Part shown: positions 1 through 64,000 of the stretch, piece by piece
Numbering within the stretch: the first letter of the stretch is position 1
Layout of the letters: every line of letters begins with the position of its first letter
NCBI GenBank assembly: GCA_951406725.2
Contig: OX597818.1
Span: forward strand, 15,376,001-15,440,000
Direction: 5' to 3'
Length of the DNA: 64,000 nt
Origin: Octopus vulgaris
Taxonomy: Eukaryota
The notes under the pieces: model-generated
The model's input: the letters and a program-made list of their open reading frames with translations, nothing else
Told to the model about the DNA's origin: nothing
The model's database searches: none
Program-made: the position numbers and the translations under genes

Positions 1-934
1 GGAAAAAGTGTATATGCACATATGCAAATAAATGTTCATGTGTGGGTGCATACATGCATATGCATATTTGGTGCTGTTTGTCAGTGTTATATTTGTGTCT
101 GTATGAATGAATGCATGTGTGTAGACATGTATGGGTATCTCATACTGCCATAGAAATGCTTACTTTGGCAATTCAGTCTATTCTATTAGATCAATGCTTC
201 TATTAGATCTAAATCCACACTGAGAATCTGGAACAATGATAACAGGCATATGCGTCAGCAAATAAATGGGATGAGAGGATGGAGCCCAGTGGAAATTGTA
301 GCTTCTAGATACACTTTGTTTGCCAGTTAGAGGTTTGTGTTGTTTCCTAAGGGGGTGCTCAGTTTTTTTTGTTTTTTTTGTAAGAGTAGATAACAGAGAA
401 TAGAGTTTAAAACTTTCTCAATGTAGATGGTAGTTAGAGTGGTAGGAATAATATTGTTGTTGTTGAGTAGAGTGGTCTGAATCAGTAATATAATTTGGGG
501 TGAGAGAGAGACAGACAGACAGAGAGATGGGTTTGTGATATCAAGGATTAGCATGTAGATTTAAGTGGTAGCTCGAGAAGGCAGCAATAGCACAGTTAGT
601 CTGTGACAGTTGCTCACTTTTCATGAATTTGTAGCCAGTTATTGAGTGAGTAAAGACACATCTACATGGTTACTTGACCTGTTAGAATTAGCAGTTAATC
701 TCCTTTGAACCTTATCCTTATCATCTGAATACATTGGATAAAGTTGTACTGAATATAAAATGTCGGAAAATAAGCTGGGATGATCATGGCTTGAATAATG
801 TACATTCCACACACTGATCAGAAATTAATAAATGAATTAGATATATTACTTAGTACATGGTTATCCATATGGGTTACTTACATGCAATTTAGGTTATTTT
901 CAAAAGATTTTGTAAAACTGATTTGTAACTTTGA

Positions 935-1270
935 TAGAGGGAACCTATGAAACAGGAAGACCCAAGAAGATATGGGACAAGGTGGTGAAACATGATCTTC
1001 AAATCTGGCCTCACAGAGATAATAAGTGAGTGAGACTTTTGGTGATATACCATGCTTGAGAAGACCTGTCAAACCAAGTGAAATCGTAGTCATGACCGAT
1101 GTCAGTGCTGTGTGATTGGCATCCATGCCAGTGGCATGTAAAAAGCACTATTCGAATGTTGAGCTTCATGGAGGCAGTGACAGGTCACTGCGACCTTTGG
1201 TGATATACCATGCTTCAGAAGGCCTGTGAAGCCAAGAGAAATTGTAGTCATGGCTGATGCTGGTGTCACA
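935..1270 (+). mobile_element. RTE/RTE-X LINE 3' end remnant with duplicated 3' UTR segment
   Basis: Reads GRPKKIWDKVVKHDL, a typical RTE C-terminal motif. Segment ~1020-1110 is repeated at ~1175-1268. Shares 'gaagacctgt..caagtgaaa' with the repeat at 36260-37131. Confidence 0.6.
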
Positions 1271-1519
1271 TATGTAGGTATGTATGCATGTGTGTGAGCA
1301 TGTGCATGTGTGTGTGTGCATGCACATGCGTGTGTGTGTGCATAGACAGATAAATACATACAGACACAAACATATGTATTTACATGCATTCGAAAAGAGA
1401 TGGTAAATGGACAACCACTTATATGAGGCATTATACCATTGATAAGAAATGTTACATAAATGTAAGCATAAGCATATTTAGCAAAGAAAAACATAGTCCC
1501 CTGTGTGTGTGTATATATA

Positions 1520-1556
<37 letters not shown>

Positions 1557-1895
1557 ATATATATATACAGAGAGAGAGAGAGAGAGAGGCAGACAGAAAG
1601 ACAGACCGATAGGTAGATAGATAGAGAGAGAGAGAGAGATATACACATACATTCATATATATATATATATACATATATGTACACACACTCTTTTTCTTCA
1701 TAGATATTTTTCTTATCTTTTTCTTAATTTTTCTCCCCTATTTTTCCACTTTTTTCCAATTATTTTCTTATTTGACTCATACACTAACCAATTGCAGGCC
1801 ACCACCTACAAGTATATTCATGCTATAAATAATAATTTGCTTCTGCTATACACCTGCAAAACTCTGAGTAATAAGAGAGGCAGAACTCAACACTA

Positions 1896-1946
<51 letters not shown>

Positions 1947-2052
1947 CATATATACAAATACATATACTATGTGTGTATGTATGTATATATCTATATATGT
2001 ATATATATAATATGTACACACTCACACATATAGATATATACGTATGTATATA

Positions 2053-2130
<78 letters not shown>

Positions 2131-2275
2131 TCCTGGGGTCAATTTGTTCGACTAAAACTCTTCAAGGTGTTGCTCCAGCATGGCCACAGCCAAATGACTG
2201 AAACAAGTAAAAAATAAAAGAATAAAAGAATATATATATATATATATATATATGTATAAGTGTATATATAATATG

Positions 2276-2306
<31 letters not shown>

Positions 2307-2315
2307 AGGTATGTA

Positions 2316-3400
2316 CAGTACCATGCAGAAGTCTTTGGCCACTTTAAACTATTGTAAATTTCTACTAATTGCCAACTTATAAGTGGTTGTTCCGCATTGT
2401 GTTTTTCACAGATGAAACATTGACTCTGTTGGTGTCATTTTCATACTTAATCATTATATTTTGTACTGTTTGAGAGGGGAAGATGTGAGATGACCACCAA
2501 AAATGGCAGTGCAAAAGTTTTCAGCCACCTCACACAAACCAATCAATATACTCTGTTTTAATACTTCCATAAATAAAGTCTTCTTTAATCATTTCACCAC
2601 TGGAAAAAATTGGAAGAGCCTTTCTTGCAATATGGACACATATTTATCTGAGTTTATGTTTCCCCTCAAACTCCACCCTCAAAATCAACCATTGCTCCAA
2701 ATTGCTCCTCAGACCATCACAGAATAGCTGCCATGTTTCATTGTTGGCTGCAATCTTTACACATCAAATTCTTGATCACAGAGTCTCCAGACCTACACTT
2801 CACCACTGTCAGGAAATACAACAAATCTGGATTCATCAGAGAATATGACAGTGCCCCAAAATGCTTGTTGCCTTTCCACCATCCCATTGGCCCAAGCTTT
2901 TCTCTGCTTGATGTTGGTTGGTTGAAGAAGTGGCTTCCTTCTTGCTGCTCTGCCATAATAACCAAGTTTGTGGAGATACCTGACAGCTATTCTGGGGCTG
3001 ATATCAGCTCGTTCTGTTATGTCAGAGGCCTTGCAATGAGGAATATCCACCACACTTTTCTTAGCAAAGAGAAGGGTCCTATCAGAGGGTCCTGTTGATC
3101 TGGGTAAAGTGATGTGGACTCCTTCCCTTCTCTGGTGAATTGCACAATCACTCTATTAACTGTAGAAAGCAGGAATCCAAGGTTTTCTGCAATTTTATGC
3201 TATGTCCATCTTCAGCATGTCTCATGGCCTCTTTGAAATTCAGACAGTTCCAAGGCTTCTTTTGTACATGGCATGATTAAGCAGTCACGTATAGAACCTG
3301 AAACATAAAAATGTCAATTAATAAAAAAATAAACCATTACAAGTTAGAATAAACATAAAATGATGATTTATAGGGTGTCTATTTACTTCTGTCATATCTG
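2316..3400 (-). mobile_element. Degenerate Tc1-like transposon
   Basis: ORF 2793-3053 has LGYYGRAARRKPLL...WGTVIFSDESRF (Tc1 HTH-linker plus first catalytic Asp). Imperfect TIRs (cagtaccatgcagaagt / acttctgtcatatctg) are flanked by TA. Confidence 0.85.
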
Positions 3401-3433
<33 letters not shown>

Positions 3434-4190
3434 ATTTATATATATATTACTATATGTGTGTGTGTGTACATATAGAGGAAGAATGTGTTTACATTCTTAT
3501 TCAACCTACAGTGAAGTTTTTTAATATTTAAATTTTTCAAAGTTTTTCTAATTTAAGCTGTTTTATGCTCGCTCCCCCCCTCTCTCTTTCTTTTACACAC
3601 AAATGCACACACATACATATGGAAGAATGTATCATATACAGACATGCATACACTTATACATGCTTATACACATGCATATACATACACAAGCATATATTAT
3701 ATACAGACACTTGCTCCCACACATACATATGGTCCCCCCCCCACACACACACACACATTGTACCAGCTTGCTCAGATTCCCAATTTACAACCAAGGCCAA
3801 ATTATATTACCATAAAAGGCATGAGCACTTACATAAATATTTTTTGAAAACCATATTGGCAGGCATGTAACTAGTAAGGGAATAAGCTTATAAAATAATT
3901 TGTGTGAATTCCTGCGAAATCATATTTCTGAAGGTTCTAGAAGCTTTGCTGAAGGTTATAAAAAACCTGAATATTGAACCCCAAAACAAAATCACCTTAG
4001 GTGCACATTAATGTGCTCTTTCTTCTGCTTTGTGTACAATTTTTTGGCAAAGGATAATTAATTTTGGGCTGTAACATCTACATAAATACATATCCATATA
4101 CATGCAAATACCTAGCTACATATTTACTTGCCTTATTCTGTTTATAATAACTATAATTCAATTATCATATGACAATATCATATAAAACAT

Positions 4191-4537
4191 GAAGGGACAT
4201 GAAGGCCTGCAACATCAATATTAGCAGTTGGGAAGAAATTGCCAGCAACCGTGCAGATTGGCGACGTACCGTAAAAGAGGGAATACAAAAGAGTGACAGA
4301 GAGAGAGAGGAGAAATGGAAAGACAAGAATAGACATCAACAAGAAACTATGACACTACAACCAGCCAGAAACAGTCTTCGCTACATTTGCGGTACCTGCC
4401 AGAGGGAATGTTTGTCCAGGATAGGACTACACAGCCACAGCAGGAAATGTATCAGGACATGAAATGTAAAAGCCGGACTGGACTATTTTATGCACAACTC
4501 CATTGTCTCCCGAGACAAAAAGGATGCCAACAACCTT
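4191..4537 (+). mobile_element. 5'-truncated RTE-clade LINE (C-terminus with C2H2 finger, short CAA tail)
   Basis: ORF 4199-4462 has SWEEIASNRADWRRTVKEG...CGTCQRECLSRIGLHSH. Flanked by ~75-bp direct repeats at 4115-4190 and 4538-4612. Confidence 0.85.
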
Positions 4538-4614
4538 GCTACATATTTACTTGCCTTATTCTGTTTATAATAACTATGTCCAATTGTCATATGACAATAT
4601 CATATAAAACATAT

Positions 4615-4971
4615 AAGGTGGCAAGCTGGCAGATTTGTTAGCACATCGGGGAAAAATGCTTAGCAGCATTTTGTCCATTTTTACATTCTGAGTTCAACTT
4701 CCATCGAGGTCGACGCTTTCACCTTTTGGGGGTCAATAAAATGAGTACCTATTTCTTTATTACCCACAAGGGGCTAAACATAGAGGAGACAAACAAGGAC
4801 AGACATAGGTATTAAGTCGATTACATCGACCCCAGTGCATAACTGGTACTTAATTTATCGACCCCGAAAGGATGAAAGGCAAAGTCAACCTCGGCGGAAT
4901 TTGAACTCAGAACGTAACTGCAGACAAAATACGGCTATGCATTTCGCCCGGCGTGCTAACGTTTCTGCCAG
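4615..4971. mobile_element. Two adjacent oppositely oriented copies of tRNA-derived SINE family A
   Basis: A-box-like TGGCAGA and B-box GAGTTCAAATTCC followed by CCTTTCATCCTTTCGGGGTCGATAAA. Other copies at about 8762-8995(+), 11244-11470(-), 12375-12550, 14897-15125, 29330-29530(-), 34193-34417, 43735-43935, 53095-53490, 53835-54000 and 59050-60100. Confidence 0.85.
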
Positions 4972-5483
4972 TTGAGCAATGGGGTTGTTGTAATCAACTT
5001 ACTCTCTACCCACAAAACATTATTTCTATCATTATGCAGTGCAAACCTTTAAATATCACATATACAATAAGACATATGTTTTCCAATACAATTAATTCAT
5101 TGTGCATATGCAAAATACAGCTGTTTGAAATAATAAATACACAGATATCAAAAACATTAATTGTTAGGTCATTCATGTTTGAGAACACAGCCTCTTACCC
5201 CTACCTCTTATTTCTTAATTTTTAACTAATTACCATAACCACCATAAGCATGAGTTAGATGGCATTTATTGAGGTAGATTCTTATGGATGGATGCTCTTC
5301 CTGTTGCAAACCCTTATCTATTTCCATGCAAGGTAATATTTCCTCATGGCCAGAAATGTTCTCATAGAATAATGGAAATGAATGACATTAATTTATAGCA
5401 CTCACACACACATACACATACATGTATACATATATATGTCTATATTTATATCCATCTATCTATTATCGATCTGTCTGTCTGTC

Positions 5484-5558
<75 letters not shown>

Positions 5559-5591
5559 TCAACCACGTGCTTTCACATACCAACTTTCTTA

Positions 5592-5626
<35 letters not shown>

Positions 5627-6544
5627 AGCTAGCTAGCTAGCTATCTGTATACATACTTACAAATATGCATACACACACACACACACATAGTTGACAGATG
5701 ACATCCAGATATTTTCCATATAAACGTACTTGCGAAGTCCAAATGTTCGAATGTGAATCAATGAAGAGGATGATAAAGCGAATGCAAAATGATTCATAAG
5801 GAATCCGGAACATGTATAAAGTCTATGCATATTTTTATATATTTATAAATTATCGTGCATATGTATGTATCTATAATTTCTTAGAAATCTTTTATATGTC
5901 ATATAAGATGAATGCATCTATGTATATACTTTATATACCATGGAGAATTTCATTAATATGCATTGAAAGAATATATACATCGACTATTGTATTTGTTTTC
6001 TCTCCTCCTTAATTTTATATTCCTGGAGCTCTATGAGAGCACTAATTGGTTGAGCTGTATAAAGTGAATATCTATATCACTTATTTCTTCATTGTTTTAT
6101 ATATGTGCGTGTGTGTATTTATATATGTGTATATGTGTGTCTCTGTTTATCCCCCTGCCCCCACTGCTTGACAACCAGTGCTGGTGTTTTTCTGTCCCCT
6201 TAACTTAGCAGTTAGGCAAAAAAGAAAAAATCAATGGTGCCCCAGCATGGCCGCGGCCTTCAGACTAAAACATTTTTAAGGATGTTTAAGGATTTAAGAA
6301 TAAGTACCAGTCTTTAAAAAAAAAGTAAGTATTGGACTCAGTTCATTTGACTAAAAATATTCCTCAGTGTAATGCCCCAGTATGGCCACAGTCTAATGAG
6401 CAAATCAAATAAAAGATGTATGCTTGTGTGAGCATGTATGTTCATTTTATTACTTTCATTTCTCTCACTGCTAAAGGAATGGAAGTCAATGTCCAGTCAC
6501 ATATTTAACAGTTTTTACTTTTTTTTTTTTTTTTTAAATTTCAG

Positions 6545-6865
6545 GTGTTCCTATTGTGGATCATCTAGAAAATGTCATTGAAGCTGAAGAGTCACAGAGC
6601 AAAACTGTTAAGTGTTTCATTTATTCATACTCTCAGAAAATTCATGTTGAGTGGCTCCATAACAATCATCTAAAAGAAGGGGTAATTTTATCCCAATCAA
6701 ATCGTCAAGCAACTGTGGTAAATGAAACAGTTCAGTTACCAGGATATATTGCTCAATTAGAATTAAAAAATATTAGAGAGAAAGATTTTGGAAAATACAC
6801 GCTATATGTTCACAATAAAGAAGGTGTATCAAATGCTACATTTATTTTAAGAAATGCAGCTACAG
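6545..6865 (+). CDS. IgSF receptor: membrane-proximal Ig (I-set-like, Kirrel/nephrin-like) domain exon; upstream exons not identified in the window
   Basis: Poly-T tract then tttcag acceptor; G|gtaag donor; 321 nt, phase 1-1. Encodes GVPIV..VKCFIYS..VEW..LELKNIREKDFGKYTLYVHNKEG..FIL, with B-strand Cys, C-strand Trp and the D-x-G-x-Y tyrosine corner. Confidence 0.92.
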
Positions 6866-7299
6866 GTAAGGTTTATTTATCTTTTATTTTCTATTTGATT
6901 CAGTTCTTGGTCTGTGGCCATGCTGGGGTACCAATTTGTAAGGTTTACTTGAACAAATCAACCCTGTATTTATTTTAAAGTTTGCTTCTGCTACTAATAC
7001 TATTGGCCTTTTTTTTTTTGCTGAGCCACTAATTTACAAGATGTAAACAAACCAGTACAGGTGTCAAGTGGTGGGGGGATAAGCCCAAACATACAGACAT
7101 ACATACACACACACATACATGTATATATGTGACAGGATTCATCTTCCAAATCCACTCACAAGGGTTGGATCCGCCCAGGACTTTTGTAGGAAGCATTTGC
7201 CCAAGGTGCCATTTAGTGAGACTGAACCCAGGGTCATATGGTTGGGAAGCAAGCTTCCCACCACACAACCACATCCATGTGCTTATATATACATATATC

Positions 7300-7690
7300 A
7301 TCATTATCATCATCGTTTAGCATCTGCTTTCCATGCTGGCATGGGTTGGACGGTTCAACTGGGGTCTGGGAAGCCAGAAGGCTGCACCAAGCCCAGTCTG
7401 ATCTGGCAATGTTTCTACGGCTGGATGCCCTTCCTAATGCCAACCACTTCATGAGCGTAGTGGGTGATTTTTATGTGCCACCGGCACAGGTGCCAGGTGA
7501 GGCTGGCAAACGACCATGATCAGATGGTGCTTTTTATGTGCCACCGGCACAGAGGCCAGGCAAGGCTGGCAATGGCCACGATCAGATGGTGCTTTTATGT
7601 GCCATCAGCACGGAAGCCAGTCGGAGCAGCGCTAGCAATGGCCACATTCGGATGGTTCTCTTATGTGCCACCAGCACTGGTATCACAGCT
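7300..7690 (-). mobile_element. RTE-X 3'UTR-type retroposon (family D) with ~58-bp internal tandem units and (ATG)n tail
   Basis: Contains ggatgcccttcctaatgccaacc and repeated tgtgccaccggcac units. Other copies at about 16100-16270, 36260-37131, 37900-38045, 42065-42325, 45925-46145, 49880-50615 and 61665-61810. Confidence 0.7.
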
Positions 7691-7987
7691 ACCATATATA
7701 ATACCTTGTAAGTGAATTTAGTAGGCAGAAACTGTAAGTGAAGCCCATCACACACACATGTTCAATATTGTTATAATTATTGCTAATATACACTCCAGGC
7801 AATATTATTATCCAGTGAAGTGAATATGGAGTTACCCATCACAGAAATTTTCAGCATCAGTGATGATTAATAGTAGTCATAGATATTAAATACTAATAGA
7901 TGTGATAGCTGTAACTGAGAACCACCATGGTATCCAGCTGAATGATATATCCATCTAAACTCACACACACATATATATATATATATA

Positions 7988-8271
7988 CAGGGTGTGGTGA
8001 ATAAATTGTCATCTAAATTATGCAAACATGAAAATATCACTGACATCTCATTTTAACAGATATATTTACCAAAATTACAAAGAAATATCTTGAAATACTA
8101 AAGTGTATAGGCGTAGGAGTGGCTGTGTGGTAAGTAGCTTGCTTACCAACCACATGGTTCCCAGTTCAGTCCCACTGTGTGGCACCTTGGGCAAGTGTCT
8201 TCTACTATAGCCTTGGGTCTACCAAAGCCTTGTGAGTGGATTTGGTAGATGGAAACTAAAAGAAGCCCATC

Positions 8272-8313
<42 letters not shown>

Positions 8314-9510
8314 GTGTGTATATGTTTGTGTGTCTGTGTTTGTCACCCCCAACATCACTTGACAATCAATGCTGGTGTGTTTCCTTCCCCGCAACTTAGT
8401 GGTTCAGCAAAAGAGACCGATAGAATAAGTACTAGGCTTACAAAGAATAAGTCCTGGGGTCGATTTGCTCGACTAAAAGCAGTGCTCCAGCATGGCCACA
8501 GTCAAATGACTGAAACAAGTAAATTTATTCAATAAAATCGCCATCGGCTTCAACCACAGCCTCCAGACAACTTCAGAATCTCTTGCAACTCTTCTGGATG
8601 GTCTCCTTGTTTAAGTTGGTGACTGTTGCCAATATCCTTGCTTTCAGTTCATCTTTGGTGTTACAAGGAGTTTTGTTGGTCTCTTACACAATTATGCCCC
8701 ACACATAATAATCAAGGGGGTTGCAGTCTGGGGAGTTAGGTGGCCAGATGTTAGGGGTGATTAAGGCAGCAAGCTGGCAGAAACGTTAGCACGCCAGGCG
8801 AAATGCTTTGCAGTATTTCGTCTACCGCTACGTCCTGAGTTCAAATTCCGCTGAGGTCAACTTTGCCTTTCATCCTTTCGGGGTCGATTGAATAAGCACC
8901 AGTTATGCACTGGGGTCGATATAACCGACTTAATCCATTTGTCTGTCCTTGTTTGTCCTCTCTGTGTTTAGCCCCTTGTGGGTAGTAAAGAAATAGATGT
9001 TAGGGGTGATGTAGTCACAGAAATTGTCTGACAGCCATGACTGGTTTCTCCTGCCTGTGTAGTATGGTGCAGAGTTCTGTTGCCAGACACAGGGTTTTCC
9101 AGCAGCCAGCCTTTTGATCCAGGGCATCACTACCTTCACCAGGCACTTGATGTAGGACTCTGTGTTGAGTCTGAGGCCACGTGGGAAGATGAATGGAGGC
9201 TAACATTGCCATCACTAATGATCACTCCAAACACCATCATGTTGACTGGGTGTTTGATTTTTATCACTCTCAGTACATATTTTGGGGATACGGTAAGTCA
9301 AAGGTTGTTCTGTGTTCACCATCTGATTCTGGCAGAAATTTTTCTCATCTGAGATAAACCAAAACGTTCATTTGAAGGGGATGCTTGAATTTGTTCAAAA
9401 GCTTCATAGCATTGACTTTCCTCTTGTCCTTGATGGCTTGGGATAAAAATTGGCCCTTTCTTCATCTTGTATGAGGAATACCAAATGTCTTCATGCACGA
9501 CCTGCACTCA
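7988..9510 (-). mobile_element. Degenerate maT/DD37D-like Tc1/mariner transposon interrupted by two SINEs
   Basis: TA-cagggtgtggtgaataaa terminus. Minus-strand translation gives WQQNSAP...WLSDNF...WPPNSPDCNPLDYYVWG...LEAVVEADGDFIE with stops. The same 3' end recurs at 32078-32386(+). Confidence 0.8.
8109..8522 (+). mobile_element. tRNA-derived CORE-like SINE family B with internal (TA)n/(TG)n
   Basis: gtggctgtgtggtaag...gttcagtcccactg...ACCTTGGGCAAGT (CORE-like)...tgactgaaacaagtaaaa. Further copies at about 18440-18835(-), 24415-24785(-), 27890-28290(-), 44000-44225(-), 49443-49860, 52238-52680, 57256-57650 and 60270-60415(-). Confidence 0.85.
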
Positions 9511-9902
9511 AGTTTTACCCAAATTATTCCTTCATTGATATAGTTATGTATTGATTTCCCAAGCAAGTTCACATTACATTAACTTTGTTAATTTTTATGA
9601 TACTTTATTACATAGCCATTAGCCTCTAACTTTTGATCCTGTGATATGGACTATCCCATTAACCTCACTCCACAATGTCTTACCATTGCTATTTCCTCCA
9701 GTATATTGAAATAGGATGTAACTCTCAGAACCAATGGAAATCACTTCTGGGAGTGACTTTCTTTACTATAAGCTATAATCCCATAACTTACGGATATTAC
9801 TTTGGAATTTACTTTTTTGCTATCTCTTACTATTTTTTTTTTATTATTTTATTATATTATTTTATATTACTTCATCACATGTTAGATTCCTAACATTATG
9901 GT

Positions 9903-10046
9903 CTCTCTGATGAAGCTTTGGGGCTCAATTATTGTCCAACCCCTGTCCAATGTTTGTTCAACCTTTGTACAATCCCTGTATATTACTGGTATGATGTGGA
10001 AACCTTGACAAGTTGGACACCCCCAAAGTAGAAATAGCTGTAAGAG
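9903..10046 (+). ncRNA. Type I hammerhead ribozyme motif (Penelope-like pLTR type) with extended stem II
   Basis: ctct-CTGATGA-a-gctttgggg...ccccaaagt-a-GAAA-t-agct-GTA-agag. Stem I is ctct/agag, loop 3 is the palindrome AGCT, and stem II is extended by tgtccaac/gttggaca. Confidence 0.7.
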
Positions 10047-10211
10047 TTTAGTATTTTTCCCTCATTAACTTCTTATTCATTTACTTATTTTTATTTGTTT
10101 ATTTGTTTTGATAACTTATACATATGATTGTAATTAATTAATAAATAGATCCAAATGAATGTTTACAGGCTGATGTTTGTCGATTGATTATCCTCTCCCT
10201 TTTCTTATTTG

Positions 10212-10369
<158 letters not shown>

Positions 10370-10572
10370 TCATATATATATACATATATATATATATATA
10401 TGTATATATATACACACACACACACATTTACATATATATACACATACATACATATATATATATATACACACACACATATATATATGCATATACACACATA
10501 TATATCGTGGTCGTCATCATGATGATATCCAGGTGAGATCCAGGCCATGATTGACAACTAAGATATATGTAA

Positions 10573-10620
<48 letters not shown>

Positions 10621-10712
10621 TTCTCTCTGTCTTTATATAGCTCTCTTTACCTCTCTCTTTACATCCTCTTTCTTCTAGTTCTCAGTAACCCTTACTTGTT
10701 ATGTACTTTCAG

Positions 10713-10820
10713 CTAATAATGTACTGACCATTGGAATTACGTGTGCTGTGATAGTTCTCATTCTTGTTACACTTATCATATGCTGCTTTTGGTACTTTTC
10801 TATCAGGAAGATCCCATCAG
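10713..10820 (+). CDS. IgSF receptor: transmembrane exon
   Basis: tactttcag acceptor; CAG|gtaaag donor; 108 nt, phase 1-1. Encodes ANNVLTIGITCAVIVLILVTLIICCFWYFSIRKIPS: hydrophobic helix, Cys-Cys, then basic stop-transfer residues. Confidence 0.9.
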
Positions 10821-13387
10821 GTAAAGTATTGCCAATTTTTCTCTATCATGCTGATTTAGACTTGGATTTACATTAAGGAGACATTTGCCTGTGGAATCTC
10901 CTGGATATGACATTAAACTGCATCCAGTGGTGAGGCAGCTGTTCAGAAGTTCTTAAGTTGTGGGGAGTCACCTTCAAATAACCATTAACTTCAGGTTGAT
11001 CTTGACACAGAACAGTAATATCTGTCAGTGTCTCATCTATGAGTTGAATAGATTTTTGTAAGTGTAGATTGAGTGCCTTAACTGAGGTGAAAGCAATGAA
11101 TCAAGGAGAAGAAAATCTCCAAAATTGGTACCTTCTTCCAACATGCCAGTATGGAAGAGTATGGCTGATGATACTTACATGAGGTATGTCGAATAACATA
11201 GATTCATACTACTGTAGGTGTGACGTAAATTGAAACAGATTCTTATTTCTTTATTGCCCACAAGGGGCTAAACATAGAGGGGACAAACAAGAACAGACAA
11301 AGGGATTAAGTCGATTACATTGACCCCAGTGTATAACTGGTACTTAATTTATCTACCCCGAAAGGATGAAAGGAAGAGTCAACCTCAGCGGAATTTGAAC
11401 TCGGAATGTAACAGCAAACGAAATACCGCTAAGCATTTCACCCGGTGCGCTAATGTTTCTGCCAGCTCGCCATCTTATGAATTGAAACAGATTCTGTCAT
11501 TGTTCTATTTATGGTCCTCCGGAAGCCAGGGGATTCAACATCACTGACCTCCCACTCTAGAATGTTCCAAGTACAGTGGATTTATGTCCCTTTTAGTAAT
11601 TGCACTATAGCACTGACTGTTCTGGAAGGGTTTTGTTCACTAGGAGGAGCCAGCAGTCTTTCAGCCTATATATGAGACAGAGAGATTTGTTCTTTCTTTG
11701 TTATTCCTAATCCAGCCTGTTCACATCCATGTTATGGAGAGCAACAATACTTGTCTACATGTGGCTTAAGCTAAGAAGATGGCCTCTACCGGCAACTGTG
11801 TGCCTCAAGCCCTTATGTTACACCACATGCATTCAGATTTCTCTTGTGCCACTAGCGAATCATTTGTAGTGTGAATTGCCTTTGTACACTTTCTATTGCA
11901 TTTCTTTCATGCAGAACACAACTGGGCAAAATATTGTGTGTAACTTTTCACATTTCTGTGCTGGTTCACTCGAAGCATATTCTTGGTGAACTCATATCGG
12001 TTCTTATCTATGATTAAATTATTTGTGAAGTTTAAGAATGCCTCCTTCATTATTCCTAACCTTGCACCTGCATTAACATTTAATACAGAGAAAACTACTA
12101 CTAGAGTGATGACCAAACAACACTAAACTGTGGAGCCAAGAATCTCATGTTAGTGCACATTCTGCCACAGGTGGACATAACATGAAACAATGATGTCTGG
12201 GGGATACCTTGCTCCTTACATTTTGATTGAATGATTTAGACATTCAGTTAATCAAGCTTGATAGCAAAAAACAATAAAGACTTCACTTGGTTTTACTATT
12301 TTGTTAATCTAATTAAGTAATGAGCAATCATGTTAATTGTTCTGTGTTCATTATCATTATTTTTATGCCTGCAAAGGTGGCAAGCTGGCAGAATCATTAG
12401 AATGATGGACAAAATGTTTAACAACATTTTAAGTTCAAATTTTGTCATGGTCAACCTTGCCTTTCCTCCTTTTGGGGTCAATGAAATAAGTACAGATGTA
12501 ATTGACGATCACCACCCCACTAAAATTTCAGGTCTTGTGCCAATATTAGAAAAAATTACTTTTTTATGCCTGTTTTTTTTTTTCAAAATTAAATATACAT
12601 TCCATGAGGCAGATATGCCTTTTGTGACCAGATATCACACAGACATAGGTGTGTGTGTGTGTTTGTGCATGTATGCACATGCATGTGTGTGAAGATGTCT
12701 TTTGGTTTTGCTTCACAATTGCAAGGTTGTGGGTTCAATTCTTGGATCAGGTGAAGCATTGTGTCCTTGAGAAAGACACTACTCCAGTTTACTTTGCTGA
12801 AAATGAGAAGCCCTCTCTTCGTCCAGGGGTTACATTTTCCATGTTCCATTGGATACTGAGTGGGAAATCCAAAAAAGAGGCCTATACCTGCTCACAACCA
12901 CATAGATCACTTATTTTTTTCTAGACATAGTCCACCACAAATGATTAACCAATGTGCTCTTCCATTCAGGGGGAAACTTAGCTTCTCTTTCTAGATGGTC
13001 AAGTGACAATGTAGAGCTTTCCATGTAGGCTCTGAGACTTGATTGTTGTTATTGCTGTTGATGTTGATTAGCCACAAGATGGCCTTGATTGAGCAAACCT
13101 ATGATCATAAGCATTCCAGTTGTGACCATCTCATCATTCATTTTTTTTTTTTTTGAGCTACAGTGTACCTCAGACTACATTGTCTAATGCAGCCTTCCAT
13201 TGTTTTGAGGCAGTAGTAAGTGATATGAGGGAGATTTAGATACTCTAGGTGTGAATGAAACGAAAGCAATTAAAATCACTTAATTACTTTTATGCAGCTT
13301 AAATACTTCCACATAATTTTTTTCAAAATTCATTTGTTATATTACCATCTTATTCTTATTTTGTATTTTTGTTTTGTTTTTTTACAG

Positions 13388-13412
13388 TTACTGAAAAAAG
13401 GGAATATTCAAG
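13388..13412 (+). CDS. IgSF receptor cytoplasmic microexon A1 (25 nt, VTEKREYS)
   Basis: Long T tract plus ttacag; AAG|gtaaat donor; phase 1->2, in frame with the TM exon. Confidence 0.8.
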
Positions 13413-13532
13413 GTAAATTGTTTTCTTTTTTAACAATTCATTTTTCTTTTCTTCATTTTCTAACATCTATCATAATAATTCTAACACTTAATGTATAACA
13501 CTATGTGACAAAATTTTTATTTTATTTTTATT

Positions 13533-13958
13533 TTTTTGTCTTTGGTCAGTAAGTGTTATTTCCTATTTGCTTCTATCTAGAAATCAAAGGAAATGACTAC
13601 TGTTCCCTTCAAACTTTGATGTTGTGACCTTTGAAACTGACCTATTTTCCGTTACATGTCAGACAGATTCAGTGCTGAGTTGCTGAAGCAGAAATATCAT
13701 TATAGCAAATATTCTGCTCAATACCACAGATTTGCTTGTCGTTCATTTGACCTTAATCCCTTGAGCATGTCCCTCAGGGGCTGACAATATGTGCATTTCT
13801 GATCATGTTGGAGAGCATCATAGCCATGTGTTGAGAGGGATTCTTTGGGGTTTGAATAAACATGACAAAAGCAAAGTTTGAAGAAAATATTAGCCATTTT
13901 TCATACTTTCTAGGGGTAAGCAAATAGGAAATAACAGTTGCTATCCAAGGACAAAAAT
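13533..13958. mobile_element. MITE-like element with ~95-bp terminal inverted repeats
   Basis: 13533-13626 (tttttgtc...gttatttcctatttgctt...cttcaaactttg) is the reverse complement of 13864-13958. Confidence 0.7.
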
Positions 13959-15654
13959 TGCATTACCCTCCAATTAACTCTACCTAACTATTCAATATAA
14001 AGAGCTAATAATGTTGGATGTAGAAGAGATTGTACAGTGCTGAATTAAAATATAAGCTAAAAAATAAAAGAAACTGAAAAAATAGAAAATAGAAAAAGAT
14101 GGTAGCTTAGTCTAGTAATCACCTGTTATTCCAGTGCTCCATCATGAAAATCTATTGTCACCCCATAATGTGGTACTTTTAAGCCTACATTTGCTGCCCT
14201 CTACCTACCCAGGCCTTTGTTTCACTTCACTTAGCATCCTTGCTCCACCTCCTCTCTACCAAATCATCTCTGCTTTTACATTTCCTTTTGCCTAAGAGCT
14301 CTCCATCTATCATGTCCTTACCACCTGTTGCTGATCACATCATCTTCATCACTGCCCACTTGCCCTTCAGTAGTATATAAGAAGCTGCATTTGGCTACCA
14401 TCATCCTCTATCCAATACACTTTAACTTCACTATGCTGTGTTGCCAGCCAGCACTCCTATTCCTCTCTGAACAACCTCTGTTGCTACCCTTCACCTACTC
14501 TTGCCTTTATCTCAGCACCAACTTCTACTTTTGTCAACTGCTGTTATTGCCAGCTAGTAAAACCAGTGAGACTTCTTCATATCATATCTGACTGTTTTAA
14601 GAAAATCCCAGTACATATTGGAGAATGATACAGAAAGAGAGAATGGTTATGGTGGGAATGAGAGTCAGGACAAATTCTGTGAGGCATTCTATCAGATGCT
14701 CTAACAACATAGACAGCTTGCTACCTTAATATAAGAGTTGAAGGTCAGTTAGTAGATAGAAAGAAAAGCACTGTACATTTTTCTTACTAATCAGCTTTCT
14801 TTTTCCCTGAGGATATGAGCCTGATCAGGCTGGAATCAGTTACTAACTTTTCTTATAACCGATGCTGAAATTGTTCCATCAATATCCCAGATCTTTAAAG
14901 CGGCAAGCTGGCAGAATCATTAGCATGCTGGTCGAAATGCTTAGCAGTATTTTGTCTGTCTTTGCATTTGAGTTCAAATTCCACTGAGGTCGATTTTGCC
15001 TTTCATCCTTTTGGGGTCGATAAATTAAGTACCAGTTGCATACTCTAATTAAGTACCAGTTGCAACTCTAATCAAGTGTCCCCCTCCCTAAAAATTTCGG
15101 GCCTTGTGCCTAGAGTAGAAAAGAACATTTCAAATCTTTCTCACTCCTGCTTGTTTATTGCTTTCTTTGTTATACCTTGTTTTTTATTAATTTCTTTTTA
15201 CTTTAAGGATTTTCCTTTCATCTTATAGTTCAACAAAAACATCTTCTCTTGAAAATTATTGGAATAACAAAGTCTTGAGGTTGTCAATTTTAACATTTTA
15301 TGCTTTGCATGGCTATTTTGCTGGAATGAAAAGCATTGAGTTTGTCAACTTTAACATTTTATGCTTTTGCATGGGTAACATTATTGAAATATCATTCTGT
15401 ATGCGTTTATATATTTGTAGCATTCAAAATATTTTGTTTTATGTTATGAGGGTGTGTGAATGTGCCAGTTTTCAGGTGGGTTAATATAAAGCCTCTGATG
15501 GTGAGGGGTGACCATAACATATATATATATATATATTAATGTTATCATCGTTGTTTTAACATCTACTTTTCCATGCTCACATGGGCAAAGTTTGTTGAGA
15601 CAAATTTTCTAAGACTGGATATCCTTCCAGTCCCAAACTCTAATTTGTATTATA

Positions 15655-15957
15655 CTAGCAGAAATACCCAGCATTGCCTGGGTTAAAGAATGTAATGAAA
15701 TTTAAAATTGCCATGTAGATTACACAGGTCTCAACTGCTAGTAGCTGAGATACCAACTTTCTACTTAACTCTGCAACCCATGCCAGCATGGAACATAGAC
15801 ATTAAGTGAAATGTGGAAAGGAAGTTTTCAACTCATATATGTATATAAAGTAAATACACGTTTGTCTAACTTATTTCGTAACCAAAAAACAGGTACAGAT
15901 TATAAGCAATGAAATGCCCTGCATAGAGTACAAACACACACATACACACACACATAT

Positions 15958-15988
<31 letters not shown>

Positions 15989-17290
15989 CAAACAGACAAT
16001 GAATATATCACATTACTGTTGCATTTTTATACACACATTCACGCATATCAGTTGAAAAGTGAAAGTGTAATAGTAATACTTTAACACTCAATGGTTTTAT
16101 ACTTCTACACTCACTGAGTGGTTGGCGTTAGGAAGGGTATCCAGCTGTAGAAACACTGCCAAATCAGACTGGAGCCTGGCACAGCCTCCTGGCTTCCCAG
16201 ACCCCTGTCGAACCGTCCAACCCATGCTAGCATGGAAAACGGACGTTAAACGATGAGGATGAGGATGATTATGTACATGACATGGACCTACTATTCATGT
16301 AAGTGCTTCTTCATATACTGTGTTTTCTCTCTTGCCATGTTTATCACTGAGAATGTAGAGGTTCTTTTCATCTCCAACTCTAGAACATCCAACATACAGC
16401 TGACCATGTGTGAAGCAAGGTTGAAGGAGGTTAAGCCCCACCACCTTTAGCGATTGAGCTTGTGCTTTGTTGATAGACATTGCAAAGCTGAGTTTGACAG
16501 GAAACTGCAGTCTCTTGAACTGAAAGGGGAGGTCATTTGAGATAAGAGGTATCCTTGGAATGAAGACATTCTCACCCATCATGTTGCCATGATGGAGAAG
16601 AGGTTTCTCAGCTGCAAAGGAGACTTGCACATTTGTGCCTCTGTCAGAGTGGCATCCCAGTGTGCATCGTCTTCTAGAAAACCTCTGAGATGGCAAGCCT
16701 GGCAATATGTTTGACATACTATGTTATTAACCATATGTAAGGCTGTAAATAATGTGGATTACTTGACATGGTGTAATAGAAGAATTAGATAGTAACACTC
16801 TTAGTAGTTGGGATGAGCAACAGAGACTCTGCCAAGTGTGTCTGGTTTTTTAATTCCCAGATGATGTGTGGGTGCTCCAAGTGCATGTCTTTTCCATTTG
16901 TTTTGGTACTAGGTATAGAAATGTGGAACTTCATTGTATAGCAGTCTTGTAGCAAATTCATCATCTTGACAGAGCTTGAAGAATGCTGTGAGCATGGTAT
17001 TTTTGGAAGCTTCCATTTGTAGTTGGACTGTGTCTGTCAGTGTGCTGTCTCTGAGATGGAGGACAATGTCATGCTTGTCATGTTCTTGCCCAGCCAGAAG
17101 CATAGCTATTTCATTTGCTGTTGGAGCATTAAACCTCCTTCCAGGTTGACAAGATGGATTCTTGCCTGATCTGATAACTACCTTGTAATCTAGGGAGTTA
17201 GATGGAATTTTTTCAAATGCAGTCTTGAAGCTTCTGTTATACAGCATCTTTTGCAAAGACACTACAATGTTCAACCTGATGCCAGAAATG
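15655..17290 (-). mobile_element. Internally deleted Helitron (Rep and PIF1-helicase fragments)
   Basis: ORF 16295-16717 has FKRLQFPVKLSFAMSINKAQ..SL..VG..L..PCFTHGQLYVGCSRV. ORF 16909-17274 has RRFNAPTANEIA and TMLTAFFKLC..LLYNEVP. The 3' end has a hairpin (acccagcattgcctgggt, 15666-15683) followed by CTAG at 15655-15658. Confidence 0.9.
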
Positions 17291-17399
17291 TTCTTTTAAT
17301 TTTAATTGCTAATTATACAACATAATTAGTTAGATAAATGACCAACATGTGTTTCTGCAGCATAGAGAATGTGCAGTTGCATATGCACCATCATTTAGG

Positions 17400-17615
17400 G
17401 TCTTTTCACAAGCATGGTCTGATTTCATCATGTTGAACTATTAATCCCTACACATTTTTCTCTCTCTTTTTTCCTCTCAATTCTTTCTGTCAAAGAGCAT
17501 ATGCTCAAAACATCAAAGACTTTTCCACTCTTCCCAAGTGTTAAACTAATACACTTGCTTGTTGTTCCTTCACCTGTCTAAGTCATTTGTTTTCTGTAAA
17601 TTCGAATAATATATA
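17400..17615 (+). mobile_element. Short Penelope-like-derived repeat with hammerhead-like core (second copy ~58205-58380, - strand)
   Basis: The two copies align over ~180 bp and share cttt-CTGT.(G/A)A-a-GAGC-loop-GCTC-(G/A)AAA..aaag. Confidence 0.55.
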
Positions 17616-18967
17616 TACTCATATATAACAAAATAAATAGTGATGGATTATTAATCCAGGTAGAATACTTCATAAGCTCTCTGTTGGCATACCAGGCTGA
17701 CACTATTAGTTAGATTAGTGATGAACTCCATAACTTGGACCCTACCACAAGGATACCTGGAGTTCTTCACTAATCTAATATTGTGTATGTGTGTGTGTGT
17801 GTGTGTGGTGTGTATGCATGTGTCTGTATTGTTTGTCCCCCATCACCACTTGACAACCAGTATTGGTGTGTTTACGTCCCCATAACTTAGTTCAGCAAAA
17901 GAGACCAATAGAATAAGTACCAGGCTTTAAAAAATAAGTACTGGGGTCGATTCATTTGACTAAAAATTCAAGGTGGTGCCCCAGCATGACCACAGTCTAC
18001 TGACTGAAACAACTAAAAGATATGACAGGCTTCTTTCAGTTTCTGTCAATCAAATCTAGTCAAGGCTTTGGTCAGCCCAGGGCTGCGGGAGAAGACACTT
18101 TCCAAGAGTGTCATGCAGTTAGACAAACCTGAAACCATATGGATGAAGTTGGAAAACAAACTTCTTAATCACACAGCCATGCCTGTATAGACACACACCT
18201 ACCTACATCCATTAATCTAATGTTATTAATCTAAACAAACTTAAACTGAACTTTAGCTGCCCTAACTTCAATGATTCATTATTATTCCAAAGGCCAGAAA
18301 AACCCAAGATTGCTAAAGATGCAGCACAGATTGCTACTGCAATATCCAGAACTGTTGCGTACCTTTGTTTATATAACACAATTATAAATAACATATGGTT
18401 TTCAAGATATTCAAGCATTAGTACAGATTTCCCAAAGCATTACTCTTTTACTCTTTTATTTGTTTCAGTCATTTGACTGTGGCCATGCTGGAGCACCGCC
18501 TTTGGTCGAGCAAATCGAGCCTGGGACTTATTCTTTGTAAGCCTAGTACTTATTCTATTGGTCTCTTTTGCCGAACCACCAAGTGACAGGGACATAAACA
18601 CACCAGCATTGGTTGTCAAGCAATGCTAGGGAGATGAACACACACACACACACACATATATTTATATACATAGATATGACAGGCTTCTTTCAGTTTCCGT
18701 CTACCAAATCCACTCACAAGGCTTTGGTCAGCCCAAGGCTATAGTAGAAGATGCCCAAGATGCCACACAGTGGGACTGAACCTGGAACCATGTGGTTGGT
18801 AAGCAAGCTAGTTACCACACAGCCACTCCTGCGTCTATATTAAATTATATTTTTAGAAATCCAAAATTCTGTGGTATGCCATTTCAGAACCATTGAAATA
18901 GATGGTCTTTAATTCATTCACAGAATGGGCCCTCTTAATGACTTTTAGATCTCACATTAATTCCACT

Positions 18968-19420
18968 TTAACCCTTTAGCATTTAAACCAGCCATATCCA
19001 GCCAAAATATTCTACCTATTTTATGCTTAAACTAGTCAAGAATCTTTCTCCATGTGAACATGGAAAAGTGGGTGTTGAAACAATGATGATAATGGTTAAT
19101 ATATATACATACATAATATATATGAATGTGTGACAGTCTATGTATACATATTAAGAAATTCCTTTATTCTCTATTCTTTTATGTTTCATTCATTCAATGT
19201 GGTGCAATGCCTTGGTAGGTTTTAGTTGATGATATCAAACCCACTAGTTACTTCAAGTTTGGAATTTTATCTCTCAGTCTCTTACACCGACCCTATGAGG
19301 TCATTCTAAAAATAAACAATCACTTCAGTGAAATCTCAAAGCCACAGGATAATATATGATTAATTCAAAACAATGGAAATAAATAAGCATTGCATTTGAT
19401 AGAATAATCTGAATGTTAAA
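18968..19420. mobile_element. piggyBac-like non-autonomous element (TTAA-CCC termini); related copies 20099-20319 and 29545-29771
   Basis: ttaaccctttagcattt...aatgctaaagg(g)ttaa type termini with a shared internal sequence in three copies. Confidence 0.6.
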
Positions 19421-21066
19421 GCATATAAATTTTTTTTTATTTTATTGGAAGTCATTCTTAACAAGGTGGCAAGTTACTAGTAAGAATAAATCAAAACAAG
19501 TTTAAAACAACTACTTAGTATCTTGGAAGTTAGAAAAGAAAGCGGTAAAAATCTATATGTATGAAAATATAAAGAAAATGGGTTGTCTTAAGAATTATAA
19601 AATAATCAGCACAGGACTTAAAGAGTTTTATATCATATTTATCTAGAAAACAAGAAAGAGAATTTCAAAAGACAGATAGTTCAGGAAAGAAACTACTGGA
19701 ATAGGAACACTTCTTAGAGTAGGAGATAATGTTGAAGGGATAAGATTTAGCAGAAAGATGAGTCACTCATGTAATAATCTTAAGAAGAGATGGTACAAGG
19801 AATGAAAGTCTGGTAGGACAATAATCACAGAAGTATTTATAGAATAGAGATAAAGAAGCAATGTAATGGTTATGAGAGTGGGGTTGAAGTTTTACTGCCA
19901 AAACAGAACCTGTATGGTTAGAATATTGGTTTTGAACAAAAGAGAGAAAGATCACCAGCCTAAGTGTACCAACAGCATTCCATACAAAAGTAAATAAGAG
20001 AGTCATAACAATGAACAGTACATTTGAAGAAAACAAAGTGATGAGCTCAATATAACGAATTAACATTCGTAATGGTTGATTTAACATTAGTTCTAATGTA
20101 ACCTTTAGCATTTAAATAGGCCATATCTAATCCAAATATTCTTGTTTTATGCTCAGACAAGCTAGATCTGGCTTCTTACACCTGCCCTACTGTGTCATTG
20201 TAAAAATAAACAATCACATCATCAAAATCTTGATGCTACAAGAAAATGCATAATCAATTTGAAATAATATGAAGAAATAAGCATCACATTTCACAGGAAT
20301 TTGAATGCTAAAGGATTAATCATTCCAGTTAAGATCTTTAGATAAAGTTAAACTTAAAACATAAAGACAAGAAGACTGAAAAACACACAGACAAAAAAAA
20401 AACCGATGTCAGACAGAGAAATAGGAATACCATCATAATTCTTTAATGATTAATGGGGGAAAAAAAGTTTAGTTTTTACTGAGCTGAAAGTAACACAAAT
20501 TAAGTTTCAGAAAACTGATCATTTTCACTCAATCATACAAGTCAAATGTTCCTCAGTCAAGCAAGAAGAGATTGACAAGTTTAAACATGATATCATCCAG
20601 AAGATCATTAATAAAAACTAAAAATAATATTGATTACATGACACATCATGCCTGCTATATTTTTTATTTGTGATTTCATTATGCACCTTATCTGTGGGTA
20701 TAGGTCGTGTGCTGTTTATGATGCAGCAAAGTATGTTATTTTATGCTCTTTTTAGCTGGCTTTTGTGGTTGCTTTTTAAAGCTTTATGTCAATCATAAGC
20801 AAACTGACTTAAGAACGCAAATGATTCAGCAATGACCATCGTATCTTTTTCTTTTGTTTAAGACATAGCATATCAAGGACTATATAATCCAGTGTGACTT
20901 TTATGAAACAACAGGATGTAATATGAGAGAAATTTGGTTGCTAATTGTAGTCTATAGAGAGCAACCAATGCCAAAGCCTCCTTCATTGGCTTGCAGTTAT
21001 TATGTGATTGGGGGCATAGCTGGGCTTGGTTTAAACACTGCTATATCTAATGTATTGCTTATGCAC

Positions 21067-21110
<44 letters not shown>

Positions 21111-21205
21111 ATGTGTGTGTGTGTTGTGTATATACAGGCTGAGGATATCTCTGTCCGTCTCTCTCCTGCTTTTTCTCTCTCTGTATGTGTGTGTGTGTGT
21201 GTATG

Positions 21206-21375
21206 AGGGCACATGGTCTAGTGGTTAGGCTGTTGCACTCATGACTGCGAGATCATGGTTTCATTTCCTAGACCAGGTGGTCCATTGTGTTCTTGAGCAA
21301 AACACTTCAACTCATGTTGCTCTGCAGCCACTTCAACACCTGTTGGCATGGTACACAGTGCACCTGTTCAGGCAA
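21206..21375 (+). mobile_element. tRNA-derived SINE family C
   Basis: atggtctagtggttagg head and cttgagcaaaacactt domain. Related copies at about 34055-34530, 35237-35560, 44275-44410(-), 48293-48525 and 61820-62070(-). Confidence 0.7.
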
Positions 21376-22007
21376 TTTCTTTATAACTGCACCTGATTTC
21401 GAGCATAAGGAAATAAATAGTACTTGTACGTTGCTTAAATGAAGTTTTATTTAATTTTAAATTCTTAATTTTAATTTTTAATTTTTAATTTAATCTAATT
21501 TAGGTAACACAACTTTAATAAAATAAGTTACTTAGGCTTCATAATTCTATTACAAAATTAAATAAGTAAGGCTACTCCCTTGAAAGTAGTATGAGAAATT
21601 TCAATATAACTAACTTCTAAGTTTTGACCTGTAGTCTGTCAATGTATTGATAGTAACGGCAACAATTTAAGACAGTAACAGGAATAAATAAATAAATAAA
21701 TTTAAATGACCTCTTGTTAGGATTGCACTTAGATTTTTTCTCTTAATGTATTTCCTTTTGATGATAGCCTTTGACCCCTCTACCCCTGACCTTGTTATCT
21801 CTTTAGATTCTCTTTAGATTCATATCTGCTTTCAACTATGTCAGGTTGGCAATAAAATAGCTGTTTTACTGGTCAAAAATAATATTCTCCTTATAGTTCC
21901 TGGATTCTTACAAATTCAAGCCAGCCAGGCCGTCTACAAATTCTTCTGTGTAGTAAGTCACTTTAGAACCCCTTCCCTCTAAGTTGTCACAGTATACTCT
22001 ATGTGGG

Positions 22008-22198
22008 CGTTTTTTCTTTTCTCCCTTCTTTCCCTTTTTTCTTTTCCCTTTTTTTCCTTTTCTTTTTCTTTTTTCTTTTCTTCTCCCCTTTTTTCTTTTT
22101 CTTTTCCTTTTTTTCTTTTTTCCTTTTTCTTTTTTTCTTTTTTTCTATTTCCTTTTCCATTGTCTCTTTTCTTCTCTTTCCTTTCTTTTCTTTTCTTT
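22008..22198. repeat. Nearly pure polypyrimidine (C/T) low-complexity tract
   Basis: About 190 nt with almost no purines. Explains the spurious F/S/L and K/E/R ORFs at 21984-22252. Confidence 0.95.
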
Positions 22199-22810
22199 GC
22201 TCCACAAAAAATTCCTTCAGCCTTTAGAAGTCATAACTTAGCAGTCTTGTGAAGAGAGCAGTAATGTGGCAAATACCTTATCATATAGCATGAAATGATA
22301 CCCACCTCATTGTGGATTAACCATGGATAAATTCATCGTCTGTGAGTATGAAATTCCTCCTCATATCTCTGGAAATTTACATCTACACTACGGATTAATT
22401 CACCTTCTCTGTGAAGCTAATAAGCTTTTTTTAAAAACCTGTGATAAGACTATGCATCATCATTAAGGAACTTCGGAAATCTGTTTACAACCTAAATCTG
22501 CTTTTAATGAAATTATCTCCAATACTTCATGAGTATAGCCTCACCCACTAAGATGTTTGGAGAACTCACATGTATTTTAGCTGATGAGTATGGGACACTT
22601 TTATCTGCTGCAATTTTTGCAACTTTTAATAAAGCCTGTCTTTGTATGAAACGATTGTACTAAAAACTAATCCATTCTTGTTGCTTCTTTCTCGTTTATA
22701 ATCACCCCACATTACTGTATGGTTAACACCATATAGTTTTCTGGTGCATCTAAGTTAAGTACCGTATTCAAGTAAATTCATTAGAATTGACTTGAATCTT
22801 TCTTTATTGT

Positions 22811-22871
<61 letters not shown>

Positions 22872-23950
22872 TATACACACACACACACACAAGCATATAT
22901 GGGTACAGGACATCACCCATGATGCAAATAACATGAAATATGTAAACAAACAAGGGGAAAATGAGTGAAAGACATAAGCAATGAGAAATAAAATGGAAAA
23001 CAGGACAAGTAAACATAGAAAAAGGACTCTTCATCAGTTGTCAGCTGTCTATCAACTCCTTATTTCAAGCATTCAATGATAATATGAGTCTTTAAAGTCA
23101 ATTGCTTCCATAAATTTAGGATTCATAGAAGGTAAAAGTGGAGACATAAAAGGAAACCAAACAAAAACAAACATGGAAGGTTATTAGACCAGAACAAGAG
23201 GAAAATAGTGAATGCTGGGAGAAGCATTTTTTTGAAAAGAGAAAAGATAGAAGAGAGATAGAAAAACACATTCACTCTTTTAAATGTATATATTGAAGAA
23301 ATTGGAGTCAAGAAAAAGGAGTACTATTAGAGATTTATTTATTATTGGCTACAATTGTTGCAATGCAATGTAGTTCTCCAAGAATACAGGTATTTGATTA
23401 TGCAACTGTTTGTTTGCATAATGAGATCTAGTTGTGTTTCCTCAGGTGATATATGAGTGTTGTTTCCATTAGTTTAAAATCATCAACTTCAAGGCCATCT
23501 TCTCTGTTCATCGTAGTTTGAATTTAGTAGGGCTGATAGACCCATGGTGTTTGCTGTGAGAATGTGTTTGTCAGACTGCTATGAATGGTAGTAGCTGGTA
23601 CTGGCTGGCATTTAAATGGGATTGGTCTTCTATTTTTTGTATCTTGGTATGTTTGTCATGGTTGGCCATATATAAGAATCTCTTAGGCTGACCTTTAGTA
23701 TTCAGTGGTCAGATACATATACACATACTCACACGGAGACTCAGACATACACTCTTCCACACAAACCAATGTATATATGCCCTTATACACACATACATGC
23801 ACCCACATATACATACACACACACACATATACATATCTCTCTTTCTTCAAACTTGCATGCTGACTCTCACATGATCACTCCGGGAGTCGTCATGTGAGAG
23901 CCAGAATGCAAGGTTGGAGATAAGTAGACAGATATGTATATCTGTGCATA

Positions 23951-23999
<49 letters not shown>

Positions 24000-24050
24000 A
24001 AGGTTGGAGATAAGTAGACAGATATGTATCTGTGCATATGTGTGTGTGTG

Positions 24051-24113
<63 letters not shown>

Positions 24114-25289
24114 GCACAGATATACATATCTGTCTACATATCTCCAACCTTGCATTCTGGCTCCCACATGACGACTCCCATACAATTGTAGTGAATAATA
24201 AATAAATGTCCATCTGTACTCTTTCTTGACTCAATTTCTTCAATTTTACATTTCACTCATGATAAATGCCCAAACTTAACCTTGGAAGTATATACTAATA
24301 CTACCAATAGTATTAGATAATTCTAAAGGTGGACGACCTTTATACTGTACTCTACCATGTTCCTATAGAAATATAACATAGCTCTCTCTCTCACTATAAA
24401 CATATATATATATAGTCTTTTATGTGTTTCAGTCATTTGGCAGCAGTCATGCTGGAGCACCACCTTGAAGGGTTTTAGTCAAACAAATCAACTCCAGGGC
24501 TTATCTCTTAAGCTTAGTACTTATTTTATTGGAGCATTTAGCTGAAGCACTAAGTTACAGGGATGTAAACACATCAACGGTGATAGGAGGAGAAACACAA
24601 ATACAAAGACACACACAAACATAGATACATGTATATACGACAGGCTTCTTTTAGTTTCCATCTACCAAATCCACTCACAAGGCTTTGGTTGACCCGAGGT
24701 TATAGAAGAAGATGCTTGCCCAAAGTGCCATGCAGTGGGACTGAACTTGGAACCATGTGGCCAGGAAGTAAACTTACCACACAGAAATAGATAGATAGAT
24801 AGGGGGGGGGAGCGACAGACAGATAGATGAATAGATAGACAGACAGGTAGGCAGACAGGCAGGCAGACAGACAGACAGACAGACAGATAGATAGATATCC
24901 ATCCATCTTGTATGAATAAGTAACACCAACTCAAACTGCTTGGCCATGTTGCTTGATTTTCTTAGACCCTGCTGTTCCCTTCGTTGAGGATCCAACAGGA
25001 TTGATAGCTTATGCTGGTCAACCAAATGCCATATGGTCATGGCAGATGAGCAGGTGTCTCATATAGATGGGGACTGATAGGAACTCTCCTTAATGGGTCG
25101 TCTAGGGGAACCCAGGAATATAACGACAAATGATGAATGTAGCATCATGTTGCAACTGTGCATGCCCTCACACCTGAGCAATCCATCCATCTTCTTTGCC
25201 ACTATACCTGGGAGGGTTGTGAACATAGAGTCTTCAAGCAACTCCACCATAGGGTCCTATCTGAAGCAACTGTTATTACATTTACCAGT

Positions 25290-25625
25290 TGGATTCCTTA
25301 GCATGACCAACTAAGACTGCGAATATTATCCAGCTGTCTTGTTCTTGATCTACTCCTAGGTCTCCTCCTGGTTAACTCAGCTTGAAGAATCTATTTGACA
25401 ATTCTTTCTAGTAGCATTCTAATCAGATGTTCATAGAACCAGAGCTGTGACCTCTCAATGAGGGAAGTTGTGGCTTGACCTAAAAAGACACCCTAATATC
25501 TGAGCTACCCACCCTGCTGAGTAATTTTGCTCCAGAGATCTTTCAGAGGAATTGCCTTTCAGCCACTTGTAGTACTCCTTCAGCCATTACCCAACATTCA
25601 TGACCACATACTAGGGTGGGTATGA
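25290..25625 (-). mobile_element. Degenerate RTE-like LINE reverse-transcriptase C-terminal fragment
   Basis: Minus strand reads like SQLWFYEHLIRM...TRRRPRSRSRTRQLDNI, resembling the RTE LRWxGHxxRM...RGRPR region. Confidence 0.5.
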
Positions 25626-25844
25626 AAATCTAATTAAAGTTAACAAGTTAGGTATTTTTGCCAACCCCTTCTCTTCTGAAGATTAAAGTTTGAAGCTAGC
25701 ACATTACTGTGCCAGCACCTGCAATTCTGGTACCCATTTCAGCTTTTTACTGTATGTATTTGTATATACATATGTGTGTGTGTGTGCATGTGTGTGTATA
25801 GATAGATAGATAGAAATACACATACAAATATTATAAAAATAATA

Positions 25845-25914
<70 letters not shown>

Positions 25915-26526
25915 CAATTCATAAATAAGGGCAAACAAAAAGATTGGACATTAAGTATCTCATTTATTTCTTTTGCCACATGTATCACTGACTAAGGGAG
26001 GGCTGTTATAAGCTAACCCTGAAATCGGTCCGATATGGTAATAATGGAATTTTTTAGAAATTTCTGTCCAACTTTTTTCGAGTAGTGTGCATATTGTGAA
26101 AAAATTATATGGTTAATGAACAATATGTCCAATTTTTCGGCATATTTGGCATTAGAAATTTTTTCCTTTGCCCTTATTTATGAATTGTTTATAATTTTAA
26201 CCTTTAAAGGTATTTTTTAATATGCTGGCCATTGATAAAATTTTTTTCGAAAAAATTTATCCTACATTAGATATATATATATATATATATATATGCTTCA
26301 CTGTAGTTTCCACCCAGCAAATCCCACTCACAAGTTGTTGGTCAACTAAATGTGAAACTTTCTCAATGTTCCACACACAAAGAGATCAAACCCAAATATC
26401 ACAAAGCTGCAAAAGAAACTTTTTAATCATGCGGTCTTGCCTGATGCTTTAATTAAATGTTTGTATGTGAAGAGGTCATTAAGTAACATAAAATGGTATA
26501 AGTATTTAAGTAGCATGTGTTATTGA

Positions 26527-26557
<31 letters not shown>

Positions 26558-27397
26558 GTTGCATGTTCTTAATGTAATTATGTAATTATATATATATAGT
26601 TGCATGTTCTTAATGTAATTATGTAATTATTGTGAATGACTAATTAAATATTTTGTTTTAATAAAATGATGCATTCAGGCATTTTATAATGGCCTAAAAA
26701 ACTTTTTAGTTAACAACACTGCTGCATTTGGCTTGATTAAGCTTTAAATTTGTTTATAATAACTAATTTTGAAAAATTGAAATACTTTAAATATTAGAAA
26801 ACCATCAACTGTGAAAGAAGAGAATTCTTACTGTTGATTGAGGAGGGAAAGTTACTTCTAAGGAGTGGTCAACAAAACGAAAAATGCTTTATTACAAGTC
26901 TGTTCATCTCTTTTCCCACAATTCAAAAATAGAGAAGGAATGTATTTACATTCTTATAATTTTCCATGACAACTACAGGTTTTCTAATATTTGAATTTAT
27001 TTCAGCCTTTCTGATTCACACTTTGTTGTGCCTTATGTGCCTAAAATATGTTATTTAATAATGAGCATTCTAACACATAACTATGCAAATTAAGCTATCT
27101 CCTACTAATAGCTTAATGCATGACTGCTTTATATAACAGATGAATATTCTATACTATTAATTGTAGAAGGAAGTTGACTATATCTTCTTTGGGGGTGGTC
27201 AACATATTTTGATATATCAAGTATCCCGAATCCCTTTTCCTCACACATCAAAAGCATAAAATGTATGCATTTATGTTCTTATAATTTCTTATCACAACAA
27301 AAGCTTTACTAAAATTTCAATTTATTCTACTCCTTTTGATTAACCCTGTGTTGTACATAAAATGCCTATTTAATTTTTCTGCATTATTTCTTTCTAG

Positions 27398-27447
27398 TGA
27401 CAGTACAAAGTTATCCAGTGTAAAGTACATTAGGGATTTCAACAAAG
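27398..27447 (+). CDS. IgSF receptor cytoplasmic microexon B1 (50 nt, SDSTKLSSVKYIRDFNK)
   Basis: ttctttctag acceptor; AAG|gtaagg donor; phase 2->1, open in the required frame; same length as B3 and B4. Confidence 0.78.
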
Positions 27448-28500
27448 GTAAGGGTACATTCCTTCATTCATAACTAAATATTGAATGAGTCAATTAGGGA
27501 GCATTTAAATGCTTACTAGGCCTAAAAGAAACTGCATCTAAATTTGTATCAAATCATATAATATTGTCTTGAGGAAAAAAAAGGTGGAGGGACTGTATAT
27601 TAGAAAATGTAATTCTAGATAAATTATGCCAGAAAAAGAAAAACAGAACAGATGATTAAGAGTAAAATATTTTTGATCCTAGGTCTGACTGCGTAGACCT
27701 GCAAGTTAATAAAACACCACTACCGTCACCAACACCAACAACAACAACAACTAATATTGAATTTTCTTGAGTAACGTCAGCTGGTTTAGCTTTCTCAAAT
27801 TTGATCACAGCAGCCATTATGATCCTGAATAGTATTGAGTAGATCGGTCGTTTAACATCCTGAATCTATAAGCTCTATTTACTATCTATCTTTTACCGTT
27901 CACCTGTTTTGGCCATTTGACTGTGGCCATGCTAGAGCACTACCTTGAAGGATTTTAATAAAACTTATCAACCACAGTACTTATTATTATTTAGTAAAGC
28001 TCGATACTTATTCTATCGATCTCTTTCGCTGATCCACTATGTTATGGGAACATAAACACACCAATACTAGCTGTCACATGGGGTGGATAAACTCAGACAC
28101 AAAGACACACACACACAAACACGCACACATACGATGGGCTTCTTTCAGTTTCTATCTACCAAATCTACTCACAAGGCTTTGGTCACCCCAAGGCTATAGC
28201 AGAAGACACTTGGCCAAGGTGCACACAGTGGGACTGAACCCAGAATGATGTGGTTGGGAAACAAGCTTCTTACCACAGAGCCATGCCTGTGCTATATTCA
28301 AGAAAGATTAATAATGTCATTGACTCAGTTGTAAACTGCTTCAATGAAAATTAACTCTGTAGTTTTTCCCAATCAAATAATTAAGCTTCAATCCCACTAC
28401 ATTGCACCTTGGTCAAGAATCTTCTACTATATCCCTTGACTGACCAAAGCATTGTGAGTGGATTTGGTAGAAAGAAACTAAAAGAAACCCATCATATATA

Positions 28501-29211
28501 CAGAGTGGCCCACGAAAAAGTAACCCAGGTCCCGCAGCATAGTGCAAATACAGAAATATATATGCACACCTAAAAAAGCACCTGACCTTTTATTTGCAAG
28601 TGTTATTGTGTTATTTCAGTTGCTTCTAACTGCTCTCCACAAGCCATGTGCAGTTATTTACTTATTTGCTCTTGTCATCCACTTTTAATTACTGTACATG
28701 TGTGAAATGGCAGAGCTTCAACTTTAGACATGTGAAATGACATGGCTTCAAATTTAGACTTTTCAACACTTATTGGCATGATCTGCTTATGTGAGACTGT
28801 TGTGCCAATTTATGTGTTCTTTTCTTTGGGCTTTTAATAATCCTTTGGTGAATGTCCTTAATAATTTCCTGCATTCAAACTGTAGGATCTCTTTTTTTGA
28901 GGCATTGTTCACTGACCCTGTTGTGTACCACTTCTTAACCAACATTTTATTCTCTTTGCTTGTAAGCCTTTATCCAGAACCTGTTTTCACAGATGCTTCC
29001 ACGATCTTCAGTCTTTCTGCTGTTGAGTATGTGATCTTGCAGAAGAGGTTAGAGGCTTTCACTCAGTGCAATCTTACAATTAACCAATCTGGTGAGGATA
29101 ATACAGCAAGCAGTCAACTAGTGCACCATCTTTGTTCAACAATTACAAGCCATCAAAATAATTGAATGACACTTCCAAACAAAAGGCTGGGTGCTTTTTT
29201 TTGTGCCAGTG
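28501..29211. mobile_element. Highly degenerate Tc1/mariner-type element
   Basis: TA-cagagtggcccacgaaaaagtaaccc at the left end and an imperfect inverse (gggtgcttttttttgtgccagtg) at the right end. Confidence 0.45.
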
Positions 29212-29844
29212 ATATTTAGTTAAGGTTCTTTATAGTTTGAGTTCCAATTTCGCTGAGATTTAACATTTCTGTGGTCAAAAAAATAAAGCATGAGTACTAG
29301 AGTCAATTTTATTTTAATGCTTTCTGCTGTGGACTCAAGGCCTGTAATTTTAATGGGATGGTTAGTGAACTACATCGCCCCCAGTGCTTGACTGGAATAA
29401 TATTTTATTAAACCCAAAAGGACGAACGGCAAAGTCAACCTCGGTAGTATTTGAACTCGGAATATAAACCCATAAAAAATGTTATTAAGAATTTTATCCA
29501 GCATGCTAATTATTCTGCTGGCTCATCACATTGAATTGATTTATTTAACTCTTTAACATTTAATCTGGCTATATCCAACCCAAATAACCTACTTGCTTTA
29601 TGTTCAAACAGATCATGCTCTACTTCTCACATTTACCCTATGATATCAGTGCAAAATTAATGATTATATCACTGAAATTTCAAATCCATGAGATAATGCA
29701 TAATTAATTTGAAGCAATGTGAATAAATAAACATTATATTTGACTGAAGAAGCCAAATACTAAAGAGTTAATGAATCTTAAAAGTAAATGGAATACTCTC
29801 ACAGGCAGTATCCTAATATGGCCATAGACAAATGTGGAAAACTA

Positions 29845-31136
29845 TGAGGGGCGTTCAATAAGTAATGCCCCTGACCCACTTCCCATAGCAGTAGAGCAAC
29901 AAAACTTGGCGTAGTTATTAGTCTTTTTCTACATAGGAACCACCCAGAGTTACACATTTCTCCCATTGTTTGATGCAGCTCTGGAGACCATTTTTGTAGA
30001 AGACCCCAGCCTGGTCTACCTACCACGACGTGACTTCAGAAATCAAGGCTGCATCATCTGGGAAACGTTTTCCTTTCAAAAACAACTTCATGGCTGGGAA
30101 GAGGTGAAAATCAGAGGGTGCAAGGTCAGGAGAGTAGGGAGGATGGGGGAGAGTTCATAGCCGCACGCCTGTGCTTCTGATCTGGCGACACGCGAGTTGT
30201 GGACCGGAGCATTGTCCTGCAGGAGGAGGATGCCTTTGCTGATCTTGCCCCGCCTCTTGATTTTGATAGCTTCTCTTAATTTCCTCAAAAGTGAAGCATA
30301 ATAGGCTCCTGTAATTGTGGTACCCTTTGTCAGGAAATCTGTCATCACTACTCCGTCCTGGTCCCAGAAGACTGTGAGCATGACCTTGCCAGTGGAGGCC
30401 TGCACCCTTGCCTTCTTTGGAGGAGGTGAGTCGTGGTGCTTCCACTGCATTGACTGGGCTTTGGTCTCTGGATCATAGTGATGGACCCAGGTTTCATCCT
30501 GTGTAATCAGTCTTTTGAAAAATTTTGACTCATCTTCTTGGCACATCTCCAAATTCATCCTCAAGCACTCGACACGTTCTTGCTTCTGGAAAGGTGTGAG
30601 CAACGTGGGAATCCATCTGGCAGGCACCTTTTGCATATGCAATTGGTCATGAATGATAGTTTCCACAGACCCGGTACTAATCTTGACCTCATGGGCTATT
30701 TGGTGAATAGTTATGCGTCGATCTTCCAAAATGGCAGCCTCAACTTGATGGACAGATGCCTCATCAATAGCAGAAGTGGGGCGACCAGATCTGGGAGCTG
30801 TTTCCACAGAGTTCCGACCATGTTTGAATTCACGATGCCAGCGTTTTACAAGGTTATATGATGGGGCATCATCACCACAAATTACTTTCATTTCATCAAA
30901 AGTCTCCCGTGGTGTGCGTCCTTTCAAATACAAAAACCGGATCATTGCTCGACATTCAACAGGCTCCATTTCACACTTGACTCAGTTCAAACACCTGCAA
31001 ATCAGAGACCACAATTAGTTCCGAGCTGTAATTTGCCACTTAAGTTATAGAGATATTGATAATTGCACATGCAAAATTTCAGCTATATCAAACAATTGCA
31101 AATGGGTCAGGAGCATTACTTTTTGAACGCCCCTCA
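29845..31136 (-). mobile_element. Full-length mariner (DD34D, irritans-like) with ~36-bp TIRs and TA target duplication
   Basis: TIRs tgaggggcgttcaataagtaatgcccctgaccca / tgggtcaggagcattactttttgaacgcccctca, 1292 bp in total. Confidence 0.97.
29918..30969 (-). pseudogene. Mariner transposase with a 1-nt frameshift (~30150) and one premature TAG
   Basis: WIPTLL, TQDETW and QDNAPVH in ORF 30088-30969. After the frameshift the sequence reads HPPYSPDLAPSDFHLF...W*VDQ...QWEKCVTLGGSYVEKD*. Confidence 0.95.
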
Positions 31137-32077
31137 TAGTTAAAAACTAAAAATGATAAAAGAATTCTCATCAAAAGCTTATCATTGATATTGTGCACCA
31201 ATTAATAATAGGGCATATTATGTCAGGAAGTAGGAGTGGAATGTGGTTTGTTTGTAGAGTCCAATAAAATAAAATAAGTGGAGTTATTTGACTGTACAAT
31301 AATAGGCATGTCATGCTTGTTGGATCAGTTTTCTTTATTGATATAATGACATAAATGGCAGTATTCTTCCTTCTGTGAGAAATAAACTCCTTTGGTTCTC
31401 AGAGGGCATTTTCCAAAGGGAAGAGTATTCTTAGCCATTATTCAGACACGTACATACATAAATATGTACATACATACACATGTGCACATGCACACACATA
31501 TTAATGACCTGTATTTCATTATGCAACCATTATATGCTACAAAGCATGTTAAACATTTTTATGAGTCAAAACTATTATGGCCACAGTGCTATTACATCAC
31601 TTGTTAAAGTGGTTAAATATGGCAAATACATCCATTACCCATTTTTCATCTTCAATCTTACTGGTGTTTACATCAGGCATCTTGGATATGAAATGTCATA
31701 ACAGAATCAGTAATTGGTATAATTTCTATGGAAAAATCTATAGACATAACCTTAACAAGTGACATATATTGGGTCATCTTATAAATAATGTGGTTTTTTT
31801 CAATTGCATTAAATAAAGTCGGAGGGGAACAGAATAAGCTGCCTGCATCAACTTCCTATAAAAGCAGGTAGTAATTTTACCTTATATTTATTCTTAGTGC
31901 AAGTTTTGAAGAGTGCAGTTTTTATTTATCTAAGCCTTATCTAACTTTATTTATAATATAAATAAAGTTAGATAAGGCTGGTTTATGGGATTACCCAGTG
32001 TTTCACATCCATAAATTGTTTAACTTTATAGCATACCATCAGATCCCAAAACCTTTTGGCTTAATGCCTCGTTAGTA

Positions 32078-32383
32078 TTATTACGTGTGGGCGTGGTTGA
32101 GCAAGAGACTAACAAAACTCCTTGTAACACCAAAGATGAACTGAGAGCAAGGATTATGGCAGCATTCACCAGTTTCAACACGGAGACCGTCCAGAAGACT
32201 TGTAGGAGATTCTGAAGTTGACTGGAGGCCGTGGTTGAAGCTGATAGTGATTTTATTTACAAAATTTCAAGATATTTTATGTAATTTTGGTAAATATATC
32301 TGTTGAGTAAATATATATCTAAATGAGATGTCAGTGTTATTTTTATTTTGGGTTTTTTAGACAACAGTTTATTCACTGCACCC

Positions 32384-32386
<3 letters not shown>
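32078..32386 (+). mobile_element. 3' end of maT-like transposon (same family as 7988-9510)
   Basis: YYVWGVVEQETNKTPCNTKDELRARI...LEAVVEAD, then TIR gtttattcactgcaccctg. Confidence 0.8.
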
Positions 32387-32428
<42 letters not shown>

Positions 32429-32731
32429 TATGGGCTTCAGTATAGTTTCCTTCAAACAAATTACACTCACAAGTCAACTCTATGTTGAGGTAGAAGGCAC
32501 ATGCTCAATATGGCATGTGGTGGGTTGAAACTGATACATCAGGCTGCAAAGGTAATTCTTAATCACACAGCTGTACCTGTATCACATGACCAATGCCTTG
32601 CACCATCCCCAAATTATATACATCAGTTATATAAACAGGTAGAAATAATCAAATATGTTTTCACTATGTTAATCTTGATTCAAATTAATCTTGAACACAT
32701 GCTAACACTCACTAATATTTTTCTTTTGCAG

Positions 32732-32756
32732 ACGAATTTATCTCGGAAAATGACGA
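32732..32756 (+). CDS. IgSF receptor cytoplasmic microexon A2 (25 nt, DEFISEND)
   Basis: ctaat branch-like site, ttcttttgcag acceptor, GA|gtaaga donor; phase 1->2. Confidence 0.82.
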
Positions 32757-32793
32757 GTAAGATATTAAATATATTTTGTAAATTATATTTGTT

Positions 32794-32872
<79 letters not shown>

Positions 32873-33919
32873 CTGTGTGTTATATGATTTATTTCTCTAA
32901 TGTAGGTATGAAAAGGTTTAATTTTCTAATGCATATAAATATAAATATATATGTACATTTATGCATATATATATACACATATTCAGCAAAATTTAGATTC
33001 AGAAATTTAGTTCAGCAAAATTTAGATTCAGATGAATATGGTACTTAAGTTAAAGGCACCAGAATTTTGTATGGTATTATTCATATAAATCAAATGGGGT
33101 GACTATAATCAAAATAAGCAATAAGGATATCCAAGGTAGAGTAGTACAATTGTTTCATGCTGCTTCATTTTATTAAACACTGTAAGTATTACATCAGTTT
33201 TAATATGCCGAGCAATCTTCAGCCACATATAGAATTTTCCAATTAAAGGGACAATGCATATTCTTATCCCTATTTCATTTGCCAACATTATAAAGAGGGT
33301 AGATATATAGAACATGATAGTAGTATGTTCCTGTAGATTTTATCATTGAGTTCACTTTGTTATTTAGATCTATCAGTGGGGAGGGTTTTTTTTTATTCTT
33401 GGTTGAATGGAGACAAACAAGAATTTTTTCTATTTATAGATAGAGGAAGGGGTAGGTAGTACAATTGTCAAAACCAGAAACCCATCCTCATTTTGAGGAA
33501 TTCAGTTTAGATATATTTGAATGTATTAAAGCAAAAAGCTAGTAGGCTGAAGTTAGTGGGGTAGGGGGAATATATAATGCACACACACACACACACACAC
33601 ATATATTGATAAAAAAGGTCTCCAGAATTTTGTGAAAAAATTTTTTATTTATTCATTATTATTAGCACTTTCGTTCATTTTTCAAACTTGTGAAATAAGA
33701 TTGTGAAGGTGCAAACTGAATGTTCATTTATATAAAACGTTTTTGTTTTGATTTGTTTAGAAGAGGAGAACATTGTTTTCATTTTGTTTTGTTTTCTTTG
33801 GGTGAGGTTCCAGGACAATGGAGATAGATAGATAGATAGAGAGATGGATGGATGGATGGATGGATGGAGAGAGAGAGAGAGAGAGATGGATGGATGGATG
33901 GATAGAGAGAGAGAGAGAG

Positions 33920-33971
<52 letters not shown>

Positions 33972-34918
33972 GGATGGATGGACAGACAGTAAGATAGGTA
34001 GAGAGAGGGAGGAGGGAGGGATGGCACTTCAATTTGACTTCTATTGACCATTTATTTATTTAGCCAAGCACTTTATTTCACGTTGCTCCAGTTCACTCAG
34101 CTGTAGAAATGAGTTGCGATGTCACTGGTGCCAAGCTGTATCGACCTTTGTCTTTCCCTTGGATAACACTGGTGGCATGGAGAGGGGAGGCTAGCTGGCA
34201 GAAGCGTTAGCACACCGGGCGAAATGCTTTGCGGTATTTCGTCTGCCGTTACGTTCTGAGTTCAAATTCCGCTGAGGTTGACTTTGCCTTTCATCCTTTC
34301 GGGGTCGATAAATTAAGCACCAGTTACGCACTGGGGTCGATGTAATCGACTTAATACCTATGTCTGTCCTTGTTTGTCCCCTCTATGTTTAGCCCCTTGT
34401 GGGTAGTAAAGAAATAGGTATGCATGGGCGACTGCTGGTCTTCCATAATCAACCTTGCCAGGACTTGTGTCTAGGAGGGTAACTTTCTAGGTGCAATCCC
34501 ATGGTCATTCATGACCGAAGGGGGTCTTTACCATTTACCATTGTATTGACATAGGCCAAGCATGCTGACCTCTCCAAGATATCAGTTCTAGGATGGAGAA
34601 AATAATGAGAAAAGGATGAGGTGTGGTCATCAATGAAAGCATTTTTGTTTTTTGTCTTTTTCTTAAGGTGCCAGAAGAAAAAGAACAAAGCAAAAATGCT
34701 TTTAGTGATGACCACACCTCATTATTTTGACTGAATAAATAAATAAATAATGACTAAATAAATAAATAAATAAATTGTGAATACATGTAAAATTGAAGTG
34801 GCATCCCTCCCTCCTCCCCTTCTCTATCTATCCATCTGTCTGTCTATCTCTCTCTCTCTCTCTCTATCTATCTATCCATCTATTTATCTATCTATTTGTC
34901 TGTCTGTCTGTCTATCTG

Positions 34919-34985
<67 letters not shown>

Positions 34986-35156
34986 AGCTACCTATCTATA
35001 ATAATAAAGCATATTACTCTACCTCTGGTATTCAATGGTATTCAAGTATTATTTTACTCCACCTTGTTTCACATTTATTTGCTTACTGTGGTATATATAT
35101 AATATGAATTAGAGATAAAACCACTATTATGCAACTCAAACAGCTATACTCCCTAA

Positions 35157-35204
<48 letters not shown>

Positions 35205-35662
35205 CATACATATATATGTATCTACGTATGTGTGAAGATACATGGTTCAGTGGTTAGGGCATTGGATCACAATCATGATGTAGTGAGTTCAATTCCTGGA
35301 CCAGGCTGTGTGTTTTGTTTTTGTGCAAGACACTTTATTTCACATTGCTCCAGTTCACTCAGCTGTAGAAATGAGTTGCGATGTCACTAGCCTCACTAGT
35401 CCCTTTCCCTTGGATAACATCGGTGTCATGGAGAGGGGAGGGTGGTATGCATGGGCAACTGCTGGTCTTCCATAAACAACCTTACGCAGACTTGTGCCTC
35501 AGAAGGGAACTTGCTAGGTCCAATCCCATGGTCATTCATTACCAAAGGAGGTCTTTACTTTTACATGTATGTATGTATATATGTATAGTTTACTATTTCA
35601 TTATTCATAGGATCAACAAAACATGTACTCTATCAAATGAAAGATTAATGTCTTTTAATGTA

Positions 35663-35871
35663 TGCAGAATTTAAATAAGAACTACCAATAGTATCACGCC
35701 ACGGAGACATGATACTTTGGCAGATTTATATAACGTGCCTTGTCTATCCCTCCAAGCAATCACTTAGGCTGAAAGATTGCTTGCAGGCACAAGGCACATT
35801 ATATAAATCTGCTGAATTATCATGTCACTATGGTATGAAGCTATTAATAGCTCTTATTTAAATATTTTGCA
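35663..35871. repeat. Fold-back (MITE-like) element with ~95-bp arms
   Basis: atttaaataaga...gcagatttatataacgtgccttgt...caagcaatc pairs with gattgcttg...acaaggcacattatataaatctgc...tcttatttaaat. Confidence 0.85.
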
Positions 35872-36067
35872 CATGAAATAACATGTGTGTATGAGTGTGC
35901 GTATTTATGTATATTAATGCAGAGAGGGAGAAAGAGAGAAAATATTAATGAAGAGATGATGATGAGAATTATGGTGATAGAGGTTGAAACACATGTGCAT
36001 ACATACACACACACACACACATGTGCACATCCAACACTTACTAAATACTATTTTCTTTCTTTTTCAG

Positions 36068-36105
36068 ACCTATATATGCAGAAATTGGCTACATAGATAT
36101 GGACA
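36068..36105 (+). CDS. IgSF receptor cytoplasmic microexon B2 (38 nt, EPIYAEIGYIDMD)
   Basis: ttttctttctttttcag acceptor; A|gtaagt donor; phase 2->1. The junction codon GA|A encodes Glu. Confidence 0.88.
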
Positions 36106-38679
36106 GTAAGTTTCTGTTCCCTCTTCATTGTAACAAGCAAATCCATTAAATCCAACAAATACATACACCAAACACTTTTGTACCATTCTACTAATAAAAC
36201 ACTAGCCTCTACTCTTCTACACAATAAAGATATAAGCCTTTTTAGGATTGATTTTAACATAATCAAATCAAATCAAAACAAATCAAAATAGATGAACATC
36301 AATGGAATTTCTATCTTTGTAGTACCAGTGCCGGTGGCACACAAGAAAACCATCCGAACGTGGCGGTAGCCAGTACCACATCGACTGGCCTCCGTGCTGT
36401 GGGCACGTAACAAACACCATCCGATCGTGGCCGTTCGCCAGCCTCATCTGGCACCTGTGTCGGTGGCACATAAAAACACCATCCGAAGACCCGGCAAGAC
36501 TAGTCAGGCCATAACCCGTGGCCCCTACCTGGGACGTAGTCAGTCCACCTGTGCATACCTTCCTTCTTATGACACTTGTGAAGACCTGTTGAGGCTAGTG
36601 TGTGACACTTGTGAAGACCTGTTGAGGCAAGTGAAAATCAAACAAAATCAAAATAGATGAACATCAATGGAATTTGTATCTTTGTGGTACCAGTGCCGGT
36701 GGCACACAAGAAAACCATCCGAACGTGGTCGTAGCCAGTACCGCATCGACTGGCCTCCGTGCTGTGGGCACGTAACAAACACTATCCGATCGTGGCCGTT
36801 CGCCAGCCTCATCTGGCACTTGTGTCGGTGGCACATAAAAACACCATCCGAGCGTGGCCGTCTGCCAGCCTCGTCTGGCACCTGTGTCGGTGGCACATAA
36901 AAAACACCATCCGAGCGTGGCTGTTCGCCAGTCTCGTCTGGCACCTGTGTCGGTGGCACATAAAATCACCCACTACACTCTCGGAGTGGTTGGCGTTAGG
37001 AAGGGCATCCAGCTGTAGAAACACTGCCAGATCTGACTGGCCTGGTGCAGCCTTCGGGCTCCCCAGACCCCAGTTGAACCGTCCAACCCATGCTAGCATG
37101 GAAAGCGGACGTTAAATGATGATGATGATGATATTCCTTGAAAGGACTATATTTTATTATGCTCTCCTCTTCTTTCTACAATGCTGCAACTTATCCAACT
37201 CCATGTCATCTCTTGCTTGTCACTCTCCTGTCTACTAAATCTTCATTACTACTCTGTTGCTTTCTCCCACTCCACTTTTACAACAATTTCAGTTACCTCC
37301 TACTTCCCCTGTCTCCTCTAACTCATGCCTTATTGTTCATCCTCAATCTTTATGCCCCATTCTCTACATCCACCCTTCAACCATAGGGAATCTTTACAAT
37401 TGTCACTTACCTCCCTTCTCATTTATTCCCCATTTCTCACTCTTGCAACTTCCATTCACCAACATTCTAATTCCTCTGTTCCTCTCACTTCTCCTCATTT
37501 CCTACACTGACAGTCTACCCTGGCACCTCATTGTTACTATTTTTATCTCTTTCCAGCTCCACCTGATCACTTTCATCCTCTCTTCTAAAATATGGGTAGC
37601 CAACTATATGTCATTTCTCTCTTGTCCCTCTCCTGTCTACTTAGTCCTTATTACTATTCTGCTGTTCTCCCCACTCCACTTTTATTGCATTGTCAGCTAC
37701 CTCCTACTTTCCCTATTGATCACTTCCATCTCCTCTTCTAAAATGTGAGTTGGCATGTTGATCTTCTACAGCAGAAAATCTGTTCTTCTCTCATACATTA
37801 ACCCTTCATTTCCTTGTATAAAGCTGCCCCTTGGAGTTACTAGCCATGCAGGATGTATGGCAACATCAATAGGGCTGGTGGATTGAACAAAGTACTCAGG
37901 ACACACTGTAAAGTGGTTGGCATCCAGCCATATAAACCATGCCAAAGTAGACACTGAAACAATGCAGTCAATGGACACATTTGTTCCTGTCAAACCATCC
38001 AACCCATGTCAGCATGGAATGTGGACGTTAAAGGATGATGATGAAGCCATTTTGCTCAGTACTCTCTGTTCATACACACATGCACCCCCCCCACACACAC
38101 ACACATATGTGTAGACATGGTTATTTGTAACTTAATGAGAAAAATTGTTACCTGATAATCCATTGTAGTTGAGAAAAGTACTTAGAACATTTATTGCAGG
38201 GCCCCAATCAACTACAAGGGTGGAAAGTGCATAGGAACTATAGTATAAACTTGTGTTTATCCTTATTATATATATATATATATGAAATATAAATTAGAGA
38301 TAAAACCACTATTATGCAATTCAATGGTATATTTTATATATCTATATTGTGAAATTTGATTTAATACTAAATTTAATTTTTCCCTGTAAGTTTGGAGTTA
38401 AACTCCCTAATATTATTATTATTATTATTATCATTATTATTATATATATATATATATATCCGTACACAGATACAGACAAACACACTCAGGATTTAGATAT
38501 GAGCAATGTGGCCTACTATAAGTTTCATGCTCAGATACCACATGGTCAATGCAGAGCATCACACCCACTCAAAAGAGCAATTCAGCTGAAACAAACCTAA
38601 TGGCTAACACAATTTGCTTCTTCAACCTGACAACACTCCCAAACCACCATCACCACCACTACCACTACCACCTCATTAA

Positions 38680-38945
38680 TTTGACCAAAAATGCTACTCA
38701 GTTGCTCATTTGAGAAGTACTACCATACCCACCGTATTCTCCTGGTGTAGTGCCTTCGGATTATCACATTTTCATCACTCCCTAACAGCCTGCAATGTGT
38801 TTTATTCAACAATGTAAAGCTGAAAAATGTGGCTAGACGAATTCGAATCAAAATCCAATGTTTTTTTTTACTGTCAAAACATTAACAAGCTGGTGGAACA
38901 TTGACAAGAAGTTGTTAACAATGAAAGAGAATATGTTATTGATTT
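38680..38945 (+). mobile_element. Old mariner transposase 3' fragment
   Basis: Reads EVLPYPPYSPGVVPSDYHIF (a decayed HPPYSPDLAPSDY motif) and later VVNNEREYVID. Confidence 0.75.
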
Positions 38946-39128
38946 ATTTGTTAAAAATATTGATGAAAAATAAGGATTAAAATGAATGGAATAAAAGAAT
39001 GTCTGACTTTGTTTAACAACTCTTCGTGTATATATTTAAATATATGTTGATATATTAATGTATCTATACAGAGAAAAATATGTAATTATATAATGATATT
39101 AATATTTTACAAATCACTTTATTTACAG

Positions 39129-39159
39129 GGGCAAAAGCGCTCAAAGCTACCCAGAATGA
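39129..39159 (+). CDS. IgSF receptor cytoplasmic microexon A3 (31 nt, RAKALKATQN)
   Basis: tttatttacag acceptor; GA|gtaagt donor; phase 1->2; paralogous to A4. Confidence 0.88.
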
Positions 39160-39671
39160 GTAAGTATATACATTTTTTTAAATTTTTACAATTTCTTTGT
39201 CTTTTTTTTTCTACTTTAAGAAATCTACTTTGAAATTTACAAAGAGAAAGAATCTGATGGTTTGGGTGAAATTAATGATAGTTTATGTGGTTAAGGAATT
39301 TGTGTTGCAATCACATCATTCCAGATACAATATCACACTGCATGGCCAAGTCAGCTGAGCATGCCATGTAGAGGGCACTTATCTTAGTCTACAACAGCTC
39401 CTGATGAGAGCATTTAAAGGTAATTTTACATAAAAAACAACATCAGATCCAGGGAGTAGATGAAGCTTATGACCAGAACAAGAATGGTTTTAAAGCCAAA
39501 CACACACACACACACACACACACACTCTCAAAGTTTTCACTTCATATTTGGTATTGTCTCTTATGTTACATGAAATGGCTTCAATTATTATTTTTTACTT
39601 ATATGTCAAATTATATAATTTGTTTTCTTAGTCACCTTCATTGATAAGTATTTGATACGTTTGTTTTCCAG

Positions 39672-39721
39672 GTATTTAAGCCCGAAGTCTGTAAATTCTC
39701 TGAAGCGCATTCAAAATGAAG
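39672..39721 (+). CDS. IgSF receptor cytoplasmic microexon B3 (50 nt, EYLSPKSVNSLKRIQNE)
   Basis: ttgttttccag acceptor; AAG|gtgaga donor; phase 2->1; 40/50 nt identical to B4. Confidence 0.9.
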
Positions 39722-40999
39722 GTGAGATTTTTCTTCATTATTCTCTAAATTTAATAACATTAATTAGTTTAACTGCTTAAATGATAGAATCGTGGTAATC
39801 ATGAAGAATAAGAAGATTATGCAGGAGAGATGATTGTGGAATGGCCAAAATGCCCTCATATTCCACCCATCTGTCTGACAACCACCTACAGACAAATCAT
39901 CCATCTCATAAATATTCCCATCCTGCAAAGCATGCTTACATTTATTTATTTGATCTTGGCTTGGTTTTGCTTCATGCTTTTTTTTGATGGGGCTGGGGTC
40001 ATCCCAGGTTAGTGGCCCCAAAGACATCATTATGTGTAGAGCTGACCAGGTCAACCAGTGCTCTTCATCGGGGGCAGCCCCTCTGCATCCTCCAAGGTGA
40101 TGTCAAGTCTCTAGAGATCTTCCCCAATCATGTCCAGCCATCTGATGCAGGACCTGCCACAAGGCCACTTCTAGCCTGCAGCTACTGTATTGAATGAGAG
40201 TAAAACCCTGGTAGATTTTAAAATCCACTCATTACAATTTGCAAAATAAAAAGTTGATTATAATTTCCATTGGAGTTGAGCTATAATTTTGGGTGTGCAC
40301 TCAGCAAATGAAGATTTCTGTTATTTTATTTTATTTATAAATCTCAACTTTCTATGTCTATTTCAATTTTGATGCCAAACCCATAAATTATTTATGTTTT
40401 GTGTAAATAATTCATACTGAAATTACCCACAATTGCATTGAACTATCTTGATCTGCAACAAACCTCCCCTCCTCTCTCTCTCTCTCTCTGGGCATCTGCA
40501 TGTGGGTATGGTGAATGTGCATGTGTGTGCATATGCACATACAACTGAGAAAAGACACATAATTGCCAACAGAGATGTACATAGCAATTTTGTATCAAAA
40601 TAAGTTATCTTTTACACAGTTTGTTTTTAATTCATTGAATTAATCCCATCAAAGTACTCTGAGTTTCTCACTGGCCATATCCATTTATTTATTTAGATTT
40701 ATTACACAGTCATAAGTCTAAATAATCAACAGAGATGATCAGCTCAAGTCTGGAACAGCATGATTCTACATAAGAAAACTACACACACATACATGTACAC
40801 ATGGTTAACATGCAGTTTACCATTGTAAAATAGTGAAAGTAAATTGTCCTTAAAAAAGGAAATTTTTTGCAATAAAAACAGGAAGTGACAACACAAACAT
40901 CACGTAATTTCATATAAACACTATGTAATGTTGGTGATGGCAGCTGTCCATTGTAGGTCAATATTGACTAGTCTGTTAAGGAATCACCTCTGGCAGGCT

Positions 41000-41990
41000 C
41001 CCGTGTGGACTACAAGACCTGCTCTTGATCTACTGCAGGTTAAGTTACTTGACACAATTGAGAAGTGATACCTTCCATGAGCTATTTCATATTCTCTCTG
41101 TTGTTCTCCTCAATAACTAGAATTATGAACATCAGTAATCAGTGCCATTTAATGTACTGGAGGGCCTTCTCCTCCCAGTTGTCTGGACAAACACTGAAGT
41201 CCTTCAGCACATCCCTGTATTGCAACCATGGCCACCATGGCTTCTCCTGTCCTGATGCAGTTCAGCATAGAAAACTGCTTTTGGGAGCCTGCTGCCTCTA
41301 ACCTGGAAACATGTTCTGCCCAGTGCTGCTGCAGTGAGATTAATAAGGGCCTCCACATTAACTGCACCAGAGCAGTGTAGGACCTCTACATTAGAAATGC
41401 AATCCCACCATCTTATATGTAAGATGGAGTGCCGACAACAAAATTGGACTCATGTCTGGCTCTTGATGTCTCTGCAGTTGAGGACCATGCAATCTATGGC
41501 ATAGAGGAGGTAAGAGAGTACTGGAGCACTGCACAACTTAATCTTTGTGTTGTGGGAAGAATCATAGCAGCTCCATAGATGCTTCTCAAGAGTATCAAAA
41601 GCCTTTGTGGGAGAGTGTATTTGCCAGTCAACTTTGAAGTCAGAAGAATTAGTACAAGTCACTGTGCTGTTGAGAGAGGTAAAGGCTACAGAGTGTACTT
41701 TAGGAGCTCTCCAAGTACTATCACTTTCTCAGGTAATCTCAATCTAATAGGACATCTTGGTGGGGTCTCGTAGAGTAGCTTAGTCTTTGAAGTGTTGATC
41801 TTGAAATCAAACACGTGTGCTGCCCAAGAAAATTGGTCCACAATGCATCGTATGTCCCCAATGCTGCTGGCCACATGCACTAAGTCATATGCAAAAAGCG
41901 GTTCCCTGACATACATTTGTCCTAGGAGCACAAAGAGGACATTCAGAAGCTGCTAGACAAAAAGCAATGCCTGCACCAGCAACGTCTACA
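41000..41990 (-). mobile_element. Degenerate RTE-clade LINE reverse-transcriptase fragment
   Basis: ORF 41686-41931 has REPLFAYD...DQFSWAAHVFDFKINTSKTKLLY (decayed LFADD..GL.IN..KT). Downstream fragments include QHWAEHVSRL. Confidence 0.8.
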
Positions 41991-42460
41991 GAACTCAGAG
42001 AGAAGCAGGGTCACTTTTACTGAAATCAAGTCTGAAGTATAGGAGGAAATGAGTGAGACCAACGAAATTTAATGTCTGTTTTCCATGCTGGCATGGGTTG
42101 CACAGTTTGACTGTGGACTGGAGAGCCAGGCTCCAATCTAATCTGGCAATGTTTCTCCAGCTGGATGCCCTTCCTAATGCCAACCACTCTGAGAGTGTAG
42201 TTGGTACGTTTTACATTCCACCAGCACAGGAGCCAGACAGGGGCACTGGCATCAGCCATGTTCAGATGGTGTTTTTTACATGCCAGCAGCATGGGAACCA
42301 GTCAAGGGGCCCTGGCATCGATCACGTGATTGATAATCAACCTTCTTACCACAAATCCATGCCTGCTAATATATAGGTGGCCATCAATTGTGATGAGTTT
42401 GTTTTTTTCTCTCTCAATTCATTTTTTCTCTTTACATTTAACAAATCTATTTATTTACAG

Positions 42461-42491
42461 GGACAATTGACCGCAAATCTACTGAGAATGT
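42461..42491 (+). CDS. IgSF receptor cytoplasmic microexon A4 (31 nt, GTIDRKSTEN)
   Basis: tttatttacag acceptor; GT|gtaagt donor; phase 1->2; 21/31 nt identical to A3. Confidence 0.88.
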
Positions 42492-42907
42492 GTAAGTATG
42501 CAAAATTAAAATATATCTTCACACACTTTCCTTATATATATTTTTTTCATTTGAATCCATCTACCTGGAAATTTAAAAAGAGAAAAATATCTTTATATTT
42601 GATAGTTTTGGGAAAAATTGATAATGGTTGTTTGTGTGGTCAAAGAATTTGTATAGCATTCACATCATTGCAGATACAATCACATTGCTTGGCTGAATCA
42701 GCTGAGTATGGAATGTGGTGGGCACTTATCTAAATCTGAACTACAACAGTTTCTGATGAGAGTATTTGTAAGAAGCCTTAAGAGAACGACGTCAGACCCT
42801 GGGAGTAGGTTGAAGTTTATCTCCTTGGAAAAAATGAGTTTAAAGCCAAACACACACACACACATGCACAAGCGTGCACATGCACACACGCACACAGACA
42901 CACTCAT

Positions 42908-42952
<45 letters not shown>

Positions 42953-43651
42953 AGATAATGAACCACTGCTCGGCAATGGCCCAATCCCATCTTCATCGAG
43001 TGAGGAAACTATGGAAGTGGTGGTTTTTCACACACACACACAAATAATACACATGTAAACAAACAAAAGCATGCACATGCATATGCATGCACAAACATAC
43101 ACACATGTACACACACGTACAAACAAGCACATGCACACACATACACACATTCACACACACACATACATGTATACACAGACAGATAATGCATATGAAGAGT
43201 TAAAAACAAAGATAAAAAAATATTTATAGCTTTTAACTAAGATATATATAAAGCACGATTTATTCGTGAGCAGAGGCGTGATCTTTAATTGGTGATTCTA
43301 CCATATAATACCATTGATCATTTCTGTTGTAGCAACATATTTAGATACAGCGAATATCAATCAAATTAATATAGCTGAATATACATGTTAAAACAATGTT
43401 ATCAAGGCAATCCAAGATTAGTTAAATTCCATTAGTTTAATTCCTTTTTCTTGTTATATAAATATATATATGTATGTATGCATGTATATACATATGTAGA
43501 AATATGTCTGTGTGTGTGTGTGTGTGTGTGTGTTTGTGTATGTGTGTGAGAGGGATTATATATGTATGTATGTGGATAGGTAGGTAGGTATAATTCATCT
43601 TTTTACAGTTAATTTCATTGTTGTTAAGTGTGTGATTCATTTATCTTCCAG

Positions 43652-43701
43652 ATATTTAAACCCATTGTCAGTAAATTCCCTGAAGCACGCTCAAAATGAA
43701 G
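43652..43701 (+). CDS. IgSF receptor cytoplasmic microexon B4 (50 nt, VYLNPLSVNSLKHAQNE)
   Basis: ttatcttccag acceptor; AAG|gtgaga donor; phase 2->1. Confidence 0.9.
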
Positions 43702-44850
43702 GTGAGATTTTTCATTATTTTCTAAATTTAATGGCAAGGCAGCAAGCTGGCAGAATTGTTAGCATGCCAGGCAAAATGCTTAGCAGCACTTCATCTATCT
43801 TCGTGTTCTGAGTTCAAATTCCACTGAGATTAACTTTGCCTTTCATCCTTTTGGGGTCAATAAATTAAGTACCATTGGGGTTGATGTAATCAACTAGTTC
43901 CTTCCCCACAAATTTCAGGCTTTGTGTTTTTATTAGAATCATGGTAATCATGTAGAAATAAGAAGATTATGCAGGAGAGATGATAGTGGAATCTTTATCT
44001 TTAATCTTTTCTTTTACTTGTTTCAATCATTTGAATGTGGCCATGCTGGAGTACTACCTTGAAGGGTTTTGGGCAAACTCATTGACTCCAAGACTTATTT
44101 TTTAAAGCCTAGTACTTATTGGTCTCTTTTGCTAAACCATCAAGTTATGGGGGGATGTAAACACACTAACACCAGTTGTCAAGTAGTGATGGAGGGGACA
44201 AACACAGACACAGAGAGACAGACACAGATTTACATAGATATATATATAAAGAGTAAAGACCCCTTTCTGTCATGAATGACCATAGGATTGCAACTAGGTT
44301 ATCCTCCAAGGCACAAGTCCAGGCAAGGTCATATGTGAAAGACCAGCAGTCACCCATGCATACCAGTCTCCCCTCTTTATGCCACCGATGTTATCCAAGG
44401 AAAAGGCAAAGTCCTTTTATCCAAGTGAAAAGCAGCCATTTTGAATAAGTAGAGCTTGGCTCCAGTCTCATTACAGGCATTAATATAAGAACATAATAAG
44501 GTTGAACAGATACCACAAGACAACTTAAGGTCCTGAATTTTAACCCATTGCACACACTTTCTTCTGTGTCTACTGACTATTAAATTCTGTAATATAATCA
44601 TTTCAGCTATGAAGAATTAGATACCAGATTTTTTGTGAATGTTTTTTGGTATAGAAGAGCACTCTGTGAGAGATGTATCAATTCCTTACTAACATAATTT
44701 CATAGAACTGTAGCTAAATATTGGTATTTTTAGAACATTTATAAAGCATTTCATGAAACTGAGTTATGTCATTCGAAATTAGATTTCATTAAGTTATTTG
44801 AGACAAACAGCTCTGAAATTAATAATAATGTTTATTTTTTCCTATTGCAG

Positions 44851-44864
44851 CACTAATTGGATGA
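44851..44864 (+). CDS. IgSF receptor terminal coding segment (ALIG-stop), followed by putative 3' UTR
   Basis: Strong acceptor tttattttttcctattgcag. Phase 1 gives GCA CTA ATT GGA TGA, followed by ~800 nt of non-repetitive sequence. Confidence 0.7.
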
Positions 44865-46174
44865 AGTTCTACAACCACGAAGGAACGAGTTTACTGAGGA
44901 TTCTTTACAGGAAAAAAAAATTAGACCAATATTCATATACTTCTTACCCTGTTTATGTTTTTGTTTTTATTTCTTTTCTTTTAGTTTTTCCAAAGCAAAA
45001 CATCACCATTTATTTCCTACAGGATACAAAACTGATGGAAACTATGATTTCCATTAACAAAAATGCTCCTTTAAAAGAGAAGCAAAAGACCAGTCTTAAC
45101 ATTATTGTACAATGACAGTATATGTCCTGTATACAAATGATATATTTTGCTAATGTCCCTTAATATTTTGAACAATGCCATCCCTGCACCAAAAGAAAAA
45201 AAAGCCTTGATCAATTTTGAGCTAAATCATAGCAAATTGTGAAGCATTAATCAAAAGCACCGTCATCCAGATGTTTTTATTTTAATAACATTCTCCTGTG
45301 TATATGACAGCAGAACTTATGAGAATACAGAATGCTGAATGATTCCAATCCCTGAAAATTAAAACAACATTGACATAAAGAAGAGAATTTATAAGGTCTC
45401 AAGTATGAGGCAGTATTTTCAGTGAGAAAACTCTAACTGAAAACAATGCCTTATGATGATGGGTTTAATACTGGAATTCTCCACATGCTAATTCTTGCCA
45501 CGTATTTGGAGAACAAACAATTGCTTCATTTTGTTCATTCAAATTTCATCCACTTTGGCCATCGATCATGTCACCCGGTGTTTGTCCTATTCCTTTCCTT
45601 TATTTTCAATTGGAAGTTAACCACAATTATTTGTGTATAATTTTTCACTCTTGTATAATGCACATCTATCATTATAAGCAATGAAACTCCTAAAACAAAT
45701 ATCAGTCACATACAATATATATAAACTTTTTTTAGTGTCTATGATTTGTAAAAAAGAAATGGTCACTCAGATTTGTAATTGTCATATAAATGATCATTGT
45801 TATAATTATCATTTTTTTTTATGTCCATTTTCCATGCTGGCATGGATTAGATGGATTGTCATGTTCCAAGTTTGTTCTTCAGAGAGTTACTGTCCTTCAA
45901 GACAGATAGGAGGACCATCCAAATGTAGCTGATGCCAGTGCCGCCTGACTGGCTCCCATGCTGGTGGCACATAAAATGCACCCACTACACTCTCGGAGTG
46001 GTTGGTGTCAGGAAGTGCATCCAGCTGTAGAAACATTGCCAGATTGCATTAGAGCCTGATGCAGCCTACTGGCTTGCCAGACCTCTGTCAAATTGTCCAA
46101 TCTATACCAGCATGGAAAGCGGATGTTAAATGATGATGATGATGATATATATATATATATATATCAGAATAACA

Positions 46175-46253
<79 letters not shown>

Positions 46254-46289
46254 TCTAGCTTTCATCACTGCCCCCATTTTAATATAGAT

Positions 46290-47035
46290 TTTGCCATGGT
46301 TGCATGGTTGGTCAACTCTTCTCCAACACTGAACTTGGTCCTGTGTCATATCTTTTGTGACATGCAACAACTTGAGATCAGTTTTCACCACTTCCTCCAA
46401 AGTTGTCCTGTATCTCTCTCTCTATCGCAAGTCCCATCTATTTTGTGTCACTCAGCTGTCACCATCCATATGCATCACATGTCCATACCGATACTGTCTT
46501 CATTCTCACATACTGCATCTGATACTCTTCATATTCAATCATTATCATAGCTCATTTATATTTCCATCATGCACACATACAAATGCTACACATCTAGTGA
46601 GTATATCCACTTCACTCCTTTCTTCTCTTTGCAAATCATTTGCATCCAGGACCTCTGTTTCATGCCATGCAACATTACAGTTTGTGCACGAACACCATAC
46701 AACTTGCTTTCCATTCTAAAAACAACCTTTTTTGAGAGTAGAGATATAGCTCCTTGTACATTTTCTTATCTGTTCCTGCTCTGGGTATAATGCTTTCAAA
46801 ACACCCATTGCTGTTAATTGGGTCATTTAGGTTATAGAAGATATCAACTACTCCTAGAGAACCACCCAGGCATTTGAGAGAGGCTATTTTATGTGTACCC
46901 TTAGTGCTTATTCCCTCAGTGCACCTACCACATATGAAGTCTAATTTCTCTGTTATTCTGCTTGTGACCCCACCATACCATTTGTTTATGCATTGTTTAC
47001 ACTGACAAGACTGTATGGAATTTCTGTCTAAGGAT
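46290..47035 (-). mobile_element. Degenerate RTE-X-like LINE 3' coding fragment
   Basis: ORF 46675-47064 has NSIQSCQCKQC..KW..G....L.F.CGRC and LGVVD.FY.L.D. ORF 46164-46400 has EEVVKTDLKLLHVTKDMTQD. Confidence 0.7.
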
Positions 47036-47286
47036 GGTTTGATATACAGAAAAAATCCGCACATCTTTAAACAAAATAAAAAGCAAATTTGAAAGTGACC
47101 TTTTGAACTTTAATGATGTTGACTGGAATAGCATATATGCTTTGAAGTCAACCTTGTGGAAATCAAATAATCGTCTTTTTTTTTTTTTCATGAAAAATGC
47201 ATTTATTGCACATTAAAAAATATGTTAACTTAGTCATGCATGTTCTGTTACTCTGTTACTACAGAAGATATAATTAATTATTTCTA

Positions 47287-47504
47287 TTGGGTTGGTGAAT
47301 AATTATTGCAGCTTTTTTTCAACAAATTTTATTCAACAAAAACAATAAAAACATGTAACAAAAACATCTTTAAATGATTATTCCGGAGCATATTCACCAT
47401 CTACTTCAATTACTGCTTCCCATTTGCTTGGCAGATGGTCAGACTGTCATTTAAGGATGTTTTTGTTGAGAAAAAAAGGCCGCAATAATTATGCACCAAC
47501 CCAA
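47287..47504 (-). mobile_element. Mariner-derived MITE (internal deletion derivative)
   Basis: TA-ttgggttggtgaataattattgc TIR / gcaataattatgcaccaacccaa-TA. Retains the transposase C-terminus DHLPSKWEAVIEVDGEYAPE*. Confidence 0.9.
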
Positions 47505-47552
47505 TAATTATCACATTTCTTTTATTCAGCTAATGGAAAATATTTTATATAA

Positions 47553-47584
<32 letters not shown>

Positions 47585-49594
47585 CTCAAGTTAAGTTCTA
47601 ATTGAACAAAATTATGATCAAAAGCATTCAAGCTGTGAACATAGAGCATCATTTTGTAATATATTCAAAGACTATATTATCTAATGTGTTCTTCATTTTG
47701 TTTTTAAAGAATGTTTGATGTAATTTGAAGGACGCTCACAATAATTTTTTTTGTGAATCATAGAAATAAAGTTACCTGTAAATATCTATACAGGGATGGT
47801 TTTTTTTTCTGACATATCACCCTCCTGCATATTATTAAACTTTCTTTCATAGAGAATTCTTTAGTCACTGTTATTTCTAGCAGAAGCAGTAGTTGCCTTG
47901 ATAGATTTTCATTTACTCATTGGCACTAGATTGCTACTGTTTGTGTTCTTCTATAGCTTCAGGTCAGCAACCCTTAATAAACAGAACTATGCTCAAAGGC
48001 ATTCCAATTACTATCAGCCCATCCTTTATTCTTTTATCCAGAACCAAATTATTCAATGTCCTCCTCCTCCTCCTGCTCCTCTTTAGTGACAAACCATAAC
48101 CTAAAGGATACTTGGCCACTATTTCTCACCATTTTCAGCAATCCAAACAATAATGAAGAGGCTTGCTCCCTTACTGACTTGTGTTTCATGCAGTTTTTCA
48201 GCCTCAAATCTACCCTGACAAAGCAGACACAGAAGTGCTTGATCTGAGGTGCTCCATCCATAACTTCTCTATCTTCTTAGATTTACATATGGGGAGGCAC
48301 ATAGCTTAGTGGTTAGGGTGTTTGACTCATGGTCATGTTATTATGGTTTCGATTCCTGGACTAGACAACAAGTTGTATTCTTGAGCAAAACACTTCATTT
48401 CACATCACTCCAGTCCTCTCAGCTGACATAAGTAAGTAATCCCGTGACAGACTAGGATCCCATCAGAAACCAGGAAACCAACCCTATGAGTCTATATGAC
48501 TTGGGAAGGCCCTTTATCCTTTATCATACACTGGTAGTATGTAAATTAGGATAACTTAGCTACTATTTCTAACAGGCTGAGAAACTGTGTAGAAATTCCC
48601 TCCTTGGCTTGGCTGGCATGGGGTTATTTCCATAACCAAGTCACTTATTTCTTAAATTACCCAGAACAGCTTCTCATCTAAAAACATGTTCTACAAGTTA
48701 CAAGTTGATGCTATTATTATTGCTGTTGCTCTGTTGTTGCTTAGCAACAAGTCAGCCCTAATTGAGTACTTCCATCATAGTTTATCAAGGAAGACATTAC
48801 CCAGTGTATAATTCCTTTCTTTAAAGCAATAGAGTAATATCATGAATAACTGACTGATATTTCTAGCATTTTAGCTGCTTGTGTTAAAAATTGGCAAATC
48901 AGAAATTTCTCTATTTAATTTATAATGAAGATATGAACAAAATTTTTGATCAAGATTATTGTATTTGCCAGTGTTGCATAAGATGCACCCCTATTTTACA
49001 GAGATATTTTAAGAAAAATAAAATATATTTAGTTTGTTTCATCATAAACTTATGTTATTGAAAGATATTTTGGCATGGTTGTGTGGGAGAAAAATGTATA
49101 ATTTTGTGCATATAAATACTATATTATGGCAGTTCATTAGAATAAAGTATAAAACCATAAATTTATTATAGATAAACTACATTATGGGAGTACTGTATCT
49201 TAGCTTAATCCTCTTTCAGGTCAACTCTATTGTTGTTCATAATTTAAACAAGGAAACTGCCATACAGGATGTAAAGCTCATATTCCTGATTGTGATGTTC
49301 TGTATTATCATGATCACTCACCAGAGTAGCACACCACTACTATGATTTTGTTGTCATCAACTCATAGCAAATAGCTAACAGGTAGATGAAAATTTAACAT
49401 GCATTTCATCTTTCTGGGTGAATATTTTCAGGTAGATTTAACAGGTGTGGTTGTATGGTAGGAAGCTTGCTTCTCAATCACATGGTTCCAAGTTCAGTAC
49501 CACTGTGTGGCACTATGGGCAAGTGTCTTCTACTATAGTCTCAGGCTGACCAAAGCCTTGAGAGTGGATTTGGTAGATGGAAACAGAAAGAAGC

Positions 49595-49641
<47 letters not shown>

Positions 49642-51051
49642 ATGTGCCTGTGTTTTTGTGTCTGTATTTGTCCCCCCATCACCGCTTGACAACCAGTTTA
49701 CATCCTCATAACTTAGCAGTTCAGTAAAATAGAATTATAGAATAAGTATTAAGCTTTAAAAATAAGTTTTGGGGTCAATTTGTTCAACTAAAACACCTCA
49801 AGGTGGTGCTCCAGCATGGCTGCAGTCAAATGACTGAAACAAGTAAGAGAAAAAGAATAGAAATGCTTCTTAAAGGTAACATCATCATCATCATCATCAT
49901 TATCGTTTAACGTCCGTTCTCCATGCTAGCATGGGTTGGACGGTTCGACCGGGGATCTGGGAAGCCAGAAGGCTGCACCAGGCTCCAGTCTTATCTGGCA
50001 ATGTTTCTATAGCTGGATGCCCTTCCTAACGCCAACCACTCTGTGAGTGTAGTGGGTGCTTTTTACGTGCCACCTGCACAGGTGCCAGGCGAGGCTGGCA
50101 ACGGCCACGGTCGGATTGGTGTATTTTATGTGCCACCGGCACGGAAGCCAGTCGAGACGGTGCTGGCATCGGCCACGAGTCGGATAGTGCTTTTTACGTA
50201 CCACCAGACCAGGGATCCTGGCTGGTTCAATTCGATTTCGATTTCGCTTGCCCCAACATGTCTTCACAAGCAAAGGGGGTTTGCAAGGGTGCCTGTCGTA
50301 CGGTCGGATCGGTGTATTTTACGTGCCACCGGCACGGAAGCCAGTGGAGGCGGCGCTGGCATCGGCCACGAGTCATATAGTGCTTTTTACGTACCACCAG
50401 ACCAGGGATCCTGGCTGGTTCAATTCGATTTCGATTTCGCTTTCGCTTGCCCCAACATGTCTTCGCAAGCAAAGGGGGTTGGCATGGGTGCCTGTCGTCG
50501 GATGAGGTTCTATATCGACTTCGCTTGCCTCAACAGGTCTTTGTGTCCAAGGGAGGAAAGGCATTCATAAGTGGGCTGGGCTCACTTGTCCTGCCTGGTC
50601 TTCTCACGTACAGAATATTTCATTAAATAATATTAGGCATATATCAGGTGTGGGTTATGTATACTGGGGAAGAAGGTGTAGCACTGTGATGTGACCTCCC
50701 TATATAACTGCTGATGTTACATGTTATATAAATAGAAAAGCAATATTTTTGTTAACTTGTGCTAAGAGACTGTGATAGCTTGGCTTGTTTTCAATATTTT
50801 GTTATAAGAAATAATTTTTGTACATAGTGAGTTAGGCTCACTAGGCTTCCTATCCTATGATGCTTGGTCTCCCATCACAATAAAACAATATAGACACAGT
50901 AGAATAATATTTTGATGCATTTAAAAATATTAAAAGCATGTCATCATGCACCAGTAAATAAGGTATGCAGAAAACTGTTAAGAAAAGTTTTACAGAAATG
51001 TACTTGCATAGCAAGTGACCTGATCTGAGATCGTGTGCTGGAACAAAAACA

Positions 51052-51208
51052 ATTACAGCGTAGGAGGTGTTTATAAGTCATTTAAGAAACACACAAAATC
51101 TGTTAGATTCACTTCAACAACACGGAATTTTGTCAGTGAACAGGTCGTGGTCTCAAAGTGAATCTAACAGATTTTGTGTGTTTCTTAAACACCTTCCACA
51201 CTGCAATT
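51052..51208. repeat. Fold-back inverted repeat
   Basis: tttaagaaacacacaaaatctgttagattcactt pairs perfectly with aagtgaatctaacagattttgtgtgtttcttaaa, with imperfect outer arms. Confidence 0.85.
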
Positions 51209-52400
51209 CTTGTTAAGAAAAGATATTTGCAATATTGTTTACTTAATGATTCTATTTATTTTTGTACCCTTGTACTCTCTTTAGAAAGGTAGTAGATTGA
51301 TTGAGTCACAAAAGAGATGGATAGAATATTTTGTAGTTTCTATTCCAGTTCTTTGAGTTCAAATCCCACCAAAGTCAATATTACCTTTCATCTTTTCGAG
51401 GTTGGTAAATAAAATACCAACCAATCCAGTGCAAGGTTGATTCTTCTCTTTTTCTTTGTCTCTGAACTGGCCCAGCCTTTTTTTATTTATGTATCATTGA
51501 CTGAATTTGAGAATTGCATTAATGCTTGAGGAATTCAGTTGCTCAAACAACTGAGTGCTCATTATTGAGATTGACATAGAATCCACCGTTAATCTTTAGA
51601 ATAAACAAAGAAAAGAAGACTCTGCTAGTTGCAGATAACATTACAATAAGGGCACTAACTCACACCTTTCTTTTCAGACTACATTAACCAATGTGTCTTT
51701 TTCTTTTGTAAGACAGCTCCTTAATACAATATTACATCAGTGACACTTTTAATTTGTACTATTTCCACCACATGGTGAATATTTGTTGATTAAATTCATT
51801 ATGCTTGAATAGAGCATTATGTTGTATGTTTATTTTAATAAAAAGATATTTTAAATAATCAAAATTTTTCTTTATTTTTAATTATGAACATTTCAAAAAC
51901 TATTTTTACCATTAGATTTCACTGTTACAAATTAGTTGTTAAAAAAATTTAATTCAAGCTAAAAACCTAACTGAAACCTTTCTAACCCCTTTCTTAGCTT
52001 AGTTACCATATTTTTGTCTTGAAATACATTGCCTTTATTTCAATTCATTTTAAAATTCATTTACCCATTTTTTATTTTTTTTCCCCCTTTTCTTCTTGTT
52101 TTCTTTCTTTTTTCTTTTGCTACTGTTTGTGTTTTCTTCAGTTTCAGATTTGTATTTTAATGTGGTTTTGTATTATCTATATATCATATAAAAGAATTCT
52201 AATTAATGAAGGATTTAGTAAAATAATTTTCTCATTGCAGAGGAGTAGCTGTGTGGTAAGTAGCTTGCTTACGACCCACATGGTTCTGGGTTCAGTCCCA
52301 CTTTGTGGCACCTTGGGCAAGTGTCTTCTACTATAGCCTCAGGCTGACCAAAGCCTTATGAGTGGATTTAGTAGACGGAAACTGAAAGAAGCCCGTCGTA

Positions 52401-52467
<67 letters not shown>

Positions 52468-54667
52468 ATATGTGTTTGTGTGTCTGTGTTTGCCCCCTCT
52501 AACATCGCTTGACAACTGATGCTGGTGTTTTTACATCCCCGTAACTTAGTGGTTCGGCAAAAAAGAGCCAATACAATAAGTACTAGGCTTACAAAGAATA
52601 AGTCCTGAGGTTGACTTGCTTGACTAAAGGCAGTGCTCCAGCATGGCCATGGTCAAATGACTGAAACAAGTAAAAGAGTATTGCAATCACTTAATTTTGA
52701 TGGGAGGTTTTAATTTGGATAATTTTAAAATAATAAATTTTGTGTCATAAAAACAGGGATGATCTGAGGTGGGTTGGTTTCTAAAGGGTTAAATAGTGCT
52801 CTCAAACAAGAGTTGTTATTCTCAGCTTGTGCTAAATACCATTACAGAGATAATTTTAACATTTTATAAAATATATTACATTCTTAAATACCTTGATATG
52901 CTTATAAATGGGTGAAAAACAAAAACAAAGTTTAAAAACCAAAACCTGTTTCAAATTCATAACTATAGTATCAAAAGAACAAACCATGCAAATTCATGTA
53001 TTACTGGGACTTGGAATGGTATGGAATTGTATCTTATGTATATATTAAAAAATGACAAGTTACAGCAAAACTGTTAATATTTGTTAGTATGTGACCAGGT
53101 GGCAAAATGGCAGAATCGTGAGCACTCAGGGCAAAATGCTTAACAGCATTTTGTCTGAGTTCTGAGTTCAAATTCTGTTGAGGTCAACTTACCTTTCATC
53201 CTTACAGGTGTCGATAAAATAAGTACCAGGGTCAATTTAACCAACTTAACTCCATCCCAAAATTTGAAATCAATATTTGTTAGTATGCGAGGTGGTGAGC
53301 TGGCAGAATCATTAGTATGTGGCATTTCGTCCATCTTTATGTTCTGAGTTTAAATTCTGCTGAGGTTGACTTTGCCTTTTTATCTTTTGGAGGTTGATAA
53401 AATAAATAGCAGTTGTGCACTGGGGTCAATGTAATTAACTTACCCCCTCACCTGAAATTGCAAACCTTGTGCCAAAATTTTAGACTAATATTTTGTTAGT
53501 ATGTGGTTTATTAGATAAATGTTGAAATTGTTTGATGTAGAATGTCATACATTAATGTCCTTAAATGAACAAAGTCTGGCAGACATCTTCTTGATAATAT
53601 AAAGAGATAACAGGTCATTGGACATCGTATGAGAAGAAAAAAGTTATGAACACTCAATGGGCAACACAAGAAACTGAAAGGGAGAGGACACTGAAGAAGC
53701 CTTACCAAGGGGTTTGAAAAAGATGGTTTAATAACATGCTAAGATGTATAGGAATAAGAGGATTTCAAGGTTCATGATTGCTGATGTCTGTAGGAATGGC
53801 ACATGAGGAAGATGAAGAATTAATGATATGCAAACATATTTTCATCTGTCTTTACGTTTTGAGTTCAAATTCTGCTGAGGTCAACTTTGCCTTTCATCCT
53901 TTCGGGGTCGATAAATTAAGTACCAATTGCATACTGGGGTCGATCTAATTGACTGCCCCCTCCCCCACAATTTTGGGCCTTGTTCCTAGAGTAGAAAAGA
54001 ATATGTAAATATCTTTTATCTTTTACTTGTTTCAGTCATTAGACTGTGGCCATGCTGGGGCACTGCTTTGAAGAATTTTTAGTCAGGTGAATTAAGCCTG
54101 GTACTTATTCTGTTGGTCTCTATTGCTGAACTACTAAGTTATTGGGACATAAATACATCAACACTAGTGGACTATTGGTTAAAAATCTTTGTAGAACATA
54201 TTCAGTTTTGCAGTAACATAACAATAATGGATAATGATTTCTGAAAGTAGAAGAGTTGCCAAGTGCAAAACAAATAATATAATTTCTGACGATGTTCTTT
54301 TCGAAGACTGTACTTTCCATGCTACCTTTGAGAACTTTCACCATCTCAAAAGTCAAATGCTTCAGAAGAAAATACAATTTCAAGTGAAATTATGGATTGC
54401 ATGGTTCTCAATAAATTTCCAGGTATTTCATAGTTATTAAAATAACTGTGCAATTTCCATGCTTACTGTTAGTAAATATATAATGAAATAACACTGACAA
54501 CAAACTGGTTTAAGGCACTTTTCTGATAATTTTTTTATTTCTGAAGAATTTATTTGAGTAAGATTTTTCTGATGATGGTGACAATGATAATAATTATAAT
54601 AAGGATAATAATAATAATGATAATATTTTAAAAGGATTGACATAACTCTTCACAAAGGTAAACAGAC

Positions 54668-54892
54668 AAGATGACAAGCATGATGTGATTGCAATAGATA
54701 CTTTATTGGTTGAACGATATTTCAACAGCAAGCTTGCCAAGTTGAGTTCAAAATAAAAAGTGATAGAAATTCACAATTCTATAATTATGATTTTTTATCA
54801 CTTTTTATTTTGAACTCAACAAAGACAGGCTTGCTATCAGAATATTGCTCAACCAATAAAATATCTATTGCAGTCACATCATGCTCTTCGTC

Positions 54893-54894
<2 letters not shown>
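54668..54894. repeat. Fold-back element with ~110-bp arms and almost no loop
   Basis: agcatgatgtgattgcaatagata...gttgagttcaaaataaaaagtgata pairs with tatcactttttattttgaactcaac...tatctattgcagtcacatcatgct. Confidence 0.88.
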
Positions 54895-54935
<41 letters not shown>

Positions 54936-55244
54936 TAATGAATAAAAAGAAACAAATAGCTTAGTAAAAATTAGAAACTGAAACGAATCCCAAAATTGTG
55001 TATCAGATGGTTTTTTTTTTTTCATGTTTCAAGTATTCAGTTCAAAGCTGTAACCTCTCTTTTATACAGTAACAATATATACTTACTATTGGCAGTGTAT
55101 GCATATATTGCTATGGTAAACATTTATTGAAGCATAAATTATGTTTGTGTAGAAAATTTAGGAATTATGCAGTATAATTATCATTTCAGAAAAAAACGTT
55201 CAATTGTATCTGTAAAACTTATAAATTCTGGATTAGAAAATATG

Positions 55245-55287
<43 letters not shown>

Positions 55288-55317
55288 ATATATGTGTGTG
55301 TATATGTATATGTGTAT

Positions 55318-55362
<45 letters not shown>

Positions 55363-57900
55363 TATAAATTTATAATTGCATTGGATATATTATTGTACAT
55401 ATTTTTATTTTAAAAGAAATTGAATCATTGTGTTTATAGATGGATGCCTTTTCTGCTGCTAATATAAAACAGGTATTTTATATCCCTACATGTTGTAAAA
55501 GATCACTTAAAAGGATTAACAGTAAGAAGGACATCCACTTATAAAACACTAAAATAGGAACTATGATAAACAATATTAAAAATAGATATGGTGCCCACAG
55601 GGTTGATCCCTCATTTAATTGAAAAAATATCTTTAAATTGTTTCTTATTGTAAAGCAAGATGAATAATATGTTAAATACAAGGCAAATGAATGACACTAG
55701 GTCATATATGTCTTGGTGATTCATTTATAATTTATAACATTTACAACTGGCGTGGTTGCCTTTCATAATGGATATGAATGGAGAAATCAAAATGAATTCA
55801 AAGGGATAGCAACATTGGTTATAATTTGTTTATCAAACAGAGTTTAAAAAGAAAAACCTGAGTGATACATAAAGCAGTGTATGTAATTGTTCTGTGAAAA
55901 GCAGGTATCTAATTTTTTAGATTGTGTTCTTCATCAAACAATGTTCTAAGAAAGTTAAGTGAAGTCAGTAGCTTTTGTGTGATGACAATAACAAAATCTT
56001 TCATAGAAAGGATTTTGAAGAGTGTTTATCTGAAATTTATCATCTTCCATTTCCTCATAGCATATCAACATATTCCAGTTCAATCTGTTTTATGAAAAAA
56101 AAAAAAGTATCTCATATATGCCACAGACCAACACAACCTCTTTGGACTGCAACAATTGGACTTGAGTTAGATCTTAGTGGAATAAGGCAGAAATACAGAC
56201 AAACAAACAAATGTGCATACACACACATATGTATGTATATAGATATGTAAAAGACACTTCCCACTGCAACATACATATTATAAGACATCCAATAAGAGAA
56301 CTATAAAAATCTTACATATTCTTAACTCCCAACTTCAACCAATCTTTTAACCTTTCTAAACTTAACAAAAGTGACCCAGTTCTACTCCTAATAATTGCAA
56401 ATATATCAACCTCTCTTTACACCCTTTACATTCAAACTACTTACGTAAAGATACAGTATATCAGGGTAAAATATAAATGCCAACTAAGCAAACACATGCT
56501 AATCTATTCAAAATCAGGTATGACTGACACACCTTTTCTTTTAGATATGCCAGATGAAGATCTACTCCACTCGCATTGTACATTTGGGACCTCAAAAATA
56601 TAAAAAACATTCCTTTTTGATGAAACTAGAATGACTTTTGTATATACATATATATATTTATATATATATGCATGTGTGTGAGTGTATTTATGTATGTGTG
56701 TGTGTGTATATATATATATATACACAAGCACTCACACACAAATACATATACAAAATGCACACACACACATACACATAACAACAGGGCTTTATACAGTTTC
56801 TCTCTACCAATTTCACTCATAGGGCATTAGTTGGCTAAAGGTTAGAGTAGAAGACCTGCCCAAGGTACTATGCAGATAGAATTCAAGACTGTGTGGTTAC
56901 CACGTGAATTCTATATCAAAGCAGCCACATCTTTGCCTGAATATTTATTTATTTCTTTTAAATCTGTTTTCTCATGCTGGTGTGGATGAAACAAATACAT
57001 TTTTTGAGATATTATTTTGCAGCCAAATGTTTTTTTCATTGCTATCCCTTACCTGTTTTTCCAGTAGAATATTTAATTTTCTGCAAAGTTTGTGAATATT
57101 TTTCTTTCTATCTGTAAACATGCATCATTTTTAAGCATTGCACTTTTTCAACCAAAAGTGCAGAGTGCAAAGATTCACAGAGATCTACACATATGCACAC
57201 ATATATAAATGTATATATATCATATATATATATATATACACATATATATATAAGTTAGGCATGGCTGTGTGGTAAGAGGCTTGCTTCCCAACCACATGGT
57301 TCCAGGTTCAGTCCCGCAGCATGGCATCTTGGACAAGTCTTTTCTACTATAGAAAAGCTTTGTGAGTGGATTTGGTAGACAGAAACTGAAAGAAGCCCGT
57401 CAAATACATGCATATATTCATGTGTGTGTGTGTGTTTGTGTCTATGTTAGTCTCCTCCCACCATCGCTTGACAACCAATGTTGATGTTCTTACATCCCCA
57501 TAACTTAGCAGTTCAGCAGAAAAGACCAATAGAATAAGCACCAGGCTTACAAAGAATAAGTCTAGGGGTTGATTTCTTTAACTAAAAGGCGGTGCTCCAG
57601 CATGGCCACAGTCAAATGACTGAAACAAGTAAAAGTGTAAAAGAATAAAGAATAGATAGATAGATAGGCAGGTAGATGGGTAATTATATAGATGTATGTA
57701 TGTATATATACATGAAAACAGAAACATGAAGAACAGACAAGTGTGTGTGTGTCTTTTTAAATGTATGTGTGAGAGTGTTTCTTGATATTAGCTGAAGGAT
57801 ATATATATATATTTATATATTCCTGAAATATAAATATATTCTTGAATATAGCATACAGAATAGGTTGATAAAATTACCAAAGTTGATAAAATGATAGTTG

Positions 57901-58132
57901 TTATCGCATATCTTCTTCATCTGAATCAACCATTATCTTTTGGCTATTGTCATGATAATTTGCCAAATGTATTTTTTGAACCGTTCTTTCACTTTCATTT
58001 GACTTTGGCCATACAACTGGATGATATACATTATGTTCGGATGAATCCTGCAGGTTATAGATTCTTGGTGAATAATCTTCTGTAGATTTTGCTGGGCTGT
58101 TAATTACTTTAGCGGGAAGGATGATAACTTCA
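57901..58132 (-). CDS. Probable last coding exon of a convergent gene (disordered, Tyr-containing C-terminus)
   Basis: Strong acceptor tatttttctttttcag. Only the phase-2 frame is open (76 codons): EVIILPAKVINSPAKSTEDYSPRIYNLQDSSEHNVYHPVVWPKS...VDSDEEDMR*. The sequence is non-repetitive. Confidence 0.55.
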
Positions 58133-58160
58133 CTGAAAAAGAAAAATATATATTGTAATA

Positions 58161-58207
<47 letters not shown>

Positions 58208-58395
58208 GGAGAATTCGCAAAAAAACAAAAGACAAAGACAGGTGGTGTAGAAAACAAACAGTTGTATTAGTATAACGCTCGGGAATTGAAAAAGTCTTTA
58301 ACATTTCGAGCCTATGCTCTTCCACAGAAAGAAACAAGGAGAGAAAAAAATGTGTGTAGTGGCTAGCGATCTATCATGTATACATATACACACAT

Positions 58396-58461
<66 letters not shown>

Positions 58462-58463
<2 letters not shown>

Positions 58464-58863
58464 GAGAGGGATGACCACTATGTGGACAACCTTTATGCTA
58501 GAAGTAGATCCGCTATGGTCTTACCACTAAGAAATTTTCTCAAGAAAAATTTAGCAAGTAACCAAAACATAATCGAACAAGTCTGACTTTGTGCAGACGT
58601 CCTAGTATATAGTCCTGCAAATTATATTTATTTTGGACCGTCACACTGAAGATTTACGGACATTTATATAAGTAAAATTAAGTAATATGTTAATAGTGAA
58701 ACATGTATGTGAATAATCCATATTTTTATTGCTTTTCTTTTGTCTTGCTTGATTACGTTTTGGTTGCTTGCTAAAATTTTCTAGAGAACATTTCTTAGTG
58801 GTAAGACCATAGCAGATCTCCTTCTAGCATAAGGGTTGTCCACATAGTGGTCATCCCTCTCAT
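58462..58863. mobile_element. Element with ~120-bp inverted arms enclosing a hammerhead motif (Penelope-like inverted structure or MITE)
   Basis: 58462-58583 is the reverse complement of 58742-58863 (atgagagggatgaccactatgtggacaacc.../...ggttgtccacatagtggtcatccctctcat). Confidence 0.85.
58641..58712 (+). ncRNA. Minimal type I hammerhead ribozyme motif
   Basis: tcaca-CTGAAGA-(45 nt, weak AU-rich stem II)-GAAAC-at-GTA-tgtga. It has a 5-bp stem I, an intact catalytic core and the palindrome ACATGT at stem/loop III. Confidence 0.68.
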
Positions 58864-59806
58864 TTGTATATAATATAATTTTACTGAACCTTCAGATTTT
58901 TTTATATGCTGGACCACTGGTGTGAAATTGATGTTAATTAAATTAATATCAAATTTCACACCCTCATTTTAAATTATATATATATATATAATCAATGTTA
59001 TTGATGATGGTGATGTTGATGATGGTGATATTAATGATGTTAGTTGTTATTAAGGTGGTGGGCTGGCAGAGTCATGACTATTCCTGACAAAGTGATTAGC
59101 AGCATATTTTCCAACTTTACATTCAGAGTTCAAATGCCACTGGGGTCGACTTCAGCTTTCATCCTTCTAAAGTCAATAAAATAAGTACCAGTTGTGCACT
59201 GGGGTCGATGTAAGTGACTGACACCTTCCTTGAAAGTTGCTGGCCTTGAGCAAAAATCTGAAACCGATATTATTGATGATGATGCTAATGATGACAAGGA
59301 GGAAAAGAAAAGGAAGAGGGGGATTTGTTTATGTTAATGTTTTATTATTATAGTTGTTTTTAAGGTGGTGAGCTGGCAGAATCGTTAGTGGGCTGGATAA
59401 AATGCTGAGCAGTATTTCGCCCATTTCAAATTCCACTGAGGCTGACTTTGCCTTTCATCCTTTCAGGGTCAGTAAAATAAGTACCAGAAAGCAGGACTCC
59501 AAAAGGGGTCTCAGGGAGTAGTATCTCTGCCTTCCTGAGCTAGTTTTCCACCACATATCTTAAAAATCATGGTAAAGGCCTTGGTCTCAGGACCACTTAT
59601 GTCTAGAAACTGAAGTTGGGGGTAAGCAAGTGCATGCTCCCTGCAGAAAATCCAGCTCCAAAAAAAAAGCCTCGTGATAGCAAAGGAGAATGGGCACCAG
59701 CCAACCCAAAGGTTAGAATGGACTGCACCTGCCTACCTCAGTTGCTATGGCATTGAGGTAAATCTGGCCACTGCCATTAACAGGGACAAAATTCAAACTT
59801 AAAACA

Positions 59807-59841
<35 letters not shown>

Positions 59842-60484
59842 CTGGAGTTGATGTAATCGACTCATCCTCTTCCTCAAAATTGCTGTCCTTGTGGCAAAAT
59901 TTGAAACTATTATTATAGTTTTTAGGATGGTGAGTTAGTAGAATCATTTGCAAATGCTTAGTTGCATTTTGTCAGTCTTTGCATTCTGAGTTCAAATTCC
60001 ACAAAGATCCACTTTACCTTTCATTCTTTTAGGATTAAATAAGTACCAATCAAGCACTACTGCCCCTCATCCAAAATATCAGACCTTGTTCTGATAGTGA
60101 AAAAGATTATTATATTTGTTACTAGAATACCTGTGTTGTCAAAAATGCCAACATTTTTATTAATAATAGAAAATGGTGCATCAACAGAATGGAGAAAACA
60201 ATTAATAAATGTCAACAATCTAGTAAATAAACATACATACACAGAATTGAAGCACTTAAAGAATCTGATACATCTGCCAAATCCACTCACAAGGCTTTGG
60301 TCAGCCCAAAGCTATAGTAGAAAACACATGCCCAAGGTGCCACACAATAGGACTGAACCCAGAACCATGTGGCTGTTAAGCAAGCTACTTACTACACAGC
60401 CACTCATGTGCCTATATATATGTAATGTGAACAATAATATTTTGAAAACAAAATATTTAACTTCATATATATAAGTGTGTGTGG

Positions 60485-60563
<79 letters not shown>

Positions 60564-62639
60564 ATGAAGTAAATTCAATTTATGATAAAAATTTGGAGTT
60601 TATTTTGATTAAAATATCAGTGTCATCAGAGCTGTCACCTGCTTTAGCATCTGTCACTGTCACCCACTCCCACTCTGCTGTTATACTCTTCTTTCCCCAC
60701 AAGCATGACCAACAAGACACACACATTGTGTTTTATTATATGTAAAATGATGTAACTTCAATTTGGCCTGACCTAGCAGATAGAGCTGTGATTAATGATA
60801 TTCAAGCTGTGAGCATCTCATCTTTTCAGGCATAGTGTTGCTTGGACAACATTATCCAATGTGAACTTTTATTTCTCAAGAACGTAAAGGGATTATAAAG
60901 AAACTTGGTTGCTATTTATAGCAAATCAATTATCTTTATGTTATGTTGTTGTTCTAAACATCATATTAAATCTGATTGAGCAAACCTACGAACAAAGGTA
61001 TTTGGGCCTGTGCCTCCCCCAGTTGTTTGTATATCTGGACTTATGTATATATATATATATATATAGTATATGAGACTAGAACACAAGCCAGACATTCATG
61101 CTTCATCTTCATCACTAAAACAGGACGTTGAGGATTTATATTGGTCTGGACAAGTTATCCAGCCACATGATGATGATGACTGTAATTACTAAAAAACTGT
61201 CAGAGCAGGGGCAGAATGTTCATCCTCATTGAGTAATCAAGGATAACATTCACTTGTTGTACTTTCTCTTTATTGTTATTTAGCTCCAAATCAACTCCAA
61301 TTAAACCAGACCTAAGATTGATCAAAGTCGTTCTAGACATAACCATCCCCTGTTAAGTCTACAACCACATTATTTAAAACAGCAGGGTGCTATTTGAAGG
61401 AGAATTGTTTGCTATTTCTAGCAGGAGGAGTGACTCTGTGGATGCTCTCTTGTTGGTTTATCCAGTACCATGATAATAGATGAAAGTGAAAGAACCTAAA
61501 TTTGTGAATATATCTTCAGTTATATTTGGAAAGATATAATTCAAGATGATTGCATCATTAATAAAAAAAAATATCCAACACTATCTCCAACTGTACAGTA
61601 CACAAGAGCATCTATAAAATTTGAAACCATAACTCCATTCAACTGGCCACCTAATAAAAATGAACATCATCATCATCATTATCATTTGACATCCATCATC
61701 CATGCTGGTTTGACGGGAGGTAGCAAACCAGAAGACTGCACCAAACTCCACTATCTGTTCTGGCATGGTTTTATGGCTGGATGCCTTCCTAATGCCAACC
61801 AATTTACAAAGTGGACTATAAAATAAATAAATGTGCCCTTTTAAAGCCTAGCCAGGCTCATGGGCCCGGTTTCAATGGCATATGTGTTCCCCAGCTGGAC
61901 AGGACGCCAGTCCATCGCAGCGTTACTCATTTTTGCCAGCTGAGTGAACTGGAGCAACGTGAAATGAAGTGTTTTGCTCAAGTACACAGTGTGTCACCCA
62001 GTCCAGGAATCGAAACCACAATCTTATGATCATAATGCTGACACCCTAACAACTAAGCCGCGTGCCTCCACAAAAAGTGGATTACCATTCATAAAATGTA
62101 TAGTGCATACATGCATACATATATATATGTGTTTATAAATATATACAAAAACAACACATCCAATAAGAACTACTGTATCTAACATTAAATTGATTAGAGA
62201 AAGAAAGGAAAGAGATGGATGTATAAAGAGAGGGAGAGATGGGGCTAGATTTCATTTAAAGAGAAAAATGGATAACTAGATAGAGAGAAAGTATGTGAAA
62301 AGGAAAGAGACACACACATCTTACATTTGTTTGTAACATGAGAAATTTTGAATATATTCTTGAAAGTATTTTTTAGTAGTTTATTCAGTGAAGGAAGGCA
62401 ATTCTCAGTCTCTTTTCAGGGTTCCCAGGCCGTTGGGAGAGAGAGCTTAGAAGTTATCCTTATGCTAAAATCCTGGCCCAAATACTTGAAATAGACTGGG
62501 TTTTACTAGAGGTATCCAAAGGCCTGATGATGGTTTTAAACTTGTTGGCAGACCATGTCAGTCAATGAGAAACAGGCACCATCACAGTTCTTGGTTTCAA
62601 CATGGTTTCCATTTATTGTATTTTAATTATACACTGCTT

Positions 62640-63630
62640 TGGTTGACAATGAATGACATAAGCGACACTTGCCTAAGTACTGCACAGTGGGATTGAACTT
62701 GGAACCACTTTGTTGTGGGTATGTGATAAGATTCAAAGCATTCAGCAGAACATAGCTTCAGTAATCTAATTTGTAATCTACTTTTAGATATAAAGATGAA
62801 AATTTAACTTTAAACTGATTAACTCAGTGTGTGTGTGTGTTGCACATATGCATTTTTGTGTGTTCATGTGTATACATATGCTTTGTGAATTCAAGTTTGT
62901 AAAATGGGTTCAAGACCAAAACTGTACAAAGACTTCACACTGTTTGTAAGCTAGTCACACACGAAAGTGAAACTATACAGAAGCCGAAATAATGAAGAAA
63001 AAATTGACAGGAAATGTTTGATATACAGTGAGGAGAGTATCAAGAAAACAAGGAGAAAAAAGTGTAGGGCAGAGGGTGAAATCATGAGGGTAAACCTTAA
63101 TAAGGGATCTTTTTGTCATTCTATTTTATTACTGACATAGTTAGAATCAAAGATTTTTAAAATCCTGAATTAAGTTTTACTAAATGGCTAAGTTTTGTAA
63201 TGCAGCACACTAGTTCTTTTTTGTGTTTTTATTCCTGAACTATTCTGCACCATATATCATCATCTGTCATATTCATATACTTCCTAAGAGAAACCCATCG
63301 CCCTGCCAGAGTAGTACCACTCACCTTAAGAACGACATGTTTAGAATGAAATTATATTTGGTTTATATTTAATGATAGCTGAAAGTTTGTTTGACTAATG
63401 AATATGGTAAAAGACACTTGTTTACGGTACAACACAATAGGATTGAACCTGAATCCACTTAATTGTGGAAATGTGATAAGATTCCAAACATCCAACAGAA
63501 CATAGCTTCACTGGTCAAATTTCTAATGTGTGGGTGTGCATGTGTATATATGTAAGAGTATATATATATGTTCTCATGAGTATGCTTATTCAAGTTTGTA
63601 AAATGGATTTTACACCAAAATTCAAAAGTT
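62640..63630. repeat. Local tandem duplication (~750-bp period)
   Basis: gacacttg...ggattgaac...ccactt...atgtgataagattc...agaacatagcttca...ttcaagtttgtaaaatgg occurs at ~62640-62935 and ~63390-63630. Confidence 0.8.
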
Positions 63631-64000
63631 CTAAAAACATTTTATACAAACAGTCTAACTAAAACAAACATAGAGATGGCACCACACCTTAAATTCAAAA
63701 TTACAGAAACTGAATTTAGAGTTAATGAAAAGGAAATTCATAACAAAACTTATAGAAACAGATTAAATATGTTTACTGTTAATATACTCACCAAACCAAA
63801 CCCAACATGCACATTACTGTAAGTGATTTATTAAGTATGGTGTTATGTACCAAAATAATGAAATGGTAATAGGATAAAACAGAAACATTTGTGAATGAAA
63901 TTATAGAAAATAAAAATCCCAGAAATCTCATGCAATTTAATAAAATTATAAACAGCTGGCTTGAATATTCCAAAGAAGCATTTCCTGCACCAGGAGAAAA

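Follow-up and report, generated by a model that had tools for sequence, protein, structure and literature searches.

An immunoglobulin-superfamily receptor of octopuses with a small-exon cytoplasmic tail and two conserved tyrosine motifs

Results

An uncharacterised receptor gene

We analysed a window of 64,000 nucleotides of Octopus vulgaris DNA. The gene found there encodes an uncharacterised single-pass type I Ig-superfamily receptor of octopuses: it has a signal peptide, Ig domains and one transmembrane (TM) helix, the Pfam matches above cut-off were to Ig families alone (Ig_3, I-set, V-set), and no catalytic domain was present in the receptor. The hydrophobic N-terminus (signal peptide) is encoded by a separate exon. 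The Ig-like exons upstream of the TM exon are D1, present as three tandem copies (one of them frameshifted), D2 and D3. Database models use one or two D1 exons, those of O. bimaculoides and Argonauta having a single D1 domain. The orthologues represent one gene: O. sinensis LOC115211591 (XP_029636015.1 and its isoforms), O. bimaculoides XP_052823758.1, O. vulgaris CAI9722396.1 and Argonauta hians GAB1602869.1.

Close relatives were confined to octopods and three unnamed proteins, P0013, P0035 and P0087, which are distant homologues. In genome G000 we found no close paralogue of D3, and D1 matched its three local copies and two weak, stop-containing segments, both counts being lower bounds. The predicted structure of the receptor (protein P0005) had three domains rich in beta structure, followed by a TM helix at residues 324-358, and the tail (residues 359-490) had pLDDT below 50; the model as a whole is weak (mean pLDDT 59.9, pTM 0.44). 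Its Foldseek matches were Ig tandems throughout, at 12-18% identity, and the fold and PDB searches pointed to no family, returning generic Ig tandems (titin, Dscam, DIP, IgLON). In the Atlas, D1 matched unnamed mollusc clusters as well as V/I-set-like ones, at 0.91-0.94, which is a lead at most. A search by four accessions through main texts, largely of open-access papers, found no paper on the gene. The passages retrieved from one paper on octopus microexons held no mention of it, and nothing was found that combined exon duplication, tail, tyrosine motifs and intron phase.

The tail is encoded by nine small exons and a short last exon

The original prediction had placed eight microexons downstream of the TM exon. 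All eight were found at the predicted positions (Table 1), with AG acceptors throughout, GT donors (the last coding exon excepted) and an open joined frame. The phases assigned to them (1 to 2 for A exons, 2 to 1 for B exons) were also correct. Alternation is not strict, however, because a ninth, unnoticed exon of phase 2-2 (C) lies between A1 and B1. As predicted, the tyrosines of B2, B3 and B4 sit 3, 1 and 1 codons past the junction codon.

Translation from the TM exon gave 139 residues with 0 mismatches to O. vulgaris model P0011 and 2 mismatches to each of four O. sinensis RefSeq isoforms, over 136-163 residues. Since the translation agrees with the models of both species, the tail exons exceed what chance would give. 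The expectation that gene finders would miss these exons proved wrong, all eight being already modelled in O. vulgaris, O. sinensis and O. bimaculoides. Donors of the A and B exons matched the consensus at 4-6 of 7 positions; that of exon C, at 2 of 7, is the weakest in the gene. The aligned segment of exon C is nevertheless present in O. bimaculoides and in Argonauta, where 12 of its 24 residues are kept. Poly(A)-signal-like hexamers lie 3' of the stop codon at 45358, 47075, 47212 and 47344.

Table 1. Membrane-proximal, transmembrane and tail exons of the receptor gene (window positions)
Feature	Position	Strand	Length and phase	Remarks
D3 exon, membrane-proximal Ig domain	6545..6865	+	321 nt, phase 1-1	single match in genome G000
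TM exon	10713..10820	+	108 nt, phase 1-1	
Tail exon A1	13388..13412	+	25 nt, phase 1-2	
Tail exon C	15208..15279	+	72 nt, phase 2-2	second acceptor at 15229 gives 51 nt
Tail exon B1	27398..27447	+	50 nt, phase 2-1	
Tail exon A2	32732..32756	+	25 nt, phase 1-2	acidic
Tail exon B2	36068..36105	+	38 nt, phase 2-1	carries YxEI and YxxM
Tail exon A3	39129..39159	+	31 nt, phase 1-2	duplicate of A4
Tail exon B3	39672..39721	+	50 nt, phase 2-1	YLSP motif; duplicate of B4
Tail exon A4	42461..42491	+	31 nt, phase 1-2	skipped together with B4 in RefSeq X5
Tail exon B4	43652..43701	+	50 nt, phase 2-1	YLNP motif (YxN and YxxP); skipped together with A4 in RefSeq X5
Last exon, coding part and stop codon	44851..44864	+		

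One exon pair is a tandem duplicate

Growth of the tail by exon-pair duplication, as originally proposed, was borne out for A3B3 and A4B4, which are tandem duplicates, and not for A1B1 and A2B2, which have no homology to the later pairs. A3 and A4 are identical at 21 of 31 nt and B3 and B4 at 40 of 50 nt, and homology in the introns of the two pairs reached 72-93%. Among 36 comparisons of exons with 60-nt flanks, the sole outliers were A3-A4 (z 8.5) and B3-B4 (z 19.1); the next best, A1-B1 (z 5.1) and A2-B2 (z 4.2), did not compare like with like. Serial duplication of all four A/B pairs was therefore rejected. At the codon level the two pairs show 11 identical, 4 synonymous and 11 non-synonymous positions, too few for judging selection.

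Cassette number had been proposed for comparison across species and paralogues. Across species, Argonauta has one YLxP pair only, of the A3B3 type; for paralogues, G000 offered no close one, and a search there for further copies of B3 matched the B4 region alone. Duplication of A3B3 into A4B4 added the second YLxP; here the doubling of an exon pair supplied a signalling motif once the Argonauta lineage had branched off.

Two tyrosine motifs are conserved in the tail

All six homologues compared, the most divergent at 26% identity, keep YxEI and YLxP unchanged. Eight of the 66 ungapped tail columns were invariant, and six of these eight make up the two motifs, in an alignment of six rows of which two are mutually close and three (P0013, P0035, P0087) are unnamed distant homologues. 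Between O. vulgaris and O. bimaculoides, 64 of 67 residues of B2-B4 are identical, compared with 79 of 107 in D1. YxxM is a motif recognised by PI3K, and the B2 copy was found in octopods only. B2 of the three Octopus species also contains an exact EPIYA, its E coming from the junction codon, within the predicted unfolded region. EPIYA was rejected as a conserved feature: Argonauta has DPVYE and the distant homologues EIYE or DIYE, so that the conserved core is YxEI.

No tail tyrosine matched the canonical ITIM ([I/L/V/S]xYxx[I/V/L], as given in bioRxiv 2022.03.04.482883): the -2 residue of YAEI is P, YIDM carries a permitted I there but an M at +3, and the others fail at -2 or +3. With definitions from PMC12582321 and the same preprint, neither an ITAM, Yxx[I/L]x(6-9)Yxx[L/I], nor a hemITAM, [E/D]3xYxxL, was found in the tail; YIDM follows YAEI after one residue, and no acidic triplet ends at -2 of a tail tyrosine. 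The SH2 preferences used here are those of mammalian proteins. For these, v-Src SH2 binds pYEEI and Grb2 binds YXNQ (PMC3507883), Crk/CRKL pair with YXXP and Grb2 with YVNV (PMC2175135), and the partners of EPIYA are Csk or SHP2 (PMC3593179).

We favour as probable a mostly constitutive phosphotyrosine tail, with two conserved tyrosines signalling and limited tuning by splicing. Ligand binding or adhesion would cluster the receptor, and Src-type kinases would phosphorylate the two conserved tyrosines of the unfolded tail, for which we propose Y423 and Y444 (P0005 numbering). The phosphorylated tail may then dock SH2 proteins: by analogy with the mammalian preferences, an SH2 domain of the Src-family or Csk/SHP2 type could bind YxEI, while Crk-type adaptors could be recruited by YLxP, Grb2 by YLNP and PI3K p85 by YxxM. 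The original prediction had the A exons supply upstream contexts (END, TQN and TEN) to the tyrosines; swapping these contexts likely changes little, because the three are alike. The octopus receptor, unstudied until now, keeps two tyrosine motifs over a great sequence distance. From the first interpretation there remain an IgSF receptor with few relatives, one duplicated pair, one modelled pair-skip and conserved motifs; hidden exons and serial duplication do not.

Gene models contain few versions of the tail

Four tails were found in O. sinensis models, with exon C long (X1), short (X2) or skipped (X4), or with A4 and B4 skipped (X5), which makes C the most variable exon among the RefSeq tails. 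It is absent from the O. vulgaris models and full in O. bimaculoides and five O. sinensis models. The isoform list consists of automatic gene models rather than reads; among 24 sequencing-run rows listed for positions 44800-46500, 20 contained at least half of the words of that segment and none is recorded as RNA, a result given no weight here. One of the predicted pair-skips, B3 to the last exon, is present as the gene model X5. Only 2 of 34 A/B paths (full, and minus A4B4) occurred in the models compared (7 O. sinensis, 1 full-length O. bimaculoides, 2 O. vulgaris).

Every one of the eight single-exon skips of A/B microexons leaves the normal frame, and the asymmetric A and B exons would mostly be included as a set, because loss of any one breaks the frame. 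Exon C may determine how far from the membrane the motifs lie. Skipping of A4B4 would restore the pre-duplication junction and remove one YxxP together with the only YxN common to three Octopus species. Splicing likely alters the tail in few ways.

We consider it rather unlikely that the tail is effectively constitutive, in which case the small exons would simply reflect the history of the introns and a single duplication, and splicing noise or mapping artefacts would account for the minor RefSeq tails. Phase alternation does penalise skipping, and the full-length O. bimaculoides model has one tail form. Because B3 and B4 end in the same 11 nt, X5 may be a mis-mapping, short anchors being able to fake a junction of B3 with the last exon. 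Exon C, however, is both present and absent among the models, is kept in Argonauta despite its weak donor, and has no duplicate that might cause mis-mapping.

Frame compatibility does not reveal a splicing code

The original prediction went further, to a combinatorial code in which many of the frame-compatible tails are made, regulated by tissue, and rewire SH2 recruitment. The arithmetic behind it was confirmed: 34 of the 256 subsets of the eight microexons reach the normal stop, these are exactly the phase-alternating ones, and all 34 joins are stop-free, X5 being among them. With exon C counted the arithmetic total is 76 of 768. This number, however, is no more than random intron phases yield. 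Eight exons with random phases gave a median of 26-28 compatible tails and a P(>=34) of 0.30-0.40 (20,000 draws), one null using intron phase frequencies of 47/30/23; with exon C, P(>=55) was 0.27-0.37. Counting frame-compatible exon subsets is therefore no evidence for a splicing code.

Less expected was the absence of phase 0 among the 10 introns downstream of the TM exon (P ~0.006-0.012 under average phase frequencies, for 7-8 independent introns), and the tails of shrimp Dscam (PMC6851185) offer a precedent. On the other side, each event requires the coordinated skipping of at least two exons with consensus-like splice sites, and the models contain only the two A/B paths named above. The distant homologues vary no more: one and the same tail is shared by all three proteins of the P0013 cluster, and P0035 and P0087 differ in ectodomain content and not in tail layout. 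We therefore regard such a code as improbable for this gene; transcripts may still include further tails from among the 34 or 76.

The Kirrel label is misleading

Two database entries are labelled 'kin of IRRE 1' and 'kin of IRRE-like protein 1', and the membrane-proximal region has weak matches to Kirrel-type proteins. Both suggest a Kirrel/Neph adhesion protein that works chiefly by binding of homophilic or nephrin type and by way of a PDZ scaffold, a reading that tree, domain count and C-terminus largely refute and that we hold to be most improbable. In a tree of the membrane-proximal domain alone (25 rows, 124 columns, long branches), the gene belonged to a group of 16 mostly molluscan rows, split from 9 rows that include bird Kirrel1 (support 95/92), the one row on that side source-named Kirrel. 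Kirrel/Neph proteins have five Ig domains including C2-set_2, and a PDZ-binding C-terminus of THV or TNV type. The octopus receptor has 3-4 Ig-like domains with no C2-set_2 match (for both proteins, PF08205 is missing from the list of 11 Pfam families), and it ends in LIG or PIG, whereas five Kirrel-side rows end in THV or TNV. The label is corrected here.

A related receptor cluster

A cluster of the O. sinensis LOC115212116 type lies at G000:C5 27.4-29.3 Mb, 12 Mb from the window. Its receptors are distantly related to the one described here (blastp E 1.7e-7 over the membrane-proximal region) and occupy at least 11 loci on three contigs, with tails of 6-20 small exons. Like the gene in the window, they have tails enlarged through duplication of small tyrosine exons, and one of them has a 19+17 nt exon pair of phases 1-2/2-1 after the TM exon. 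They differ in being multicopy, with more Ig domains, YxN and YLxM instead of YLxP, and symmetric exons: the arrays are made up of tyrosine exons 42-63 nt long, and 57 of the 59 are phase 1-1 and hence singly skippable.

The cluster is a stronger lead for combinatorial tails than the gene in the window. We tentatively raise the possibility, itself doubtful, that an octopus Ig-receptor clan evolves its tails by duplicating single-tyrosine exons and tunes them by skipping, the cluster being the true combinatorial phosphotyrosine-tail system and the gene in the window a modest single-copy case. If so, the cluster would be a cytoplasmic counterpart of the ectodomain diversification of Dscam or protocadherins. 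Were skipping regulated here, or above all in the cluster, this cephalopod clan would set signalling strength and partner choice through the number of tail exons.

Comparison with known systems

EPIYA is common to the Octopus tail, mammalian Pragmin and bacterial CagA, with no homology; once phosphorylated, Pragmin EPIYA binds Csk (PMC3593179). Botryllus FcoR and Hydractinia Alr (PMC12582321; bioRxiv 2022.03.04.482883) are likewise Ig receptors restricted to invertebrate lineages; they have some three Ig-like domains and carry tyrosine motifs, which splicing alters in FcoR3 and FcoR4. They form multigene allorecognition families with ITIM, ITAM or hemITAM, whereas the octopus gene has no close G000 paralogue or such motif, and nothing that we found connects it to allorecognition.

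Penaeus monodon Dscam is also an invertebrate Ig receptor, with skippable tail exons that carry SH2/ITAM-type motifs; PMC6851185 gives at least 384 tails inferred from transcripts, with skipping seen in 20 transcript contigs. The octopus receptor, by comparison, has four tail forms known from gene models alone and another ectodomain, with no FN3 and no hypervariable exon arrays. PECAM-1/CD31 has six Ig domains and two ITIMs, and the octopus tail no canonical ITIM and phase-asymmetric exons; homology is not claimed. The two are alike as Ig receptors with many-exon tails. That of PECAM-1 is alternatively spliced, and PMC5664058 reports that SHP-2 binding is lost with one tail exon.

Exon structure of the receptor tail

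Every exon claimed in the original prediction was found, with AG acceptors and GT donors, and one was added to the eight microexons A1-A4 and B1-B4. Between A1 and B1, RefSeq isoform X1 of O. sinensis LOC115211591 (the same gene) carries 24 extra residues, encoded by exon C, which the O. sinensis models use in a long (X1) or short (X2) form or skip (X4). The donor of exon C matches the consensus at 2/7 positions and is the weakest in the gene (4-6/7 for the A and B exons). Introns range from 512 to 13,985 nt. A consensus-only filter gave eight candidate small exons in 34 kb, and five real exons passed it on their own scores. The exons had been expected to escape gene finders; they had not been missed, since O. 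vulgaris model P0011 is identical to the predicted 139 residues that start at the TM exon, and each of four O. sinensis isoforms differs from the window translations by two mismatches.

Coordinates of the tail exons (window positions) and of the related receptor cluster (genome G000, contigs C5, C28 and C31)
Feature	Position	Strand	Remarks
TM exon	10713-10820	+	AG acceptor, GT donor
Exon A1	13388-13412	+	AG acceptor, GT donor
Exon C	15208-15279	+	72 nt, phase 2-2; second acceptor 15229 gives 51 nt
Exon B1	27398-27447	+	AG acceptor, GT donor
Exon A2	32732-32756	+	AG acceptor, GT donor
Exon B2	36068-36105	+	AG acceptor, GT donor
Exon A3	39129-39159	+	AG acceptor, GT donor
Exon B3	39672-39721	+	AG acceptor, GT donor
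Exon A4	42461-42491	+	AG acceptor, GT donor
Exon B4	43652-43701	+	AG acceptor, GT donor
Last coding exon	44851-44864	+	AG acceptor
LOC115212116-type cluster	G000:C5:27400000-29310000		L017-L055, L060-L073; also on C28, C31

Some intronic ORFs (window 30088-30981 (-) and 2793-3152 (-)) resemble what we take to be mariner/Tc1-type transposase remnants, and two ORFs at 16295-17295 (-) presumably resemble Helitron helicase fragments. A GC-richer dispersed element with internal tandem units of 63-66 bp and 193 bp (7463-7677, 36767-36965, 50107-50498) recurs in introns and downstream.

Splice variation

Ten full-tail gene models (seven from O. sinensis, one from O. bimaculoides, two from O. vulgaris) use two A/B paths: the full tail and X5, which omits A4 and B4. 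X5 brings back the pre-duplication junction and could be a mapping artefact, because the last 11 nt of B3 and B4 are identical. On balance, this Ig receptor gene probably encodes a phosphotyrosine tail whose exons mostly travel together, with limited splice variation. Such a receptor, without a catalytic domain, would be clustered by ligand or cell contact; conservation suggests that its unfolded tail would be phosphorylated at YxEI and YLxP and recruit SH2 proteins. From phase and splice-site strength, the asymmetric A and B exons would be included together, and gene models point to variation mainly at exon C, possibly with an A4B4 skip, plus a choice of D1 exon. A tail that is effectively constitutive seems to us unlikely.

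We regard a full combinatorial code, as proposed in the original prediction, as improbable. Its count of 34 in-frame tails was reproduced (34/256 microexon subsets reach the normal stop, exactly the phase-alternating ones) but does not exceed random-phase expectation, under which the median number of compatible tails for eight exons is 26-28, and 34 or more arise with P = 0.30 (uniform phases) or 0.40 (average intron phase frequencies). With exon C the arithmetic total is 76/768; for nine exons P(≥55) is 0.27-0.37. Since 34 lies within the random-phase expectation, phase alternation does not maximise tail number. The two A/B paths likewise count against a code, whereas the lack of phase 0 among the ten introns favours it, being uncommon (P about 0.006-0.012 when 7-8 introns are taken as independent, at average frequencies). 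Under alternation no microexon can be dropped singly without leaving the normal frame: loss of B4 alone carries translation into a different frame of the last exon, and each of the other seven losses truncates the protein. That second frame (window 44852-45115) is open for 87 codons, includes a hydrophobic stretch and is used by no model.

The original interpretation is partly supported. Exon-pair duplication holds for A3B3/A4B4, through both exon homology (A3 vs A4, 21/31 nt identical; B3 vs B4, 40/50) and intron homology (three flanking-intron alignments of 440, 115 and 59 columns, at 72%, 82% and 93% respectively), but no other like-with-like pair stands out among 36 comparisons. No third copy was seen in G000. 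Both pairs are present in O. bimaculoides; the Argonauta model (47% identity) stops after one, so the A4B4 duplication is likely younger than that split, as far as a gene model that can be incomplete indicates.

Conserved tyrosine motifs

In an alignment of six homologues, from O. sinensis, O. bimaculoides and Argonauta plus three unnamed proteins (26% identity), 8 of the 66 gap-free tail columns show no variation: Y423, E425, I426, Y444, L445, P447 and the junction residues S395 and D412 (numbering of protein P0005). YxxM, the form of a PI3K site, is retained at Y428 in the three octopod rows only, and Y471 in two Octopus rows only. Compared with O. bimaculoides, B2-B4 keep 64/67 residues vs 79/107 in D1, the N-terminal Ig-like domain. 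Four of the six rows have the YEEI form. The Octopus form is EPIYA, with its E coming from the A2/B2 junction codon; all five letters together are not kept outside Octopus. The tail contains no canonical ITIM, ITAM or hemITAM by the definitions in PMC12582321 and bioRxiv 2022.03.04.482883. The v-Src SH2 domain binds a YEEI peptide and YXNQ sites recruit Grb2 (PMC3507883); the Crk/CRKL consensus is YXXP (PMC2175135), and among EPIYA proteins Pragmin binds Csk and CagA binds Csk or SHP2 (PMC3593179). SH2 partners assigned to the tail motifs from mammalian proteins are putative.

Identity and ectodomain

With the Ig exon 6545-6865 as query, we recovered O. sinensis LOC115211591 (99%) and an O. 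bimaculoides protein (90%), whose clusters comprise seven isoforms from O. sinensis together with XP_052823758.1. Nearest relatives are octopods, then unnamed proteins at about 25%; searching 1.84 billion representatives gave 68 matches at E≤0.001 and 3 at 1e-30. Ig families are the only Pfam matches above cut-off. AlphaFold, given an alignment of five rows, produced a weak model (mean pLDDT 59.9) that shows three beta-rich domains and a TM helix but leaves residues 359-490 without a confident fold; fold and PDB searches matched generic Ig tandems.

Upstream of the window lie exons for the signal peptide (about -17.6 kb), three tandem D1 copies (about -13.1, -11.7 and -10.3 kb) and D2 (about -3.5 kb). 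The D1 copies (G000:C5:15362943-15366035; L003, L002) are spaced ~1.4 kb apart and 96-98% alike with their flanks; the middle one is frameshifted, as a pseudo-exon or through assembly error. Models from O. sinensis have one or two copies, those from O. bimaculoides and Argonauta one. Four D1 cysteines (C42, C65, C85, C110; P0005 residues 40-110) are invariant in the six homologues; a Pfam Ig match was not found for D1, and its Atlas look-alikes are V/I-set-like and unnamed mollusc clusters. Relatives have domain D3 (window 6545-6865), which is missing from unnamed P0035 and from two O. vulgaris models, P0011 and P0078; this suggests that ectodomain exon skipping may be common to distant homologues, or the models may be faulty.

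Two databases name the protein 'kin of IRRE', but a Kirrel-type adhesion protein is very improbable, since a membrane-proximal-domain tree (25 of the hits; one short domain, long branches) puts the gene among 16 mostly molluscan rows (support 95/92), apart from nine that include bird Kirrel1, and two Kirrel family features, domain count and C-terminal end, are both missing.

A related receptor cluster

O. sinensis LOC115212116 (P0034), a distant relative, is a multi-Ig receptor whose tyrosine-rich tail is repetitive. Its membrane-proximal exon occurs at no fewer than 11 loci in G000 (at least 7 on C5 at 27.4-29.3 Mb, 2 on C28, 2 on C31). Tails were scanned at 5/11 loci by similarity, which misses divergent exons, yielding 59 small exons that resemble the P0034 tail (7, 11, 20, 6 and 15 in the five genes) and 0 on the opposite strand. 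Phase is 1-1 in 57/59, a tyrosine is encoded in 55/59, and almost every exon measures 42, 54, 60 or 63 nt. Among 68 tyrosines, 25 are in YxN and 22 in YxxM; motif types include YxN, YLxM and YAEI. The exons form tandem repeats with a unit of 60+42 or 63+42 nt, and the number of units varies between paralogues. One gene has a 19+17 nt pair (phase 1-2/2-1) right behind the TM exon, resembling A1/B1. Judged from genomic exons, it is this family and not the window's gene that has the exon phases required for a combinatorial tail. The cluster is the stronger lead and merits its own finding.

Within G000:C5:27438871-28203483, P0034, a single O. sinensis model, matches ectodomain exons at 27.44-27.46 and 27.79-27.81 Mb and tail exons at 27.81-27.87 and also 28.18-28.20 Mb. 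Because its exons match several places on C5, it may be a composite of more than one paralogue, or the cluster may differ between species. An intronless, interrupted partial copy on C15 (L056:5762-6962, about 67.916 Mb; P0034 residues 370-797 in three shifted pieces, 60-70% identity, no tail match seen) is likely a processed pseudogene.

Comparison with known systems

No literature was found on the gene's accessions or the exon-duplication theme in a search with most subscription journals outside it. Multi-exon, alternatively spliced tyrosine tails are described for PECAM-1 (PMC5664058), Botryllus FcoR (PMC12582321) and shrimp Dscam (at least 384 forms; PMC6851185), and alternative tails with ITAM/ITIM motifs for Hydractinia Alr genes (bioRxiv 2022.03.04.482883). 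The octopus gene at most works like these systems and is a member of none.

Follow-up and report, generated by a model that had tools for sequence, protein, structure and literature searches.

Tyrosine sites of the EPIYA type occur in the Csk ligands Pragmin/PEAK2 and p140Cap and in bacterial effectors, and the EPIYA-type ligands are collected in the ELM class LIG_CSK_EPIYA_1 (PMC5753338). One of these effectors, LI0666 of Lawsonia, contains the 7-mer EPIYAEI, which is tyrosine-phosphorylated in mammalian cells (PMC9167531), and it is described without known partners (PMC9167531, PMC2999339). A second class of site is represented by pYEEI, the Src SH2 ligand of polyoma middle T, which serves as the standard ligand of Src-family SH2 domains (PMC5417323, PMC3514216) and is reported to bind all eight human members at 310-675 nM (PMC5417323). 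At the level of whole receptors, Botryllus FcoR, Hydractinia Alr and oyster CgNCAM1 are type I proteins with several tyrosine motifs and no catalytic domain. The FcoR tails have [E/D]VYxx[ILV] cores (PMC11507803), for molluscs CgNCAM1 offers a tested example of an ITIM-bearing Ig receptor (PMC11841013), and tail exons altered by splicing are reported for both FcoR and Alr (PMC11507803, 10.1101/2022.03.04.482883). In CEACAM1 and CEACAM3 short exons encode the tail and the tyrosine motif is cut by an intron; the first YxxL of the CEACAM ITAMs is typically split by a phase-0 intron (PMC2110893).

The Octopus vulgaris gene described here has features in common with each of these systems. It shares exact EPIYA with the Csk ligands and effectors, EPIYAE with Pragmin and EPIYAEI with LI0666, and its motif lies in a cytoplasmic region without a confident predicted fold in a model from a five-row alignment. 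Unlike the other EPIYA-class sites, it is a single copy in a transmembrane Ig receptor and is not shared by the Argonauta orthologue, and Csk binding is putative. With respect to pYEEI, Argonauta and two distant homologues (P0011 and P0034) read Y-E-E-I, whereas Octopus keeps the Glu at +2 and the Ile at +3 with an Ala at +1. The general build is that of FcoR, Alr and CgNCAM1, a likeness by description, but the octopus receptor is without ITIM, ITAM or hemITAM by the published consensus patterns, and only one locus was matched in the genome. As in the CEACAMs, an intron runs through the tyrosine motif of a tail made of short exons; it is, however, a phase-2 intron, placed three codons before the Tyr in exon B2 and one codon before it in exons B3 and B4.

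The window, that is, the whole stretch of 64,000 nucleotides that was analysed (G000:C5:15376001-15440000), covers the 3' half of the gene: one exon for an Ig domain, one for the membrane helix, nine small ones for the tail, and the last exon; more Ig exons lie upstream of the window. The features, in window positions, are:

6545..6865, + strand: membrane-proximal Ig-domain exon, phase 1-1; 105/106 residues match RefSeq P0002, on which Pfam places a V-set domain at 337-424
10713..10820, + strand: transmembrane exon with AG/GT ends; 34/35 residues match P0002; predicted helix 327-358 of P0004
13388..13412, + strand: tail exon A1, 25 nt, phase 1-2; 7/7 residues match the RefSeq models
15208..15279, + strand: optional tail exon X, 72 nt, from gene models
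27398..27447, + strand: tail exon B1, 50 nt, phase 2-1; 15/16 residues match P0002; its end is joined to A2 in 4/4 contigs
32732..32756, + strand: tail exon A2, 25 nt, phase 1-2, acceptor ..ttgcag, donor gtaaga; encodes EFISEND and the first two bases of a Glu codon; joined to B2 in 4/4 contigs
32757..36067, + strand: A2-B2 intron, 3,311 nt, GT-AG, phase 2, splitting the Glu codon; absent from the A2+B2 contigs
36068..36105, + strand: tail exon B2, 38 nt, phase 2-1, acceptor ..tttcag, donor gtaagt; PIYAEIGYIDMD; edge-to-edge in 4/4 contigs; 12/12 residues match RefSeq
39129..39159, + strand: tail exon A3, 31 nt, phase 1-2; behind B2 in 4/4 contigs
39672..39721, + strand: tail exon B3, 50 nt, with the third tyrosine site NE|YLSP (NEYLCP in Argonauta)
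42461..42491, + strand: tail exon A4, a tandem duplicate of A3; 21/31 nt identical, 73% over 436 nt with flanks
43652..43701, + strand: tail exon B4, a duplicate of B3 reading NV|YLNP; 40/50 nt identical, 82% over 115 nt
44851..44864, + strand: coding part of the last exon, ALIG and stop

The phases of the tail exons alternate between 1-2 and 2-1, and the chain from the transmembrane exon to the stop, without X, gives the C-terminus of the O. vulgaris model P0008. Exon X is skipped in RefSeq isoform X4 and in both O. vulgaris models and is shortened in X2; A4 and B4 are skipped in isoform X5 and, in alignments, are absent in Argonauta. Gene models are the sole basis for the use of X, for the skipping of A4 and B4 and for the junctions past A3. 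By nucleotide comparison, only A3-B3/A4-B4 is a tandem duplicate, with similar flanks. A1/A2 and B1/B2 were also considered as duplicated exons and rejected, A1 and A2 being identical at only 7/25 nt with dissimilar flanks. The A2-B2 intron carries microsatellites and dispersed repeats.

Joined, A2 and B2 read EFISENDEPIYAEIGYIDMD, and the Glu codon of EPIYA is GA|A across the junction. The Tyr codons of B2 lie at 36075-36077 (YAEI) and 36090-36092 (YIDM), and the two tyrosines are five residues apart (423 and 428 in P0004). The 32756-36068 join is exact in contigs from four of four runs, and both introns flanking B2 are absent. In each run, one contig spans 36068-36106, with the end of B1 and all of A2 as its loose 5' end and exon A3 as its loose 3' end; base 36106 is a G, compatible both with the donor and with A3. 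These four runs, out of 24 listed, come under four different study codes and two organism codes. The splice evidence consists of assembled contigs from runs whose RNA labels are guessed, none being recorded as RNA; the contigs are taken as spliced RNA because GT-AG introns are exactly skipped on both sides of B2. Among gene models, DEPIYAEIGYIDM is present in all seven O. sinensis RefSeq isoforms of the orthologous gene LOC115211591 and in both O. vulgaris models, CAI9722396.1 and CAI9722397.1 (9/9 models).

The A2-B2 splice is not due to chance. The sequence-only reading had proposed that EPIYA is spelt across the A2/B2 junction with its Glu from GA|A, and this is borne out by the sequence, the 4/4 contigs and the 9/9 models; the 32756/36068 junction, for which a cDNA check had been proposed, is exact in all four contigs, with the RNA status of the runs guessed. 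The same reading had pointed to an alternative join of A1 to B2 giving RPIYA. By arithmetic this join does give RPIYA and is in frame, but it occurs in 0/4 contigs and 0/9 models; contigs lose rare variants, which bears on its absence from the former.

The gene product is a single-pass type I Ig receptor with three to four Ig domains, four being found in the longest O. sinensis model. Only Ig families are matched in Pfam at E <0.001 (Ig_3 at 4.8e-15, I-set and V-set), no catalytic domain was found in the receptor, and a hydropathy peak and the predicted helix at 327-358 point to a single membrane helix, with the cytoplasmic tail behind it. A fold model of the three-Ig isoform P0004, made from a five-row alignment, has three beta-sandwiches, the helix at 327-358 and a tail without a confident fold, with a mean pLDDT of 61; the tail (residues 359-490) is at pLDDT <50, from an alignment of those five rows only. 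An earlier model with pLDDT 44 was set aside as poor. The best fold match is DIP-alpha Ig1-3 at 14% identity, and the fold matches overall are generic multi-Ig proteins at 11-17% identity.

In a whole-protein search of the genome for paralogues, with 43 candidates scored, the matches (at least 7) all fall on this locus. Word-index searches of proteins of at least 187 aa gave relatives from Octopus and Argonauta records only, and the ESM Atlas gave generic Ig receptors only. In the literature, covered without most subscription journals, no paper naming the locus LOC115211591 was found, and the receptor was not found among the matches listed for Octopus immunoglobulin/ITIM or for EPIYA in invertebrates. 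The automatic O. vulgaris name, 'kin of IRRE', would make the protein a Kirrel/Neph. Those proteins have five Ig domains, and their C-terminus binds PDZ domains. The octopus receptor is like them in its Ig domains, one membrane helix and tyrosine-rich tail, and unlike them in having three or four Ig domains and the C-terminus ALIG; the name was rejected, as the Kirrel-type matches form a separate clade (100/99).

The tail tyrosines were compared by eye with the described motif classes. The ITIM consensus [I/L/V/S]xYxx[I/V/L] (10.1101/2022.03.04.482883) is excluded by the Pro at -2, and the ITAM (Yxx[I/L]x(6-9)Yxx[L/I]) and hemITAM ([ED][ED][ED]xYxxL) patterns (10.1101/2022.03.04.482883, PMC11507803) do not fit two tyrosines only five residues apart, the second site ending in Met. 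Since none of the three is present, the label 'inhibitory-type' given to the site by the sequence-only reading derives from the likeness to EPIYA alone, and is not upheld by the ITIM consensus. The rest of that description stands: this invertebrate Ig receptor has, five residues from a YxxM, a tyrosine whose EPIYA/YxxI context is assembled by splicing, and the YxxM is kept in Argonauta. The YIDM of Octopus agrees with the YxxM consensus for PI3K p85, although its +1 and +2 residues are not those favoured in array-derived p85 preferences (PMC3514216). YLNP was considered as a Grb2 site and rejected, as Pro at +3 is given as not tolerated by Grb2; the same source has Crk SH2 requiring Leu or Pro at +3 (PMC3514216). 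Genes of the Csk-like (SH2 exon, E 1.9e-27), SHP2, Src/Frk-type and p85 kinds are all present in the genome. As a candidate Csk-SH2 ligand of the EPIYA class, the site has the exact motif and is cytoplasmic; retention in orthologues, which would support membership, was not found.

The Argonauta hians orthologue (GAB1602869.1) is 47% identical, and its motif block reads DPVYEEIGYTVM / DDPVYEEIGYTVM, with DPVYE where Octopus has EPIYA, so that E, I and A differ (3/5 letters). Both tyrosines, the Glu at +2, the Ile at +3 and the Gly and Met of GYxxM are kept, the YxxM being YTVM. Argonauta accordingly retains Y-x-E-I, G-Y-x-x-M and Y-L-x-P (as NEYLCP), with all three motif tyrosines and their +3 residues. 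Identity is 8/13 columns in the motif block vs 39/95 tail-wide, an excess that is not strong (p about 0.1, by hand arithmetic).

Among 1.84 billion representatives 52 matches were found, the best after the two named orthologues being P0011 (E 6e-24), whose own best match in the octopus genome is this gene (E 1e-5). P0011 and P0034 are about 25% identical to the octopus receptor, and in the tree they are not resolved as sister to the Octopus-Argonauta clade (fork 78/86). They read ELEIYEEI and ELDIYEEI, respectively, followed by EYLNP and GYLNP, and GYxxM is absent from both. Y423, E425, I426, Y444, L445 and P447 are among the tail positions that do not vary in the five-row alignment; E420, P421 and A424 are not among them. 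The tail-only alignment scores were reached by shuffled sequences 11 times per 1000 for P0004-P0011 and 43 for P0004-P0034, vs 405 for Argonauta-P0011 and 521 for Argonauta-P0034. Because P0011 and P0034 read IYEEI, and Argonauta also has YEEI, the comparison tentatively suggests that YEEI is the older state and YAEI the derived one.

The match of Octopus to EPIYA, judged across these sequences, is exact but not conserved. A selected role for EPIYA as such is not supported, given DPVYE in Argonauta, LEIYE in P0011 and LDIYE in P0034; since Argonauta reads DPVYE, the match to the Helicobacter motif is probably one lineage's way of spelling an ordinary tyrosine docking site. The reading that we consider probable is that A2 and B2 encode part of the cytoplasmic tail of an Ig receptor whose tyrosines are likely ordinary docking sites, and that EPIYA is likely the Octopus-specific spelling of a common type of site, acidic-x-[IV]-Y-x-x-I. 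Under this proposal, ligand or cell contact would cluster the receptor, and a Src-family kinase or Abl would then phosphorylate the acidic-I-Y site. The phosphorylated first site would hold an SH2 protein, most likely a Src-family kinase itself, as for pYEEI. The nearby GYxxM could recruit PI3K p85, and the YLxP sites may recruit an adaptor of the Crk type. The first two sites overlap, the Ile at +3 of one being the residue at -2 of the other, so that they would probably not be occupied together. Such a receptor is likely to give a mixed or activating output, not a purely inhibitory one.

An alternative that we hold to be possible but unlikely is that EPIYA in Octopus works as a Csk-binding site, which once phosphorylated would bring Csk to the membrane, damp Src-family kinases and compete with PI3K next door. 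The exact EPIYA and the six residues EPIYAE common to Pragmin (EPIYAES) favour it; Csk is the only SH2 protein reported as binding the Pragmin site in PMC3593179, the Ala at +1 is as in the Csk-binding EPLYA/EGLYA of p140Cap (PMC3561454), and the Csk-like SH2 exon noted above (E 1.9e-27) supplies a candidate partner. The site also does not differ between the two Octopus species for which models exist, but this says little, because the whole tail is nearly identical between them. Against a Csk site stand the changed E, I and A in Argonauta and the frequency of IYA/VYA cores in the tails of other Ig receptors. This frequency was obtained from 21 comparison tails, left from the 52 matches after removal of 4 family members, 18 matches that lack a membrane helix, 8 whose tails are short and 1 that has an Ig-like region past its helix. 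Ten sites in 4/21 of these tails fit [IV]YAx[IVL] (shuffled mean 0.09, maximum 2 in 1000), and 22 sites in 10/21 fit [IVL]Yxx[IVL] (shuffled mean 2.75, maximum 9); exact EPIYA occurs in 0/21, a point on the side of the Csk alternative.

EPIYA had also been presented as rare in host proteomes, but a special rarity is not supported. From composition alone, about 4 exact EPIYA are expected per 10 million residues, so that it is no rarer than 5-mers generally. In mammals the motif reported to be depleted is EPxYAxV (PMC3593179); EPIYAEI falls outside it, with Ile instead of Val at +3, and so does the EPIYAES of Pragmin (PMC3593179). Genome-wide, an EPIYA-coding DNA pattern has 294 matches vs 164 for a reversed control, mostly non-coding. 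Among the 30 of the 294 that were translated, one (G000:C1:5248501-5248514, minus strand) is part of a well-formed candidate exon encoding EPIYATVNK, a second EPIYA candidate exon in the genome. Its phase agrees with that of a candidate exon upstream, and an ankyrin-repeat exon is about 20 kb away. With a tighter pattern the matches fell to 11, and by eye this site alone among them resembles an exon.

A more specific proposal, quite unlikely in our estimate and drawn from the sequence comparison, is that a Glu-to-Ala change in the Octopus lineage turned a Src-family YEEI site into a Csk-recruiting EPIYA. A host Ig receptor would then have converged independently on the Pragmin and CagA motif, its signal would be flipped from holding a kinase to damping it, and use of the site would exclude that of the overlapping PI3K site.

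Very unlikely, in our view, is a role of the tyrosines as unphosphorylated sorting signals. The Yxx-hydrophobic pattern is an endocytic consensus, and G-Y-x-x-hydrophobic resembles lysosomal targeting signals, which are usually membrane-near and C-terminal when of this type. Both YAEI and GYIDM fit the consensus by eye, and in Argonauta GYxxM retains its G, Y and M but not its middle residues; the octopus site, however, is internal and, depending on exon X, sits some 45-70 residues away from the membrane, and the first Tyr is preceded by acidic residues and a beta-branched residue at -1, as suits kinase substrates (PMC3561454). That the motifs are functionless chance strings in a fast-evolving disordered tail would agree with the EPIYA frequency expected from composition and with a motif-block conservation only modestly over the tail average, but is most unlikely, as all three motif tyrosines and their +3 residues are kept in Argonauta and Y-x-E-I is followed by Y-L-x-P, in the same order, in two distant homologues.

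On the preferred reading, a tail of ordinary tyrosine docking sites, what is added is one undescribed Ig receptor of cephalopods, RNA-supported and with several tyrosines in its tail, together with the caution that a five-letter motif match calls for an orthologue check. If the Csk switch were true, a host receptor would have converged on a motif known above all from bacterial effectors, and a comparison of two peptides would offer a test of changing SH2 specificity in evolution; Octopus and Argonauta would then provide a natural receptor pair with opposite sign at one tyrosine.

The end of the receptor's cytoplasmic tail is elaborated by a tandem duplication, and a further splice site can be proposed just beyond it:

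Window 39104-39842 and 42436-43992: tail exons A3 and B3, duplicated in tandem as a pair together with their flanks
Window 45023-45057: candidate alternative acceptor, read from sequence, about 170 nt behind the start of the last exon

The YLSP of the A3-B3 pair becomes YLNP in the duplicate. RefSeq isoform X5 leaves this copy out, and Argonauta lacks it. The candidate acceptor is used in none of the gene models; its use would possibly place two extra tyrosines at the end of the protein.

The extracellular portion may also vary. The membrane-proximal Ig domain, encoded by window exon 6545-6865, is missing from both P0008, an O. vulgaris model of this gene, and P0034, a distant homologue, hinting at either skipping of the exon or a model error. 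The first Ig exon lies upstream of the window, in several copies:

OX597818.1 15362941-15366036 (loci L002, L004 and L006): first Ig exon, present three times in tandem

These copies are spaced about 1.39 kb apart, and the middle and third are identical apart from a frame-breaking 1-nt gap in the middle copy, which may represent an allele, decay or an assembly artefact. In O. sinensis models, the copies appear two together or one alone.

Two introns contain open frames resembling transposon coding sequences:

Window 30088-30981, minus strand: B1-A2 intron, with an open frame of 297 residues
Window 16295-17295, minus strand: intron following exon X, with short open frames

Judged by eye, the former resembles a mariner-type transposase, and the latter resemble pieces of a helitron helicase.

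Related features occur elsewhere in the O. vulgaris genome:

OX597818.1 27.4-29.3 Mb: large multi-Ig receptor gene cluster, with copies on contigs C28 and C31 (loci L044-L052)
Contig C1 5248501-5248514 (locus L010, 1457-1553), minus strand: candidate exon reading EPIYATVNK
Contig C3 157.80-157.89 Mb (loci L053, L054 and L055): three exons encoding SH2 domains, all on the same strand

The 430-residue tail of LOC115212116, an O. sinensis member of the multi-Ig cluster, carries 30 tyrosines within repeats, for example EPRYLPM and DVYVSV. The C1 candidate exon fully matches EPxYAxV, a motif reported to be depleted in mammals (PMC3593179); it is preceded by a candidate exon reading ENPYSTI, with an ankyrin-repeat exon approximately 20 kb upstream. 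Among the SH2 exons, L053 is clearly Csk-like and L055 is ambiguous, with Csk ranked below SHP2 and RasGAP chains; the trio possibly reflects either duplication of Csk or a Csk with several SH2 domains.
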